IMG/VR virus record: IMGVR_UViG_3300017716_001690
Location: 1 to 44,709 of that record
Strand: one strand, 5' to 3'
DNA: 44,709 bases
DNA from: a virus
Taxonomy: Duplodnaviria > Caudoviricetes
The translations under genes were made by a program, and so were the position numbers. Under the pieces are notes generated by a model. The model made no database searches, was not told the origin of the DNA, and was given only the letters and a program-made list of their open reading frames with translations. This document shows, in pieces, positions 1 to 44,709 of this stretch. Each line of letters starts with the position of its first letter. Within the stretch, counting starts at the first letter, position 1.

Positions 1-1
1 A

Positions 2-11
2 GAAGCCGCCG
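2..11. repeat. 10-bp terminal direct repeat GAAGCCGCCG (left copy); candidate cohesive-end (cos) sequence
   Basis: Identical 10-mer at 2-11 and 44700-44709; the genome encodes an HK97-type portal, Terminase_1-like TerL, P27-like TerS and HNH, typical of cos phages. Confidence 0.6.
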
Positions 12-49
12 GTTTGGGGCGAAAACCCAAACGACTTTTAGCGTTTCAT

Positions 50-78
50 TTCAACACACTAGCGGCATGTGTTATAAT
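50..78 (+). promoter_or_regulatory. sigma70-like promoter with extended -10
   Basis: TTCAAC (50-55), 17-nt spacer, TATAAT (73-78) preceded by TG-n, in an AT-rich terminal region. Confidence 0.45.
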
Positions 79-123
79 GTAACGTTCCCATTTGGGACGC
101 ATCGACCTTGCCTTAATGTTGCC

Positions 124-366
124 TCAATCGGTAGGTGTGCCCGACTGTTTAGATTTTCTATTCAATGGATGCGTTCGGGGTAGGCCGTTGATCATGTCCG
201 TACGCACGTACGTTGGTGCGATCCGTAGTGATGACTCAAACGATCCGTCTATGAGGGTCACGTTGACCACGTGCCCACGCTCCGCCCAATAGGTACGCAG
301 GCGCATGGCGACGTGGGTTGCGCCCGCCTTGTCGCATAGGTCGCGGGGCTTGTGCTTGATTGGCAT
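124..366 (-). CDS. hypothetical protein
   Basis: 80-aa ORF, ATG preceded by AAGGA, co-directional and tightly packed with upstream genes. Confidence 0.6.
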   Translation of the reverse strand: MPIKHKPRDLCDKAGATHVAMRLRTYWAERGHVVNVTLIDGSFESSLRIAPTYVRTDMINGLPRTHPLNRKSKQSGTPTD

Positions 367-373
367 GGTGTGG

Positions 374-604
374 TTATTCCTTGGGTTTGATCATAGACAT
401 ACACGCGGCGCTTGATGCGACGTGTAGGCTTTCCGCGTACAGTGTGCACCAATCGGCGAACGCGCCCGGCGTGTCCGTGTGTTCCGGGCGTAAGGCTTGC
501 CACAACACACGGAACCCCGTGTGTGCTTCATCCCTATAGGCGGCTTCGGCTGTATCGTGCACTAGGCCAGTGCTCGCCTTGTACGCTGTTACCTGTTCCA
601 CCAT
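374..604 (-). CDS. hypothetical protein (MVEQVTAYKAS...)
   Basis: Internal ATG at 604 of ORF 374..739, just after the stop of 609..758. Confidence 0.6.
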   Translation of the reverse strand: MVEQVTAYKASTGLVHDTAEAAYRDEAHTGFRVLWQALRPEHTDTPGAFADWCTLYAESLHVASSAACMSMIKPKE

Positions 605-608
605 GGGG

Positions 609-758
609 TTAGCCCTTCCTGCCGTTATTCTGGCGCGCGCGCTTGCGCCTGCGTTCCTGCCGCCATCCTGCCGAGCGGTGCACCGGGAGGGGTTGCGCGT
701 ACCGCATGAGGGGCGCGGCATCGAGCGGCATTGCCGCAAGTATCAGTTGTTCAAACAT
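609..758 (-). CDS. small basic hypothetical protein
   Basis: ATG at 758 overlaps the HNH 3' end; 49 aa with Arg-rich C-terminus. Confidence 0.5.
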   Translation of the reverse strand: MFEQLILAAMPLDAAPLMRYAQPLPVHRSAGWRQERRRKRARQNNGRKG

Positions 759-1086
759 TGTTTCGCCTTTCTTCCGCCTGAATTTCGCCACTATGGCAAG
801 GGGTACAGACACCCTCGATAAACTCGACGTCGTAAAATCGTTCAGGGTGACGCCTTGCCCCTTTGTCTTTGTGGTTCGCCGTGTCCGCTGGGGTCGCTAT
901 CCCCTTCGCCAGACACCGCACGCAAAACGGATCGCGCGCGAGCACGATATCGCGGGTTTGCCGCCATCGTGACGTGTTGTATAATTGTCGCACCATGTCT
1001 TCCGGCCGGCGCGCGTCGTACGCCGCGTTTTGCTCTTTCCGGGTCGGCGCATTCTTCGGGCGATGCGTCTTTGTCTTTTTGGGCAT
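751..1086 (-). CDS. HNH endonuclease (terminase-associated, HK97 gp74-like)
   Basis: YNTSRWRQTR..VLARDPFCVRC ... ANHK ... VCTPCHS motifs with two CxxC pairs; near genome end. Confidence 0.85.
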   Translation of the reverse strand: MPKKTKTHRPKNAPTRKEQNAAYDARRPEDMVRQLYNTSRWRQTRDIVLARDPFCVRCLAKGIATPADTANHKDKGARRHPERFYDVEFIEGVCTPCHSGEIQAEERRNNV

Positions 1087-3346
1087 ATGCAAGCTTTCTG
1101 TCTGCCGTGCACTCGACGCACGCGCCGTTCGAAACGTACCGCGCCCGGTGTCCCTTGGCGCATGGTCTAAGCGGTTCGTATTTGGTCCCTCCGTCCGCCA
1201 TGAACAGGCGCGACGCCATGTGCCCCGCCCGATCCCTCAACCGCGCTAGGTCGGCCCCGGACGGCGGCGGGCGACGGTTGCGTTTTTTCTCTCCCATTCG
1301 CGGCTTTCCTTTCTGTGTTAGATTTGTCACACTCTTACTAACCCCAACCCCCGAACATGCTTGGACGGACGGACACACCCTAGAAAGGGGGGTGCGTCCA
1401 TCCACCAAACAGTAATGTTTTAGGACGGAAATTAGTGTCCATATTTGCGTCCGTTTTGCGTCCGTCCAGCAAACGAGCACCATGCGGTGAAAGCCGGTCG
1501 TTTCGTCGTACAGGATGATTCCGGCATCAACAGCGCGGGTCAAAGCGCGGTCAAACGCCTTCCGGGCGGCGTCCGGTTTCACGTTGTCGATAAGCGAAAC
1601 GAACCGGCGGCGCGCTTCGGCTTCGGGGAATGGTCCCTCCCTATACACCTCTTTCAGCCGCTCCGCGTAGTTGTCCGTCTTCTCGATCTTCGCGCCTTCC
1701 GGGGCGTCGCATTTGACGAGTGACGCGGACGTTTGCCAGCGCGGAACGTCGTTCGGCCCCGCGTCCGGGTTTTCAAGCCAAGGCAACTGCGTCTCGGTTA
1801 TTTGCATGTGCAGCGTTTCGAACTTCCGCGCTTCCTTTTGCTTGGTGTTCTCGATTGCCACAATTCCGCCTTTTTTCATCGACACGGACACTTCGACGTC
1901 GACAGCGCCGCGCATGACGATTGACCCCATGGCGCGCGATTTGTCCGCCTGCCCGGTGTGGTGCACCACGACAATCGTACAACCCCAGTTGTTCCGCATG
2001 TCGTCGCACGCCCGGACGAACATACCCATTTCCTTTTGCGACGATTGATCCGTACCGGGCGTCATGCGCGTTAGGGTGTCGATAAAGACAAGATCGGGCA
2101 CACCGTACGGCGTGAGTTCGGCCCATAGCGCCGACACGTCTTCCGGGTTGTTCATGTTCACCGCCGCCGGGACGACGACGATATCAGCGGTGTTCCATTC
2201 TTCATCCGACACGCCGTGCGCCAGCTTCCACGCCATGAGACGCCGCCCGAAGCCGTTGTGACCCTCACCCGTGATATCCAGCACCTTGCGGCGATCGACC
2301 TTCGATCCGTTCCATTCGCGGCCTAGCGCGACCGACAGCGCCCAATCAACGGTTACGAACGTCTTCCCGTGTTCCGGCGGACCGTACACCATCACGAACG
2401 AAGGGTGTTCGATATGATCACGTATCAGCCAACGCAGCGGGCGCGGCTTCGCGGTGATTTCGCCAACCTTGAAAATGCGACGCGGCGGACCGGCGACGGG
2501 CATAGGTTTGGGCGGTATGGGCAACGCCGCGAGCATTGCCGCCATTTCCCGGTCTTTCTTCCGTGCCCACGACTGACAGGCGCGCGGAATGTCCGACGCA
2601 ATGGCAACCGCGCCACGTTCGGGACGCTCCCAACCGGGCGAACACTCTTGCACGATTTCGGTTAGTTCCTCTTCGCCGAAGCCGCGCGCCGCAAGCGCGA
2701 CGATCGCCGGGTGCACTTCAACGCCCGCCCGCAAGTCGTCAACGAGCATTTCCGTTGTGACGCGGTAAGAGCCGTCGGCGTTGCGCGCGCCCTTCCATGG
2801 GACGCGTGGCAAGTCCATGGACAAGGGACTAGCGCCGCCGTCATGGAAAAACGATTCGTACGGCACGCCCGCCACACGCCCGATATAAAACGGTTGCGAC
2901 AGCGTGAAGGTTTCGGACGACAGCTTGCCGCCTAGCAAGCCGTTGCACTTCTCCGCCGCTTCGCGCCGGGCGTCGACCGGGTGCACACCTTCGAACGGCA
3001 CGACGACACGCCAGCGCGGCGCTTCCGGGCGATGCGACGCCGACGTATAGATGAAGTGACGAATACCCGCCGCCTTTAGCGTTTCGTGCGCGTGCTTCGG
3101 CGTCATCACTTCGCCGTCGTAATCGAGTTCCACGCCGTAGCATTCGCGCGCATTCTCCGCGCTTCGCAATGACCCGTTGTCGGTCCGCTTGTCGCCGAAG
3201 ATCGTTTGCGAGAACAGCCCGCAATGCGCCTTCGACGGTGCAGGCGCGAGCGCGTCCGCCCATTCGGCAAAGCCGCGAAACGTCGTCGCGAATTCGGTTT
3301 TAGTCGACGCGATACGATCGCCGAACGCTGTTATACGGTAGGTCAT
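842..3346 (-). CDS. primase-helicase (N-terminal AEP/prim-pol-like domain plus RepA/AAA_25-like helicase); C-terminal ~200 aa uncertain
   Basis: ELDYDG (DxD), YTSASH and RWRVVVP primase-like motifs; Walker A GPPEHGKT, Walker B LVFIDT, VVVHHTG, RAMGS. Confidence 0.85.
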   Translation of the reverse strand: MTYRITAFGDRIASTKTEFATTFRGFAEWADALAPAPSKAHCGLFSQTIFGDKRTDNGSLRSAENARECYGVELDYDGEVMTPKHAHETLKAAGIRHFIYTSASHRPEAPRWRVVVPFEGVHPVDARREAAEKCNGLLGGKLSSETFTLSQPFYIGRVAGVPYESFFHDGGASPLSMDLPRVPWKGARNADGSYRVTTEMLVDDLRAGVEVHPAIVALAARGFGEEELTEIVQECSPGWERPERGAVAIASDIPRACQSWARKKDREMAAMLAALPIPPKPMPVAGPPRRIFKVGEITAKPRPLRWLIRDHIEHPSFVMVYGPPEHGKTFVTVDWALSVALGREWNGSKVDRRKVLDITGEGHNGFGRRLMAWKLAHGVSDEEWNTADIVVVPAAVNMNNPEDVSALWAELTPYGVPDLVFIDTLTRMTPGTDQSSQKEMGMFVRACDDMRNNWGCTIVVVHHTGQADKSRAMGSIVMRGAVDVEVSVSMKKGGIVAIENTKQKEARKFETLHMQITETQLPWLENPDAGPNDVPRWQTSASLVKCDAPEGAKIEKTDNYAERLKEVYREGPFPEAEARRRFVSLIDNVKPDAARKAFDRALTRAVDAGIILYDETTGFHRMVLVCWTDAKRTQIWTLISVLKHYCLVDGRTPLSRVCPSVQACSGVGVSKSVTNLTQKGKPRMGEKKRNRRPPPSGADLARLRDRAGHMASRLFMADGGTKYEPLRPCAKGHRARYVSNGACVECTADRKLAYAQKDKDASPEECADPERAKRGVRRAPAGRHGATIIQHVTMAANPRYRARARSVLRAVSGEGDSDPSGHGEPQRQRGKASP
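1363..1469. other. candidate replication origin (GGAC/GTCC repeats and imperfect palindrome) near the 3' end of the helicase domain
   Basis: GGACGGACGGACACACCC-TAGAAA-GGGGGGTGCGTCCATCC dyad, followed by an AT-rich stretch and TTTGCGTCCGT x2. Confidence 0.5.
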
Positions 3347-3603
3347 AGGGTCTTGCCTTCAAGCGCCGCCGCAATCTTGCGACATGCCTTCGCGTGTATT
3401 TGCCGGATGCGCTCGCGCGTCACCTTGTTCATTGTCGGCGGTGTCGTGAACGTTCGAAATACTTTCGGAACTTCTTCAAGATCGGCGAACACCACGGGCG
3501 GAAACGACATGCTAACGCGATCAAAAACGTATCGTTCGCGTTCGTTCAGCACGTGCAACACTGACTCAATCCGTGCGTTCCGTAGTTTGTGACGAACTTT
3601 CAT
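3343..3603 (-). CDS. sigma70 region-4-like HTH protein
   Basis: VLNERERYVF ... DLEEV ... VTRERIRQIHAKACRKI resembles RpoD region 4.2; ATGA-type overlaps with neighbours. Confidence 0.7.
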   Translation of the reverse strand: MKVRHKLRNARIESVLHVLNERERYVFDRVSMSFPPVVFADLEEVPKVFRTFTTPPTMNKVTRERIRQIHAKACRKIAAALEGKTL

Positions 3604-3935
3604 AGCGTCGACCCTTTCGTGTTGTATCGTTTCCACGCCAGCAAGAGCGCGCTTTCGCTTACGCCCGCGAGTTCGCACACGGCGCGGCGATGCCTGTTGA
3701 CGCGATCGTTGAACCACTGGCAAGCCTTCACGCGATCGGCGGGAGTGTACCCGGTCGCCGTACCGCTCGCGCCTATAGCGTCGTCCCACGCCCGCGCTAT
3801 GACCGCGCAAAACAGCGCCGCGTCACCCGCCGCCGATACGCACATGCCGTCAAATGGCTTCGCAAGCTTTATCGGCGTCGCCGTGGCGTGCAAGCGCGCT
3901 CGGTGATACTCCATCCGTAATTGAGGCGTGTTCAT
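3600..3935 (-). CDS. hypothetical protein
   Basis: ATG at 3935 overlaps the stop of 3932..4501; coupled with the downstream gene. Confidence 0.65.
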   Translation of the reverse strand: MNTPQLRMEYHRARLHATATPIKLAKPFDGMCVSAAGDAALFCAVIARAWDDAIGASGTATGYTPADRVKACQWFNDRVNRHRRAVCELAGVSESALLLAWKRYNTKGSTL

Positions 3936-4501
3936 CCCATGACCCCGCGCCACGACAAACCGCCGTCGGTCAAGTATCGTCTCATACCGGATTGAATACC
4001 GACATTTGACACGTACGGGTTATCGCGACACTTGATCGCGATCCTTGGGTTTCGCATTTTATGCAACGCCTTTGCTTCGATTGTTCGAACACGTTCACGC
4101 GTCACACCAAACGCCGTCGCGACGTCTTCTAGTGTGCATTCTTGAACGAACCGCATTCGAATTATTCTTTCCTCACGCGGCGTCAAGTAACGAAACAACG
4201 AAGCGACCGTGTCGCGCGCTTGTTGAACAGACGCGACAACTTCCGGGGTGACTTCATCGACCGTTTCAGCTTCCGCCGGTTGTTCAAAGCATTCCGGTGC
4301 GAACATTTGTTCAGGGAGGCAATTCAAACACTCCGCCAACCTATGAACGAAATCGCGTATTGACCCGTCGTTGTCGATCGGACCGACGCGCCCGGTTAGA
4401 ATGTTTTGCATCGTCGTAAGTGACACGCCAGCGTCACGCGCCAGCGCCTTAAACGTGCGATACGGCGAACGCTTCACAAGCGCGCGAAATCGGGTGTTCA
4501 T
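3932..4501 (-). CDS. XRE-like HTH plus sigma70 region-4 domain protein
   Basis: N-terminal TFKALARDAGVSLTTMQNILTG (HTH); C-terminal LTPREERIIRMRF..TLEDVATAFGVTRERVRTIEAKALHKMRNP, very close to the RpoD C-terminus. Confidence 0.8.
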   Translation of the reverse strand: MNTRFRALVKRSPYRTFKALARDAGVSLTTMQNILTGRVGPIDNDGSIRDFVHRLAECLNCLPEQMFAPECFEQPAEAETVDEVTPEVVASVQQARDTVASLFRYLTPREERIIRMRFVQECTLEDVATAFGVTRERVRTIEAKALHKMRNPRIAIKCRDNPYVSNVGIQSGMRRYLTDGGLSWRGVMG

Positions 4502-4584
4502 GCGTTCCCTCTGTCCAATCCGCCGACCATACGCACAAGCCGTCGCAAAAGAAAAGCCCGCCCGGCAAAAATAATTCCGCCGCC

Positions 4585-4601
4585 GTTAACGACTTGGCAA
4601 C
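4585..4601 (+). promoter_or_regulatory. CtrA-like box TTAA-CGACTTG-GCAAC upstream of the plus-strand early/replication operon
   Basis: Same 16-mer as at 15932-15947 and 44458-44473 (opposite strand); followed by a CAACGGGAGAC RBS and ATG 4645. Confidence 0.65.
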
Positions 4602-4644
4602 GGATACATGCGATAACGGCTTATCAGCAACGGGAGACATACCA

Positions 4645-4893
4645 ATGACCACCAAGTTTTATCGGATCAACGAATTCGGCAAGGCGGCAATCTACACCTT
4701 CCCGAACAACGATCGCACATTGTGGACGAAACGCCAGATCGTCACCAAGTTTGACGACACCGCCGAAGCAATGGTCGCGTTCAACGCGTTTTGCGTCGGT
4801 ATCCAGCACACGCCCGACGCCCAACTGATCGACTATGAAAACGACGCGCTGATCACGTGCGGACCGTCCGCCGCACCGCGCCGCGAATTCTAG
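4645..4893 (+). CDS. hypothetical protein
   Basis: GGGAGA RBS, ATG 4645. Confidence 0.7.
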   Translation: MTTKFYRINEFGKAAIYTFPNNDRTLWTKRQIVTKFDDTAEAMVAFNAFCVGIQHTPDAQLIDYENDALITCGPSAAPRREF

Positions 4894-4908
4894 AAGGGAG
4901 CGCAACAC

Positions 4909-5082
4909 ATGAACGCCGACAAAATCCGCGAAATCCTGAACGACGAAGCCGCGCGCATTCTCGCGCCGCGCCGCAACACCCCGGCGAAAATGAACGCCGC
5001 CAGCGGCTTGCGCCTGTTCGCCAAAACCGCAACAGACGAAGAATTGCAACGCTTCCGCGAACTACTGACAGCGAAGGAATAG
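4909..5082 (+). CDS. hypothetical protein (MNADKIREIL..., 57 aa)
   Basis: AAGGGAG RBS, ATG 4909 to TAG 5082; read manually, below the ORF-track cutoff. Confidence 0.65.
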   Translation: MNADKIREILNDEAARILAPRRNTPAKMNAASGLRLFAKTATDEELQRFRELLTAKE

Positions 5083-5087
5083 CGCAC

Positions 5088-5324
5088 ATGACACGCGACG
5101 AAGAACAAACCATTCGCAACCTTGTTGCGCGCCTATCCGCGCCGAACTTGGATTGCCATTTCGGACCCGGACCGGACACAGAACGCCGCATCGCCGAAAT
5201 GAACGCAAACGGTATCGAGTGTGTCAGCCGTATCTATCTTGATAGTTGGATAGTCCCGGCGCTTCAACACCTGTTGCCGGAATCACGCAACACGCGCCTA
5301 GCGCGCGATCTTTCGGGGAAGTGA
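5088..5324 (+). CDS. hypothetical protein
   Basis: AAGGA RBS, ATG 5088. Confidence 0.65.
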   Translation: MTRDEEQTIRNLVARLSAPNLDCHFGPGPDTERRIAEMNANGIECVSRIYLDSWIVPALQHLLPESRNTRLARDLSGK

Positions 5325-5327
5325 CCA

Positions 5328-5507
5328 ATGAACGCCGCAACGATCGCGCTCGCGCGCCAGCTTTCCGATTGGCTTGACGAATTGGGCGACCGTCCCGGCG
5401 CGGTCTTGCAAGACGCAATCAAGCAGGCGACCAAAGCCGAAACAATCGAATGGTTCGCCGCGCTCGCGGAGCGGTACGGCTTCAAACCGGAAGGGACAAC
5501 CGAATGA
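5328..5507 (+). CDS. hypothetical protein (MNAATIALARQ..., 59 aa)
   Basis: ATG 5328 to TGA 5507, ATGA overlap with the next gene; read manually. Confidence 0.6.
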   Translation: MNAATIALARQLSDWLDELGDRPGAVLQDAIKQATKAETIEWFAALAERYGFKPEGTTE

Positions 5508-5773
5508 AACTCGACCAAGCCGAACAATTTGCGCGCCTGTTTGTCGGGCTGTTCATCGTCGTGTGTCTCACCGGCTTGTGCGTCGCGTTCTTGTCGTCGT
5601 GTTCGCCGCCCGCGACCAAGGCGACACGCTCCGCCGGTCACGCATGGGGCGAATGGTGCATGAACCAACCGTATCCCGAGCGCGAGTTTTGCCGGGCCGA
5701 ATGCTTGCGGCGCTTCGACGTGATCAATGACACCCGCGACGACGATTGCATTGACGCTGTTGCACGCCGTTGA
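5504..5773 (+). CDS. putative small membrane lipoprotein
   Basis: Hydrophobic stretch followed by the lipobox-like LSS-C; four further Cys in the predicted mature part. Confidence 0.6.
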   Translation: MKLDQAEQFARLFVGLFIVVCLTGLCVAFLSSCSPPATKATRSAGHAWGEWCMNQPYPEREFCRAECLRRFDVINDTRDDDCIDAVARR

Positions 5774-5992
5774 CACGCGGCACGCGGTTTGCGTCGTGTT
5801 TGAGTATAGCCCGCCCGGCATGTAGAAACGAGACAATCGGCGGGATTAGCAGGGCAAGCGCCCCGGAGAAACGGCCATGAAGTAACCGCAAAGCCTACCC
5901 CGGCGCTAGGGGAACAGAGTGTAACACGACACAACCCGGACCGATCTTCGACAAGCCGCGACCCCTACCACGCGCGCCCCTAGATTGGTCCC

Positions 5993-6037
5993 AACGCCCC
6001 GGCAGGTGTCTCCCCTGTTCGGGGCGTTTCGTTTATT
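5993..6037 (+). terminator. intrinsic terminator-like hairpin upstream of the helicase
   Basis: AACGCCCCG-GCAGG...CCTG-TT-CGGGGCGTT stem followed by TCGTTTATT. Confidence 0.5.
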
Positions 6038-6047
6038 CAGGCGACCC

Positions 6048-7679
6048 ATGATCGACCTCCGCGACTATCAAGACAACCTGTTGTCGGACATTGACGACGC
6101 GTTCCGCAACCCGGACGTTCGCGACGTGTGCGCCGTGCTCCCGACCGGCGGCGGCAAAACCGTAACGTTCGCCGCGCGTATGCAGCGCGCAACGCTCCCG
6201 ATCGTGACCAACGTTCACCGGGTTGAACTCGTCTCGCAAATCAGCATGACGCTTGCGCGCTTCGAAGTGCGACACCGCTTGATCGCCCCGGCGTCGACCG
6301 TCCGCAGTATCCGCAACGAACACTTCCGCGAGTTCGGGCGGACCTTCGACAATCCAAACGCCATGCACGCGGTTTGCTCCGTCGACACGCTCATGTCGCG
6401 GATTGATCAATACGAACAATACGCCGGGCAAGTCGCCGAAGTCATCACCGACGAAGCCGCGCACATGCTACGGGATAATAAATGGGGCGTCGCCCGGACG
6501 CTGTTCAAGAACGCGCGGGGTATCGGCTTCACCGCCACGCCTTGCCGCGCCGACGGCAAAGGCTTGGGGCGTCACGCCGACGGCTTCTTTGACGTCATGG
6601 TGCGCGGACCGACGACGGGGCAATTGATCGGTAAGGGTCACTTGTCGCGGTACAAGATTATCGCCAAGCCGTCCGACATTGACGTGTCCGACCTTGCCGT
6701 GTCCGCGACCACGGGCGATTACAGCGCGCCGCAACTTCGCAAGCGTTCGCATCAATCGCATATCGTCGGCGACGTGGTCGAGACGTATCTAAAGTACGCG
6801 CGCGGAAAGCAAGCGATTGCGTTTACGGTCGACGTCGAGACGGCCAACGAACTTGCCGAACGCTTCCGCGCATCCGGTATTTCAGCCGCCGCCGTGTCCG
6901 CGAAAACCGATGAAGCGGAACGGGTGCAAAGCGTCCGCGACTTCCGCGACGGCAAAATTAAAGTCCTGACAAACTGCGATCTATTCGGCGAAGGCTTCGA
7001 CGTGCCGGGCGTTGAAGCGGTGATACTTGCACGCCCGACTATGTCGCTATCCCTGCACTTGCAGCAGGTCGGACGCGCGTTGCGCCCGGCGAAGGATAAA
7101 GAATACGCGCTGATCATAGACCACGTCGGCAATTGGGAAAAGCACGGCTTACCCGACAGCCCGCGACGTTGGACACTCGACGGCACAACGAAGAAGGATC
7201 GCCAGCTAGACGCCGACGCGATCAAGTTGACGACATGCCACGACGGCTGTTTTCTCGTCTTCCCGCGCAAGTTGCTTCCGACGTGCCCATACTGCGGACA
7301 CACTCGCGAGCCGACCGAACGCAAAGGACCGGAACAGGTCGACGGCGATTTGACCGAGCTAGACCCGGACGTGTTGAACCGTCTCCGCGAGTCGATCGAA
7401 CTTGAACCGCCGGAAGAGATTGCCCGCCGTGTCGGTTTCAAGGCGGGACGCCCGGCGGCGCGCGCCGCGTTCAAGAACCAACAAGAGCGGATCGAATCGC
7501 AACGGGCGTTGCAGGATGCCATAGCGTTATGGGCGGGCGCGCGTCTTGCACGCGGGCAAGTCGACACCGTGTCGTACAGGGAGATTTTTCTTACGTTCGG
7601 GTGTGACGTCTTGACGGCGCAATCATTGCCGCGCAAGGATATGGACGAACTCAGAGAGAAGGTTGAACGGGACACATGA
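6048..7679 (+). CDS. superfamily 2 DEAD/DEAH-like DNA helicase with C-terminal Zn ribbon
   Basis: LRDYQ, PTGGGKT, TDEAAH, GFTATP, EGFDVP, QQVGRALR, IIDHVGN, CHDGC..CPYC. Confidence 0.92.
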   Translation: MIDLRDYQDNLLSDIDDAFRNPDVRDVCAVLPTGGGKTVTFAARMQRATLPIVTNVHRVELVSQISMTLARFEVRHRLIAPASTVRSIRNEHFREFGRTFDNPNAMHAVCSVDTLMSRIDQYEQYAGQVAEVITDEAAHMLRDNKWGVARTLFKNARGIGFTATPCRADGKGLGRHADGFFDVMVRGPTTGQLIGKGHLSRYKIIAKPSDIDVSDLAVSATTGDYSAPQLRKRSHQSHIVGDVVETYLKYARGKQAIAFTVDVETANELAERFRASGISAAAVSAKTDEAERVQSVRDFRDGKIKVLTNCDLFGEGFDVPGVEAVILARPTMSLSLHLQQVGRALRPAKDKEYALIIDHVGNWEKHGLPDSPRRWTLDGTTKKDRQLDADAIKLTTCHDGCFLVFPRKLLPTCPYCGHTREPTERKGPEQVDGDLTELDPDVLNRLRESIELEPPEEIARRVGFKAGRPAARAAFKNQQERIESQRALQDAIALWAGARLARGQVDTVSYREIFLTFGCDVLTAQSLPRKDMDELREKVERDT

Positions 7680-7909
7680 CACAACGTGAACAGGCGTTTC
7701 TAGTGACGTTGCCCGGCGGTGCGTCGGTCGTACATACTGGCGTCGATTGGACCGTGCACGAAGGCGCGTTGACGATTTGGCGGCGCGTCCCGGTTGTCAC
7801 TTGGACGGATCGCGGCGGACGCCAGCGCCGATCGACGCCGCGCCCGGATGATCAGGAACGGTTGATTACGTACGCGCGTCACACTTGGGCGAGGATCGAA
7901 GCGAAATGA
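7676..7909 (+). CDS. hypothetical protein
   Basis: ATGA overlap with the helicase stop. Confidence 0.6.
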   Translation: MTQREQAFLVTLPGGASVVHTGVDWTVHEGALTIWRRVPVVTWTDRGGRQRRSTPRPDDQERLITYARHTWARIEAK

Positions 7910-8040
7910 AAGTCATCGGAACAATTTGGAAAGCCGCGCTCGCAATTGCCACGATCCCGGCGGGGTTGCTCGCGTATTGCGTCGGGTTTGTGCTTGCGTT
8001 GATTGTTGGGTCATTCCGTCACGGTTGGGACGACGCATGA
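7906..8040 (+). CDS. small membrane protein (MKVIGTIWKAALAIATIPAGLLAYCVGFVLALIVGSFRHGWDDA)
   Basis: ATGA overlaps on both sides; one long hydrophobic segment; read manually. Confidence 0.6.
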   Translation: MKVIGTIWKAALAIATIPAGLLAYCVGFVLALIVGSFRHGWDDA

Positions 8041-8378
8041 CCGAGTCAGACAGCACCAAGCGCGCGCTTGCGCAAGGCGACGCCGAAACGCTCGCGCAAA
8101 TGCGCGCCGCGCCGCCCGACGCGATCTTTGTCATTCATCACCGCCGCGCCGCCGGGTACTTCACCGCGTGCGCCGAAATCGCGGAGCGTCGAGACTTGCG
8201 CCTGATATCGCTAGACGGTGTCGGCGACGGCTTCCGCTGGCGCGCTATGCGCTTCCCGCCGCCCTTCGTTGTCGATCACTACGCCGCCACGGTCGCCACG
8301 CCCGCGCAACTCGCGACGATTGCCGCGATCAACGCGACGCCCAAGGGTCTTGACCGCATGTCGGAAGACTTCGCATGA
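8037..8378 (+). CDS. hypothetical protein
   Basis: ATG 8037 with ATGA coupling on both sides. Confidence 0.6.
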   Translation: MTESDSTKRALAQGDAETLAQMRAAPPDAIFVIHHRRAAGYFTACAEIAERRDLRLISLDGVGDGFRWRAMRFPPPFVVDHYAATVATPAQLATIAAINATPKGLDRMSEDFA

Positions 8379-8557
8379 CCCCGTCCGACATGGTCCGCAG
8401 TCAGACAAAAACAATGCTGAACGTGAGTTACGGCAAGTTCCCGGCGCACAACCTGCACCCGTTGGGAGACTTCCCCGAAATCATGCGCCGCTGTTTCGGT
8501 ATCGCGGTTGATTGGCGCGCTTGGACGCGTCGCACTTGCCCGGATGACGTTCAATGA
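8375..8557 (+). CDS. hypothetical protein
   Basis: 60 aa, ATGA coupling on both sides. Confidence 0.5.
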   Translation: MTPSDMVRSQTKTMLNVSYGKFPAHNLHPLGDFPEIMRRCFGIAVDWRAWTRRTCPDDVQ

Positions 8558-9009
8558 AAACCGAATCAGTCGTACAATCCGAAATCCGCGCCGACGCCGG
8601 GGCGCAAGGCGTCTTGCTTTGGCGAAACAATCGCGGCGCGATGGAAGACCTAGACGGGCGCGTGGTCCGCTTCGGCTTGGGAAACGACAGCCCGGCGATG
8701 GACCGGCGCATAAAGTCGTCCGACCTTGTCGGGCAGGTGACAACCCGATTACTTTTCGACGGTAAGCGCATGGCGCAACCGTTGTACGTCGAGTGCAAGG
8801 CGGAAGGCTGGCGCTTCCCCGATCGTTGGCGCGGGTCGACACCCGACGAAATCGAAAAGACATTTGCGCCCGCCGACGCCGCGTTGCGCCGCACGTTGTG
8901 TCAATGGCGTTGGCTGAAACTGCACCACGACGGCGGGGCGCTTGCAGGTTTCGCACAATCCGTCGCCGACTTCCGGCGCATCCTTACAGGGGAGCTAGTC
9001 TTACCGTGA
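8554..9009 (+). CDS. VRR-NUC (PD-(D/E)xK) nuclease, putative Holliday junction resolvase
   Basis: ESVVQSEI, LWRNNRGA, VRFGL, SSDLVG, YVECKAEG, GGALAGFA. Confidence 0.85.
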   Translation: MKTESVVQSEIRADAGAQGVLLWRNNRGAMEDLDGRVVRFGLGNDSPAMDRRIKSSDLVGQVTTRLLFDGKRMAQPLYVECKAEGWRFPDRWRGSTPDEIEKTFAPADAALRRTLCQWRWLKLHHDGGALAGFAQSVADFRRILTGELVLP

Positions 9010-10169
9010 TCCGCCTTCACGCCTCCGCCCTTCCGCGTATCCTCGCTTGCCTTGGGTCGACGCAGTTTCCGCCGCTATCCCGCGAGCAACAGACCGACAG
9101 CGCGCGCGAAGGCGACGCGGCGCATTGGGTTGTCGAGTGCTACTTGCGCGCGCCGCAAGACCCGATCGCCGACACCGCGCCGAACGGCGTTCCGATTGAT
9201 GACGACATGCTTGCACACGCGCAAGCGTACGCCGACTTGATCCCGACGTTCGGGGTTTACACCGAATGGTCGTGCGATTGGTACGCGACGCGCGACATTG
9301 AAATTGCCGTGCGCGCCGATGCCGTTTGGTACGACGAACCGTCGAATACGCTTCACGTGCGCGATTACAAGTACGGGTACAGGATCGTGAACCCGGAAGG
9401 CAATTCGCAATTGCTCGCGGGCGCGATCGGGGCGCTTCGCAAACTAGCCGCCGCCGGGCGTACGTTCATACCTGATACGATTATCGACATGGGCATATAT
9501 CAGCCCCGCCCGTATCACCCGGACGGACCGGCGCGACACTGGCGCGTCACGCTGCAACAGATTGTCGCCTTGCACGACGCCATGGTTGCCGAACTCGCCA
9601 AGCTTCCCGCCGACACGCTCGCGACCGGCGACCATTGCGAGCATTGCCCCGCCGCCGTCATGGGTACGTGCCCGGCGTACCTGCTAGCCGTGAACAACGC
9701 CGTTGACGTCGCCACGCGCGGAAGTTCAATCGAGTTGCCGTTGCCCGCGATCGGGCGCGACTTGATTGTGCTGGAACGCGCCGCCGCCATGCTGAAACAA
9801 CGGCTAGACTTCGCAAAGGATATCGCCAAGCGCGCGCTAACCGCCGACGTCGCGGCGTTGCCGGGTTGGGCGCTTGAACCGCAGCATTCCAACAAGGCTT
9901 GGACGATCGAACCGGAAGCGTTGCAGGCGCTTACGAACGCGGACATATACGCGCCGCGCAAGTTGGTCACGCCCGCCGAAGCGTTGCGCCGTGGCATCCC
10001 CGAAGACGTCGTGAGCGCGAACACAAAACGGACACTAACCGGACACAAACTTGTTCGAATGTCCGCCGACGAACGCGCGCGTAAGGCGATGAAGATTGCT
10101 CCGCCTGCGGACGAACCGGCCAAGGCGAAGCGCACGCGCAAACCGAAGGCAACTGACAAAACGACTTGA
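9006..10169 (+). CDS. Cas4-like/DUF2800 PD-(D/E)xK exonuclease
   Basis: LHASALPRILACLGS, AREGDAAH, RADAV, VRDYKYG, NSQL, IYQPR, GDHCEHCPA..C; GTG start overlapping the VRR-NUC stop. Confidence 0.85.
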   Translation: MIRLHASALPRILACLGSTQFPPLSREQQTDSAREGDAAHWVVECYLRAPQDPIADTAPNGVPIDDDMLAHAQAYADLIPTFGVYTEWSCDWYATRDIEIAVRADAVWYDEPSNTLHVRDYKYGYRIVNPEGNSQLLAGAIGALRKLAAAGRTFIPDTIIDMGIYQPRPYHPDGPARHWRVTLQQIVALHDAMVAELAKLPADTLATGDHCEHCPAAVMGTCPAYLLAVNNAVDVATRGSSIELPLPAIGRDLIVLERAAAMLKQRLDFAKDIAKRALTADVAALPGWALEPQHSNKAWTIEPEALQALTNADIYAPRKLVTPAEALRRGIPEDVVSANTKRTLTGHKLVRMSADERARKAMKIAPPADEPAKAKRTRKPKATDKTT

Positions 10170-10232
10170 ACGGAAAACGATTCGCTGTTTCCTTGCGACT
10201 TATCCGAACGCAACCGCAAGGAAATAAATCTT

Positions 10233-11063
10233 ATGTCCGTCGAATACGTTTCACCCGTCGCCCGCATCGTTTGGGGTCATCCTCGCAACAGCAAAGCCGT
10301 TCTTGACGATCGCACGAAGCAACCGAAACTCAAAAAAGACAACGTCACCCCACGCCGCGAAATCACGTTCGGTATCGCAATCCCCAAAGCTGACGCGCCC
10401 GCACTTTACGCCGCAATGCAAGCCGCCGCCGCCGAGAAATTCCCGAACGGGGTTCCCGGTAACTTCGCGTGGAAGTTCAAAGATGCCGACACCCAAGCCG
10501 ACAGCAAGGGTCGTCCGCTCCGCGAGAAAGAAGGTCAAGCCGGTTGTCTGATCTTGTCGTGCCGTACCGAACTCGATTCAATCGGGAACTTCGAATACGA
10601 TCACACGGCGCAAAAATGGATCGACTGCCCGACGATCAAGTGCGGCGACCACGTTCAAGTCAAGATCGTTTTTGACGCGCACATTGCGCACACCACGAAC
10701 GAAAAACCCGGCTTGTACGTGAACCCGTCCGCAGTCATGCTTTACAAGCGTGATAAGGAAATCATGGGCGCGGCGTTCGATCCGAACGCAAACAACTTCG
10801 CACCGCCGCCGATGCAAACGCCTCCCGCCGACGCGCCTATGCCGGGCGCACCCTCCCCCGGACCCGGCTTCCCGCAACAGCAAGCACAACCGCCGCAACC
10901 GCAATACAACGCAGCACCCGCACCGCAACCGAACTTCCCGCAAGCGCCAGCACCGCAACCGCAGTTCAACGCGCCGCAAGCGCCAGCACCGCAACCGCAG
11001 TTCCCGCAAGCGCCGGTCAACCCGCACACTCAATTCTTGAGCGGACCGCGCCCGGATCAATAG
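10233..11063 (+). CDS. single-stranded DNA-binding protein (DUF2815-like) with Pro/Gln-rich C-terminal tail
   Basis: SPVARIVWG, FAWKFKDAD, PGLYVNP motifs; located between exonuclease and polymerase. Confidence 0.7.
   Translation: MSVEYVSPVARIVWGHPRNSKAVLDDRTKQPKLKKDNVTPRREITFGIAIPKADAPALYAAMQAAAAEKFPNGVPGNFAWKFKDADTQADSKGRPLREKEGQAGCLILSCRTELDSIGNFEYDHTAQKWIDCPTIKCGDHVQVKIVFDAHIAHTTNEKPGLYVNPSAVMLYKRDKEIMGAAFDPNANNFAPPPMQTPPADAPMPGAPSPGPGFPQQQAQPPQPQYNAAPAPQPNFPQAPAPQPQFNAPQAPAPQPQFPQAPVNPHTQFLSGPRPDQ
10880..11016 (+). repeat. imperfect tandem repeats encoding (QAPAPQPQF)n in the SSB tail
   Basis: Recurring GCACCGCAACCG / CAAGCGCCAGCACCGCAACCGCAGTTC units. Confidence 0.75.
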
Positions 11064-11159
11064 AATCTCCAAACGACGCCGCGCGCGCGGCTGAGTGTGA
11101 GAGGATGGGCGACGCGGTTAAAACGGCGCGTCGCCCATTTGGTTTTTGAGGGTCGACGT

Positions 11160-13169
11160 ATGCAAGTCTATTACGACATTGAAACGTACCCCAACTTTTT
11201 TTCGAGCGGGATACTTCACGCGCATTCGGATTACTACGCCGAATTTGAATGCAGCGAATACCGCGACGACAGCGAAGCAATGTTCGCGTTGCTTGGAATG
11301 CTCGCACGCGAGCGCGTCGAAATGGTCGGGTTCAATTCCGTCGGCTTCGACTATCCCGTCATCCACCATTTGATTCGCTGTTGCTTTGACGATCGCGGCG
11401 AACGGCAAGTACGGTTCGGCGTCGCGGTCGCGCAAGCCGCGTACGCAAAAGCGGAAATGATTATCAAGGGCGGCGACCGTTTCGCGAACACGATTTGGGA
11501 AGCCGATCGGATCATACCGCAAATCGACTTGTTCAAGCTGAACCACTTCGACAACATGGCGAAGGCGACAAGCCTCAAAGTCCTACAGTTCACAATGCGC
11601 GCCGACAGCGTGGAAGACTTGCCGATTGAGCCGGGAACGTTTCTCACTCGCGAGCAAGCGGACGAAACGCGCCGGTACATGCGACACGACATTGACGAAA
11701 CAAAACGGTTCGGCGACTTGTGCGCGCCTGAAATCGAATTCCGCCGCACCATGCTTCGCGAAATGTCGGGCGACGTGCTCAATTGGTCGGACGTCAAGAT
11801 TGGCGCGGAGTACCTGATACAGCGACTCGGGAAGAAGTTGTGTTATGAGTACGACAAGAACAACGATCGCCAGCCGCGCCAGACCAAGCGCCCGTCAATC
11901 AAGGTCGCCGATATCCTGTTCCCGTACCTGCGGTTCAACCGTCCCGAATGCGTCGCGTTGCTTGAACGCTTCCGCGCCCGGACGATCACGAACACCAAGG
12001 CGAGCGTATCGGATAGTGTCACGCTGAACGGCTTTCAATTCGACTTCGGTTCCGGCGGCGTGCACGGGTCGGTGAGTAAGCGCGCTTTCAAGGCGTCGCC
12101 CGGCGTGCTGATAGTCGACGCGGACGTGACGTCGCTATATCCGTCGATCGCTATCGAGAACGGACTAGCGCCGGAACACTTGGGGGAACCGTACGTGCGC
12201 GAGTACCGCGCCTTGCGGGAGGAACGCCGCAAGACGTCCAAGGGCGACCCACGCAACGCCGCGCTTAAGCTGGCGCTGAACGGCACGTACGGCAACACGA
12301 ACAACGAATGGTCGCCGTTCTATGACCCGCAATACACCATGGCGACCACGATCAACGGTCAGTTACTCTTGCTCATGCTCGCGGAGCGGTTGCTTGACGG
12401 CGTGCCGGGCCTAGAATTGATCCAGATCAACACGGACGGGTTGACCGCTACCCTACCCGCCGCCGCGCTTCCCGCCTATCAGGCGCTTTGCAGCGCGTGG
12501 GAAGCCGAAACGCGCTTGGCGCTGGAATATGTGAACTATTCCGCCATGTACGTCCGCGACGTCAACAATTACCTTTCGGTGTCAACCGCCGGGAAGATCA
12601 AGGCAAAGGGCGCGTACGCCTATCCGCACAACCTTGCCGAGTACGCGGGTTGGTGGCATCGGGACTATTCCGCAATGTGCGTGCAAAAGGCGGCGGAGGC
12701 GCACCTAGTCCGGGGCGTGCCGGTTGAGATTGCGATACGCGACAACACCGACCCGTTTGACTTTATGTGCCGGTTCAAAACCCCGCGTTCGTCCAAGCTG
12801 TTGCACGGCGACCGGGAAGTGCAGCGCGTCTGCCGGTACTATGTCTCGCGCCCGGAACTTGGCGGCTTGCCGCTCGTCAAGCAATCGCCGCCGCCGGAAC
12901 ATTGGTACTCGCAACCGGGTTGGTTCAAGCGCAAGAGCAAGCTAGACGACAAGTTTTTTAACGACGTCATGCGCGAGCACAACCTAGTCGGCACGACGTG
13001 GGACGAACGGATACACACCGGCAACAAGTCGACGTACGGCGATCGGGAAATCAGCGTGTGCGAGTCGGCGCGGATATGCAACCGGGCGTCCGACTTCGAT
13101 TGGCGCGGCGTCGATTACGAATGGTATATCGCGGAGACGTTGAAGCTAGTCGATTGCTTCACGCCTTGA
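11160..13169 (+). CDS. DNA polymerase, family B (3'-5' exonuclease plus polymerase)
   Basis: ExoI YDIET, ExoII GFNSVGFD, ExoIII YMRHD; Pol motifs DADVTSLYPS, KLALNGTYG, QINTDG. Confidence 0.92.
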   Translation: MQVYYDIETYPNFFSSGILHAHSDYYAEFECSEYRDDSEAMFALLGMLARERVEMVGFNSVGFDYPVIHHLIRCCFDDRGERQVRFGVAVAQAAYAKAEMIIKGGDRFANTIWEADRIIPQIDLFKLNHFDNMAKATSLKVLQFTMRADSVEDLPIEPGTFLTREQADETRRYMRHDIDETKRFGDLCAPEIEFRRTMLREMSGDVLNWSDVKIGAEYLIQRLGKKLCYEYDKNNDRQPRQTKRPSIKVADILFPYLRFNRPECVALLERFRARTITNTKASVSDSVTLNGFQFDFGSGGVHGSVSKRAFKASPGVLIVDADVTSLYPSIAIENGLAPEHLGEPYVREYRALREERRKTSKGDPRNAALKLALNGTYGNTNNEWSPFYDPQYTMATTINGQLLLLMLAERLLDGVPGLELIQINTDGLTATLPAAALPAYQALCSAWEAETRLALEYVNYSAMYVRDVNNYLSVSTAGKIKAKGAYAYPHNLAEYAGWWHRDYSAMCVQKAAEAHLVRGVPVEIAIRDNTDPFDFMCRFKTPRSSKLLHGDREVQRVCRYYVSRPELGGLPLVKQSPPPEHWYSQPGWFKRKSKLDDKFFNDVMREHNLVGTTWDERIHTGNKSTYGDREISVCESARICNRASDFDWRGVDYEWYIAETLKLVDCFTP

Positions 13170-13647
13170 CCCTCCGCTTAGACGGCTTGCCCGCCTTCGT
13201 AAGCGTCGCCTGATATTCCAGCGCCGCCGTTACCTTGGCTTGCTTGCTCGCGGCGTCGTGCGAAATCCGCACGCCGTCCTGAGTGTTCGCGCCGAAGCCG
13301 TAGCGTCGACCCTTGCGGACACACCAAAGCGTGAAGGTCGAGCAATCAACCCACGAACCATCCGGCTTGCGGTACTTCGCGTCGGAACCGTTTTGCACTT
13401 CCGACACGGGAGCCCAAAAACTAATGTCGTGGAATTCGAACCGGATCACGTCGCCGACTTTGATTTGTTCGGCGGGAACCTTCAACGAAGCCGTGAGGAA
13501 CTTTGCCGCCGCGAGTCCGCGCGCGGTGAATTGCTCGCCTTTGCCGTTGCAACCGTAACACGTGTCGCGGTCTTTCAGGTTGAACGAATAGCGACCCGAA
13601 CCGCCGCAGCGGGTGCAGGTTTGTTTTTCAAAAACGGTATCGAGCAT
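13159..13647 (-). CDS. hypothetical protein with N-terminal CxxCxGxG zinc finger
   Basis: CTRCGGSG..CYGCNGKG; GGGAGA RBS. Confidence 0.75.
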   Translation of the reverse strand: MLDTVFEKQTCTRCGGSGRYSFNLKDRDTCYGCNGKGEQFTARGLAAAKFLTASLKVPAEQIKVGDVIRFEFHDISFWAPVSEVQNGSDAKYRKPDGSWVDCSTFTLWCVRKGRRYGFGANTQDGVRISHDAASKQAKVTAALEYQATLTKAGKPSKRRVKA

Positions 13648-13688
13648 GTGACAGTCTCCCTTGTGTCTCGCGACTATGGGCGCAACAG

Positions 13689-13704
13689 GTTAAGAAGACG
13701 TTAA
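13689..13704 (-). promoter_or_regulatory. full CtrA consensus box TTAA-N7-TTAAC
   Basis: Minus strand reads TTAA CGTCTTC TTAAC, then CTGTTGCGCCCATAGT and a GGGAGA RBS. Confidence 0.7.
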
Positions 13705-14220
13705 AGCCGGTTCCCACATTTTGACAAATCGCACGCCGTGCAATTCGTACGACGCCCGCAGGTTGTCCGCCGCCGCGTCGCCGCACATGACGCGGATTAG
13801 GTACAACTGCACCGCCGCGAATTGCGGTCCGTGCGCTTCGATCAATTCCCAACCGAAGTAACGCCCGGCGATCACGTGCGCGAGTTCGTGCAGCGCAATG
13901 ACCTTCGACCGTGCTTCCGTCCCGAGACGAATACGCCCGGTCGTGTAGGACGCGGACGCCCCGCGCCCGGCATAGTACGCCGACACCTTGGCGCACGCAC
14001 TACGGCCAAACGTGGCGCGAATGGCGGGGTGTGCAAGCGTCTCGTCTAGAAAGGCTTGCGCGGCTTCATCGGTCGGAAGTTCGCCGGTCGTGTATGTGTA
14101 GTGTTCGCCGGTACCGCGTACGGCGTTGCACCATGCGAACGCTTCGGATGCGTACAGCTTGCCAACCTGCGAGTCACGGGGCGCGCCGCTGCGGCGCTTG
14201 GCGGGTTTCTTCGCGGGCAT
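13690..14220 (-). CDS. SprT-like zinc metallopeptidase domain protein
   Basis: IALHELAHV (HExxH) and HGPQF third-ligand motif. Confidence 0.75.
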   Translation of the reverse strand: MPAKKPAKRRSGAPRDSQVGKLYASEAFAWCNAVRGTGEHYTYTTGELPTDEAAQAFLDETLAHPAIRATFGRSACAKVSAYYAGRGASASYTTGRIRLGTEARSKVIALHELAHVIAGRYFGWELIEAHGPQFAAVQLYLIRVMCGDAAADNLRASYELHGVRFVKMWEPALTSS

Positions 14221-14450
14221 TAGCGTTGCTCCCCAATGTATTGCGCAACCGCGTACGCGTCGTTCATGTCGACTTCGCGGACCGGTTCAATCAGCTTGCC
14301 GCCGTGCGGCTTGATCATGCGAGCGAAGCGCCCGGCGGCTTCGCGGCGGGTCGCGACCTTCACCGACAGCGTTTGAACGCCGCCGTTCGGGTAACGCACG
14401 GCGGTTCCGAACCACACCGGCTTATACGCGTCAGGAATTCCGTAAGCCAT
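14220..14450 (-). CDS. hypothetical protein
   Basis: GGGAGA RBS, ATG 14450, TAATG coupling to the next gene. Confidence 0.65.
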   Translation of the reverse strand: MAYGIPDAYKPVWFGTAVRYPNGGVQTLSVKVATRREAAGRFARMIKPHGGKLIEPVREVDMNDAYAVAQYIGEQR

Positions 14451-14508
14451 TTTCAAGTCTCCCATGTGGCGGTGTCCGCCGTTGATCAGTCCGTTATAGG
14501 CGCAACAG

Positions 14509-14524
14509 GTTAAGGCTTCGTTAC
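14509..14524 (-). promoter_or_regulatory. CtrA-like box GTAA-N7-TTAAC
   Basis: GTAA CGAAGCC TTAAC CTGTTGCGCC TATAAC on the minus strand. Confidence 0.65.
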
Positions 14525-14526
14525 GC

Positions 14527-14766
14527 TTACCCCTGTTTCCCGGCGCTGATCACGGGCGACATGGAGTACCGGCCCCACGGGTCGCAACGTTCGGCGTTGT
14601 CGTACGTGCAGACCTTCACGCCAAGGCGCTTGATCTTGCCGCCAACTTCGGCGGTGATGAATTTCGCGGTGCGCGACAGCACCTTGATTGTGATTATGCA
14701 ATCATGGTCGCAAACCGAGCGCGTCCAATACGACTTACCGGCTTCGAATTTTGTAACGTCGTTCAT
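14527..14766 (-). CDS. hypothetical protein
   Basis: AAGGGAGA RBS, ATG 14766. Confidence 0.7.
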   Translation of the reverse strand: MNDVTKFEAGKSYWTRSVCDHDCIITIKVLSRTAKFITAEVGGKIKRLGVKVCTYDNAERCDPWGRYSMSPVISAGKQG

Positions 14767-14806
14767 GTGGTGTCTCCCTTGTGTCTGTCCTTTATGGACT
14801 AGACGT

Positions 14807-14822
14807 CTTAAGATTTCGTTAC
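14807..14822 (-). promoter_or_regulatory. CtrA-like box GTAA-N7-TTAAG
   Basis: GTAA CGAAATC TTAAG, with similar spacing to the RBS as the other copies. Confidence 0.6.
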
Positions 14823-15019
14823 GCGTCCCACGCAACCGACGTCGGATCGTTGTGCCCCGCGAGGAACGCGGCTTGGACGCGCTTTTCCGCGTCGCTGTAG
14901 GGTTCCACGTCCATCCCGTTCAAGTTGTCCCAACGCTTGCCGCCGACGTACCCGACAAGGTTGCCGTACGCGTTGCGCTTCGTGGTGCGTTTGCCGGTCA
15001 TGTCGCGAAGTTCGGTCAT
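14819..15019 (-). CDS. hypothetical protein
   Basis: AAGGGAGA RBS, 66 aa. Confidence 0.7.
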   Translation of the reverse strand: MTELRDMTGKRTTKRNAYGNLVGYVGGKRWDNLNGMDVEPYSDAEKRVQAAFLAGHNDPTSVAWDA

Positions 15020-15060
15020 GTGTCTGTCTCCCTTTGATCAGACGAGTATGGGCGCAACAG

Positions 15061-15076
15061 GTTAAGCGACCGTTGC
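15061..15076 (-). promoter_or_regulatory. CtrA-like box GCAA-N7-TTAAC
   Basis: GCAA CGGTCGC TTAAC CTGTTGCGCCCATACT. Confidence 0.55.
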
Positions 15077-15229
15077 GCGGTACACGAACTTTCCGTCGAC
15101 TTCGAATTGTTCCAGCTTGCCCGAACGGACCAACTTAAGAACCGCCGCGACGCGGAAGCCGTCACCGGGGCGAAGCGAAAACGATCCGGTCGCTTCGACA
15201 ATCGCGAGAATTTTTTGAACTTGGGTCAT
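15062..15229 (-). CDS. hypothetical protein (MTQVQKILAIVEA...)
   Basis: AAGGGAGA RBS, ATG 15229. Confidence 0.65.
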   Translation of the reverse strand: MTQVQKILAIVEATGSFSLRPGDGFRVAAVLKLVRSGKLEQFEVDGKFVYRATVA

Positions 15230-15270
15230 GTCGGCGTCTCCCTTTGATATGAAGACCATACGCCCCTTTC

Positions 15271-15286
15271 GTTCCCAAGTCGTTAA
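15271..15286 (-). promoter_or_regulatory. CtrA-like box TTAA-CGACTTG-GGAAC
   Basis: Member of the repeated promoter motif family. Confidence 0.6.
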
Positions 15287-15318
15287 CGCCGGGACGATTT
15301 TACGCGCCCCGGCGCTTT

Positions 15319-15531
15319 TTATTTGCGAGGATTGTTCCGCGCCCATTCGACGGCTTCGGCGCGGTCTTTCGACTGAAACACCGTGTTGCACTTCCGGGGC
15401 ATGTAAACGTGAAACGTCATCACGTTGTGTTCGTCCGTGTGAACCGACGAACCCCAACCGAACGCCTTGACTTCGGCATGAAAGGCGCGGGCGACTTTGT
15501 CGGCGGCGGCGAAGGGGTTTTGATTGCGCAT
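15319..15531 (-). CDS. hypothetical protein
   Basis: CGGGAGA RBS, 70 aa. Confidence 0.7.
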   Translation of the reverse strand: MRNQNPFAAADKVARAFHAEVKAFGWGSSVHTDEHNVMTFHVYMPRKCNTVFQSKDRAEAVEWARNNPRK

Positions 15532-15575
15532 GTGAAAGTCTCCCGTTGCTGATCTAGAGAGACTACACCCGCCCG

Positions 15576-15591
15576 GTTGCTAAGTCGTTAA
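15576..15591 (-). promoter_or_regulatory. CtrA-like box TTAA-CGACTTA-GCAAC inside an inverted repeat
   Basis: Flanked by CCCGCCCGG / CCGGGCGGG arms. Confidence 0.6.
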
Positions 15592-15611
15592 CAGCCGGGC
15601 GGGGTCGCGAA

Positions 15612-15890
15612 TTATTTTTGCTCCGCGTCGATGATATCGAAGATCGCGTTGACACCCTTTTCCGACAACCAAAAAATGTGTCCGTTGCCGTCGTTGTCGT
15701 CGCCGTTGCCCATGCCTTTAGCTTCCAGCGAACCGATCAATTGCGCGGCGGCGTGGCGGTTGATCTTAAGACCGGTCATGAATTCGTATTGACCACCGTT
15801 CGAAAAGTTGTCCGACAGTTGCGAAGCGCGGTTGTCATAGTTGAGGCAAATCTTAAGCGCGGCGACTTCGTTTGCGGTAAGGTTGGTCAT
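15612..15890 (-). CDS. hypothetical protein (possible winged-helix; MTNLTANEVAALK...)
   Basis: CAACAGGGAGA RBS, ATG 15890; the longer upstream extension overlaps another gene and the promoter. Confidence 0.7.
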   Translation of the reverse strand: MTNLTANEVAALKICLNYDNRASQLSDNFSNGGQYEFMTGLKINRHAAAQLIGSLEAKGMGNGDDNDGNGHIFWLSEKGVNAIFDIIDAEQK

Positions 15891-15931
15891 GTGGTGTCTC
15901 CCTGTTGATTGGGAGACTATGCCCGACATTC

Positions 15932-15947
15932 GTTGCCAAGTCGTTAA
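15932..15947 (-). promoter_or_regulatory. CtrA-like box TTAA-CGACTTG-GCAAC
   Basis: Identical to the copies at 4586 and 44458. Confidence 0.65.
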
Positions 15948-16038
15948 AATTCGGGAGCGACGTACCCATTTTGGGTGTTGGCCGTTCGTTCCGGTTTTGT
16001 TCCCGGTTCGTTCACGATACGTTCGCGTTTGTTCCGCG

Positions 16039-16575
16039 CTAGGGTTCGTACGTCCCGGCGGCGATCTCCGCGAGTATTTCGCGTTCAACGAGTTCCGCCG
16101 CGCGCCATAGCACTTTGACCGAATGGCGTTGCCCGTCCGCGTCGCGCGTCCCGGCTTGCAGCAGGTGGCGCAACAGTTCGTTGCCTTCGCCGATCGACTT
16201 CGACTTGTCCCAATGCACCGGTTCGCCGGGGTTGTGTTGTTCGTTCGCGATATGCGAGCAACGCGACGCCGCCGCGTGCGCGTGCGGGAAGTAGCGAAGC
16301 CATCCCGTAAAGAGCGGGTATTCTTTCCGATCGGGCGCGGGGAACAGGGTGTCAGAAATTTGTGCACATTTATCCGACGCAGCGGGTAAAGCGGACTTAT
16401 CCGCTACAGCGGCTTGCACTACGGGAATGGTTCGTGTGGTGTAAGAATGAAACGCGCAATCGGGAGAAACGCCCGGTGTAGGTCCGCCGACTTCGTATCC
16501 GTCCCAACAGGTGCAACGCGGCTTGGCGGCGCGCGCGGCTTGGTCGCGAAGGTAATCCGATTCGCCCGAACTCAT
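16039..16575 (-). CDS. putative dATP/dGTP diphosphohydrolase-like (DUF5664-like) protein
   Basis: RKEYP..YFP..NEQHNPG..HWDKSKS..LLRHL..DADGQRH..WRA pattern typical of this phage family. Confidence 0.5.
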   Translation of the reverse strand: MSSGESDYLRDQAARAAKPRCTCWDGYEVGGPTPGVSPDCAFHSYTTRTIPVVQAAVADKSALPAASDKCAQISDTLFPAPDRKEYPLFTGWLRYFPHAHAAASRCSHIANEQHNPGEPVHWDKSKSIGEGNELLRHLLQAGTRDADGQRHSVKVLWRAAELVEREILAEIAAGTYEP

Positions 16576-16994
16576 GACTTCACCGCCAAGTACGCGACCA
16601 ATTCGTCAACACTGAAAACGACACGTTCGGCAAACGCGTGCATGATATCCAGCCGTTCCGGTTCGCCGTCCATTAGAATGATACCGCGCCCGCCCGACCC
16701 GGCGACGTAACCTAGTTCAAGGTGAGCCGACTTCCCACCGGGCATAACCAACACGGCGACGTCGCTTCGGTCTAGGTGGCGCTTATCGAAGTTGAACACG
16801 TGTTGCACCGCGTAAGAGCGTAACGCGGTGTTGTAATCTTGACCACGCGCGCGGAGATAATCGCGCATGTGGTCGTCGGCTTCCGGTCCCGCGCTATGCC
16901 AATCGTCAAACACTTCATGTCCCGCCGCGCGCAACGTCGCGGCGATCGTCGGAACATTCGGATTGCGAAGCGACCCGATCAGATAGACGCGCAT
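16572..16994 (-). CDS. nucleoside 2-deoxyribosyltransferase / nucleotide N-glycosidase-like protein
   Basis: MRVYLIGS, GHEVFD, FDKRHLDRSDVAVLV, GKSAHLELGY motifs; TGATG coupling. Confidence 0.75.
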   Translation of the reverse strand: MRVYLIGSLRNPNVPTIAATLRAAGHEVFDDWHSAGPEADDHMRDYLRARGQDYNTALRSYAVQHVFNFDKRHLDRSDVAVLVMPGGKSAHLELGYVAGSGGRGIILMDGEPERLDIMHAFAERVVFSVDELVAYLAVKS

Positions 16995-18169
16995 CACTTC
17001 GCCGCCTTCGGGAGCAACATGGAAATGTCGCAACGATGCCGCTCGATTTCGCCGTGGTCCTTGTCGATCACGATACAGCGCATGTCACGCCCGGACCGAT
17101 AGCCCTTCCCGTGATGCCACGCGTCGCCGCTCGCGAGCGTGCGGAACGATTCGACCGTGCCGCCGACGAACTCTTTCACCTGCGAATGGTGCACGTGCCC
17201 AATATACCAATACCGGAAGTCGCACGCGCCCCAATCAACTTGCCGGTCGTTCGCCATGACGGGCACAAGGTCCGCCATCTTGATACCGTCGCCGTGCGTA
17301 ACGCCTATCAGCGTCTTGCCGAACTTGTAATACCAAAACGGCGACGGCGACATTTCGATTGTCACGCGCGCGTCGTTCGCGAAGTATGCATCGAGCGCAA
17401 GCGCCAGCGCGTACGAAGCGTGCGGGTCGTGATTGCCGCGCACGTTGCGCACTATCACTTGCTTGTGCCGTTCCAGCGCCTTCAAGACGACGTACACCAT
17501 AGACCGCAAACCGATTTGCATGATCTTCGGGTAACGCCCGTCGACGTCGAGTACGTTCTTTCCGTGCGGCGTGCGGTTGGTCGAGTCGTCGGCGTGGAAG
17601 AAGTCGCCAAGGTTCACGATCAAGCCGACGTCGGCGGGCGGCGCGGCTTCAATCAACCGGTCAATCGCGCCGCGCGTGAGGCTTTCCGCGATTTCAAGGT
17701 CAAAGTCTTGTCCCGTCTCTTGCGCCCACGACAGCATACCGAAGTGAGGGTCGCCCATGGGATACACCGCGAGAAGATCGGCAGTCGTTCCGACCGGCGC
17801 GTGAATGTGCGGCGACTTCCCGTGCGCGTCGGACACAAGCCACGCAACGAACTCTTCAAGCGCCGCGAGCACTTGCGCGTCGTCTACTTTCGTCTTGACC
17901 CATTGCGCCGCGATCTTGCCTTCGCCGTCGTACAGGGTCGACGTTCCTTTGAGGATGAAGGGCGCGGGTACTTCGTGAGTCATGTCGTGGTCGGGGCTAT
18001 ACCCCTGTTTCGCCGCCTTCGTGCGAACGGATTTGACGGCGCTGTGTGCGGTCTTGTAATCAATGTTCAGCGCGCGCGCCGCGCCGCGAATTGATCCCGC
18101 CGCGTCGATCGCGTCGAGTATTTCCGCTTGGCGCGGCGTCGCGAATTCTTTCAGCTTGGGGTCATTCAT
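16994..18169 (-). CDS. calcineurin-like metallophosphoesterase with N-terminal HTH
   Basis: GDPHFG, NLGDFFH, GNHD, THGD, GHVHH; N-terminal GSIRGAARALNI HTH. Confidence 0.85.
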   Translation of the reverse strand: MNDPKLKEFATPRQAEILDAIDAAGSIRGAARALNIDYKTAHSAVKSVRTKAAKQGYSPDHDMTHEVPAPFILKGTSTLYDGEGKIAAQWVKTKVDDAQVLAALEEFVAWLVSDAHGKSPHIHAPVGTTADLLAVYPMGDPHFGMLSWAQETGQDFDLEIAESLTRGAIDRLIEAAPPADVGLIVNLGDFFHADDSTNRTPHGKNVLDVDGRYPKIMQIGLRSMVYVVLKALERHKQVIVRNVRGNHDPHASYALALALDAYFANDARVTIEMSPSPFWYYKFGKTLIGVTHGDGIKMADLVPVMANDRQVDWGACDFRYWYIGHVHHSQVKEFVGGTVESFRTLASGDAWHHGKGYRSGRDMRCIVIDKDHGEIERHRCDISMLLPKAAK

Positions 18170-18474
18170 TTTGTGTGGGGTCCGAAAACTTGAAGAAGGA
18201 TCGACACGCCCCACGTAACGAACGCAGCGGCGGCGGCGAATAGAAGACCGATCAAGCCTTTGCGCAACGCGACGGCGGCTTGCTCGTTTAGCTTCCGCGA
18301 GCGGCGAAGGTGTTGGAAGTCGGCTTGCATTTCGGAAACGTCGTCAACCGTGATCCCGAAAGATTCGAGAACGTCCAACACCGTTTCTTTTCGAATGCGT
18401 CGGACGCGCGCTTGCCACTCGCTTTCCGGTTCGCCGTCGAGACGTTTAGCCGATAGATTTGGCGAGTCGGTCAA
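18166..18474 (-). CDS. membrane protein with C-terminal TM helix (possible holin/antiholin-like)
   Basis: GLIGLLFAAAAAFVTWGVSILL hydrophobic segment; probable TTG start at 18474 after GGAG. Confidence 0.55.
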   Translation of the reverse strand: MTDSPNLSAKRLDGEPESEWQARVRRIRKETVLDVLESFGITVDDVSEMQADFQHLRRSRKLNEQAAVALRKGLIGLLFAAAAAFVTWGVSILLQVFGPHTK

Positions 18475-18634
18475 GCGCCGCGCTCCGTTTGTCTTGCAGC
18501 GCCGCAAGGTCGGCGTCAGTGATCGGGGCGCTTGCGGCGTCTTGCAGACGGGCGAGGGTTTCGCGGGCGAGCGTGAAGAGTTCAAGCGCGGTATTCATGA
18601 GCGCGAACGCTTCGGCAATTGCTTTGGGGTTCAT
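18446..18634 (-). CDS. hypothetical protein
   Basis: 62 aa, helical, AGGTG RBS. Confidence 0.6.
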   Translation of the reverse strand: MNPKAIAEAFALMNTALELFTLARETLARLQDAASAPITDADLAALQDKRSAALDRLAKSIG

Positions 18635-18641
18635 GGTGCAC

Positions 18642-19043
18642 CTAGATTTGCGGGGGAGCGGCGACCACGACGGGCGCGGGTACCAACGGGTTTGCCTTGT
18701 TGAGCGCGTACAGGTCGTGCGACAGCGTCGCGAGCGCGGCGACTGCGTCGGCGATCGTGTCCGCCGCTAGCACGTTCTCGCCAGCGATCAACAGGCGTTC
18801 GGCGGTGTTCAACGCCGAGTCGATTTCTTCCAGCTTCGCGGCAATCGCCGTCGTTTGTCCGATCGACAGGACGCCGCGCTGATACAGTACCGTTGTGAAG
18901 TCGGCGACACCGACAAACGTAACGGTTGCCTCAGCCAACGCATTGCGCGGCGACTTCGGCGTAATCTGTTCGAACGTGGCGCACGCGCCCGTCAGTGTGA
19001 GCGGGGCGATAGCGAGAGACAAGGCGACGACGATTGACCGCAT
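18642..19043 (-). CDS. putative lipoprotein (possible spanin-like lysis accessory)
   Basis: Signal peptide with lipobox-like LTGA-C; AAGGA RBS; located in the lysis-like region. Confidence 0.6.
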   Translation of the reverse strand: MRSIVVALSLAIAPLTLTGACATFEQITPKSPRNALAEATVTFVGVADFTTVLYQRGVLSIGQTTAIAAKLEEIDSALNTAERLLIAGENVLAADTIADAVAALATLSHDLYALNKANPLVPAPVVVAAPPQI

Positions 19044-19057
19044 GGCGGGGTTTCCTT

Positions 19058-19228
19058 CTATTTAGTGGGAACGATTTTCAGCGCGACAAGCACCGCCGAA
19101 ATTGCGCCCATGCCGGAAACGATCAACGCGGCGGTTTGACCCGACACGATGTTTTCCCACGGAAGCGCGGCGATGAAACCGACGAAGCCGGTTACAGCAG
19201 CGACGGCAAATTTTTGTTTCAGGGTCAT
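19058..19228 (-). CDS. putative class II holin (56 aa, two TM helices)
   Basis: MTLKQKFAVAAVTGFVGFIAALPWENIVSGQTAALIVSGMGAISAVLVALKIVPTK; GAGG RBS; read manually. Confidence 0.6.
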   Translation of the reverse strand: MTLKQKFAVAAVTGFVGFIAALPWENIVSGQTAALIVSGMGAISAVLVALKIVPTK

Positions 19229-19286
19229 ACGGCTAGCCTCTCTTTCGTTTGCGATTGTTAAGGGCTAGCCGTACGTTACGCGAACG

Positions 19287-19703
19287 TCAACCCGGCAATG
19301 CAGTACCGAACACAGACGCAAGCGCCGTTTCAGCAGCTTCGGCGCGTTTCAACAGTTCGGCATTTTGCGCGAGCACGGCGCGCGCGGCGTCTTCAACTTC
19401 CTTCGCGAACGCTTCGGCAGTTTCGGCGCGCTTGGTTTGCTCCGCCGTATCCTGTTGCGCGGCGACAAGGGCGCGCGCGTTGATCGTGTCGAAATGCTTC
19501 ACGATTGCGGAGACGTCAAAGCCTTCGCGCGTCGCCTGTTCAATGGAAACGGTGCGGCGCTTGGCTTCCATTTCCGTCATGCGCGAACCGTCTTCCGCGT
19601 CAAGGTACGTCGCGATCGTGACGTGTTGCGCGGGCGCGCGGTCCGGTTCGTTTGGGTCGCCAAGGAAGGCGCAAAACTCGACGGGTTGTGAAACGAATTT
19701 CAT
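19287..19703 (-). CDS. hypothetical protein (possible tail-fibre chaperone, C-terminal coiled coil)
   Basis: GAGGA RBS, ATG 19703, directly downstream of the fibre gene. Confidence 0.65.
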   Translation of the reverse strand: MKFVSQPVEFCAFLGDPNEPDRAPAQHVTIATYLDAEDGSRMTEMEAKRRTVSIEQATREGFDVSAIVKHFDTINARALVAAQQDTAEQTKRAETAEAFAKEVEDAARAVLAQNAELLKRAEAAETALASVFGTALPG

Positions 19704-19723
19704 GTGTGTGTATCCTCTAAACT

Positions 19724-20959
19724 CTAACCAACGAACCAAGCCGCGCCGGTATCATATACCGGAACGTGAACCGCACCGCCGCCCGCGACAGCCGCGCCGA
19801 ACACCGGGGCGTTTGCATCCGACACCGCCGCGCGTCGACCGGCTGTACCCGCCGCCGGGAGCGTCGCCACGGTGTAGACGCGCATTCGGTGTATTCGGTT
19901 TTGGTCGATCACGATGTTACCCGTACCGCCGCCGCCGACCTGAATGCCGCGATCGGTGTCAACGCGAAGCATTCCGTTTGTGATCGTCGTCGTTCCGGGT
20001 GCGATCAAGTTGACCGCGAAGTTTGTTCCGGCAGCGGTGTCGGACCAATTTTCATTCGACGCAAGCGTGATGCTTGCACGGTTGCTAATGTACCCCGTGT
20101 CGCCGTATCCGCTACTCGCCATACTCAGCAAGTTTTGACCAGTAAGAACCGGGGTCGGCGCGGCGGCGGTTCCGTTTGCGCGGCGTCCAACATAAATTGA
20201 CGACGCGCCGTAAGTATCGAGCACGACAGATGTACGCGTTGACGCGTCCGCACCGGCAATATGCAGGATCGCGAGCCCCGGCAGGGACATGGCTGTTGTG
20301 TTCAGGTTGATTTGCTGTTGCGACGTGAAGTTGTTCGTTGCGTTCAGAATCGGAAGGTTCAACTCTGTTCGCGTGCAATTTTCCCACGCTCCCGCCGCCG
20401 CCGTCTTGCGACCGACGATATTGTATTGCGCCGTCGCGTTGACGAGACGCGCAAGCGCAACCGTGTTGTCCGTGAACATTCCCGCCGTGAGCGCGCCGAA
20501 GTTCAGCGCGCCGCCGGTACGACGCAATACCGTATCGTCAACCGTGGCGGCGGGCAAATCCTCAACCGCGACCCAATCATACGACAGCGGCGACCCGGCG
20601 GTGTTGCGCCAAACGTACGACACGTTTTCGTCGCGCACCCAAACGCGCAAGCCTTGTTGACGCGAGCCCATGGCGAGCGGCGTACCGGCGTCGTCAACGC
20701 CCGGAATAAAGCGCCACGCGTTGCCCCAATATACGGCGATGCAAAACGGGTACAGCGCCCACGCGCCGGTCGGCGACGCGGTGTTGATCAGGTACGCGTC
20801 GCCCTCCGTCGGCGATCCCGGCGGCGCGGTCAAGTCTTTGTCGATCACGCCAGACGCCGCGAGCGTTTGAAGCAACACGATTGTTTCGTTGAACGTGATT
20901 TCAGGGAACGCTTGCGCTTGCGCGAGTTCCGGCAACCCAAGATCGGCGGTCGTGGTCAT
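19724..20959 (-). CDS. DUF2793-containing tail fibre / receptor-binding protein
   Basis: LGLPELAQAQAFPEITFNE..PPGSPTEGDAYLI..TGAW..WRFIP N-terminus typical of DUF2793; Thr/Gly/Ala-rich beta-type C-terminus. Confidence 0.75.
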   Translation of the reverse strand: MTTTADLGLPELAQAQAFPEITFNETIVLLQTLAASGVIDKDLTAPPGSPTEGDAYLINTASPTGAWALYPFCIAVYWGNAWRFIPGVDDAGTPLAMGSRQQGLRVWVRDENVSYVWRNTAGSPLSYDWVAVEDLPAATVDDTVLRRTGGALNFGALTAGMFTDNTVALARLVNATAQYNIVGRKTAAAGAWENCTRTELNLPILNATNNFTSQQQINLNTTAMSLPGLAILHIAGADASTRTSVVLDTYGASSIYVGRRANGTAAAPTPVLTGQNLLSMASSGYGDTGYISNRASITLASNENWSDTAAGTNFAVNLIAPGTTTITNGMLRVDTDRGIQVGGGGTGNIVIDQNRIHRMRVYTVATLPAAGTAGRRAAVSDANAPVFGAAVAGGGAVHVPVYDTGAAWFVG

Positions 20960-21032
20960 GAGAAAAATACCATCCAGAGAACAAACCAAAGGATTGCGGA
21001 GAGAACCAAGCTAGAGACAACGGCGCGCATGG

Positions 21033-23366
21033 TCAAACGGTACCCTCAGTCACTTGCCCGCGCCCATAGACGCCCGACATTTGATACACGTCGACCCGAA
21101 CCAACGCGCCCGGCGTGTTGCCGTCGGCAGTCGCCGCCGCGCTTGTGTACGTGTACGTCGGCGTCGTGACAACTTCCGATCGCACAACCGTTGCGCCGTT
21201 GTATATATCGAGCGCGTACGACTCCGCGTCTTCACCGAGCGGAACAGCGCCGCCGCCGATCGCGGGCGTTGAAAGCCGCGTGCGCCGGGTCCATGAAATC
21301 ACGACGTCGCCCGATCCGTCACGGTCGCCGCGAAGGTGTGTCACGTTCAAGGGTCGTTTCCCTTCCCCGGTGTTTTCGAATGTTTGCGGCGTACCGTCGA
21401 TCAAGTCGGGAAGACTATCGGCGCGGTACGTGTACGTCGCGTTCCACGTCGCCGCCGTGTCAACGATCCGGTACAGTACGTCGGGGTCCGTCATGAGCGC
21501 GAAGCGTTCGCCGCCCCCGTGCGTGCCCACTAGCGCCTCAGTACCGAAGCGCCCGCGCAACAGGTCCGACAGAATATACGAACCCGGCGGCGACGTCGGC
21601 GTGACGGTCGCGAATTGAATGTATTCGCCGTCGTGCCCGTCCGCTGCACCGACCCAAGCAATGTTCGCGCGCGAGCCTAGCACTTCGGCTTCCGTCGCAC
21701 TCGACAACGTGTCGTCCGGGTCGACCGGCGTAACCGTGAGTGTGTTGACCCGGTCCCATACGTCAGTCGGTCCGCTCGCGAGCGTCGTATCGCACGTCGC
21801 GACCACGCCGCCGACGCCGATGTTTCCGACCACGTCGTACGTAAGGGGCGATCCGACACCGAGCGCGCGATACACTTCCGCGCCGCGCCAGCCTGCGGAC
21901 GCGCCAGCGAAGATCGCCAGAAACCCGACGTCGTCGTGCGTGTCGCGTGTGATCGCGGCGTCAATGAACAGCGCGGTTGTGTCGCCCGCGAGTTCAAGCG
22001 AGTTCGTGGGGAAGTTGCCAGCGTCGCCGGTCAGGATGCCGATATAGATCAACGAGTCTTCGAACGTGACTTCTAGGTCAATCATTCCGTTCGGCGACGA
22101 CGTGACGGTGTTGATTCGGAAGGGCTCATACTGCCCCGCGATTTGCAAGCCGATCAAGTCGCCAGCGTCAAGCCAACGATATTTATTCGACAACGTCACC
22201 TTGAGCATTTTAAGGCGCGCGGCGGCTTCGAACAACGATCGTTGCGCAAGGTTCCGCGCTTCGGTGTCAGTCAACACGATCGGAACGTCAACGCTAAGTT
22301 TGTTTTGCCCGATCGTCGCGGAGCGCCCGGCGCGTTGCGTGCTTGGCTGATAGTCGCGCGTTGGGTCTAGGTAGTTCACCGCGAGTTCGTCGGGAACTTT
22401 CGATATGCTGGCGACGCGCGCTTCCTTCGTTGACGCCGGGCGTTCGCCAACCGGCGCGGCGGCGTATTCCGTTTCGGCGATAAGGGTTCGCATAGCCCCG
22501 CCACGCGACACGGTCTTGAAGCCCGCGCCTTTCATGACAAGGTCAAACGCAAACGCAGCACCAAGCGGGTTGATTGCATCCCACGCCGAACCGTCGTTCG
22601 CCGCGACGAACCCGCGACACGGCAACAGCCGAATGCTTGTCGTATCCACGGCGACGTCAGCCGTTGCGGCTATGTCTTCCACGATCGCGTCAAGCGTCGT
22701 GATCATGGGTTCAACTTCAAATTCCAAGTTAGGAACGCGCGACCCGAAATCCGCGAGCGCGATACGTTCGAACACGACGGACGTAACGCCACGATACGCC
22801 GGGACGACTTCGCCGGGGTGCAGCGTTTGGAACAGCGGGTCAACACCTTGCGTCGCTTCGCCTCGATACAAGCGCACGTACGTAATCGTTCCCTGCGTCT
22901 TGTTGACCTTGCCGAATTGCAGCGCGCCGTTTGCCAGCGTTTCGCCCGCCGTCGCGCCGGTCGCGTCACGATCGAATACAACTTTGCCGTTCGCGTAGAT
23001 ACGCTTCAAACCGTTCGGCGCAATCGCGATACCTTCCGCGAGCAACACATGCAAATGTGCGTCGTATGTGTAATACTTCACACCGCCAAGCCCGGCGATG
23101 GAACCTTTCTTATGCTTGACCGGCAACAAGTCCGACTTGTCTATGACGTTCCCGGCGACGCGCACGGTTGCCCCGTACAGGCGCGGGATAGGTTTGCCAT
23201 AGGTCGACGTCTGTATTTTAAGGTCGGATAGTCCCGGCTGTTTCGATCCGCTTACGGCGGCGTTGAACAGCGTCGAGACGAGGAATTGCCCGAACGTCCC
23301 AAGGCTTGCCCAAAGCGCGGCGGCGGCTTGGAATACGGCGACGATCGTTGCTGTAATCGGGTCCAT
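21033..23366 (-). CDS. tail tip / central fibre protein (GTA megatron / Phage-tail_3-like)
   Basis: STYGKPIPRLYG..RVAGNVI, PAYRG, LADFGSRVPNLEFEV, DPTRDYQ, LLRGRFGTE, ISWTRRTR, PLGEDAESY. Confidence 0.85.
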   Translation of the reverse strand: MDPITATIVAVFQAAAALWASLGTFGQFLVSTLFNAAVSGSKQPGLSDLKIQTSTYGKPIPRLYGATVRVAGNVIDKSDLLPVKHKKGSIAGLGGVKYYTYDAHLHVLLAEGIAIAPNGLKRIYANGKVVFDRDATGATAGETLANGALQFGKVNKTQGTITYVRLYRGEATQGVDPLFQTLHPGEVVPAYRGVTSVVFERIALADFGSRVPNLEFEVEPMITTLDAIVEDIAATADVAVDTTSIRLLPCRGFVAANDGSAWDAINPLGAAFAFDLVMKGAGFKTVSRGGAMRTLIAETEYAAAPVGERPASTKEARVASISKVPDELAVNYLDPTRDYQPSTQRAGRSATIGQNKLSVDVPIVLTDTEARNLAQRSLFEAAARLKMLKVTLSNKYRWLDAGDLIGLQIAGQYEPFRINTVTSSPNGMIDLEVTFEDSLIYIGILTGDAGNFPTNSLELAGDTTALFIDAAITRDTHDDVGFLAIFAGASAGWRGAEVYRALGVGSPLTYDVVGNIGVGGVVATCDTTLASGPTDVWDRVNTLTVTPVDPDDTLSSATEAEVLGSRANIAWVGAADGHDGEYIQFATVTPTSPPGSYILSDLLRGRFGTEALVGTHGGGERFALMTDPDVLYRIVDTAATWNATYTYRADSLPDLIDGTPQTFENTGEGKRPLNVTHLRGDRDGSGDVVISWTRRTRLSTPAIGGGAVPLGEDAESYALDIYNGATVVRSEVVTTPTYTYTSAAATADGNTPGALVRVDVYQMSGVYGRGQVTEGTV

Positions 23367-24466
23367 TATTCCACTTCCGCGCCGGGTGAGTCTTGCAGGT
23401 CGTCAGTCCCTCGCACGTACGGGAAGCCGCCGAAGTTGAGAGAATTACTAAACACGGTGTCGCACACCGTCAAAGACTTATCGCACCCTTTGACCGCTTC
23501 GTACGTGTCGCCGATTTGTATGTCGTACTGTGTCGCCTGTTCCAGCACGAATTGACCGGCGGAGAATGAACGAATGTCGATCGTCTGCCCCGCGTTGTTC
23601 CCGGTCAACCACGTGAGCGTACCAAGTTGCCAGTAATCGTCGGCTTCCGCGCGCGACGAATCAATGAAGGTCCGACGCTTCGACATAAGCCAAAGGTTAG
23701 GGAGCGACACGGCAGTTACCGCGCCCGACGCCGTGAACGCGGCAAGGTTCACACCGCACCGACCGTCGCCCAACTTGTACCGGCACGACGGCGTGACGGT
23801 TTGCAAGACGGACGCTTGTTGCAGGCGTTCCGCCGGGGTGACGACTTCGAATTTAAACGTCGTGTCCGCGAAGTTCACTTCGCCAATCCGACCGGCCATA
23901 AGTTGCCGACCGAATGTCGGGTCTTTCCAATCGACGCGCCACACTTCGACTTCCGCGCCAGCGAAGCGCCCCGCCCAAATGTCCGACGCTTTGATTTTGT
24001 TCGCCGTGATCAGTCCCGACAAATCGAGGTTGTCGACTTCGCCAAGCGTGGCGGAGAGTTGCAGCGCGGACGCGGTCATGCCGCCGCACGTGCCGTACAC
24101 TTCGCCGTTAAACGTCACGTCGCGATCGTGAGACGTGAAGCGGAACACTTGACCGTCGGCGCGGGTGATCTTCCACGCCTCGCACTCCGTCGTCATGCAT
24201 AGCGGCGCGTTTGCGTGAACGCCAACCATGACGCGAAGTTGTGTCGTACGTGTTGCACCCGCGCCGTGCGATCCGGTCATGACGCGAAGTTGTGTCGCGC
24301 GCGTCGGCGGAATAACCTTGATCCCGACCATTGCGCGGACTTGCGTTGCGCGCGCGGGCGCGGAAACGCGAACACCTACCATTGCGCGAAGTTGCGTTGA
24401 TCGCGTCGCGCCGGAACCGAGCGACCCAACCATAACCCGCGCTTGAGTCGCCCGGGTGTTGGTCAC
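23366..24466 (-). CDS. baseplate hub protein (DUF2163 / BR0599-like) with N-terminal 17-aa repeats
   Basis: WKITRADG..FTSHDRD, CRYKLGDGRCGVNL, GCDKSLTVC..FSNSLNFGGFPYV. Confidence 0.85.
   Translation of the reverse strand: MTNTRATQARVMVGSLGSGATRSTQLRAMVGVRVSAPARATQVRAMVGIKVIPPTRATQLRVMTGSHGAGATRTTQLRVMVGVHANAPLCMTTECEAWKITRADGQVFRFTSHDRDVTFNGEVYGTCGGMTASALQLSATLGEVDNLDLSGLITANKIKASDIWAGRFAGAEVEVWRVDWKDPTFGRQLMAGRIGEVNFADTTFKFEVVTPAERLQQASVLQTVTPSCRYKLGDGRCGVNLAAFTASGAVTAVSLPNLWLMSKRRTFIDSSRAEADDYWQLGTLTWLTGNNAGQTIDIRSFSAGQFVLEQATQYDIQIGDTYEAVKGCDKSLTVCDTVFSNSLNFGGFPYVRGTDDLQDSPGAEVE
24203..24457 (-). repeat. five tandem ~51-bp (17-aa) repeats, consensus xTRxTQLRxMVG
   Basis: TRATQARVMVGSLGSG / ATRSTQLRAMVGVRVSA / PARATQVRAMVGIKVIP / PTRATQLRVMTGSHGAG / ATRTTQLRVMVGVHANA. 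Confidence 0.85.
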
Positions 24467-24468
24467 TG

Positions 24469-25548
24469 TTAAACCGTTTTTTCAATCCGAATTTGCGCGG
24501 CGTTGAAGCTTGTCGGCGTCCAAGGTACGCCGGTCGCGGGGTCCGTTTCGAACGTGTCGCGCCAGTACGTATATGTTTCGGTGATAGCGCGATCGGTACC
24601 CGAACCGACGGACGCGCCCGACACCATTGACACCTGCACTTGTGCCGCGCCCGCGTCGGTCTTGCGGAGCATCGGCTTAGACACAACCGCGAGCACTTCG
24701 CCGACCGTGCCCGGCAAGGTTTCCAAGTCATAGTCAGACTTTTGCGCGGCGGCGGTCGCTTCAACGTACGTCGTGTCGGCGTCCGGGGTCGTGTCGCTGA
24801 TACAGCTAAAGTCGGTCGCGCCAGTGTTGCGCGTCCAATCGGTTGTGACGGTGTCGCCGTTGACGTTCATGTCCAACCATTGCGTGTCGCCAAGGAACGT
24901 TGTGTTGTACGTCCCGGTCGTGTCGCAGCAATACAGGTCCGCGCAATCATAGTTCGAAACGCCCGACCCGACCGGCGATTGCAGGATTGCGGCTTGCGAT
25001 ACGGTCGTGATTGCCGTCGCTTGCGTGTCGACCGAACTTGCGTTGATGACGACGACGCCGTTGACGCGCACAATGACCGAGCCGTCCGCAGGCGACGCGC
25101 CGTTTCCGACGTCAAGGAACACTTCAATAAAGTGATACGCGCTCGCGGTAATCGGCGGCGTCGGCGACAGCGCGTCGCTATCGGCGATCACGGTTGCAGT
25201 CGTGCCGCGCCGTACTTCGATCTTGCCCGTTGACGTGACGACGACGCGCACTTGTGCGGCGTTGGCGGAGTCGCGGATTTCGAACGGGTAAACTTCCGTC
25301 GTCGGAAGGCTTGGCATGTAGAACGCCGCGCCCATGACCACCTGCACCAAGTCCGCGCCGAACACGAAACGGGCAATCGAGTTGACCGAAGCCGTGGCGC
25401 TTCGAAGGTGTGTCGACCCTAGCCCGCGTGGGTTCGTTGTTTCCGGTGACGTTTGCGAACCGACTTGCGCCCAAACGCCCGCGAGCAAATTCGTTCGCCC
25501 GGTCGCGCCAGTTCCGACACCGTTGAAGTTTTCCGCGAAACGCAGCAT
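24469..25548 (-). CDS. virion structural protein (Thr/Ser-rich, probable beta-sandwich/lectin-like tail-tip component)
   Basis: Lies between the Dit and hub genes; composition and DPATGVPWT C-terminal motif typical of tail-associated proteins. Confidence 0.65.
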   Translation of the reverse strand: MLRFAENFNGVGTGATGRTNLLAGVWAQVGSQTSPETTNPRGLGSTHLRSATASVNSIARFVFGADLVQVVMGAAFYMPSLPTTEVYPFEIRDSANAAQVRVVVTSTGKIEVRRGTTATVIADSDALSPTPPITASAYHFIEVFLDVGNGASPADGSVIVRVNGVVVINASSVDTQATAITTVSQAAILQSPVGSGVSNYDCADLYCCDTTGTYNTTFLGDTQWLDMNVNGDTVTTDWTRNTGATDFSCISDTTPDADTTYVEATAAAQKSDYDLETLPGTVGEVLAVVSKPMLRKTDAGAAQVQVSMVSGASVGSGTDRAITETYTYWRDTFETDPATGVPWTPTSFNAAQIRIEKTV

Positions 25549-25551
25549 TGA

Positions 25552-26232
25552 TCAATCCTCACAATACCGGACTTCCTGCAACGGAATGTCCGCAAATCCT
25601 GAAACCGCGTACGTCTTGAGGATGCCCCTAAACGTGTCGTCAGCTTGGAACCTAACTTGAATGTCAAACAAAAATCCAGCGGTTATGACAGTCCCGGCAA
25701 GCGGCGCGTGCGAGAAGTCGATATAACCGCCTTGGCGCGATACCGTCCAAGTCAAGCCGGGCGACAACACGCCGGGGTCGATACCGTCGATCCCGATCAA
25801 CACGGACGACGTAACCGGGAAGCATATCTGACGATCGTACGGCGTCGCGGGCGATCCCAAGTCGTAACGCTTGATCAGCCGGAAACGCGTGGTCGCGCCG
25901 TCGCCTGTTCCGATCACGACGTCAGTTCGCGATATCACCGGTTCTTCATTCGGGAGCGTCAACGGCACGGACGCAAAGTCGGTCGGGTCGCGCCACGGCC
26001 AAGTGTGCGCCGGTCCCGTCATCACTAGCCAATGGTCTTTGAGTGCTTCGAACGTGTCTTGATTGCGCACGCCGTCGGGAATGCTGATTTCGCGGAGCGC
26101 GTCTTGCCAGCGCGCGTTCGCCTGTTCCGCGCCGCTATCGACTTGGGCAATCTGCGTCGAGAACATGGGCGCGACTTCGACGGGCCAACCTTCGATTTTG
26201 TCGGCTAGATACTTGTCAACGAACCGGACCAT
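25552..26232 (-). CDS. distal tail protein (DUF2460-like)
   Basis: PMFSTQI..SGAEQANARW, WRDPTDF, IGTGDGATTRFRLIKRY, ITAGFLFDIQVRF, IPLQEVR. Confidence 0.85.
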   Translation of the reverse strand: MVRFVDKYLADKIEGWPVEVAPMFSTQIAQVDSGAEQANARWQDALREISIPDGVRNQDTFEALKDHWLVMTGPAHTWPWRDPTDFASVPLTLPNEEPVISRTDVVIGTGDGATTRFRLIKRYDLGSPATPYDRQICFPVTSSVLIGIDGIDPGVLSPGLTWTVSRQGGYIDFSHAPLAGTVITAGFLFDIQVRFQADDTFRGILKTYAVSGFADIPLQEVRYCED

Positions 26233-28589
26233 TAGCCGTTATCCTGTTTCATGCGCCGTTTGATTTGACGTTCCGAATTGCGGAAGGCGTTCGGGTCTTT
26301 CGCTTCAATGTTGAAGATTTGCGTACCGCCGCCGCGCCCGCCGTCGCGCGTGATCGTGCCGGGCACGTCAGGCGTGAACGTCTCGCGCACGCCCGATCCG
26401 ATCGTGTACGACATGCCGGGGCGCGCGTCGCCGCCCTTGTCGCGCGTGCCACCGAAGAATGATCCGATACTTGACACGATCGACCCAAGGTCAAACCCGC
26501 CGCCCGGTGTGCCCGCCGTCAACGCCTGCGTTTGCGGGAACAGTCCCGAGAACAGGTTGTCAAAAAACGGCTTGATCACTTGAGCGCGCAAGGCGTCCTG
26601 AATCATTTGCATGATCGAGTCGCCAAGGTTGCCCGCGTTCATAGCCGCGTCGGTGAAAGCCGTCGACAAATCTTCAACGGTCTTCACTTGCAGCGCGCCC
26701 GCGTCGGTTTCAGCGAACGCGGCGGCTTTGGCTTTGGCGTACACGTTGGCGTCGATCGCGCCCAAGCGGAACGCATCGTTGATGCCTTGCATACGTTGCG
26801 CGTAAACGGCCATTGGGTCGAATTGCTGCGTCAGCGCCGCGCCGTAATCGCGTATGTTGTCGATACTGTCTTGCGCGGCTTTGGCTGAATCTTCCGCGAG
26901 TTGTTTATCGGCTTCGCGTTGTTCCGCAAGTTTCTTCCAGTTGTCCGCGAATGTGTTTTGCCGGATCGCGAGCGCGTCTTGCGCGGCGACGATCTTTTGA
27001 ATTTCCGGCGGGAGCGTCGACAGCGCGGCGCGGAAGCCGTCGACACTCGACAGCCCGGCGACGAACTCTTTCCCGATCACGGCTTGAACGGTCGACAAGT
27101 CATAGCCAAGCTTCACCGCTTGCGCGACTTCGGCTTTGTACGTCTTGAGTGCTTCGCCGATCGGATCGACCTTCGCGCGGAGCGACGCGAAGTCGTCTCC
27201 CGTCTTCTTCGTTTCGCCGCCAAGGTCGCCCATGGATTTGATTAGGTCGCTGATACCCTGATCAGCGTTTGCGGTCGCGTCACCGACGTTATTGATTTCG
27301 TCGGCAGTCTTCGCGCCTTCCATGGCAACGGCGTTGAATTGCGAAGCGAACTTCGCGTAATCGAGAACGGCTTGCGTGGAAAGGCGGTTGCCCTTCTTCA
27401 TTTCATCAAAGAAGTATTTCAGCGCGGCGCGTCCCGTCTCGCCACTATACCCGGCTTCCTTGAGCGCGTCGCCCATGTCGCGAATGGCTTTGCTATCGCC
27501 GCCAAGGTCCATGCTATCAATCAAGGAACCGATCGCGGACCCTAGACCGTACGAAGCCGCCGCGAGCGCGGCGAAGCGAAGCGTTGCCCCGGCGACTTGA
27601 CCGGCCATTGTGCCCGCCGACTTACCGACACCAAGGAACGAAAAGCCTAGCTTGCTGAACGCGACGGACGCGAGCCCGACAACCTTGACCAAGTTCCCGA
27701 CGATAAACACGGCGGGTCCAACAGCCGCCACGAACGCGGCGGTAACGCCGATGACGGCGCGCGTTTCCTTGCTCAACCCGTTGAAGAATCTTATAACGTC
27801 GCGAAGTCCGCCTAGTAGTTGGTTGAAGATCGGGAGCAAGTCTTGCCCGACCGTCACCAACAGTTCGTCAAACTCTTCGCGTGTGCGCCGGGTGTCTTCT
27901 TCCGCCTCGCCTTGTGAGCGCGCGATTTCGCCGGTTTGTTTCGCGAACCCGGCTTGAATGATCGACGCGCGCGCGAGCACCTTTTGCTGATTCGTCAACT
28001 CGACGTTCGCTTTCGCGATGCCAAGTCGCATTGCTTCCTGTTGCAACGCGCCGTCGCTGATATCAATGCCGAGACGCTTCAACGCCTTGCCCGCGCCAGC
28101 AAGTCCGCCGCTCAACACTTGGAACGCTTGGTCCGACGTGACGTTCGCAAACGACGCGTAGTCTTCCGACAGTTCCGTGAAGCGTTGCGAGAGTTCGGCG
28201 GCGGCTTGCTCCGTCGGCGCGATATCTTCGAACAACTGTTGAAAGCCGATCGCGGTTTTCTGAATCGTTTGTGTCGATCGACCAAGCGCGTTGCCGGTCT
28301 TCTCTGCCCACATGGTCGCGTCGTCCGCCATGGTTCCGAATGCGATGTTGAACGCGCCTTGCAGGTCTTGCGCTTCGGCGGCGGCGCGGATCGACAGCCC
28401 GGCAAACGCAGCGATCGGGGCAGTTAGGCCGATCGTCAGTTTTTGACCGGCGCTGATTATGTTTTTCGACGTGCGTTCGGTGTTCTTTGCGAAGCGGTTC
28501 AACCGGCCTTCGGCTTTGTCGAGTCCGCTAACCCATTGCGCAAGGTTGGCGAATAGGTCAATTCGTACCGCGCCAACCGCTTCCGCCAT
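26232..28589 (-). CDS. tape measure protein
   Basis: 785-aa Ala-rich helical protein with central hydrophobic segments, downstream of the tail chaperones. Confidence 0.9.
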   Translation of the reverse strand: MAEAVGAVRIDLFANLAQWVSGLDKAEGRLNRFAKNTERTSKNIISAGQKLTIGLTAPIAAFAGLSIRAAAEAQDLQGAFNIAFGTMADDATMWAEKTGNALGRSTQTIQKTAIGFQQLFEDIAPTEQAAAELSQRFTELSEDYASFANVTSDQAFQVLSGGLAGAGKALKRLGIDISDGALQQEAMRLGIAKANVELTNQQKVLARASIIQAGFAKQTGEIARSQGEAEEDTRRTREEFDELLVTVGQDLLPIFNQLLGGLRDVIRFFNGLSKETRAVIGVTAAFVAAVGPAVFIVGNLVKVVGLASVAFSKLGFSFLGVGKSAGTMAGQVAGATLRFAALAAASYGLGSAIGSLIDSMDLGGDSKAIRDMGDALKEAGYSGETGRAALKYFFDEMKKGNRLSTQAVLDYAKFASQFNAVAMEGAKTADEINNVGDATANADQGISDLIKSMGDLGGETKKTGDDFASLRAKVDPIGEALKTYKAEVAQAVKLGYDLSTVQAVIGKEFVAGLSSVDGFRAALSTLPPEIQKIVAAQDALAIRQNTFADNWKKLAEQREADKQLAEDSAKAAQDSIDNIRDYGAALTQQFDPMAVYAQRMQGINDAFRLGAIDANVYAKAKAAAFAETDAGALQVKTVEDLSTAFTDAAMNAGNLGDSIMQMIQDALRAQVIKPFFDNLFSGLFPQTQALTAGTPGGGFDLGSIVSSIGSFFGGTRDKGGDARPGMSYTIGSGVRETFTPDVPGTITRDGGRGGGTQIFNIEAKDPNAFRNSERQIKRRMKQDNG

Positions 28590-28593
28590 GGTG

Positions 28594-28956
28594 TCACTTC
28601 TCTTTCTTCCTGCGTCGCACCACGGGCGGCGGATCGCTTTTCTTCTTCAATGACGCATTCCGGGCGTTCGCAAGGGCGCGCATCCGGGCGGCGTTTTGTT
28701 GCGCGCGTTGCTTACGTGTGAGCGGCGGCGCGGGGTAGAACTTCGACGGGTGTTCAGGGAACTTCTTCGGGTCCGTCTTGTTCAGCATGGCGATAAGCCA
28801 AGCGTGGTCAATCTCTCTTTTCAGTTCGGTAAGTTCCGCCGCGCGCGCGCCGTCGATATAGATCGACAATTCGCGAAGCGACAACGCGTACGCTTCGGCA
28901 GGTTTCAAACCCCATTCAGCGGCAAGCCGAAGTGTTGCCGCTACCGAGGCTTTCCC
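28594..28956 (-). CDS. tail assembly chaperone, frameshifted C-terminal part (gpT-like)
   Basis: The -1 frame is open from GGGAAAG (28956-28950) through 28594. Confidence 0.7.
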   Translation of the reverse strand, partial: GKASVAATLRLAAEWGLKPAEAYALSLRELSIYIDGARAAELTELKREIDHAWLIAMLNKTDPKKFPEHPSKFYPAPPLTRKQRAQQNAARMRALANARNASLKKKSDPPPVVRRRKKEK

Positions 28957-29303
28957 GGTTGTTCGGTTCCTTCCGTTTCGTCGCCGTCCGTCTTCTTCGC
29001 TTCCGGCATACCGGCGGCGGTGACTTCGGCGACAAGTTCCAGCAGCTTCATGAACGACGAACCGTCGTCAAAAGGCATGAGCGAGCGTATCGCCTTACCG
29101 TTCACGGACCCTTGCGGCTGAACGAATGCGGCGAAGATCGCCGACGCGTCCATAAGCCGGGGCGTTTTCTTTTCCATGCGGTTCAACACCACACCGTAAG
29201 AAACGCCTAGCTCGTCTTCAACTTGTGCCCACGCTTCGGTCGAAGCTTTAAGCACGAAGTCAACACCGCAGAAAGTCCGCTTGAGAGTTGATACGCTCGC
29301 CAT
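28941..29303 (-). CDS. tail assembly chaperone (gpG-like)
   Basis: Lies between the tail tube and TMP genes; ends in the slippery site. Confidence 0.75.
   Translation of the reverse strand: MASVSTLKRTFCGVDFVLKASTEAWAQVEDELGVSYGVVLNRMEKKTPRLMDASAIFAAFVQPQGSVNGKAIRSLMPFDDGSSFMKLLELVAEVTAAGMPEAKKTDGDETEGTEQPGKPR
28950..28956 (-). other. programmed -1 ribosomal frameshift site G-GGA-AAG
   Basis: Same heptamer as the lambda G/GT slippery site, two codons before the gpG-like stop. Confidence 0.75.
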
Positions 29304-29336
29304 GTCTTTAGTTCCCTTCGTTCAGTTGATCAGCGA

Positions 29337-29783
29337 TTACGCCGGAAGCGCATCGTTATAGATTGGGCCGGTCATGCGGAGCGTGATCTTGCGCGTCATC
29401 TTGTCGGCAAGCGGACGCGTGACCGAGTGTTTCGACACGAACGCTTGAACGTATTGGACGACAGCGGGAGACGATTGCGTCTCGCGCCAGCGCCACCAAC
29501 GCGGGAGCACTTCGGACAACATGCCTTGAATGGCCTCTTGCGCCGTGTCGGTCGGAAGGTAGTTCATTTCGAACTCGACTTCTTCGACGTCGACCAAGCC
29601 GCCGATATACTCGCGGCGTTTCTGTTCGCTGTTTTGGTTGGTCGTTTCCACGAACTCGCGGGTTTCGCTGATTTCGGGGAAGTCGCCAACCTGATTCACT
29701 TCGGTGAAGGCGACCGGCGAAGCGCCGAGCACCGACTCATATGCGAGCAAGGTACCAATACCAAGCCTAGCGCCAGTCGTCAT
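29337..29783 (-). CDS. major tail tube protein
   Basis: GIGTLL, VETTNQNS..REYIGGL, FEMNYLP, ITLRMTG; AAGGA RBS. Confidence 0.85.
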   Translation of the reverse strand: MTTGARLGIGTLLAYESVLGASPVAFTEVNQVGDFPEISETREFVETTNQNSEQKRREYIGGLVDVEEVEFEMNYLPTDTAQEAIQGMLSEVLPRWWRWRETQSSPAVVQYVQAFVSKHSVTRPLADKMTRKITLRMTGPIYNDALPA

Positions 29784-29844
29784 TTTCGTTTTTCCTTTAG
29801 TCCGGGTTGCGGTTGACTATCGTTAGGTTTGCGTGCGTGCGGCG

Positions 29845-30252
29845 TCAACCGTGATCCGCAGTTACGATCCAATCAAGAACGCGGCGGAATTGCCGTGGTC
29901 CCGGTGCGTCGAGTTCAGGAACGCCGAACAATTGGTCATTGTCCAAGAACGCGGCTTGAATATAAACGCTCGCAATCGTGCGCCCGATCTTGCCCGACAT
30001 GCCAGCAATCAACAGGTCGCGCACGGCTTCGGTTGCTTCGTTCGTGAGCGCGTACACGTCGACTTGGTATCGAAACGTCGTCACGCCGTCCGGTCCGTTT
30101 TGCGTGTATTCACGCGGAGCGGTGACGAGACGGTACACGACTTGCGCCAACGTCGGGTGTTGCGGCGAATACGCCGGGTACACGCGGTCGCCGATCGTCG
30201 CGGGCGATCCGTCGCACGAAGTGATCAGTTGTCGGAATGCTGCGTCCATCAC
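29845..30252 (-). CDS. tail terminator (DUF3168-like)
   Basis: IGDRVYP, VVYRLV, RYQVDVYA motifs and gene order. Confidence 0.8.
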   Translation of the reverse strand: MMDAAFRQLITSCDGSPATIGDRVYPAYSPQHPTLAQVVYRLVTAPREYTQNGPDGVTTFRYQVDVYALTNEATEAVRDLLIAGMSGKIGRTIASVYIQAAFLDNDQLFGVPELDAPGPRQFRRVLDWIVTADHG

Positions 30253-30761
30253 TTCGCCTTTAGCTTTCTCTTGCGGAAACGCGCAAGCGCCTTTTCAACT
30301 TTGAACAGGATCGACGCCGACACGAACTTAATATACACGTCCTTTTGCGTATCGAACGCCGGGCGCATGAACGGTTGAGGGTCGGCGATCCCAAGGTACT
30401 TGCCGGTCTTTGTGTAGCGCGGTCCGGTTCCCCATTCGACCAAGTGCGCGTGCGGCGCGTATCCCTTCTTCGCCGCGTCCGTGCGCGAGTAGTTCGGACC
30501 GACGAACGCGCGGGTTTCTTCCTTGCCCGGCTTGCGCGATCCCCGCGCCTGTTCCTTCACGATCCGCCACGTACGCACCATCGAGTCGCGCAAGCGCCCG
30601 TCACGCACCGGCACACGCGACACGGCGTCGTCGGCGAACACGTCGGCGGCGTCGATCATAGCGTCACGCACGGCGCGCTTAGAGACGGACGGCGGCAACT
30701 CTTGCAGCAGCTTTCGAACGTCCCTCAGCCCTTCCAGCTTGGCGCTAAATCCAGACGTCAC
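30249..30761 (-). CDS. HK97 gp10-like tail completion protein
   Basis: LEGL, PVRDGRLRDS, AHLVEWGT, PQPFMRPAFD. Confidence 0.85.
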   Translation of the reverse strand: MTSGFSAKLEGLRDVRKLLQELPPSVSKRAVRDAMIDAADVFADDAVSRVPVRDGRLRDSMVRTWRIVKEQARGSRKPGKEETRAFVGPNYSRTDAAKKGYAPHAHLVEWGTGPRYTKTGKYLGIADPQPFMRPAFDTQKDVYIKFVSASILFKVEKALARFRKRKLKAK

Positions 30762-31108
30762 GGTTGCCCCTCTTCCGCGCGCCCGACGGTCGGCAAGTGT
30801 GCCTCGACCTTGCGTCCGATTTCGACCACGCCGAGCAATTCGTACACGCGGTTCCGATACACGATACGGTGCGTGCGCGGCGACATGCTCGGCGTAATCG
30901 CTTCGTTCCAGCGGACGCGGAACAACGTGTCAACCGTGGCGTACCGTTGCGACGCAACGAACCGTTCCATTGCGGATTGTGATTCGATCGCGGCTTTCAG
31001 CGTGTACGCCTGCGTCCAAGTCTCGACCGGTTGACCGTCGCCGTTTTGCGTCGTCGTCACCGTCTCGATACTGATTACCCGATCAAATGCCCCGGCGCGC
31101 GTTGTCAT
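30758..31108 (-). CDS. head closure protein (SPP1 gp16-like)
   Basis: AGAFDRVISIE, DGQPVETW, FRVRW, RIVY motifs. Confidence 0.8.
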   Translation of the reverse strand: MTTRAGAFDRVISIETVTTTQNGDGQPVETWTQAYTLKAAIESQSAMERFVASQRYATVDTLFRVRWNEAITPSMSPRTHRIVYRNRVYELLGVVEIGRKVEAHLPTVGRAEEGQP

Positions 31109-31746
31109 GTGTTGTCATACTGCCGAATGTTTGTAAGCGAGTTCAAGATGCGTTCAAGCACCTGCCCGCGAAGAATGGCGCTGTTGTCGTACACGCCGCG
31201 CGTGTCGTACGTTTCGGTCAGCACGGCGCGTATAACGTTCTTGACTTGCTCCGGTACGTTGACCGTTTCAGGCGACCCGGTGACATAGCCGCAACGGTAC
31301 GTGATCAGTACCGAGTCACGATCAAGGCGCGCGACCGGCCACGATCCGTTATAGACGACTTCAAGCGTTGCGCGCGCGTCGTGCGTGTCACCTTGAAAGA
31401 TTCGGTAGTCGGTACCTTCGACCATCGTTTGCGTCGCGCCGTCCGCGTCGGTGTACGTGAACGACACGATTTCGATAAACGGCGGGAACGGTAATTTGAT
31501 TCCGCAATCATCCGGCGGGAAGGCGTCAAGACCGACGCGCCACGTTTGCGGCGCGAGCGCGCGACCAAGCCAACCGGTCCCGGCGTCAAGGTCCGCCACG
31601 ATCGCGGCAATTTCGGCGGTAATAAGCGCGTCGTCCGGGTGCGACGGCGGCGACCCGACGGCGTCAAGGCGAAGTTGCAAGTACGCATCCGACAGCGACA
31701 AAACCGTGTCGGTCGGCGCGACGGTGCGGCGAATAGTGCGTGTCAT
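31105..31746 (-). CDS. head-tail adaptor (HK97 gp6-like)
   Basis: VLSLSDAYLQLRLD, DDALI, GRALAPQTW, LPFPP, VLITYRCGY, VPEQVK. Confidence 0.85.
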   Translation of the reverse strand: MTRTIRRTVAPTDTVLSLSDAYLQLRLDAVGSPPSHPDDALITAEIAAIVADLDAGTGWLGRALAPQTWRVGLDAFPPDDCGIKLPFPPFIEIVSFTYTDADGATQTMVEGTDYRIFQGDTHDARATLEVVYNGSWPVARLDRDSVLITYRCGYVTGSPETVNVPEQVKNVIRAVLTETYDTRGVYDNSAILRGQVLERILNSLTNIRQYDNT

Positions 31747-32501
31747 TTGTAATTCTCCGCGACCCATGGGACGAACGGCGCGACGCGGTACGGTTCGTCA
31801 ATTCCATGGAAATTTACACACCGCGCCCCGGCGGGCAAGTCCGATACACAGTCGACGTCGGGACGGAACGGTATATGCGCCTCACCGCGTGGCGTTTGGC
31901 GTATGTGCACCCGCCACGACACCGCGCCGTCGGACACGCGCCAGCGCGGCATGTTCGGCCCAAGGTGCAAGGCGAGTTGCGCTTGATCGCTTCCGAAGAA
32001 ACGCGACTTGCGCGCGAGTTCAATGCACGCGGCGGGGTCGGCTTTGAACCGCTCCCACACGTCATGAACGCCGGGCGCGATCAATTGCATAGCGCCGTTG
32101 TACGGCGACGTCGGGTTTAGGTTATCCGCCCATAGCACCCCTTCCGGTTCCGGGCGATCCCATAGCGGGCGCACGTCCGACACTAGCACCATGTCTAAGT
32201 CAATTTGCAGGATGCGCGGGCCGAACCATTGCCGCGCTTCGTGACTGTAGAGTTTCAGGCGACGGAAGCATGACGGGTTATTCCCGCCGTGCGGCGACGG
32301 CATATCGCGAAAGTCATCCCACAACGGAACCACGCGCACGCGGGTTTGATCAATCCCGGTCGCGTCGTCGGTAACGCACGTGAAGCGGTACGGCGCGTCG
32401 TAATGGCGGCGCGTCATGCGCTCCATAATGTTGACGTGCTCGCCAGTGTAGGTCGACCGATAACCCGGCTTCGACCATTTGAACGTGACGACGTCTAGCA
32501 T
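31743..32501 (-). CDS. putative glycosyltransferase (GT-A fold)
   Basis: VVTFKW..Y..EHVN, FTCVTDD, RLKLY, ILQIDLDMVL (DxD), YNGAM, GSDQ, VNFHG..EPY. Confidence 0.75.
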   Translation of the reverse strand: MLDVVTFKWSKPGYRSTYTGEHVNIMERMTRRHYDAPYRFTCVTDDATGIDQTRVRVVPLWDDFRDMPSPHGGNNPSCFRRLKLYSHEARQWFGPRILQIDLDMVLVSDVRPLWDRPEPEGVLWADNLNPTSPYNGAMQLIAPGVHDVWERFKADPAACIELARKSRFFGSDQAQLALHLGPNMPRWRVSDGAVSWRVHIRQTPRGEAHIPFRPDVDCVSDLPAGARCVNFHGIDEPYRVAPFVPWVAENYK

Positions 32502-33139
32502 TTGAACACCGGGTTTTCCGTTTTCACGTCGCCGATATGCGACGTGATGTTTCCTCGATACAGCGTCGGGCGGCGCGTGTGAATGTGTGAGAGCGCGCGC
32601 GAGACGTCTTTAAGCGACTTCGCTTTGTTGATTGCGTCGACCAACAGCGGCGCGCGAGTGATCGACGGTTGCGCGCCCCAATGACAAAACGCATATTCCC
32701 AACCGGGCGCGTCGCAACACCGCCAGTTAATAGGCGTTTTCGTTTCCATGTGGTGACGCCCGGTCGGATACTTCCCGTGCGTGTCTTTGAACTCACCGTA
32801 TAGGCGGACGCAATCGCAATTCGAAATCAACGCATCGTGCGGCAAAGGCGCGACACTTACGCAATCGTTTTCAAGGTGCAGGATATGCGTTGCACCAAGC
32901 GCGGCGGCTTCGGACCACATGAACCGAAGCGCGGGCATGACGCCCCGGCGTTCACTCGACGCGTACACCGTTTCGAATCCGACGGCGCTTGCCATTAGAC
33001 GATTCAACGGGTCTTTGCTCCCGTCGTCCGCATGAAGCAAAATCATTCCGTCCGTTTCGTTCTTTTCAACGAACGTCGTTAGAGTTCGGTTCGTGTATTT
33101 CGGGCGATCGGACGTCAGCAGGCAAACGGCTAGCTTCAC
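32495..33139 (-). CDS. putative glycosyltransferase (GT2-like)
   Basis: LAVCLLTSDRP, HADDGSKD, ILHLEND, ITSHIG. Confidence 0.7.
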   Translation of the reverse strand: MKLAVCLLTSDRPKYTNRTLTTFVEKNETDGMILLHADDGSKDPLNRLMASAVGFETVYASSERRGVMPALRFMWSEAAALGATHILHLENDCVSVAPLPHDALISNCDCVRLYGEFKDTHGKYPTGRHHMETKTPINWRCCDAPGWEYAFCHWGAQPSITRAPLLVDAINKAKSLKDVSRALSHIHTRRPTLYRGNITSHIGDVKTENPVFKC

Positions 33140-33867
33140 GGGTAAACCCTCACATGGTCGACAACTTCGCCGGGTTGCCAGTACGTCCCGGCTTCGCGGA
33201 ATTGACGACGCATCGCACCAACGGCGGCGCGGTCAACGTCCGACTTCCGCCCGAACTCTTCCGGCATGGAAGCGTCGGCGATATCTTCGCGCCCGTAGCG
33301 TGTGAGCGTGATTGGCAACCGCACGACTTCGGCGGCGTGGTTCGTGACGCGATCCTGAAACGCGGCGTTTTGCCCGTAGTGACCACGATACCGAGTATCA
33401 TACCCGCCGATGATATCCCACATGCGGCGGCTGATCAGCCATGAATCGGGATGCGACTTCTTCGCGGACCCGTCAACGTTCTCGCGTTCGAAGGTGTAGA
33501 CAACGTCATACTTCAACTCGCCTTTGTGGCGGAGCGTGAACAGACGTTGCCAGCCGCGCGCGTGCATCACGTGGTCAATGTCCGTGACCAACAGCCATTC
33601 GCCCCGCGCGTGCGACGCGGCGACGTTCGTTGCGCAACGGTGCGACCAACGAATGTGCGGCGGCGGAATTCGGAACAGCGACATACGCGTACACAGTCCG
33701 ACCGGCGGCGCGATCGGAACGCGCGACGCGTCGTCGCATATCACGTACTCGATACGGTCGGCTTGCCCAACCGGAATGTTCCACGTCTCGCGCACGTGCG
33801 CGCGTAGCATGGTCGGCGCGTTGTGGTATGGCATGACAACGCTAAACACCGGATCGGTCAAAGTCAT
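33136..33867 (-). CDS. glycosyltransferase family 2
   Basis: FSVVMPYHN, VICDDAS, ATNVAA..ARGEWLLVTDID (DxD), IGGYDTRY. Confidence 0.85.
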   Translation of the reverse strand: MTLTDPVFSVVMPYHNAPTMLRAHVRETWNIPVGQADRIEYVICDDASRVPIAPPVGLCTRMSLFRIPPPHIRWSHRCATNVAASHARGEWLLVTDIDHVMHARGWQRLFTLRHKGELKYDVVYTFERENVDGSAKKSHPDSWLISRRMWDIIGGYDTRYRGHYGQNAAFQDRVTNHAAEVVRLPITLTRYGREDIADASMPEEFGRKSDVDRAAVGAMRRQFREAGTYWQPGEVVDHVRVYP

Positions 33868-34475
33868 TTCGTCGGTCTTCCATACGGGAACTCGCGGATA
33901 CGGCTTCGCGGGTTCGTGTTGAATACGCCAATCCCGGCGGCGCGGAATTGCAACGCGGCGGCGTGCATTTCTTCACGCCATGCGCCGAACTTCGCTTCGC
34001 TGTTGACGCACCCTTGACCCGCCCATGGGTACGGGCCGAAGAAGTGTTCGGGTTCGTCCATATCGAAGCCGTACAGATACACCCGGCGCGGCTTCATGTT
34101 GAACGCAAAGTTTAGCGCGACGTAACCGCTATTCGTTCCGTTCAAGATCATGTCGCCCGTGTTCGGTTCGGGCGTCGTCGCAAAGCGTGTCGACTTGTTG
34201 TCGCAGGCGTACACGTTGACGCCTTCCCAATGTTTCGCGCCCGCGTCGATCGCGTGTTGCCACGCACTACCGCGAACGACAAACGGTCGACCCTGCAACT
34301 TGGGCCATTCTTCGCGAGCGAATCGACCGTCCATCGTCAAGGCGACGTCGTGGCGCACGTAACGAAACGCGCCGTTGACAGCCACAACCATTCCCGGCGC
34401 GGACGCTGCACCGCACTTGAGCGCGGACGGACCGCACGCAACAATCGACACAACGTCCGGGCGCGGGAACTTCAT
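33864..34475 (-). CDS. Maf/DUF115 (CstII-like) putative glycosyltransferase
   Basis: VSIVACGPS, VVAVN, LTMD, NSGYVALNFA, VYLYGFDM..HFFG. Confidence 0.65.
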   Translation of the reverse strand: MKFPRPDVVSIVACGPSALKCGAASAPGMVVAVNGAFRYVRHDVALTMDGRFAREEWPKLQGRPFVVRGSAWQHAIDAGAKHWEGVNVYACDNKSTRFATTPEPNTGDMILNGTNSGYVALNFAFNMKPRRVYLYGFDMDEPEHFFGPYPWAGQGCVNSEAKFGAWREEMHAAALQFRAAGIGVFNTNPRSRIREFPYGRPTK

Positions 34476-34478
34476 GAC

Positions 34479-35660
34479 CTAGTCCTTACGGCATTTGACG
34501 ACGCACTTTTTCCATTCGTCTTTGACGACTTTCACTTTCGGCCAACCGGCGGCGCGGAGGAATTCGCACCACTGTTCCGTCGTGTAAAGCGAAACGTGCG
34601 CGTTGCGCCCGTCGGCTAGAACCTTCTTCGCCGGTTGCTTCGCGATCACGAAGTATCCCGCGCGCCGCGCTTTCAGGTACACGTGCCGAAGTACGTTCGG
34701 AATCAATTCCGGTTCGATGTGTTCGAAAACGTCGGTCGACACGACAAGGTCGGCGATCTTCGGGTCAACCGAAATTTCCGGCACGCCGGGGTCATACTCT
34801 TTCGGTTTCAGCCCGGCGGCGGCAAGCACCGGGGCAAGCGTCCGTCCGCCCGCGCCGTAATCGAGCACGTCGACCGTGCCGAGTTCTTTTGCAAACTCGA
34901 CAATCGGTTGCGCCCATGACGCGCCGCCGCGACCCCAGTTTGTTTCACGGTGCGCCTTGCGGATCAACTCGCGATATGCGGGCGACGTCAAATCGTTTTC
35001 GTTGAACGCGAACGCGCCTTGGTTTTCTTCCGTCATGAATTGTCCAATCAATCCCAAATCGAGCGCATGAATTCCCCGGAATGCGAGGCGTGCCGCGAGC
35101 GCCGTTCCCGCTGCACCTAGTGAAATGATAACCGTACGATTGCGGTTGCGAGTTGAGCACTCCGTTTCGATCCGGTCAATATGGTCGTACGCGTCTTGCA
35201 AAGGTGCGGCCACGATTTGCAGGGACGCAACGCCCGACTTGTGCATGACGTTTGCCAGCGTCGCGGACCCGCCGACGTACAGCACGTCACGCCCGCGCCA
35301 GATTGAGCGAACCAAATCCCAATAATCGGGCGTGTCGATCCATGGCGCGTTGTCCGGGCGCGAGACAAACGCGGACCCATACACGGGCGCGCGCATGAGC
35401 GAGACGAACGGCGGCGTTGCGTACTTGTCCCAATACGCGGCACGTGGTCCGACCCGGTGCGGAATGCACGGGAGCACTTCGCGCACGCGACCCGCGAGAA
35501 TGTGCAACAATTCCATGCGCAACTTTGGGTCGGCGCGTTGCGAGACGGATTTACCGCCGCGACAGATTTGCAATTCCCCGTCGCCGAAGCGCGCGATTGA
35601 TCGCCCGGCGGCGGCGTACTCCATCGTCGTCCGTTCGGTCAAGGCGTCAGGGAAGCGCAT
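34479..35660 (-). CDS. GT-D fold (DUF1792-like) glycosyltransferase fused to class I SAM-dependent methyltransferase
   Basis: N-terminal SIARFGDGE, FVSRP, IISLGAAGTALA, ALDLG; C-terminal VLDYGAG, YDPG, DLVVSTDVFEHI. Confidence 0.8.
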   Translation of the reverse strand: MRFPDALTERTTMEYAAAGRSIARFGDGELQICRGGKSVSQRADPKLRMELLHILAGRVREVLPCIPHRVGPRAAYWDKYATPPFVSLMRAPVYGSAFVSRPDNAPWIDTPDYWDLVRSIWRGRDVLYVGGSATLANVMHKSGVASLQIVAAPLQDAYDHIDRIETECSTRNRNRTVIISLGAAGTALAARLAFRGIHALDLGLIGQFMTEENQGAFAFNENDLTSPAYRELIRKAHRETNWGRGGASWAQPIVEFAKELGTVDVLDYGAGGRTLAPVLAAAGLKPKEYDPGVPEISVDPKIADLVVSTDVFEHIEPELIPNVLRHVYLKARRAGYFVIAKQPAKKVLADGRNAHVSLYTTEQWCEFLRAAGWPKVKVVKDEWKKCVVKCRKD

Positions 35661-36264
35661 CGGTGATAACCTTTCGCGGGAAGCATGTTAGGGCGGTGCG
35701 GCGTGACGCGTTGATGACTTCGACGCCGCGCGCGGCAAGCGCCGGGGCGACACGTTCGAAGGCTTCGCGCCACACGGCGAACGCCTGCGGTGACGGGTTG
35801 GACATGGGCGGCGGGTGATCGCCGTCGAAATGGGACGCCCCGGCGTCGGACGGCTTAAGGTCCAACCCAAGGAACGTGACTTTGCGAACGCCTCGCAACA
35901 TGGCAATTCCCAACGCCTGAAACGAAGAGTTCGCCCCTTCGTATATCGGGTACGAATTAGCGATTGCCGCGCCTTGCTTGGTCGCCAATAGCGAAACGCC
36001 GGGCGGCGGCGGGGTGTGTACCCATTGCGTGTTGCGCGCACTGGCGAGCCGTTCCCCTTTGAATTCGTCGGCGGACGGCGCGCGGCGGAACCACCATTGC
36101 GCGTCGGCGGCGTACAGGGTGTCGGCTTTGGGGCAAAGCTTCCACGCGTTATTGACGACGATTACCCGGCGCGCGGCTAGGCGCGCGTAATCCGCGTCGG
36201 CGCGCGTCAGCGACGGACCGGACGCGATAATGCAAACGGTTTGCCCGTCCCATTCATTCGCCAT
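35647..36264 (-). CDS. Maf/DUF115 (CstII-like) putative glycosyltransferase
   Basis: VCIIASGPSL, VIVVNN, LYAAD..WW, GANSSFQALGIA, TFLGLDL, HFDGDH, EVINAS. Confidence 0.7.
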   Translation of the reverse strand: MANEWDGQTVCIIASGPSLTRADADYARLAARRVIVVNNAWKLCPKADTLYAADAQWWFRRAPSADEFKGERLASARNTQWVHTPPPPGVSLLATKQGAAIANSYPIYEGANSSFQALGIAMLRGVRKVTFLGLDLKPSDAGASHFDGDHPPPMSNPSPQAFAVWREAFERVAPALAARGVEVINASRRTALTCFPRKVITDALP

Positions 36265-36279
36265 TGGGAAGCCTCAGAG

Positions 36280-36318
36280 ACAAACACGCCGCCGTGCGGA
36301 AGGGTACACACGGCGGCG
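36280..36318 (-). terminator. hairpin/terminator between the capsid genes and the glycosyltransferase cluster
   Basis: CGCCGCCGTG...CACGGCGGCG stem followed on the minus strand by TGTTTGT. Confidence 0.5.
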
Positions 36319-36344
36319 CGCTATGACGGCCGGAAATCGGGCGA

Positions 36345-36728
36345 TTAGCCCTTGTTCACGTATGCCGTATCGGTTGCCGGAGTCGAGTCTTTCTTTTCGA
36401 AGACCAGAACGGCATGGTACGCGTTCGGCGACTTTTCGTCGGTGATCGTTGCCGAAACGTGGGTGTACGGCGTCGACGCGTTGAACGAACCGAGTTCTTC
36501 GATCAGCGCCGTAACGGCGGCGGCATAGTCGCCGGTTACGGACGAACCAAGGTTGGCGGCGTTCGAACCGGCAACGTCGGTCGCTTTGCGAAGTTGGATC
36601 GTGACTTCGTTTGACGGCGACGACGCGTACAGCGCGCGGACGATACCCGTAACGGCTTTCATGCCGCTAATCGGATTCCACACGGCGGGGTCGGCGGTCT
36701 TGATCAGTTCAGAAAGGCGTGCAGTCAT
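36345..36728 (-). CDS. putative capsid decoration / virion protein
   Basis: 127-aa Ser/Thr/Ala-rich ORF immediately downstream of the MCP. Confidence 0.6.
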   Translation of the reverse strand: MTARLSELIKTADPAVWNPISGMKAVTGIVRALYASSPSNEVTIQLRKATDVAGSNAANLGSSVTGDYAAAVTALIEELGSFNASTPYTHVSATITDEKSPNAYHAVLVFEKKDSTPATDTAYVNKG

Positions 36729-36800
36729 TTTCGTTTTCTTTCGTGTTTTGGACCGATGCCGCCCGGCGATTATACCGGGCGGCTAGGCGGCGTGGCTTCG

Positions 36801-38126
36801 TTAGGCGGCAAGCACAACGAAGGGCGACGACGTGCGACCGTCTTGACCTTCGAACGGTTCCGTCAGCCACGGCTTACCGTCAACGTTCGTGAACGCTTTC
36901 ACGACGGTCTTGTTGCTGAGGAAGTAGACGTGTTCGCTGTAGGCGATGAACGGACCCGAACCGTCTTTGATCAGGTACCCGGTCAGGTCGACAAGGGCGA
37001 CGTCACCGCGAGCGCCGACAGCCGGCGAACGTTCCGACCAAATGACCGGATAGCCGAACAGCGAATCGGGGATTGCCGATTGCATGTTGCCTTGCGTGAA
37101 CACGTACGCGCCTTGACCCGCGCCGCCGCTGTTGTCCTGAATCTGAGCGATGACAGGAAGAAGCGCGCGGTTGATGATCCAGACCGGCGAACCGCCGAGC
37201 ATGAGCAGGCGCGCGAGCATTTCGACAAGATCGGCGTACTTCACCGTGCTTGCGGTCGTGCGCGCTTGTGCGTACGCAGCGCCGGAACCGATGAAGCCTT
37301 GCGGCTTGCCGATACCGTTGCCGGAAATGAACGCTGCGTCTTCCGCGTACGCGAGCGCGCGGGGAAGTTGCGAAGCGACGTACGCGCCAGCCGCCGCGCT
37401 GTTGCGCAGCAGTTTGTCAGTCATGACGATGTGCCCGGCGACTTCCTGCGGTTTCAGGGAGACGAGACGGAAATCGGCGTCAGTTTCCGGCTTCGCGCCG
37501 CCTTCCGCGATCCACGACACCGAGACGCCACCATAGACGTTATTGGGTGACGTGCCGGTTTGGTCGAGCGCCGGAATGTCGATTTCGGCGTCAGCAGGCG
37601 TACCGGCGGGAATGACCGTGGCGCGCGAACGGACGATCGACTGCGGGCCAGCAACGGCCATGATCGTTGCGCGGAATTGCGTCGGAATCATGAAGCCGCC
37701 GGATTGGCCGGTGTCCATACGTTGTTCGGCGCGCACGTCGCCGTCGTCACGGAATTCGCGACGCGAACGGAACAGCGCGGCAAGGCGCGCGTCATTCGGG
37801 TTGCAGATCGCAGCGCCGCAGAATTCCGCGAGGGTTTCGAATTCCTTCGGCTGTTCAGCGCCGCGCATGGGAACCGTGCGACCGGCGGCGACCGGCGTTG
37901 CGGCGGGCGTGGCGGCGACAGCGGCGGCGGGAGCCGTGCGACGGGCAAGCACTTCCGCGCGGCGCGCGGCGATGTTTGCGGACGCTTCGGCGGCGTGGTC
38001 GATCGCGTCGAGTTCCGCTTTCAGACCGTCAAACTTGACGGTTTCGTCGGCGGTCAGGTCGCGAGTTTCGGCTTCGGCAGCGGCAAGAATCGCTTCCATC
38101 GCCGCAATGAGTTGAGCACGATTCAT
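36801..38126 (-). CDS. major capsid protein, HK97 fold with N-terminal delta domain
   Basis: AEAETRDLTADE..FD, GGFMIP, WIAEG, AEDAAFISGNGIGKPQG, SLFGYPV. Confidence 0.93.
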   Translation of the reverse strand: MNRAQLIAAMEAILAAAEAETRDLTADETVKFDGLKAELDAIDHAAEASANIAARRAEVLARRTAPAAAVAATPAATPVAAGRTVPMRGAEQPKEFETLAEFCGAAICNPNDARLAALFRSRREFRDDGDVRAEQRMDTGQSGGFMIPTQFRATIMAVAGPQSIVRSRATVIPAGTPADAEIDIPALDQTGTSPNNVYGGVSVSWIAEGGAKPETDADFRLVSLKPQEVAGHIVMTDKLLRNSAAAGAYVASQLPRALAYAEDAAFISGNGIGKPQGFIGSGAAYAQARTTASTVKYADLVEMLARLLMLGGSPVWIINRALLPVIAQIQDNSGGAGQGAYVFTQGNMQSAIPDSLFGYPVIWSERSPAVGARGDVALVDLTGYLIKDGSGPFIAYSEHVYFLSNKTVVKAFTNVDGKPWLTEPFEGQDGRTSSPFVVLAA

Positions 38127-39037
38127 GTGCGCTTGTTTCCTTTAGCTTTGAGCAGGTCGATAGACTTACGCGCACGGGTTGCCTGCATTCCCGTTGCGTT
38201 GTTTGCGGTGTATGCCGCAAAGGTTTCGGACATGGCGCGCACCTTGTCAACCATGCCTAGCAGTTGGGCGCGCTTGGCGCTATAGACGCCCGCCCATTCT
38301 GCCGTAAAGTTTGCCTTGTCGACACCGCGACCGGCGACGACGTCCGCCGTAAATTGCGCGTACGAATCCTTGACGTACTGGCGCAAGCGCGGTTCGTATT
38401 TCTCAGAGTTCGGCCACATGCCCCACCCGTCGGCTTTGTCCGCAGGTTCAGCGATCGGCGTGTACGTAATGCCGAGTTCCGACCAAAACTTTTGCTCGTC
38501 AACGGCCATCGTGATAACACCGCACGCGCCGACGGTCGCCGACGGTGCGGCGCAAATTTCGTCCGCGCCTGAACAAAGCCAATAGGCCGCGCTGCACATT
38601 GTCCAATCGGCATGTGCGATAATCGGTTTCTTACCGCGAAGCGAGCGGATCAGGTTGGCGGCTTCCGTCACACCTTCGACAGACCCGCCGCCGGAATCGA
38701 CGTCGAGTACGACAGCCTTTATCCGCTTGTCTTCCACGGCGACGCGCACACGTTCGGCGACGTTCTCGCAACCGACTTCGCCGTACATCGCCGAATACCG
38801 ATCTTCGCGCGGAATGATCGAACCGCGAACGCCGATGATTGCAACCGCGCCGTCTTTCATCGCAAGCGAACGCTCCGTACGCGGGTCGATCCGCGCGACG
38901 ACGGACGCCATGACGGACGGTTGCAGCATGGAGCACACGTTACCGAACCCGGCGATACGCGACAGGCGTTGACGCATTGTGACGCCTTGCGCGTCGGGCG
39001 CGTCGAGTTGTTCGTTTGGGTTGGTCGGGTTACTCAT
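38123..39037 (-). CDS. prohead protease, S49 (SppA-like) family
   Basis: VAIIGVRGSI, VVLDVDSGGG, MCSAAYWL, VGACGV, GMVDKV; probable ATG 39037 overlapping the portal 3' end. Confidence 0.88.
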   Translation of the reverse strand: MSNPTNPNEQLDAPDAQGVTMRQRLSRIAGFGNVCSMLQPSVMASVVARIDPRTERSLAMKDGAVAIIGVRGSIIPREDRYSAMYGEVGCENVAERVRVAVEDKRIKAVVLDVDSGGGSVEGVTEAANLIRSLRGKKPIIAHADWTMCSAAYWLCSGADEICAAPSATVGACGVITMAVDEQKFWSELGITYTPIAEPADKADGWGMWPNSEKYEPRLRQYVKDSYAQFTADVVAGRGVDKANFTAEWAGVYSAKRAQLLGMVDKVRAMSETFAAYTANNATGMQATRARKSIDLLKAKGNKRT

Positions 39038-40355
39038 CTGCGGTATCATCCTCGCTTGTATCGGGTGATTCAATATCGGCGGCGCTTCCATCGGCGACGC
39101 CGCCGGGCGCGGTCTTCTCGACCATTTCGTCAAGACCCGGAAGCGGGTTCAGTCCGTCACTGTGTCGCGCTTCGTTGCGCGTGCGCCACGGTCCGCCGCA
39201 AGCAATGTTGTTCACGTTCGCGCGCGACAGCGCGTCGCCGACAAGCAACACGGACTCGTCAATGTCGATTTCGTAACCGTCGGCGCGTTCCTCCGCCGTC
39301 AGCAGTTTGCGGGTCATTTCGTCTTGCATCGAGACGACAAGCGGGCGGATCGTCTGATTTACAAAACCGATCATGAGTTGTTCGATACCGGTTCCCCACA
39401 CCGTCGACCCTTGCAGCGATTGCAGCAGCACAAGCGGCACGCGGTACATGCGCGCGACTTCGGCGATTTGGAATTCTCGCGTGCCCAAAAATTGCGCCTG
39501 TTCCGGCGGAATTGTTGTGGCGATGAATTTCATTCCCTCTTCCAGCACCGTCAAGCGGTGATGTTCTTTACCGGACGAAATACCTTTTCCGTCTTGTGCA
39601 AGGTCTTTCTTTCCGGTGCGCTTTGCCTGATCTTCAAGGCTTGACCGCACGTTGGCTTTTGCGTCGGCGGAAAGCTTGCCGGGGTGCATGAGCACGCCGC
39701 CCGACATGGCGTCGTTTTTGAAGAATTCAGCGCCGAACTTTTCAGCCGCGAGCGCGAGCGCGAGCCCTTCGCGCGCGGCGTCGACCGGCGACAGACCCGT
39801 AAAGCCGTTCAGCGACAGGCGGCGGAAGTGCACGACGTCGCCGGGGTCAAGGTCAACGGATTGCTTGCCGACGATCGTACGATACGACGCGACGCCCCGG
39901 CGTCCGGGTTCGGCGAATTCCATTGCCTGCGTCACTTCGGAATCGAGCGGCCACAATGCGACCGGTGCGCCGCTCGCGCCGCGTTCGATTTGCCAGTACC
40001 CGTCGCCCCAAAGTCCGCCTTGGAATACGGCTTGGTTCAGCAGGTTTGGCATACCGAGCCCGGCGGGCGTGTTCGGTTCCATGAGCATCAAGGCAATTGG
40101 GTGATCAGTCACCTTCCGGCGCGCTTCGCCTTCGCGCTTGTAAAGCGCCACGGGGCATTGTGCAATCTGTTCAGTGACCAACGAGTTTGCCGCCCAAACG
40201 GCGGGGATTGTGATCGCGGCAAATTCCGAAACGCGAAGCCCCGCGTTTGTTTTGCGCCCGGTCCCAATGATATTGAAAACGGCGTTGTTCTCAACAGTGT
40301 TCCAGCTATCGCCCGCGATAATGCGGGCGGCGGACGCGCGAAGTTTCTTAAACAC
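39030..40355 (-). CDS. portal protein, HK97 family
   Basis: IPAVWAA, HPIALML..PN, DVVHFR, GLSPV, VLEEGMKF, AQFLGTR, TRNEAR..GLNPL. Confidence 0.93.
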   Translation of the reverse strand: MFKKLRASAARIIAGDSWNTVENNAVFNIIGTGRKTNAGLRVSEFAAITIPAVWAANSLVTEQIAQCPVALYKREGEARRKVTDHPIALMLMEPNTPAGLGMPNLLNQAVFQGGLWGDGYWQIERGASGAPVALWPLDSEVTQAMEFAEPGRRGVASYRTIVGKQSVDLDPGDVVHFRRLSLNGFTGLSPVDAAREGLALALAAEKFGAEFFKNDAMSGGVLMHPGKLSADAKANVRSSLEDQAKRTGKKDLAQDGKGISSGKEHHRLTVLEEGMKFIATTIPPEQAQFLGTREFQIAEVARMYRVPLVLLQSLQGSTVWGTGIEQLMIGFVNQTIRPLVVSMQDEMTRKLLTAEERADGYEIDIDESVLLVGDALSRANVNNIACGGPWRTRNEARHSDGLNPLPGLDEMVEKTAPGGVADGSAADIESPDTSEDDTADE

Positions 40356-42069
40356 TGATTACGCCCCTTGATTCATAAACCGACGGTCCGTCTTCCGTGA
40401 AGTCATCGCCGATACCGATTGCAATAATGGTCGCGACGATACCGTCAATTCGCTTCGACGCCTCGCCTTTAACCGGTTTCATGTTTTCGGCGGCGTCTTT
40501 CTGAACGGCGACGTTTCGTGCGTTCCACCTAAGCACCGGGTGCGCGCCGTGGTCAAATCGTTTTTGCAGTATGATACGTTCAAGGAACTTTGTCGGTCCC
40601 GTCATGCTCGCGTATCCTTGCCCGAACATTTCGACTTCGTGCCCCGCGTTCGTCAACTGTGTCGCAATTTGGGTCGCGTTCCAGCGGTCGATTCCGATCT
40701 TGCGAATATCGAACCATTCGGCGTGTTCCTCGATATCGCGGAATATCGCGGCATAGTCCGTTACGTCGCCGTCGGTCAAGCATAGCGCGCCGACGTCGGC
40801 GGCGGCTTGGTAATCGAACTTATCGCGCTTTATCCGCGCTTTCATGTCTTCTTCGTTCTCACCACGCGGAAGGAAGAAGCGCGGCAACGCGTACCACACG
40901 CCGCCCGGTTCATCCAGCGGGAAGACATACACGACGGACGCAAGGTCGGTAGTTGACGCCAAGTCGATACCGACGGTGCAGGCGCGACCCTGCAACAGAT
41001 ACCGGAAGTGCGACCACCGATTGTTATACGACGACGTCACCGACTTGTATATGACCGGCAACGGGTCGACGTCGCCCGCGATCTTCGCGAACTCGCCAAC
41101 GCCTTGCCCGCCGAATAGGTCCAACCCGCAACGATCGTACTTCGCCATGTCAAGCCAAACGGTCGCCTGATCAACCCAAAGGTTCAAGAGGTAACGCTTG
41201 ACGTCGTTTTGCTTGCGCGGGTTTTGTTTCGCCTTCTCGATTTCGGACCGTATGAAATCCAGCTTGACCGTATGACCTAGCGCCGGGTTTGATTCCTTGA
41301 TCGCCTCGTCAGTCGTCCAATAGTTCGCCTCTTCCTGATCACGCTTCGGGTCCGCGCTCGCGATAAATACGTACGTATCCTCCGCGTGAATTTCGCCGTT
41401 CAAGATCGCTTCGCAAAGTTGATAGTGTTCCCAACCGACGCCGTCGCGCTTGCCCGCCGTGCTGATCAGGAAGTCCATAGGTTGACGGCGCGTACCCTGC
41501 GATTGCTTGACGAACGTGTATAGATCGTCGCTAGGCCATTCGTGTAACTCGTCACCGACGACGCCCGACGCGTTCAAGCCGTGCTTGCCTTGCGCCTTGC
41601 CGGTCAACGCGCGGCGCACCGCGCCCAATGACTCGACCCATATTCCGGTCTTGAGCGGCAACGCTTCGCGCGACATGGTCGGCGACATATCGACCATACG
41701 CGACGCGAAGTTGAAAACGATTTCCGCTTGTTCCTCAGTCGACGCGATACAGTAGACTTGCCCGCCGGGTTCGCCGTCGCCGAACAACAGCAACAGCGCG
41801 ACGCCCGCCGCAAGCGTCGACTTGGAATTCTTACGCGGTATCCAGATATAGACGACGCGGAAACGTCGCGTGCCGTCTTGTCGCTTCCATCCGAATATGT
41901 CGCTGATAATCTCCGCGCACCACGGCATGAGTTCGAACGGTTGCCCCGCCCATTCGCCTTCAAACAAACGAAGGTGTTTCGGAAAGAACTTGACCGCGCG
42001 CCGCGCCGCCTTCGCGTCGTAATAATACTTCCCGTCCATATCGGACGGTATGGTTTTCCGAATACCCAT
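40348..42069 (-). CDS. terL: terminase large subunit (Terminase_1 family)
   Basis: RRFR, IPRKNSKS (Walker A), VGDELH (Walker B), ISTAG, GIDLAS, DRWNA, RIDGIVA. Confidence 0.95.
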   Translation of the reverse strand: MGIRKTIPSDMDGKYYYDAKAARRAVKFFPKHLRLFEGEWAGQPFELMPWCAEIISDIFGWKRQDGTRRFRVVYIWIPRKNSKSTLAAGVALLLLFGDGEPGGQVYCIASTEEQAEIVFNFASRMVDMSPTMSREALPLKTGIWVESLGAVRRALTGKAQGKHGLNASGVVGDELHEWPSDDLYTFVKQSQGTRRQPMDFLISTAGKRDGVGWEHYQLCEAILNGEIHAEDTYVFIASADPKRDQEEANYWTTDEAIKESNPALGHTVKLDFIRSEIEKAKQNPRKQNDVKRYLLNLWVDQATVWLDMAKYDRCGLDLFGGQGVGEFAKIAGDVDPLPVIYKSVTSSYNNRWSHFRYLLQGRACTVGIDLASTTDLASVVYVFPLDEPGGVWYALPRFFLPRGENEEDMKARIKRDKFDYQAAADVGALCLTDGDVTDYAAIFRDIEEHAEWFDIRKIGIDRWNATQIATQLTNAGHEVEMFGQGYASMTGPTKFLERIILQKRFDHGAHPVLRWNARNVAVQKDAAENMKPVKGEASKRIDGIVATIIAIGIGDDFTEDGPSVYESRGVISV

Positions 42070-42072
42070 GCG

Positions 42073-42405
42073 TTACGGCTTTTTCGGACCAAGCAACCGG
42101 CGGCGATGCGCTTCGATTTCGGCGCGCGTCGGGAGCGGTGCGGGGCGTACGTTGTCGGTGTATATCGTCTTCCGCATCACGACGGGGTACGCGGGCATAG
42201 GCGGCAACTCGATATCGCGCATGTCGTCAAGGTCGCGCAACTCTTCCAGCACCTTCAACACGCGGGCAAGTTCCTTCGTACGCGCGGCGGCGATGCGAGG
42301 ATTCTTCGGCTTGGTCTTGCCGAACACGTACATAATATAATTCGTTTCCGCTTGTGCGCGGGCGCGGTCCGGGTCGGCGGGGTGCAGGCGGCGCTTATTC
42401 GTCAT
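42073..42405 (-). CDS. hypothetical protein between TerS and TerL
   Basis: ~110-aa ORF overlapping the TerS end and stopping 3 nt before the TerL ATG. Confidence 0.55.
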   Translation of the reverse strand: MTNKRRLHPADPDRARAQAETNYIMYVFGKTKPKNPRIAAARTKELARVLKVLEELRDLDDMRDIELPPMPAYPVVMRKTIYTDNVRPAPLPTRAEIEAHRRRLLGPKKP

Positions 42406-42985
42406 CGTCATCACGGTTCAGGAAGCCAACCGCGCCGTTCGGTTTGGCGCGTTCACGTCCGCCCAATTGCGGAAGGTCTTTCACGTATTGCATGATCCGC
42501 TTTTGCACTTCGATCCGTGCTTTCGGGTTCAAGCCTAGTTCTTTCTCAAGTCCCGATATCGCCGTTTCAAGCGAAGCGCGCGCGCGAAGCAACGGGTTTG
42601 CCTTGGTTGTTTCGCCGCCCTTCGGTCCGGTGTCGATAAGGATCATTCCCATATCGTCAATATCGTCGGTCATGACAACCCATTCCGACACGTAGCGACA
42701 GTATCGCGCAAGTGATATTTCGTCGCCTTGCCGAAGCTGGCGCGCTTGGACAAGCAACGGCGCGAGCGACGCCCAAGCCTGTAGCGCCAGCACGCCGACC
42801 GTTCCTTTTTTCCCGGCAAGCCAATCGGGCGCGTCGGGAACGTCGGTCAACACGTCGACGTATTCGGCGGCGTCTTCCGGTGCGATAGGCGCGGACGGCG
42901 GCGCGTCGATACGCTCGCGGTTAGGGTTGCCGAGCAATGCGTTTTGCTCCGCCGTCCGTTTCGGTTGTGGTCCGCGTTCGCCCAT
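42395..42985 (-). CDS. terS: terminase small subunit (P27-like)
   Basis: GERGPQPK..LLGNP, APDWL, LARYC, KANPLL, ELGLNPKAR. Confidence 0.88.
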   Translation of the reverse strand: MGERGPQPKRTAEQNALLGNPNRERIDAPPSAPIAPEDAAEYVDVLTDVPDAPDWLAGKKGTVGVLALQAWASLAPLLVQARQLRQGDEISLARYCRYVSEWVVMTDDIDDMGMILIDTGPKGGETTKANPLLRARASLETAISGLEKELGLNPKARIEVQKRIMQYVKDLPQLGGRERAKPNGAVGFLNRDDDDE

Positions 42986-43001
42986 GCGTAAGGCGTGACA
43001 C

Positions 43002-43038
43002 AAAAAAAAACCCGCCGCAAGCCGAAGCCGCAGCGGGT
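43002..43038 (-). terminator. strong intrinsic terminator
   Basis: ACCCGCTGCGGC-TTCG-GCTTGCGGCGGG-T9 on the minus strand (cUUCGg tetraloop, U9 tail). Confidence 0.85.
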
Positions 43039-43081
43039 AGGTTGGCGCGCTCGCGTCGGGAGACTAACGGACGCGCTTAGA

Positions 43082-43300
43082 TCAAGTGGGGTAAACTTCC
43101 AGACCCGGCGTTGTTTTGTATCCGGCAAACTCAAGTCCGGTTTTGAAATAGCCCGCCGCGAGTTCGGCGGCTTCGCCGTTCGGTATGATCGGACCGTCAA
43201 CGAAATTCAGCATTGAACGCGCGGACACAAGCCGCCACGTGACGCGCCAACCGCCGACGACTGCGGCGTATCCGACGCGGTATGTTTTGCTCGCGGTCAT
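43082..43300 (-). CDS. hypothetical protein
   Basis: ATG 43300 with ATGA coupling. Confidence 0.6.
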   Translation of the reverse strand: MTASKTYRVGYAAVVGGWRVTWRLVSARSMLNFVDGPIIPNGEAAELAAGYFKTGLEFAGYKTTPGLEVYPT

Positions 43301-43512
43301 GCGTTGTCGACCTTGTTTGCGAGCGGGAGCAACTTGCGCGCGGCAACCGCGAGCGCGTCCCACTTCTCCGCCGTGCCGTCGTCTTGACACTTCGCGGCGG
43401 CGGATTGCACTTCGCATTGACGGGCGAGCCCGCGAATAACCGAGTGCATATCGGACGTCATGTAAAGCGCGTTGATCATTTCACGCGCGACCGTAACAGA
43501 GTTCGCGGACAT
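43297..43512 (-). CDS. hypothetical protein
   Basis: GAGGA RBS, TAATG coupling. Confidence 0.65.
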   Translation of the reverse strand: MSANSVTVAREMINALYMTSDMHSVIRGLARQCEVQSAAAKCQDDGTAEKWDALAVAARKLLPLANKVDNA

Positions 43513-43661
43513 TAGAAAAGTTCCTCTTCGTTGATCGGGGGAAGGCGTTCGGTCAGCACTTCACGCAACACCGCAAAGTGCGCGGCGCACACTTCGGCGG
43601 GCGTGAGCGGCGCGGGTTGCGCGGCGATTTGTTCGAAGGCGTCGGACCATGTGAGCGGCAT
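43512..43661 (-). CDS. hypothetical protein (MPLTWSDAFEQ..., 49 aa)
   Basis: CAACAGGGAGA RBS; read manually. Confidence 0.6.
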   Translation of the reverse strand: MPLTWSDAFEQIAAQPAPLTPAEVCAAHFAVLREVLTERLPPINEEELF

Positions 43662-43703
43662 TGCGTTGTCTCCCTGTTGATCTAGTGACGGTACACCGGG
43701 CGG

Positions 43704-43719
43704 GTTAAAAGTCTGTTAC
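43704..43719 (-). promoter_or_regulatory. CtrA-like box GTAA-N7-TTAAC
   Basis: GTAA CAGACTT TTAAC upstream of the ATCAACAGGGAGA RBS. Confidence 0.6.
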
Positions 43720-44022
43720 CGACGGGTCAGCCGCGACAGATATTTGCGGAAGTTGTTTGATCAGTTCGGCGCGGATCAACTCAAGTTGCGACGCGCACAA
43801 ATCGGGACGCGGCAACCTTTGATCGAACGGGATTGACCGCAGCGAATGGCGGTTCGCATGTGAAGACCAAAACCCGGTGCGCCGCCATTTGTGCCGGTTG
43901 GACGCGCGCGCTTCGATCGCACATGAAATAATCTCAAGACCGCGCCCGCCGTATTCGTGCAACATGAGTTCGTATACGACTTGCTCGCGGGTCGTTTTCG
44001 GAAGGGTGATTGTGAAGCGCAT
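43705..44022 (-). CDS. hypothetical protein
   Basis: 105 aa, TAATG coupling. Confidence 0.6.
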   Translation of the reverse strand: MRFTITLPKTTREQVVYELMLHEYGGRGLEIISCAIEARASNRHKWRRTGFWSSHANRHSLRSIPFDQRLPRPDLCASQLELIRAELIKQLPQISVAADPSVTDF

Positions 44023-44186
44023 TAGAGCGACGCCGCCACGGCTTCATAGACGAGACGCTGTTGCGCGTCTTCAAGCGCGGCGCGCGCGGCTTGCCGGTCG
44101 GTGTAGTCGAGAACCGCGAGCGTGGCGACTGCCGTTACGGCGGCGGCAATGACGACAAGGGCGGCGTTGGTGATTGCGGATTTCAT
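44022..44186 (-). CDS. small membrane-anchored protein (MKSAITNAALVVIAAAVTAVATLAVL..., 54 aa)
   Basis: N-terminal hydrophobic helix; read manually. Confidence 0.6.
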   Translation of the reverse strand: MKSAITNAALVVIAAAVTAVATLAVLDYTDRQAARAALEDAQQRLVYEAVAASL

Positions 44187-44202
44187 TTGGTGTCTCTCTC
44201 TG

Positions 44203-44415
44203 TTAGCCGATAAGGGCGCGGTACGAACGCGCCAGTTGATACGTGTCCGGGGTGTTCGATTCCCACGCTTGCGAAGTCAAGACGTCGAGTTGATCCGCCG
44301 ACCGGCTTTCATAGAACGCGGCTTGCTTCGCGGCAAAAGCCGGGTCGAGTTGCGCGGTGCGAGCGTGGTACGCTTTGAGTTGCGCGGCGTTCAGAATTTC
44401 GGACCATTGCGACAT
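44203..44415 (-). CDS. hypothetical protein
   Basis: ATCAACAGGGAGA RBS, 70 aa. Confidence 0.7.
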   Translation of the reverse strand: MSQWSEILNAAQLKAYHARTAQLDPAFAAKQAAFYESRSADQLDVLTSQAWESNTPDTYQLARSYRALIG

Positions 44416-44457
44416 TGTCTTGTCTCCCTGTTGATCAGTCAGTGATACACCCGATAC

Positions 44458-44473
44458 GTTGCCAAGTCGTTAA
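44458..44473 (-). promoter_or_regulatory. CtrA-like box TTAA-CGACTTG-GCAAC
   Basis: Identical to the copies at 4586 and 15932; a further TTAACGACTTG half-copy lies at 44560-44570. Confidence 0.65.
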
Positions 44474-44699
44474 CGTCGGGCGGGTGCGACAACCCGACGC
44501 ACAAGCGCCCGGCGCGGTCGGTCAAGACCATCGCCGGGCGTCGTGTTGTAACATTATCACAAGTCGTTAACCTTGGGTTGCGTGACGATTGAATAATTTC
44601 GAAATCATTCAATGTTTAGGAATTCTCAACTCGCGCCACAATCCCGCCTCAGTTTGACCCCAAATCGACCCCAAAAACTACCGCGCACGATTTTTTGAG

Positions 44700-44709
44700 G
44701 AAGCCGCCG
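44700..44709. repeat. 10-bp terminal direct repeat GAAGCCGCCG (right copy)
   Basis: Matches positions 2-11. Confidence 0.6.

Follow-up and report, generated by a model that had tools for sequence, protein, structure and literature searches.

Genes and Ser-Pro sites at the locus

The window (the whole stretch of DNA analysed, 44,709 nucleotides) carries the head, neck, tail and fibre genes of a phage whose host is probably a Gram-negative bacterium. Six glycosyltransferase- or methyltransferase-like genes (31743-36264), referred to as the cassette, lie between the decoration and adaptor genes. The genes and the Ser-Pro (SP) dipeptides of their products are as follows.

36801..38126, minus strand: major capsid protein, HK97 fold (Pfam PF05065); lineage-restricted SP at S193 (37545-37550)
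36345..36728, minus strand: putative decoration protein, named by position (no Pfam or PHROG match); SP at S37 (36615-36620) and S100 (36426-36431)
35647..36264, minus strand: GTa, stand-alone Maf/CstII-fold protein of 205 aa (phrog_4603, E 3e-37)
34479..35660, minus strand: fusion of a GT-D-fold glycosyltransferase-like domain (PF08759, E 2e-22) and a methyltransferase-like domain (PF13489, E 7e-8)
33864..34475, minus strand: GTc, second phrog_4603/phrog_2111 paralogue, in the same clade as P1 PmgP
33136..33867, minus strand: GT2-family glycosyltransferase (PF00535, E 4e-6)
32495..33139, minus strand: cassette protein, GT2-like by eye only (no family match; homologue in S20 by custom profile)
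31743..32501, minus strand: GTf, GT8/nucleotide-diphospho-sugar-transferase-like (phrog_1962, the PHROG of P1 PmgQ)
31105..31746, minus strand: head-tail adaptor of RcGTA Rcc01688 type (phrog_442; 6tba match); G-S-P at S32 in a 14-residue loop (31648-31653), SP at S158 (31270-31275)
30758..31108, minus strand: head closure protein (PF05521); SP at S76 (30878-30883), private to the phage of the window
29845..30252, minus strand: tail terminator (phrog_347); SP at S16 (30202-30207) and S29 (30163-30168), both rare in relatives
29337..29783, minus strand: tail tube protein (PF16461); SP at S22 (29715-29720) and S105 (29466-29471), the sites tied most tightly to the enzyme gene
25552..26232, minus strand: distal tail protein, Dit (DUF2460); SP at S127 (25849-25854) and S157 (25759-25764), both insertions relative to RcGTA Dit
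24469..25548, minus strand: 359-aa tail-module protein (phrog_2448; laminin-G-like as a lead only); SP at S34, S128, S152 and S191, with S128 and S152 inside insertions of 3-4 residues
23366..24466, minus strand: baseplate hub; SP at S360 (23384-23389)
21033..23366, minus strand: central fibre/megatron-like protein; SP at S424, S506 and S592, in short insertions
19724..20959, minus strand: DUF2793 fibre-like protein, ATG start at 20959; SP at S49, S62 and S123

With matches to PF08759, PF00535, phrog_4603 and phrog_1962, the cassette contains phage-encoded glycosyltransferase genes, and a GTa-type gene heads the run of further transferases. GTa is predicted to fold like the catalytic domain of Maf, a flagellin O-glycosyltransferase, without Maf's extra domains. 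The predicted model (pLDDT 95.7) retrieves Maf (PDB 5mu5) as the top match in both Foldseek (E 3e-5, TM 0.63) and VIA-align (Z 15.8, rmsd 3.1, 179 residues aligned). An MptE-type HPPK is the second fold match (Z 11.4), and thiamine pyrophosphokinases score Z 8.4. The model aligns over its full length to residues 265-511 of Maf (PF01973/DUF115), a CstII-like GT-A domain. Unlike Maf, which has 632 residues, GTa has neither the N- nor the C-terminal domain, and the two are 13-16% identical. The catalytic residues of Maf from M. magneticum are E324 and D415. In the available text of PMC11339370, Maf is described as a three-domain protein with an N-terminal Rossmann-like and a C-terminal helical domain, and as having no known sequon; the available text of another report has it modify surface Ser/Thr with the CMP-activated acids Neu5Ac and Kdo (10.1101/2020.06.03.131540). 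At the sequence level, GTa has a single weak Pfam match (MptE-like), scores 18.4 bits against PF01973 (below the cut-off of 34.6), and finds CstII alone in the PDB (E about 0.6). Residues G16, P17, Y51, D54, W58 and N185 are invariant in 19 homologues. A GTa alignment contains no conserved stretch. In many relatives the GTa gene lacks its own ATG, and a -1 frameshift apparently fuses it to a small gene located after the capsid gene. Judged by its predicted fold, GTa is a candidate priming protein O-glycosyltransferase.

The GT-D family extends O-glycans on serine-rich proteins. The N-terminal half of the 34479-35660 product scores above the cut-off of PF08759, the GT-D family (DUF1792, GT101) of serine-rich adhesin glycosylation. 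Unlike the adhesin enzymes, the product is fused to a methyltransferase-like domain, and it scores 75.7 against TIGR03728, below the cut-off of 290.75. The families of GTa, GTc and GTf (phrog_4603, phrog_2111, phrog_1962) also include P1 pmgO/pmgP/pmgQ, D3 orf7 and PAJU2 ORF10; in D3 and PAJU2, as in the window, the gene lies among head-neck genes.

Ser-Pro excess in the virion proteins

The initial annotation had proposed a recurrent [G/A/S/T]-Ser-Pro acceptor motif, from a hand count of about 26 SP in about 3300 residues. Every motif it quoted is present, in its place, in the minus-strand reading frames, and the 11 proteins concerned (3,336 aa) contain exactly 26 SP, compared with 9.46 expected from the S and P content of each protein (Poisson p 7e-6); none of 20,000 within-protein shuffles reaches 26. 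The excess that its composition-corrected check was to look for persists when the portal, the gp10-like protein and the tape measure are added (14 virion proteins; 28 vs 12.1 expected; p 6e-5; 1/20,000 shuffles) and when the capsid protein is removed (13 proteins; 24 vs 10.7; p 3e-4). SP ranks first among the 400 dipeptides in both the 11- and the 14-protein sets (Bonferroni about 0.03 for the latter). The reverse pair PS occurs 6-7 times in the virion sets, TP is at 1.25x, and 25 non-virion ORFs contain 25 SP vs 21.7 expected.

Many of the SP sites are insertions of 2-6 residues, as the annotation had noticed. SP is over-represented in the exposed virion proteins of this phage, often within short inserted loops. 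The motif itself narrows to SP with a mild preference for G (2.9x) or A (1.7x) at the preceding position, S and T being unenriched there; P or E is preferred after it. The zeros that the annotation reported for the tape measure, the chaperones and the gp10-like protein are weak evidence because just 0.45-0.86 SP are expected in each. Its negative list left out non-virion proteins that do contain SP, namely the 406-aa exonuclease (4 vs 1.1 expected), primase (4 vs 3.1), polymerase (3 vs 1.7) and SSB (2 vs 1.4).

Distribution of Ser-Pro and the phrog_4603 gene among relatives

The relatives form 66 dereplicated clusters, the window included, that were not selected for SP. Exposed proteins contain 151 SP vs 78.7 expected (1.9x) in the 24 clusters with GTa and 61 vs 72.0 (0.85x) in the 42 without (Mann-Whitney p 7e-7). 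The control proteins TerL, portal, protease and gp10 lack such a contrast (1.24x vs 1.51x). Among loci fetched later, 13 new ones without the enzyme gene contain 16 SP vs 20.1 expected, and the full module of L308 contains 22 vs 7.8. The phrog_4603 gene was detected by six-frame search in L191, L211-L213 and L234; single-protein scans of viral contigs yielded 1 and 3 loci.

The contrast can be followed site by site, and the comparison of phages with and without the genes, which the annotation had put forward, bears out its expectation for the tail tube, adaptor, decoration protein and capsid insertion. In the tail tube, SP is present at S22 in 16/18 relatives with the enzyme gene vs 4/35 without, and at S105 in 16/18 vs 1/34. 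The proline of the tail-tube loop is preceded by S in 16/18 cases with the gene, and by T (6), A (5) or S (4) without it; a T-H-x-x-S-P site in the same protein is common without the gene. A sequence search of the PDB with the tail tube protein gave no match. The adaptor loop carries SP in 7/14 vs 0/42. The decoration protein has SP at S37 in 4/10 vs 0/17 and at S100 in 8/10 vs 2/17. The capsid insertion near residue 336 is kept without SP in the window and carries SP in enzyme-bearing relatives (6/14 vs 0/63 without the gene).

The annotation had also counted the capsid motifs at S313, S367 and S434 as candidate acceptors. These occur throughout the capsid family and do not track the enzyme gene on the 66 representatives, although S367 tracked the gene in a second, capsid-selected set (9/14 vs 12/63). 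Three of the four capsid SP sites are uninformative, and most capsid sites are not tags. The hub S360 is probably no tag either, since most relatives have T-P or S-P at that position. SP at S76 of the head closure protein occurs in 0/21 and 1/39 relatives.

In the adaptor, conservation across 45 homologues is 90% or more at both S32 and S158, and both are in turns of the predicted model. The S32 loop probably corresponds to the 'adaptor loop' of RcGTA, which binds the stopper according to the available text of PMC7296036; the equivalent contact in the phage might bury the serine. The RcGTA loop is similarly long and has no SP.

In the reverse direction, 80 loci were retrieved on the adaptor motif alone, and 59 of them show both capsid and adaptor genes. 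The phrog_4603 gene is present in 57/59 (16/18 clusters), GTf in 6, another GT2 in 41 and GT-D in 1. A gene found in one of 59 SP-selected loci cannot encode the tag reader, which disposes of GT-D; GT2 and GTf were rejected in that role as well, each being absent from most of these loci. SP is found without the enzyme gene in L167 and L173 (adaptor motif), L168, L069 and L304, and the 35.6-kb record of L173, estimated to be 66% complete, gave no match to the enzyme gene.

The motif behaves as one selected at the protein level, the dipeptide keeping its identity while its flanks and spacing vary. A different tail-tube subfamily carries SP at another site, some short adaptors that belong to another family contain it too, and sites turn over between close relatives. 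Linkage could nevertheless mimic co-evolution, because the cassette adjoins the adaptor gene and is near the tail tube gene. A tree-aware test agrees in direction (2.9 vs 0.1) but is underpowered: the portal tree offers 4 independent contrasts and the capsid tree 3, the median p values are 0.25 and 0.5, and the cut-off was picked after seeing the data.

The phrog_4603 gene is insufficient for an SP excess. Among the relatives, S20 (3 vs 7.4 expected), L141 (4 vs 5.1) and L094 (1 vs 1.5) carry it without excess, as do PAJU2 (12 vs 14.9) and Psp6 (3 vs 6.7); P1 has 18 SP vs 23.0 expected, and two tail proteins of CcrColossus have 8 vs 8.5. Several of the carriers that lack the tag are cultured phages. 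D3 has a weak excess at most (17 vs 12.7), including one SP insertion in a tail-tube loop and three SP in the terminator. Two supported enzyme subclades (100/100 and 97/90) account for most of the SP-poor carriers; the second is the separate clade of the P1, D3 and PAJU2 enzymes, phages whose virion proteins are not significantly SP-rich. The interpretation in the annotation is partly supported: the association of SP with glycosyltransferases is with one family, phrog_4603, whose predicted fold is that of a protein O-glycosyltransferase, it does not extend to the whole cluster, and it is absent in the S20, P1, PAJU2 and Psp6 carriers.

Replacement motifs were sought in the SP-poor carriers. 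Asp-Ser is unenriched in D3, PAJU2 and Psp6 (27 vs 37.7 expected), and Ser-Gly in the S20 clade (47 vs 32.5, rank 8/400) is unconvincing; in L093 and L094 Ser-Gly reaches 14 vs 5.8 (rank 5). TA aside, no dipeptide stands out in 21 P1 proteins. The adaptor tag did not turn up in a cultured phage: of 14 adaptor matches listed, the two inspected, Kronos and ppBeUSDA76-1, lack SP in the adaptor.

A candidate O-glycan coat and its alternatives

The SP enrichment, the inserted loops and the co-occurrence with a gene of predicted Maf fold in most relatives indicate that the SP serines are likely sugar attachment sites. From sequence comparison, the SP loops are likely acceptor tags for a phage-made O-glycan coat. 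We give a probability of about 0.55 to the reading in which SP serines are primed by GTa and the glycan is lengthened by the enzymes encoded next to it. Late in infection, GTa would take the first sugar from a host nucleotide-sugar and attach it to serines in those SP turns that are accessible, either on subunits or once parts have assembled. If Maf and CstII are a guide, a CMP-ulosonate, for example Kdo or a nonulosonate, would be the donor, and the proline would stand in for the flagellin-binding domains of Maf in recognition. The chain could then be extended and capped by interchangeable downstream enzymes (GT-D, the second Maf-like protein, GT2, the GT8-like protein and the methyltransferase). 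Such a coat would be accessory, altering surface charge, stability or recognition, and dispensable for assembly. The other enzyme subclades (P1, D3, PAJU2, S20) may follow a different or looser acceptor rule.

The same association could arise if a G-S-P loop motif of structural turns appeared in a small number of neck and tail lineages, where it was inherited with the adjoining cassette as one module, the cassette glycosylating other residues, DNA or the host surface. The small number of independent contrasts and the adjacency of adaptor and cassette suit this explanation, as do the cassettes without SP excess in S20, P1, PAJU2 and Psp6, the three capsid sites and the T-H-x-x-S-P site that are common without the enzyme gene, and the long RcGTA loop without SP. 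We consider it unlikely, since the excess extends over 11 proteins of unrelated folds and 18 kb, close relatives differ in their sites, the residue before the tail-tube loop proline is mostly T or A where the gene is absent, and the SP-poor carriers are concentrated in two enzyme subclades. Very improbable indeed is an origin in chance, in post hoc choice of proteins, or in a DNA-level motif (TCGCC) that is read as Ser-Pro. The serine codon in the window is TCG at 22/26 sites and AGY at none, yet the genome favours TCG before any codon starting with C (23/31 in virion genes, 49/64 elsewhere), TCGCC is unenriched out of frame or antisense in virion genes, and the relatives use both serine codon families (AGY at 60/208 sites). 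The DNA-level motif is thereby rejected as largely refuted; the recurrence of the excess in the unbiased 14-protein set and in the relatives argues against chance and protein choice.

SP might be a modification tag whose serines receive a group other than a GTa-borne sugar. A phospho or pyrophospho group could come from the fold acting in a kinase-like way, or another cassette enzyme or a host enzyme could add the first sugar. An HPPK of MptE type is the second fold match, the sole Pfam match, a weak one, is to an MptE-like family, and the P1 cassette contains a protein phosphatase gene. Such chemistry appears quite unlikely, given that Maf scores far above the kinases (15.8 vs 11.4 and 8.4), that the neighbours are glycosyltransferases and methyltransferases, and that every other cassette gene varies among the SP-selected loci. 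Alternatively, the loops might be docking sites for the Maf-like protein or another particle-resident accessory protein. The PAJU2 homologue is labelled 'structural protein' in its GenBank record, and the apparent frameshift fusion of the ATG-less gene in many relatives fits as well. Docking is distinctly improbable: a single accessory gene, with loops scattered over tube, baseplate and fibres, suits catalysis better than a stoichiometric role, the gene leads a run of further transferases, and six of its residues are invariant.

Priming of SP serines by GTa would make the system a candidate variant of phage virion glycosylation. Virion glycosylation is described for a few mycobacteriophages. 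In the available text of PMC12619734 and PMC11256854, the capsid and tail tube proteins of Che8 and its relatives are reported to carry glycans at their C-termini, with the glycosylation genes close to the genome's 3' end. As far as those texts go, the two systems have in common phage-encoded glycosyltransferase genes; an accessory glycan shield over capsid and tail tube proteins, as supposed for the mycobacteriophages, would be a second common feature. The acceptor sites would differ, the candidates in the window being SP loops in the interior of as many as 11 proteins. The genes of the window lie inside the head-neck operon, the candidate primer has a predicted Maf/CstII fold, and the host is probably a Gram-negative bacterium. 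No mycobacteriophage is named among the 60 of 74 GTa-match records listed, in the organism tally, or among the 4 GTf matches. A literature search limited to papers free of subscription turned up neither an acceptor motif for virion glycosylation nor a connection of Maf-like proteins with phage virions.

More broadly, and tentatively, widespread stand-alone Maf-fold phage enzymes could prime a whole-particle coat through a two-residue Ser-Pro tag, the first sequon defined for the fold, with SP loops inserted in capsid, neck, tube, baseplate and fibre proteins, downstream enzymes swapped freely, and P1 pmgO/P/Q and D3 orf7 being instances of this system that follow another acceptor rule. Glycosylation would then extend to textbook phages of Gram-negative bacteria. 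The membership of P1 pmgO/pmgP/pmgQ and D3 orf7 in the cassette families provides cultured test systems; the three P1 genes are non-essential according to the available text of PMC10695390, and the SP insertion in the D3 tail tube is the single site in a cultured phage predicted to carry a modification. If the proposal is true, a testable function would fall to a family that 74 phage records, those of P1 and D3 included, label 'sialyltransferase' or 'putative morphogenetic'; protein O-glycosylation would gain a compact tool in a soluble enzyme of 205 aa that reads a two-residue tag; and glycosylated particles would be common among phages of Gram-negative bacteria and predictable from sequence.

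Genome organization and the glycosyltransferase cassette

The window is a siphophage genome of 44.7 kb with 60% GC. A word of ~10 nt recurs at both ends (1-11 and 44700-44709), as would fit an assembly that is circular and possibly complete. The structural operon, on the minus strand, leads from the terminase by way of an S49 protease and an HK97-type capsid protein into the neck and tail genes and on to a tail tip of GTA type. Among the matches listed, the DNA matches are two freshwater metagenomes, one possibly the source. Many capsid relatives with 44–50% identity lie in alphaproteobacterial genomes, and the host is therefore likely a Gram-negative bacterium. Six cassette genes separate the putative decoration gene from the adaptor gene, in the following order.

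31743-36264: six-gene cassette
35647-36264 (-): GTa, stand-alone phrog_4603 gene
second gene: GT-D and methyltransferase
33864-34475 (-): GTc, phrog_4603/2111 paralogue
fourth and fifth genes: a GT2 and an unassigned GT2-like gene
31743-32501 (-): GTf, phrog_1962 gene

Recurring upstream elements at 13635-15954, 43655-44480, and 4580-4647 are probably phage promoters or operators. They include D1, a 54-nt family with four copies at 13653-15078, and D4, a family of 36 nt built around the core GTTAAC; strong ribosome-binding-like words are also present. A record named Tetraselmis viridis virus S20 (NC_020840.1), with an alga as host, holds siphophage genes and the window's cassette and tail tip. 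The first 90 aa of the hub protein (23366-24466) consist in part of several tandem R-A-T-Q-x-R-x-M-V-G-like units, and similar repeats occur in S20 and a second relative, L141.

Ser-Pro excess and loop insertions

The initial annotation had noted recurrent Ser-Pro (SP) motifs in exposed virion proteins, and a composition-corrected test bears this out. The 11 proteins that it named contain 26 SP versus 9.46 expected from their own Ser and Pro content (0/20,000 shuffles), and all 14 virion proteins contain 28 versus 12.1 (1/20,000 shuffles). SP ranks first of the 400 dipeptides in virion proteins, and the reverse pair PS is depleted. SP is close to expectation in the 25 non-virion ORFs (25 versus 21.7); the main exception is a metallophosphoesterase-type exonuclease with an N-terminal HTH (16994-18214; 4 versus 1.1). 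The over-representation is a real feature of the window. Three of the four capsid SP sites are family features, and the excess stays with the capsid protein left out (24 versus 10.7). Of these sites, S434 is invariant in an alignment of 30 members, and S313 and S367 are frequent among 120 homologues.

Many sites outside these capsid features are short loop insertions, as had been proposed. The adaptor loop is mostly 7–11 residues long in cassette-free relatives and 14 residues, with G-S-P, in tagged relatives. The 359-aa tail-module protein has two insertions of 3–4 residues relative to its S20 homologue, and the Dit and central-fibre SP sites are insertions relative to the RcGTA proteins and relatives. 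In the adaptor model, both SP sites fall in four-residue turns.

The serine codon is TCG at 22 of the 26 sites, but the genome favours TCG wherever the next codon starts with C. Out-of-frame and antisense copies of the SP-coding DNA are not enriched in the virion genes. In relatives, AGY codons are used at 60 of 208 SP sites, and one and the same adaptor or tail-tube site can draw on either serine codon family. Therefore, selection acts on the serine; a DNA-level motif is largely refuted.

Distribution of SP and GTa among relatives

Loci of relatives were retrieved by capsid, GTf, central fibre, or adaptor motif, and their genes were labelled with our own profiles on six frames (the GTa profile also picks up GTc). 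The main comparison excluded 80 motif-selected loci and required at least three exposed proteins plus a capsid gene or GTa in view, leaving 66 clusters made up of 84 loci. The 24 GTa-bearing clusters, window included, contain 151 SP versus 78.7 expected, and the 42 clusters without GTa contain 61 versus 72.0 (difference, p = 7e-7). With coarser clustering, the ratios are 1.73 and 0.92 (p = 1.5e-4). No comparable contrast is seen in TerL, portal, protease, and gp10 of the same relatives.

Counted at individual sites and leaving out the window, SP is concentrated in GTa-bearing relatives.

SP at individual sites, GTa-bearing versus GTa-free relatives
Tail-tube loops: 16/18 vs 4/35; 16/18 vs 1/34
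Adaptor: 7/14 vs 0/42; 4/14 vs 1/42
Decoration protein: 4/10 vs 0/17; 8/10 vs 2/17
Capsid insertion near residue 336: 6/14 vs 0/63

In the window capsid, the insertion near residue 336 is retained but lacks SP; an SP occurs at residue 193 instead. SP at the closure and terminator sites is almost confined to the window's phage. Conversely, of the 59 adaptor-motif-selected loci showing both capsid and adaptor genes, 57 carry GTa (16/18 clusters), while the other cassette genes vary. At L175, L177, L180, and L187, tail-tube paralogues form a tandem pair, one with SP and the other without.

Searches of entire records turned up no GTa in 30 viral records that had been selected by capsid and lacked a local copy; most of these records are incomplete. 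Three of 30 bacterial genomes matched, namely that of prophage locus L308 itself and two with GTa elsewhere than the fetched prophage loci. The full module of L308 contains 22 SP versus 7.8. Of the loci fetched later, thirteen without GTa contain 16 versus 20.1, and all those with GTa show fewer than two exposed proteins.

In raw counts, SP is associated with GTa across relatives, as expected if SP marks acceptors for the phage glycosyltransferases, but several carriers depart from the pattern. S20 contains 3 SP versus 7.4 although it carries the complete cassette and the window's tail tip. Among cultured carriers of the GTa family, PAJU2 (12 versus 14.9), Psp6 (3 versus 6.7), and P1 (18 versus 23.0; 21 proteins picked from annotation) show no excess, nor do two tail proteins of CcrColossus (8 versus 8.5); D3 (17 versus 12.7) and phiNP (9 versus 4.7) show a weak one. 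In the enzyme tree, S20, L141, and L136 form one clade (100/100), and PAJU2, P1, D3, Psp6, and the second copy from L203 another (97/90); SP-rich carriers are spread across several other clades, with the backbone unresolved. This split fits a changed enzyme specificity. Since no replacement acceptor motif was found in the SP-poor carriers, that account is a rescue, not a result. The portal and capsid trees show six changes in GTa state, but only 4 and 3 independent pairs, respectively, lie on supported branches; they have the expected direction without being significant. A few loci (L167, L168, L173, L069, and L304) carry the tag but no GTa. In addition, the window adaptor is of the RcGTA type, and its loop 1 is probably the 'adaptor loop' that is described as binding the stopper in RcGTA (PMC7296036).

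The head genes of some SP-poor capsid relatives, the L051-L081 group and L302, include NeuB-like, cytidylyltransferase, and FkbM-type methyltransferase genes together with one for a distant GTa-like protein (E 0.6–0.9 to the GTa profile), possibly another surface-sugar system.

Predicted fold of GTa and a putative glycan coat

The GTa model (pLDDT 95.7) best matches Maf 5mu5 (E 3e-5, TM 0.63; Z 15.8, rmsd 3.1, 179 residues), pointing to a Maf-like fold; the next matches are an MptE-type pyrophosphokinase at Z 11.4 and a sialyltransferase from Campylobacter at Z 10.5. Maf proteins are described as attaching CMP-activated acids, including Kdo, to flagellin Ser/Thr (10.1101/2020.06.03.131540), and as having three domains, with no sequon known for them (PMC11339370). 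GTa, in contrast, is the catalytic domain alone and may therefore work like Maf at best, rather than being a Maf member.

Phage records with GTa homologues number 74; D3 orf7, PAJU2 ORF10 (annotated 'structural protein'), and P1 pmgO are among them, and P1 pmgP and pmgQ fall into the families of GTc and GTf, respectively. In P1 (L327:23460-26128), the three genes are annotated 'putative morphogenetic function', the ppp phosphatase gene separates pmgP from pmgQ, and all three pmg genes are reported to be non-essential (PMC10695390). In many relatives, no ATG stands near the start of the Maf-like gene, which overlaps a small gene 3' of the capsid gene (L209:5542-6323; L212:5546-6324; L325:5691-6409, D3 orf6.5-orf7; L003:32063-33219, S20). 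A slippery-type heptamer precedes the first conserved motif by at most 30 codons in 54/83 ATG-less copies versus 4/38 own-ATG copies (not dereplicated), and the overlap in D3 contains the site C CCA AAG. These sequence features suggest that a programmed -1 frameshift joins a small domain to the enzyme in those relatives. Unlike the overlapping copies, GTa of the window has its own ATG.

Other explanations of the SP loops are less probable. We consider it unlikely that the loops are structural turns hitchhiking with the cassette. An SP tag with other chemistry or another priming enzyme is improbable, and SP loops for non-covalent docking are slightly more doubtful again. An excess by chance is very improbable.

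We favour, at a probability of roughly 0.55, a putative glycan coat primed on SP serines by GTa and built up by the other cassette enzymes. The openly accessible literature searched yielded no SP acceptor and no link between Maf and virions; virion glycans have been reported for mycobacteriophages (Freeman 2023, as described in citing papers). GTa would place the first sugar, from a host nucleotide-sugar, on the SP serines, and the remaining cassette enzymes would lengthen and methylate the glycan chain. The virion would then be released bearing an accessory glycan coat.
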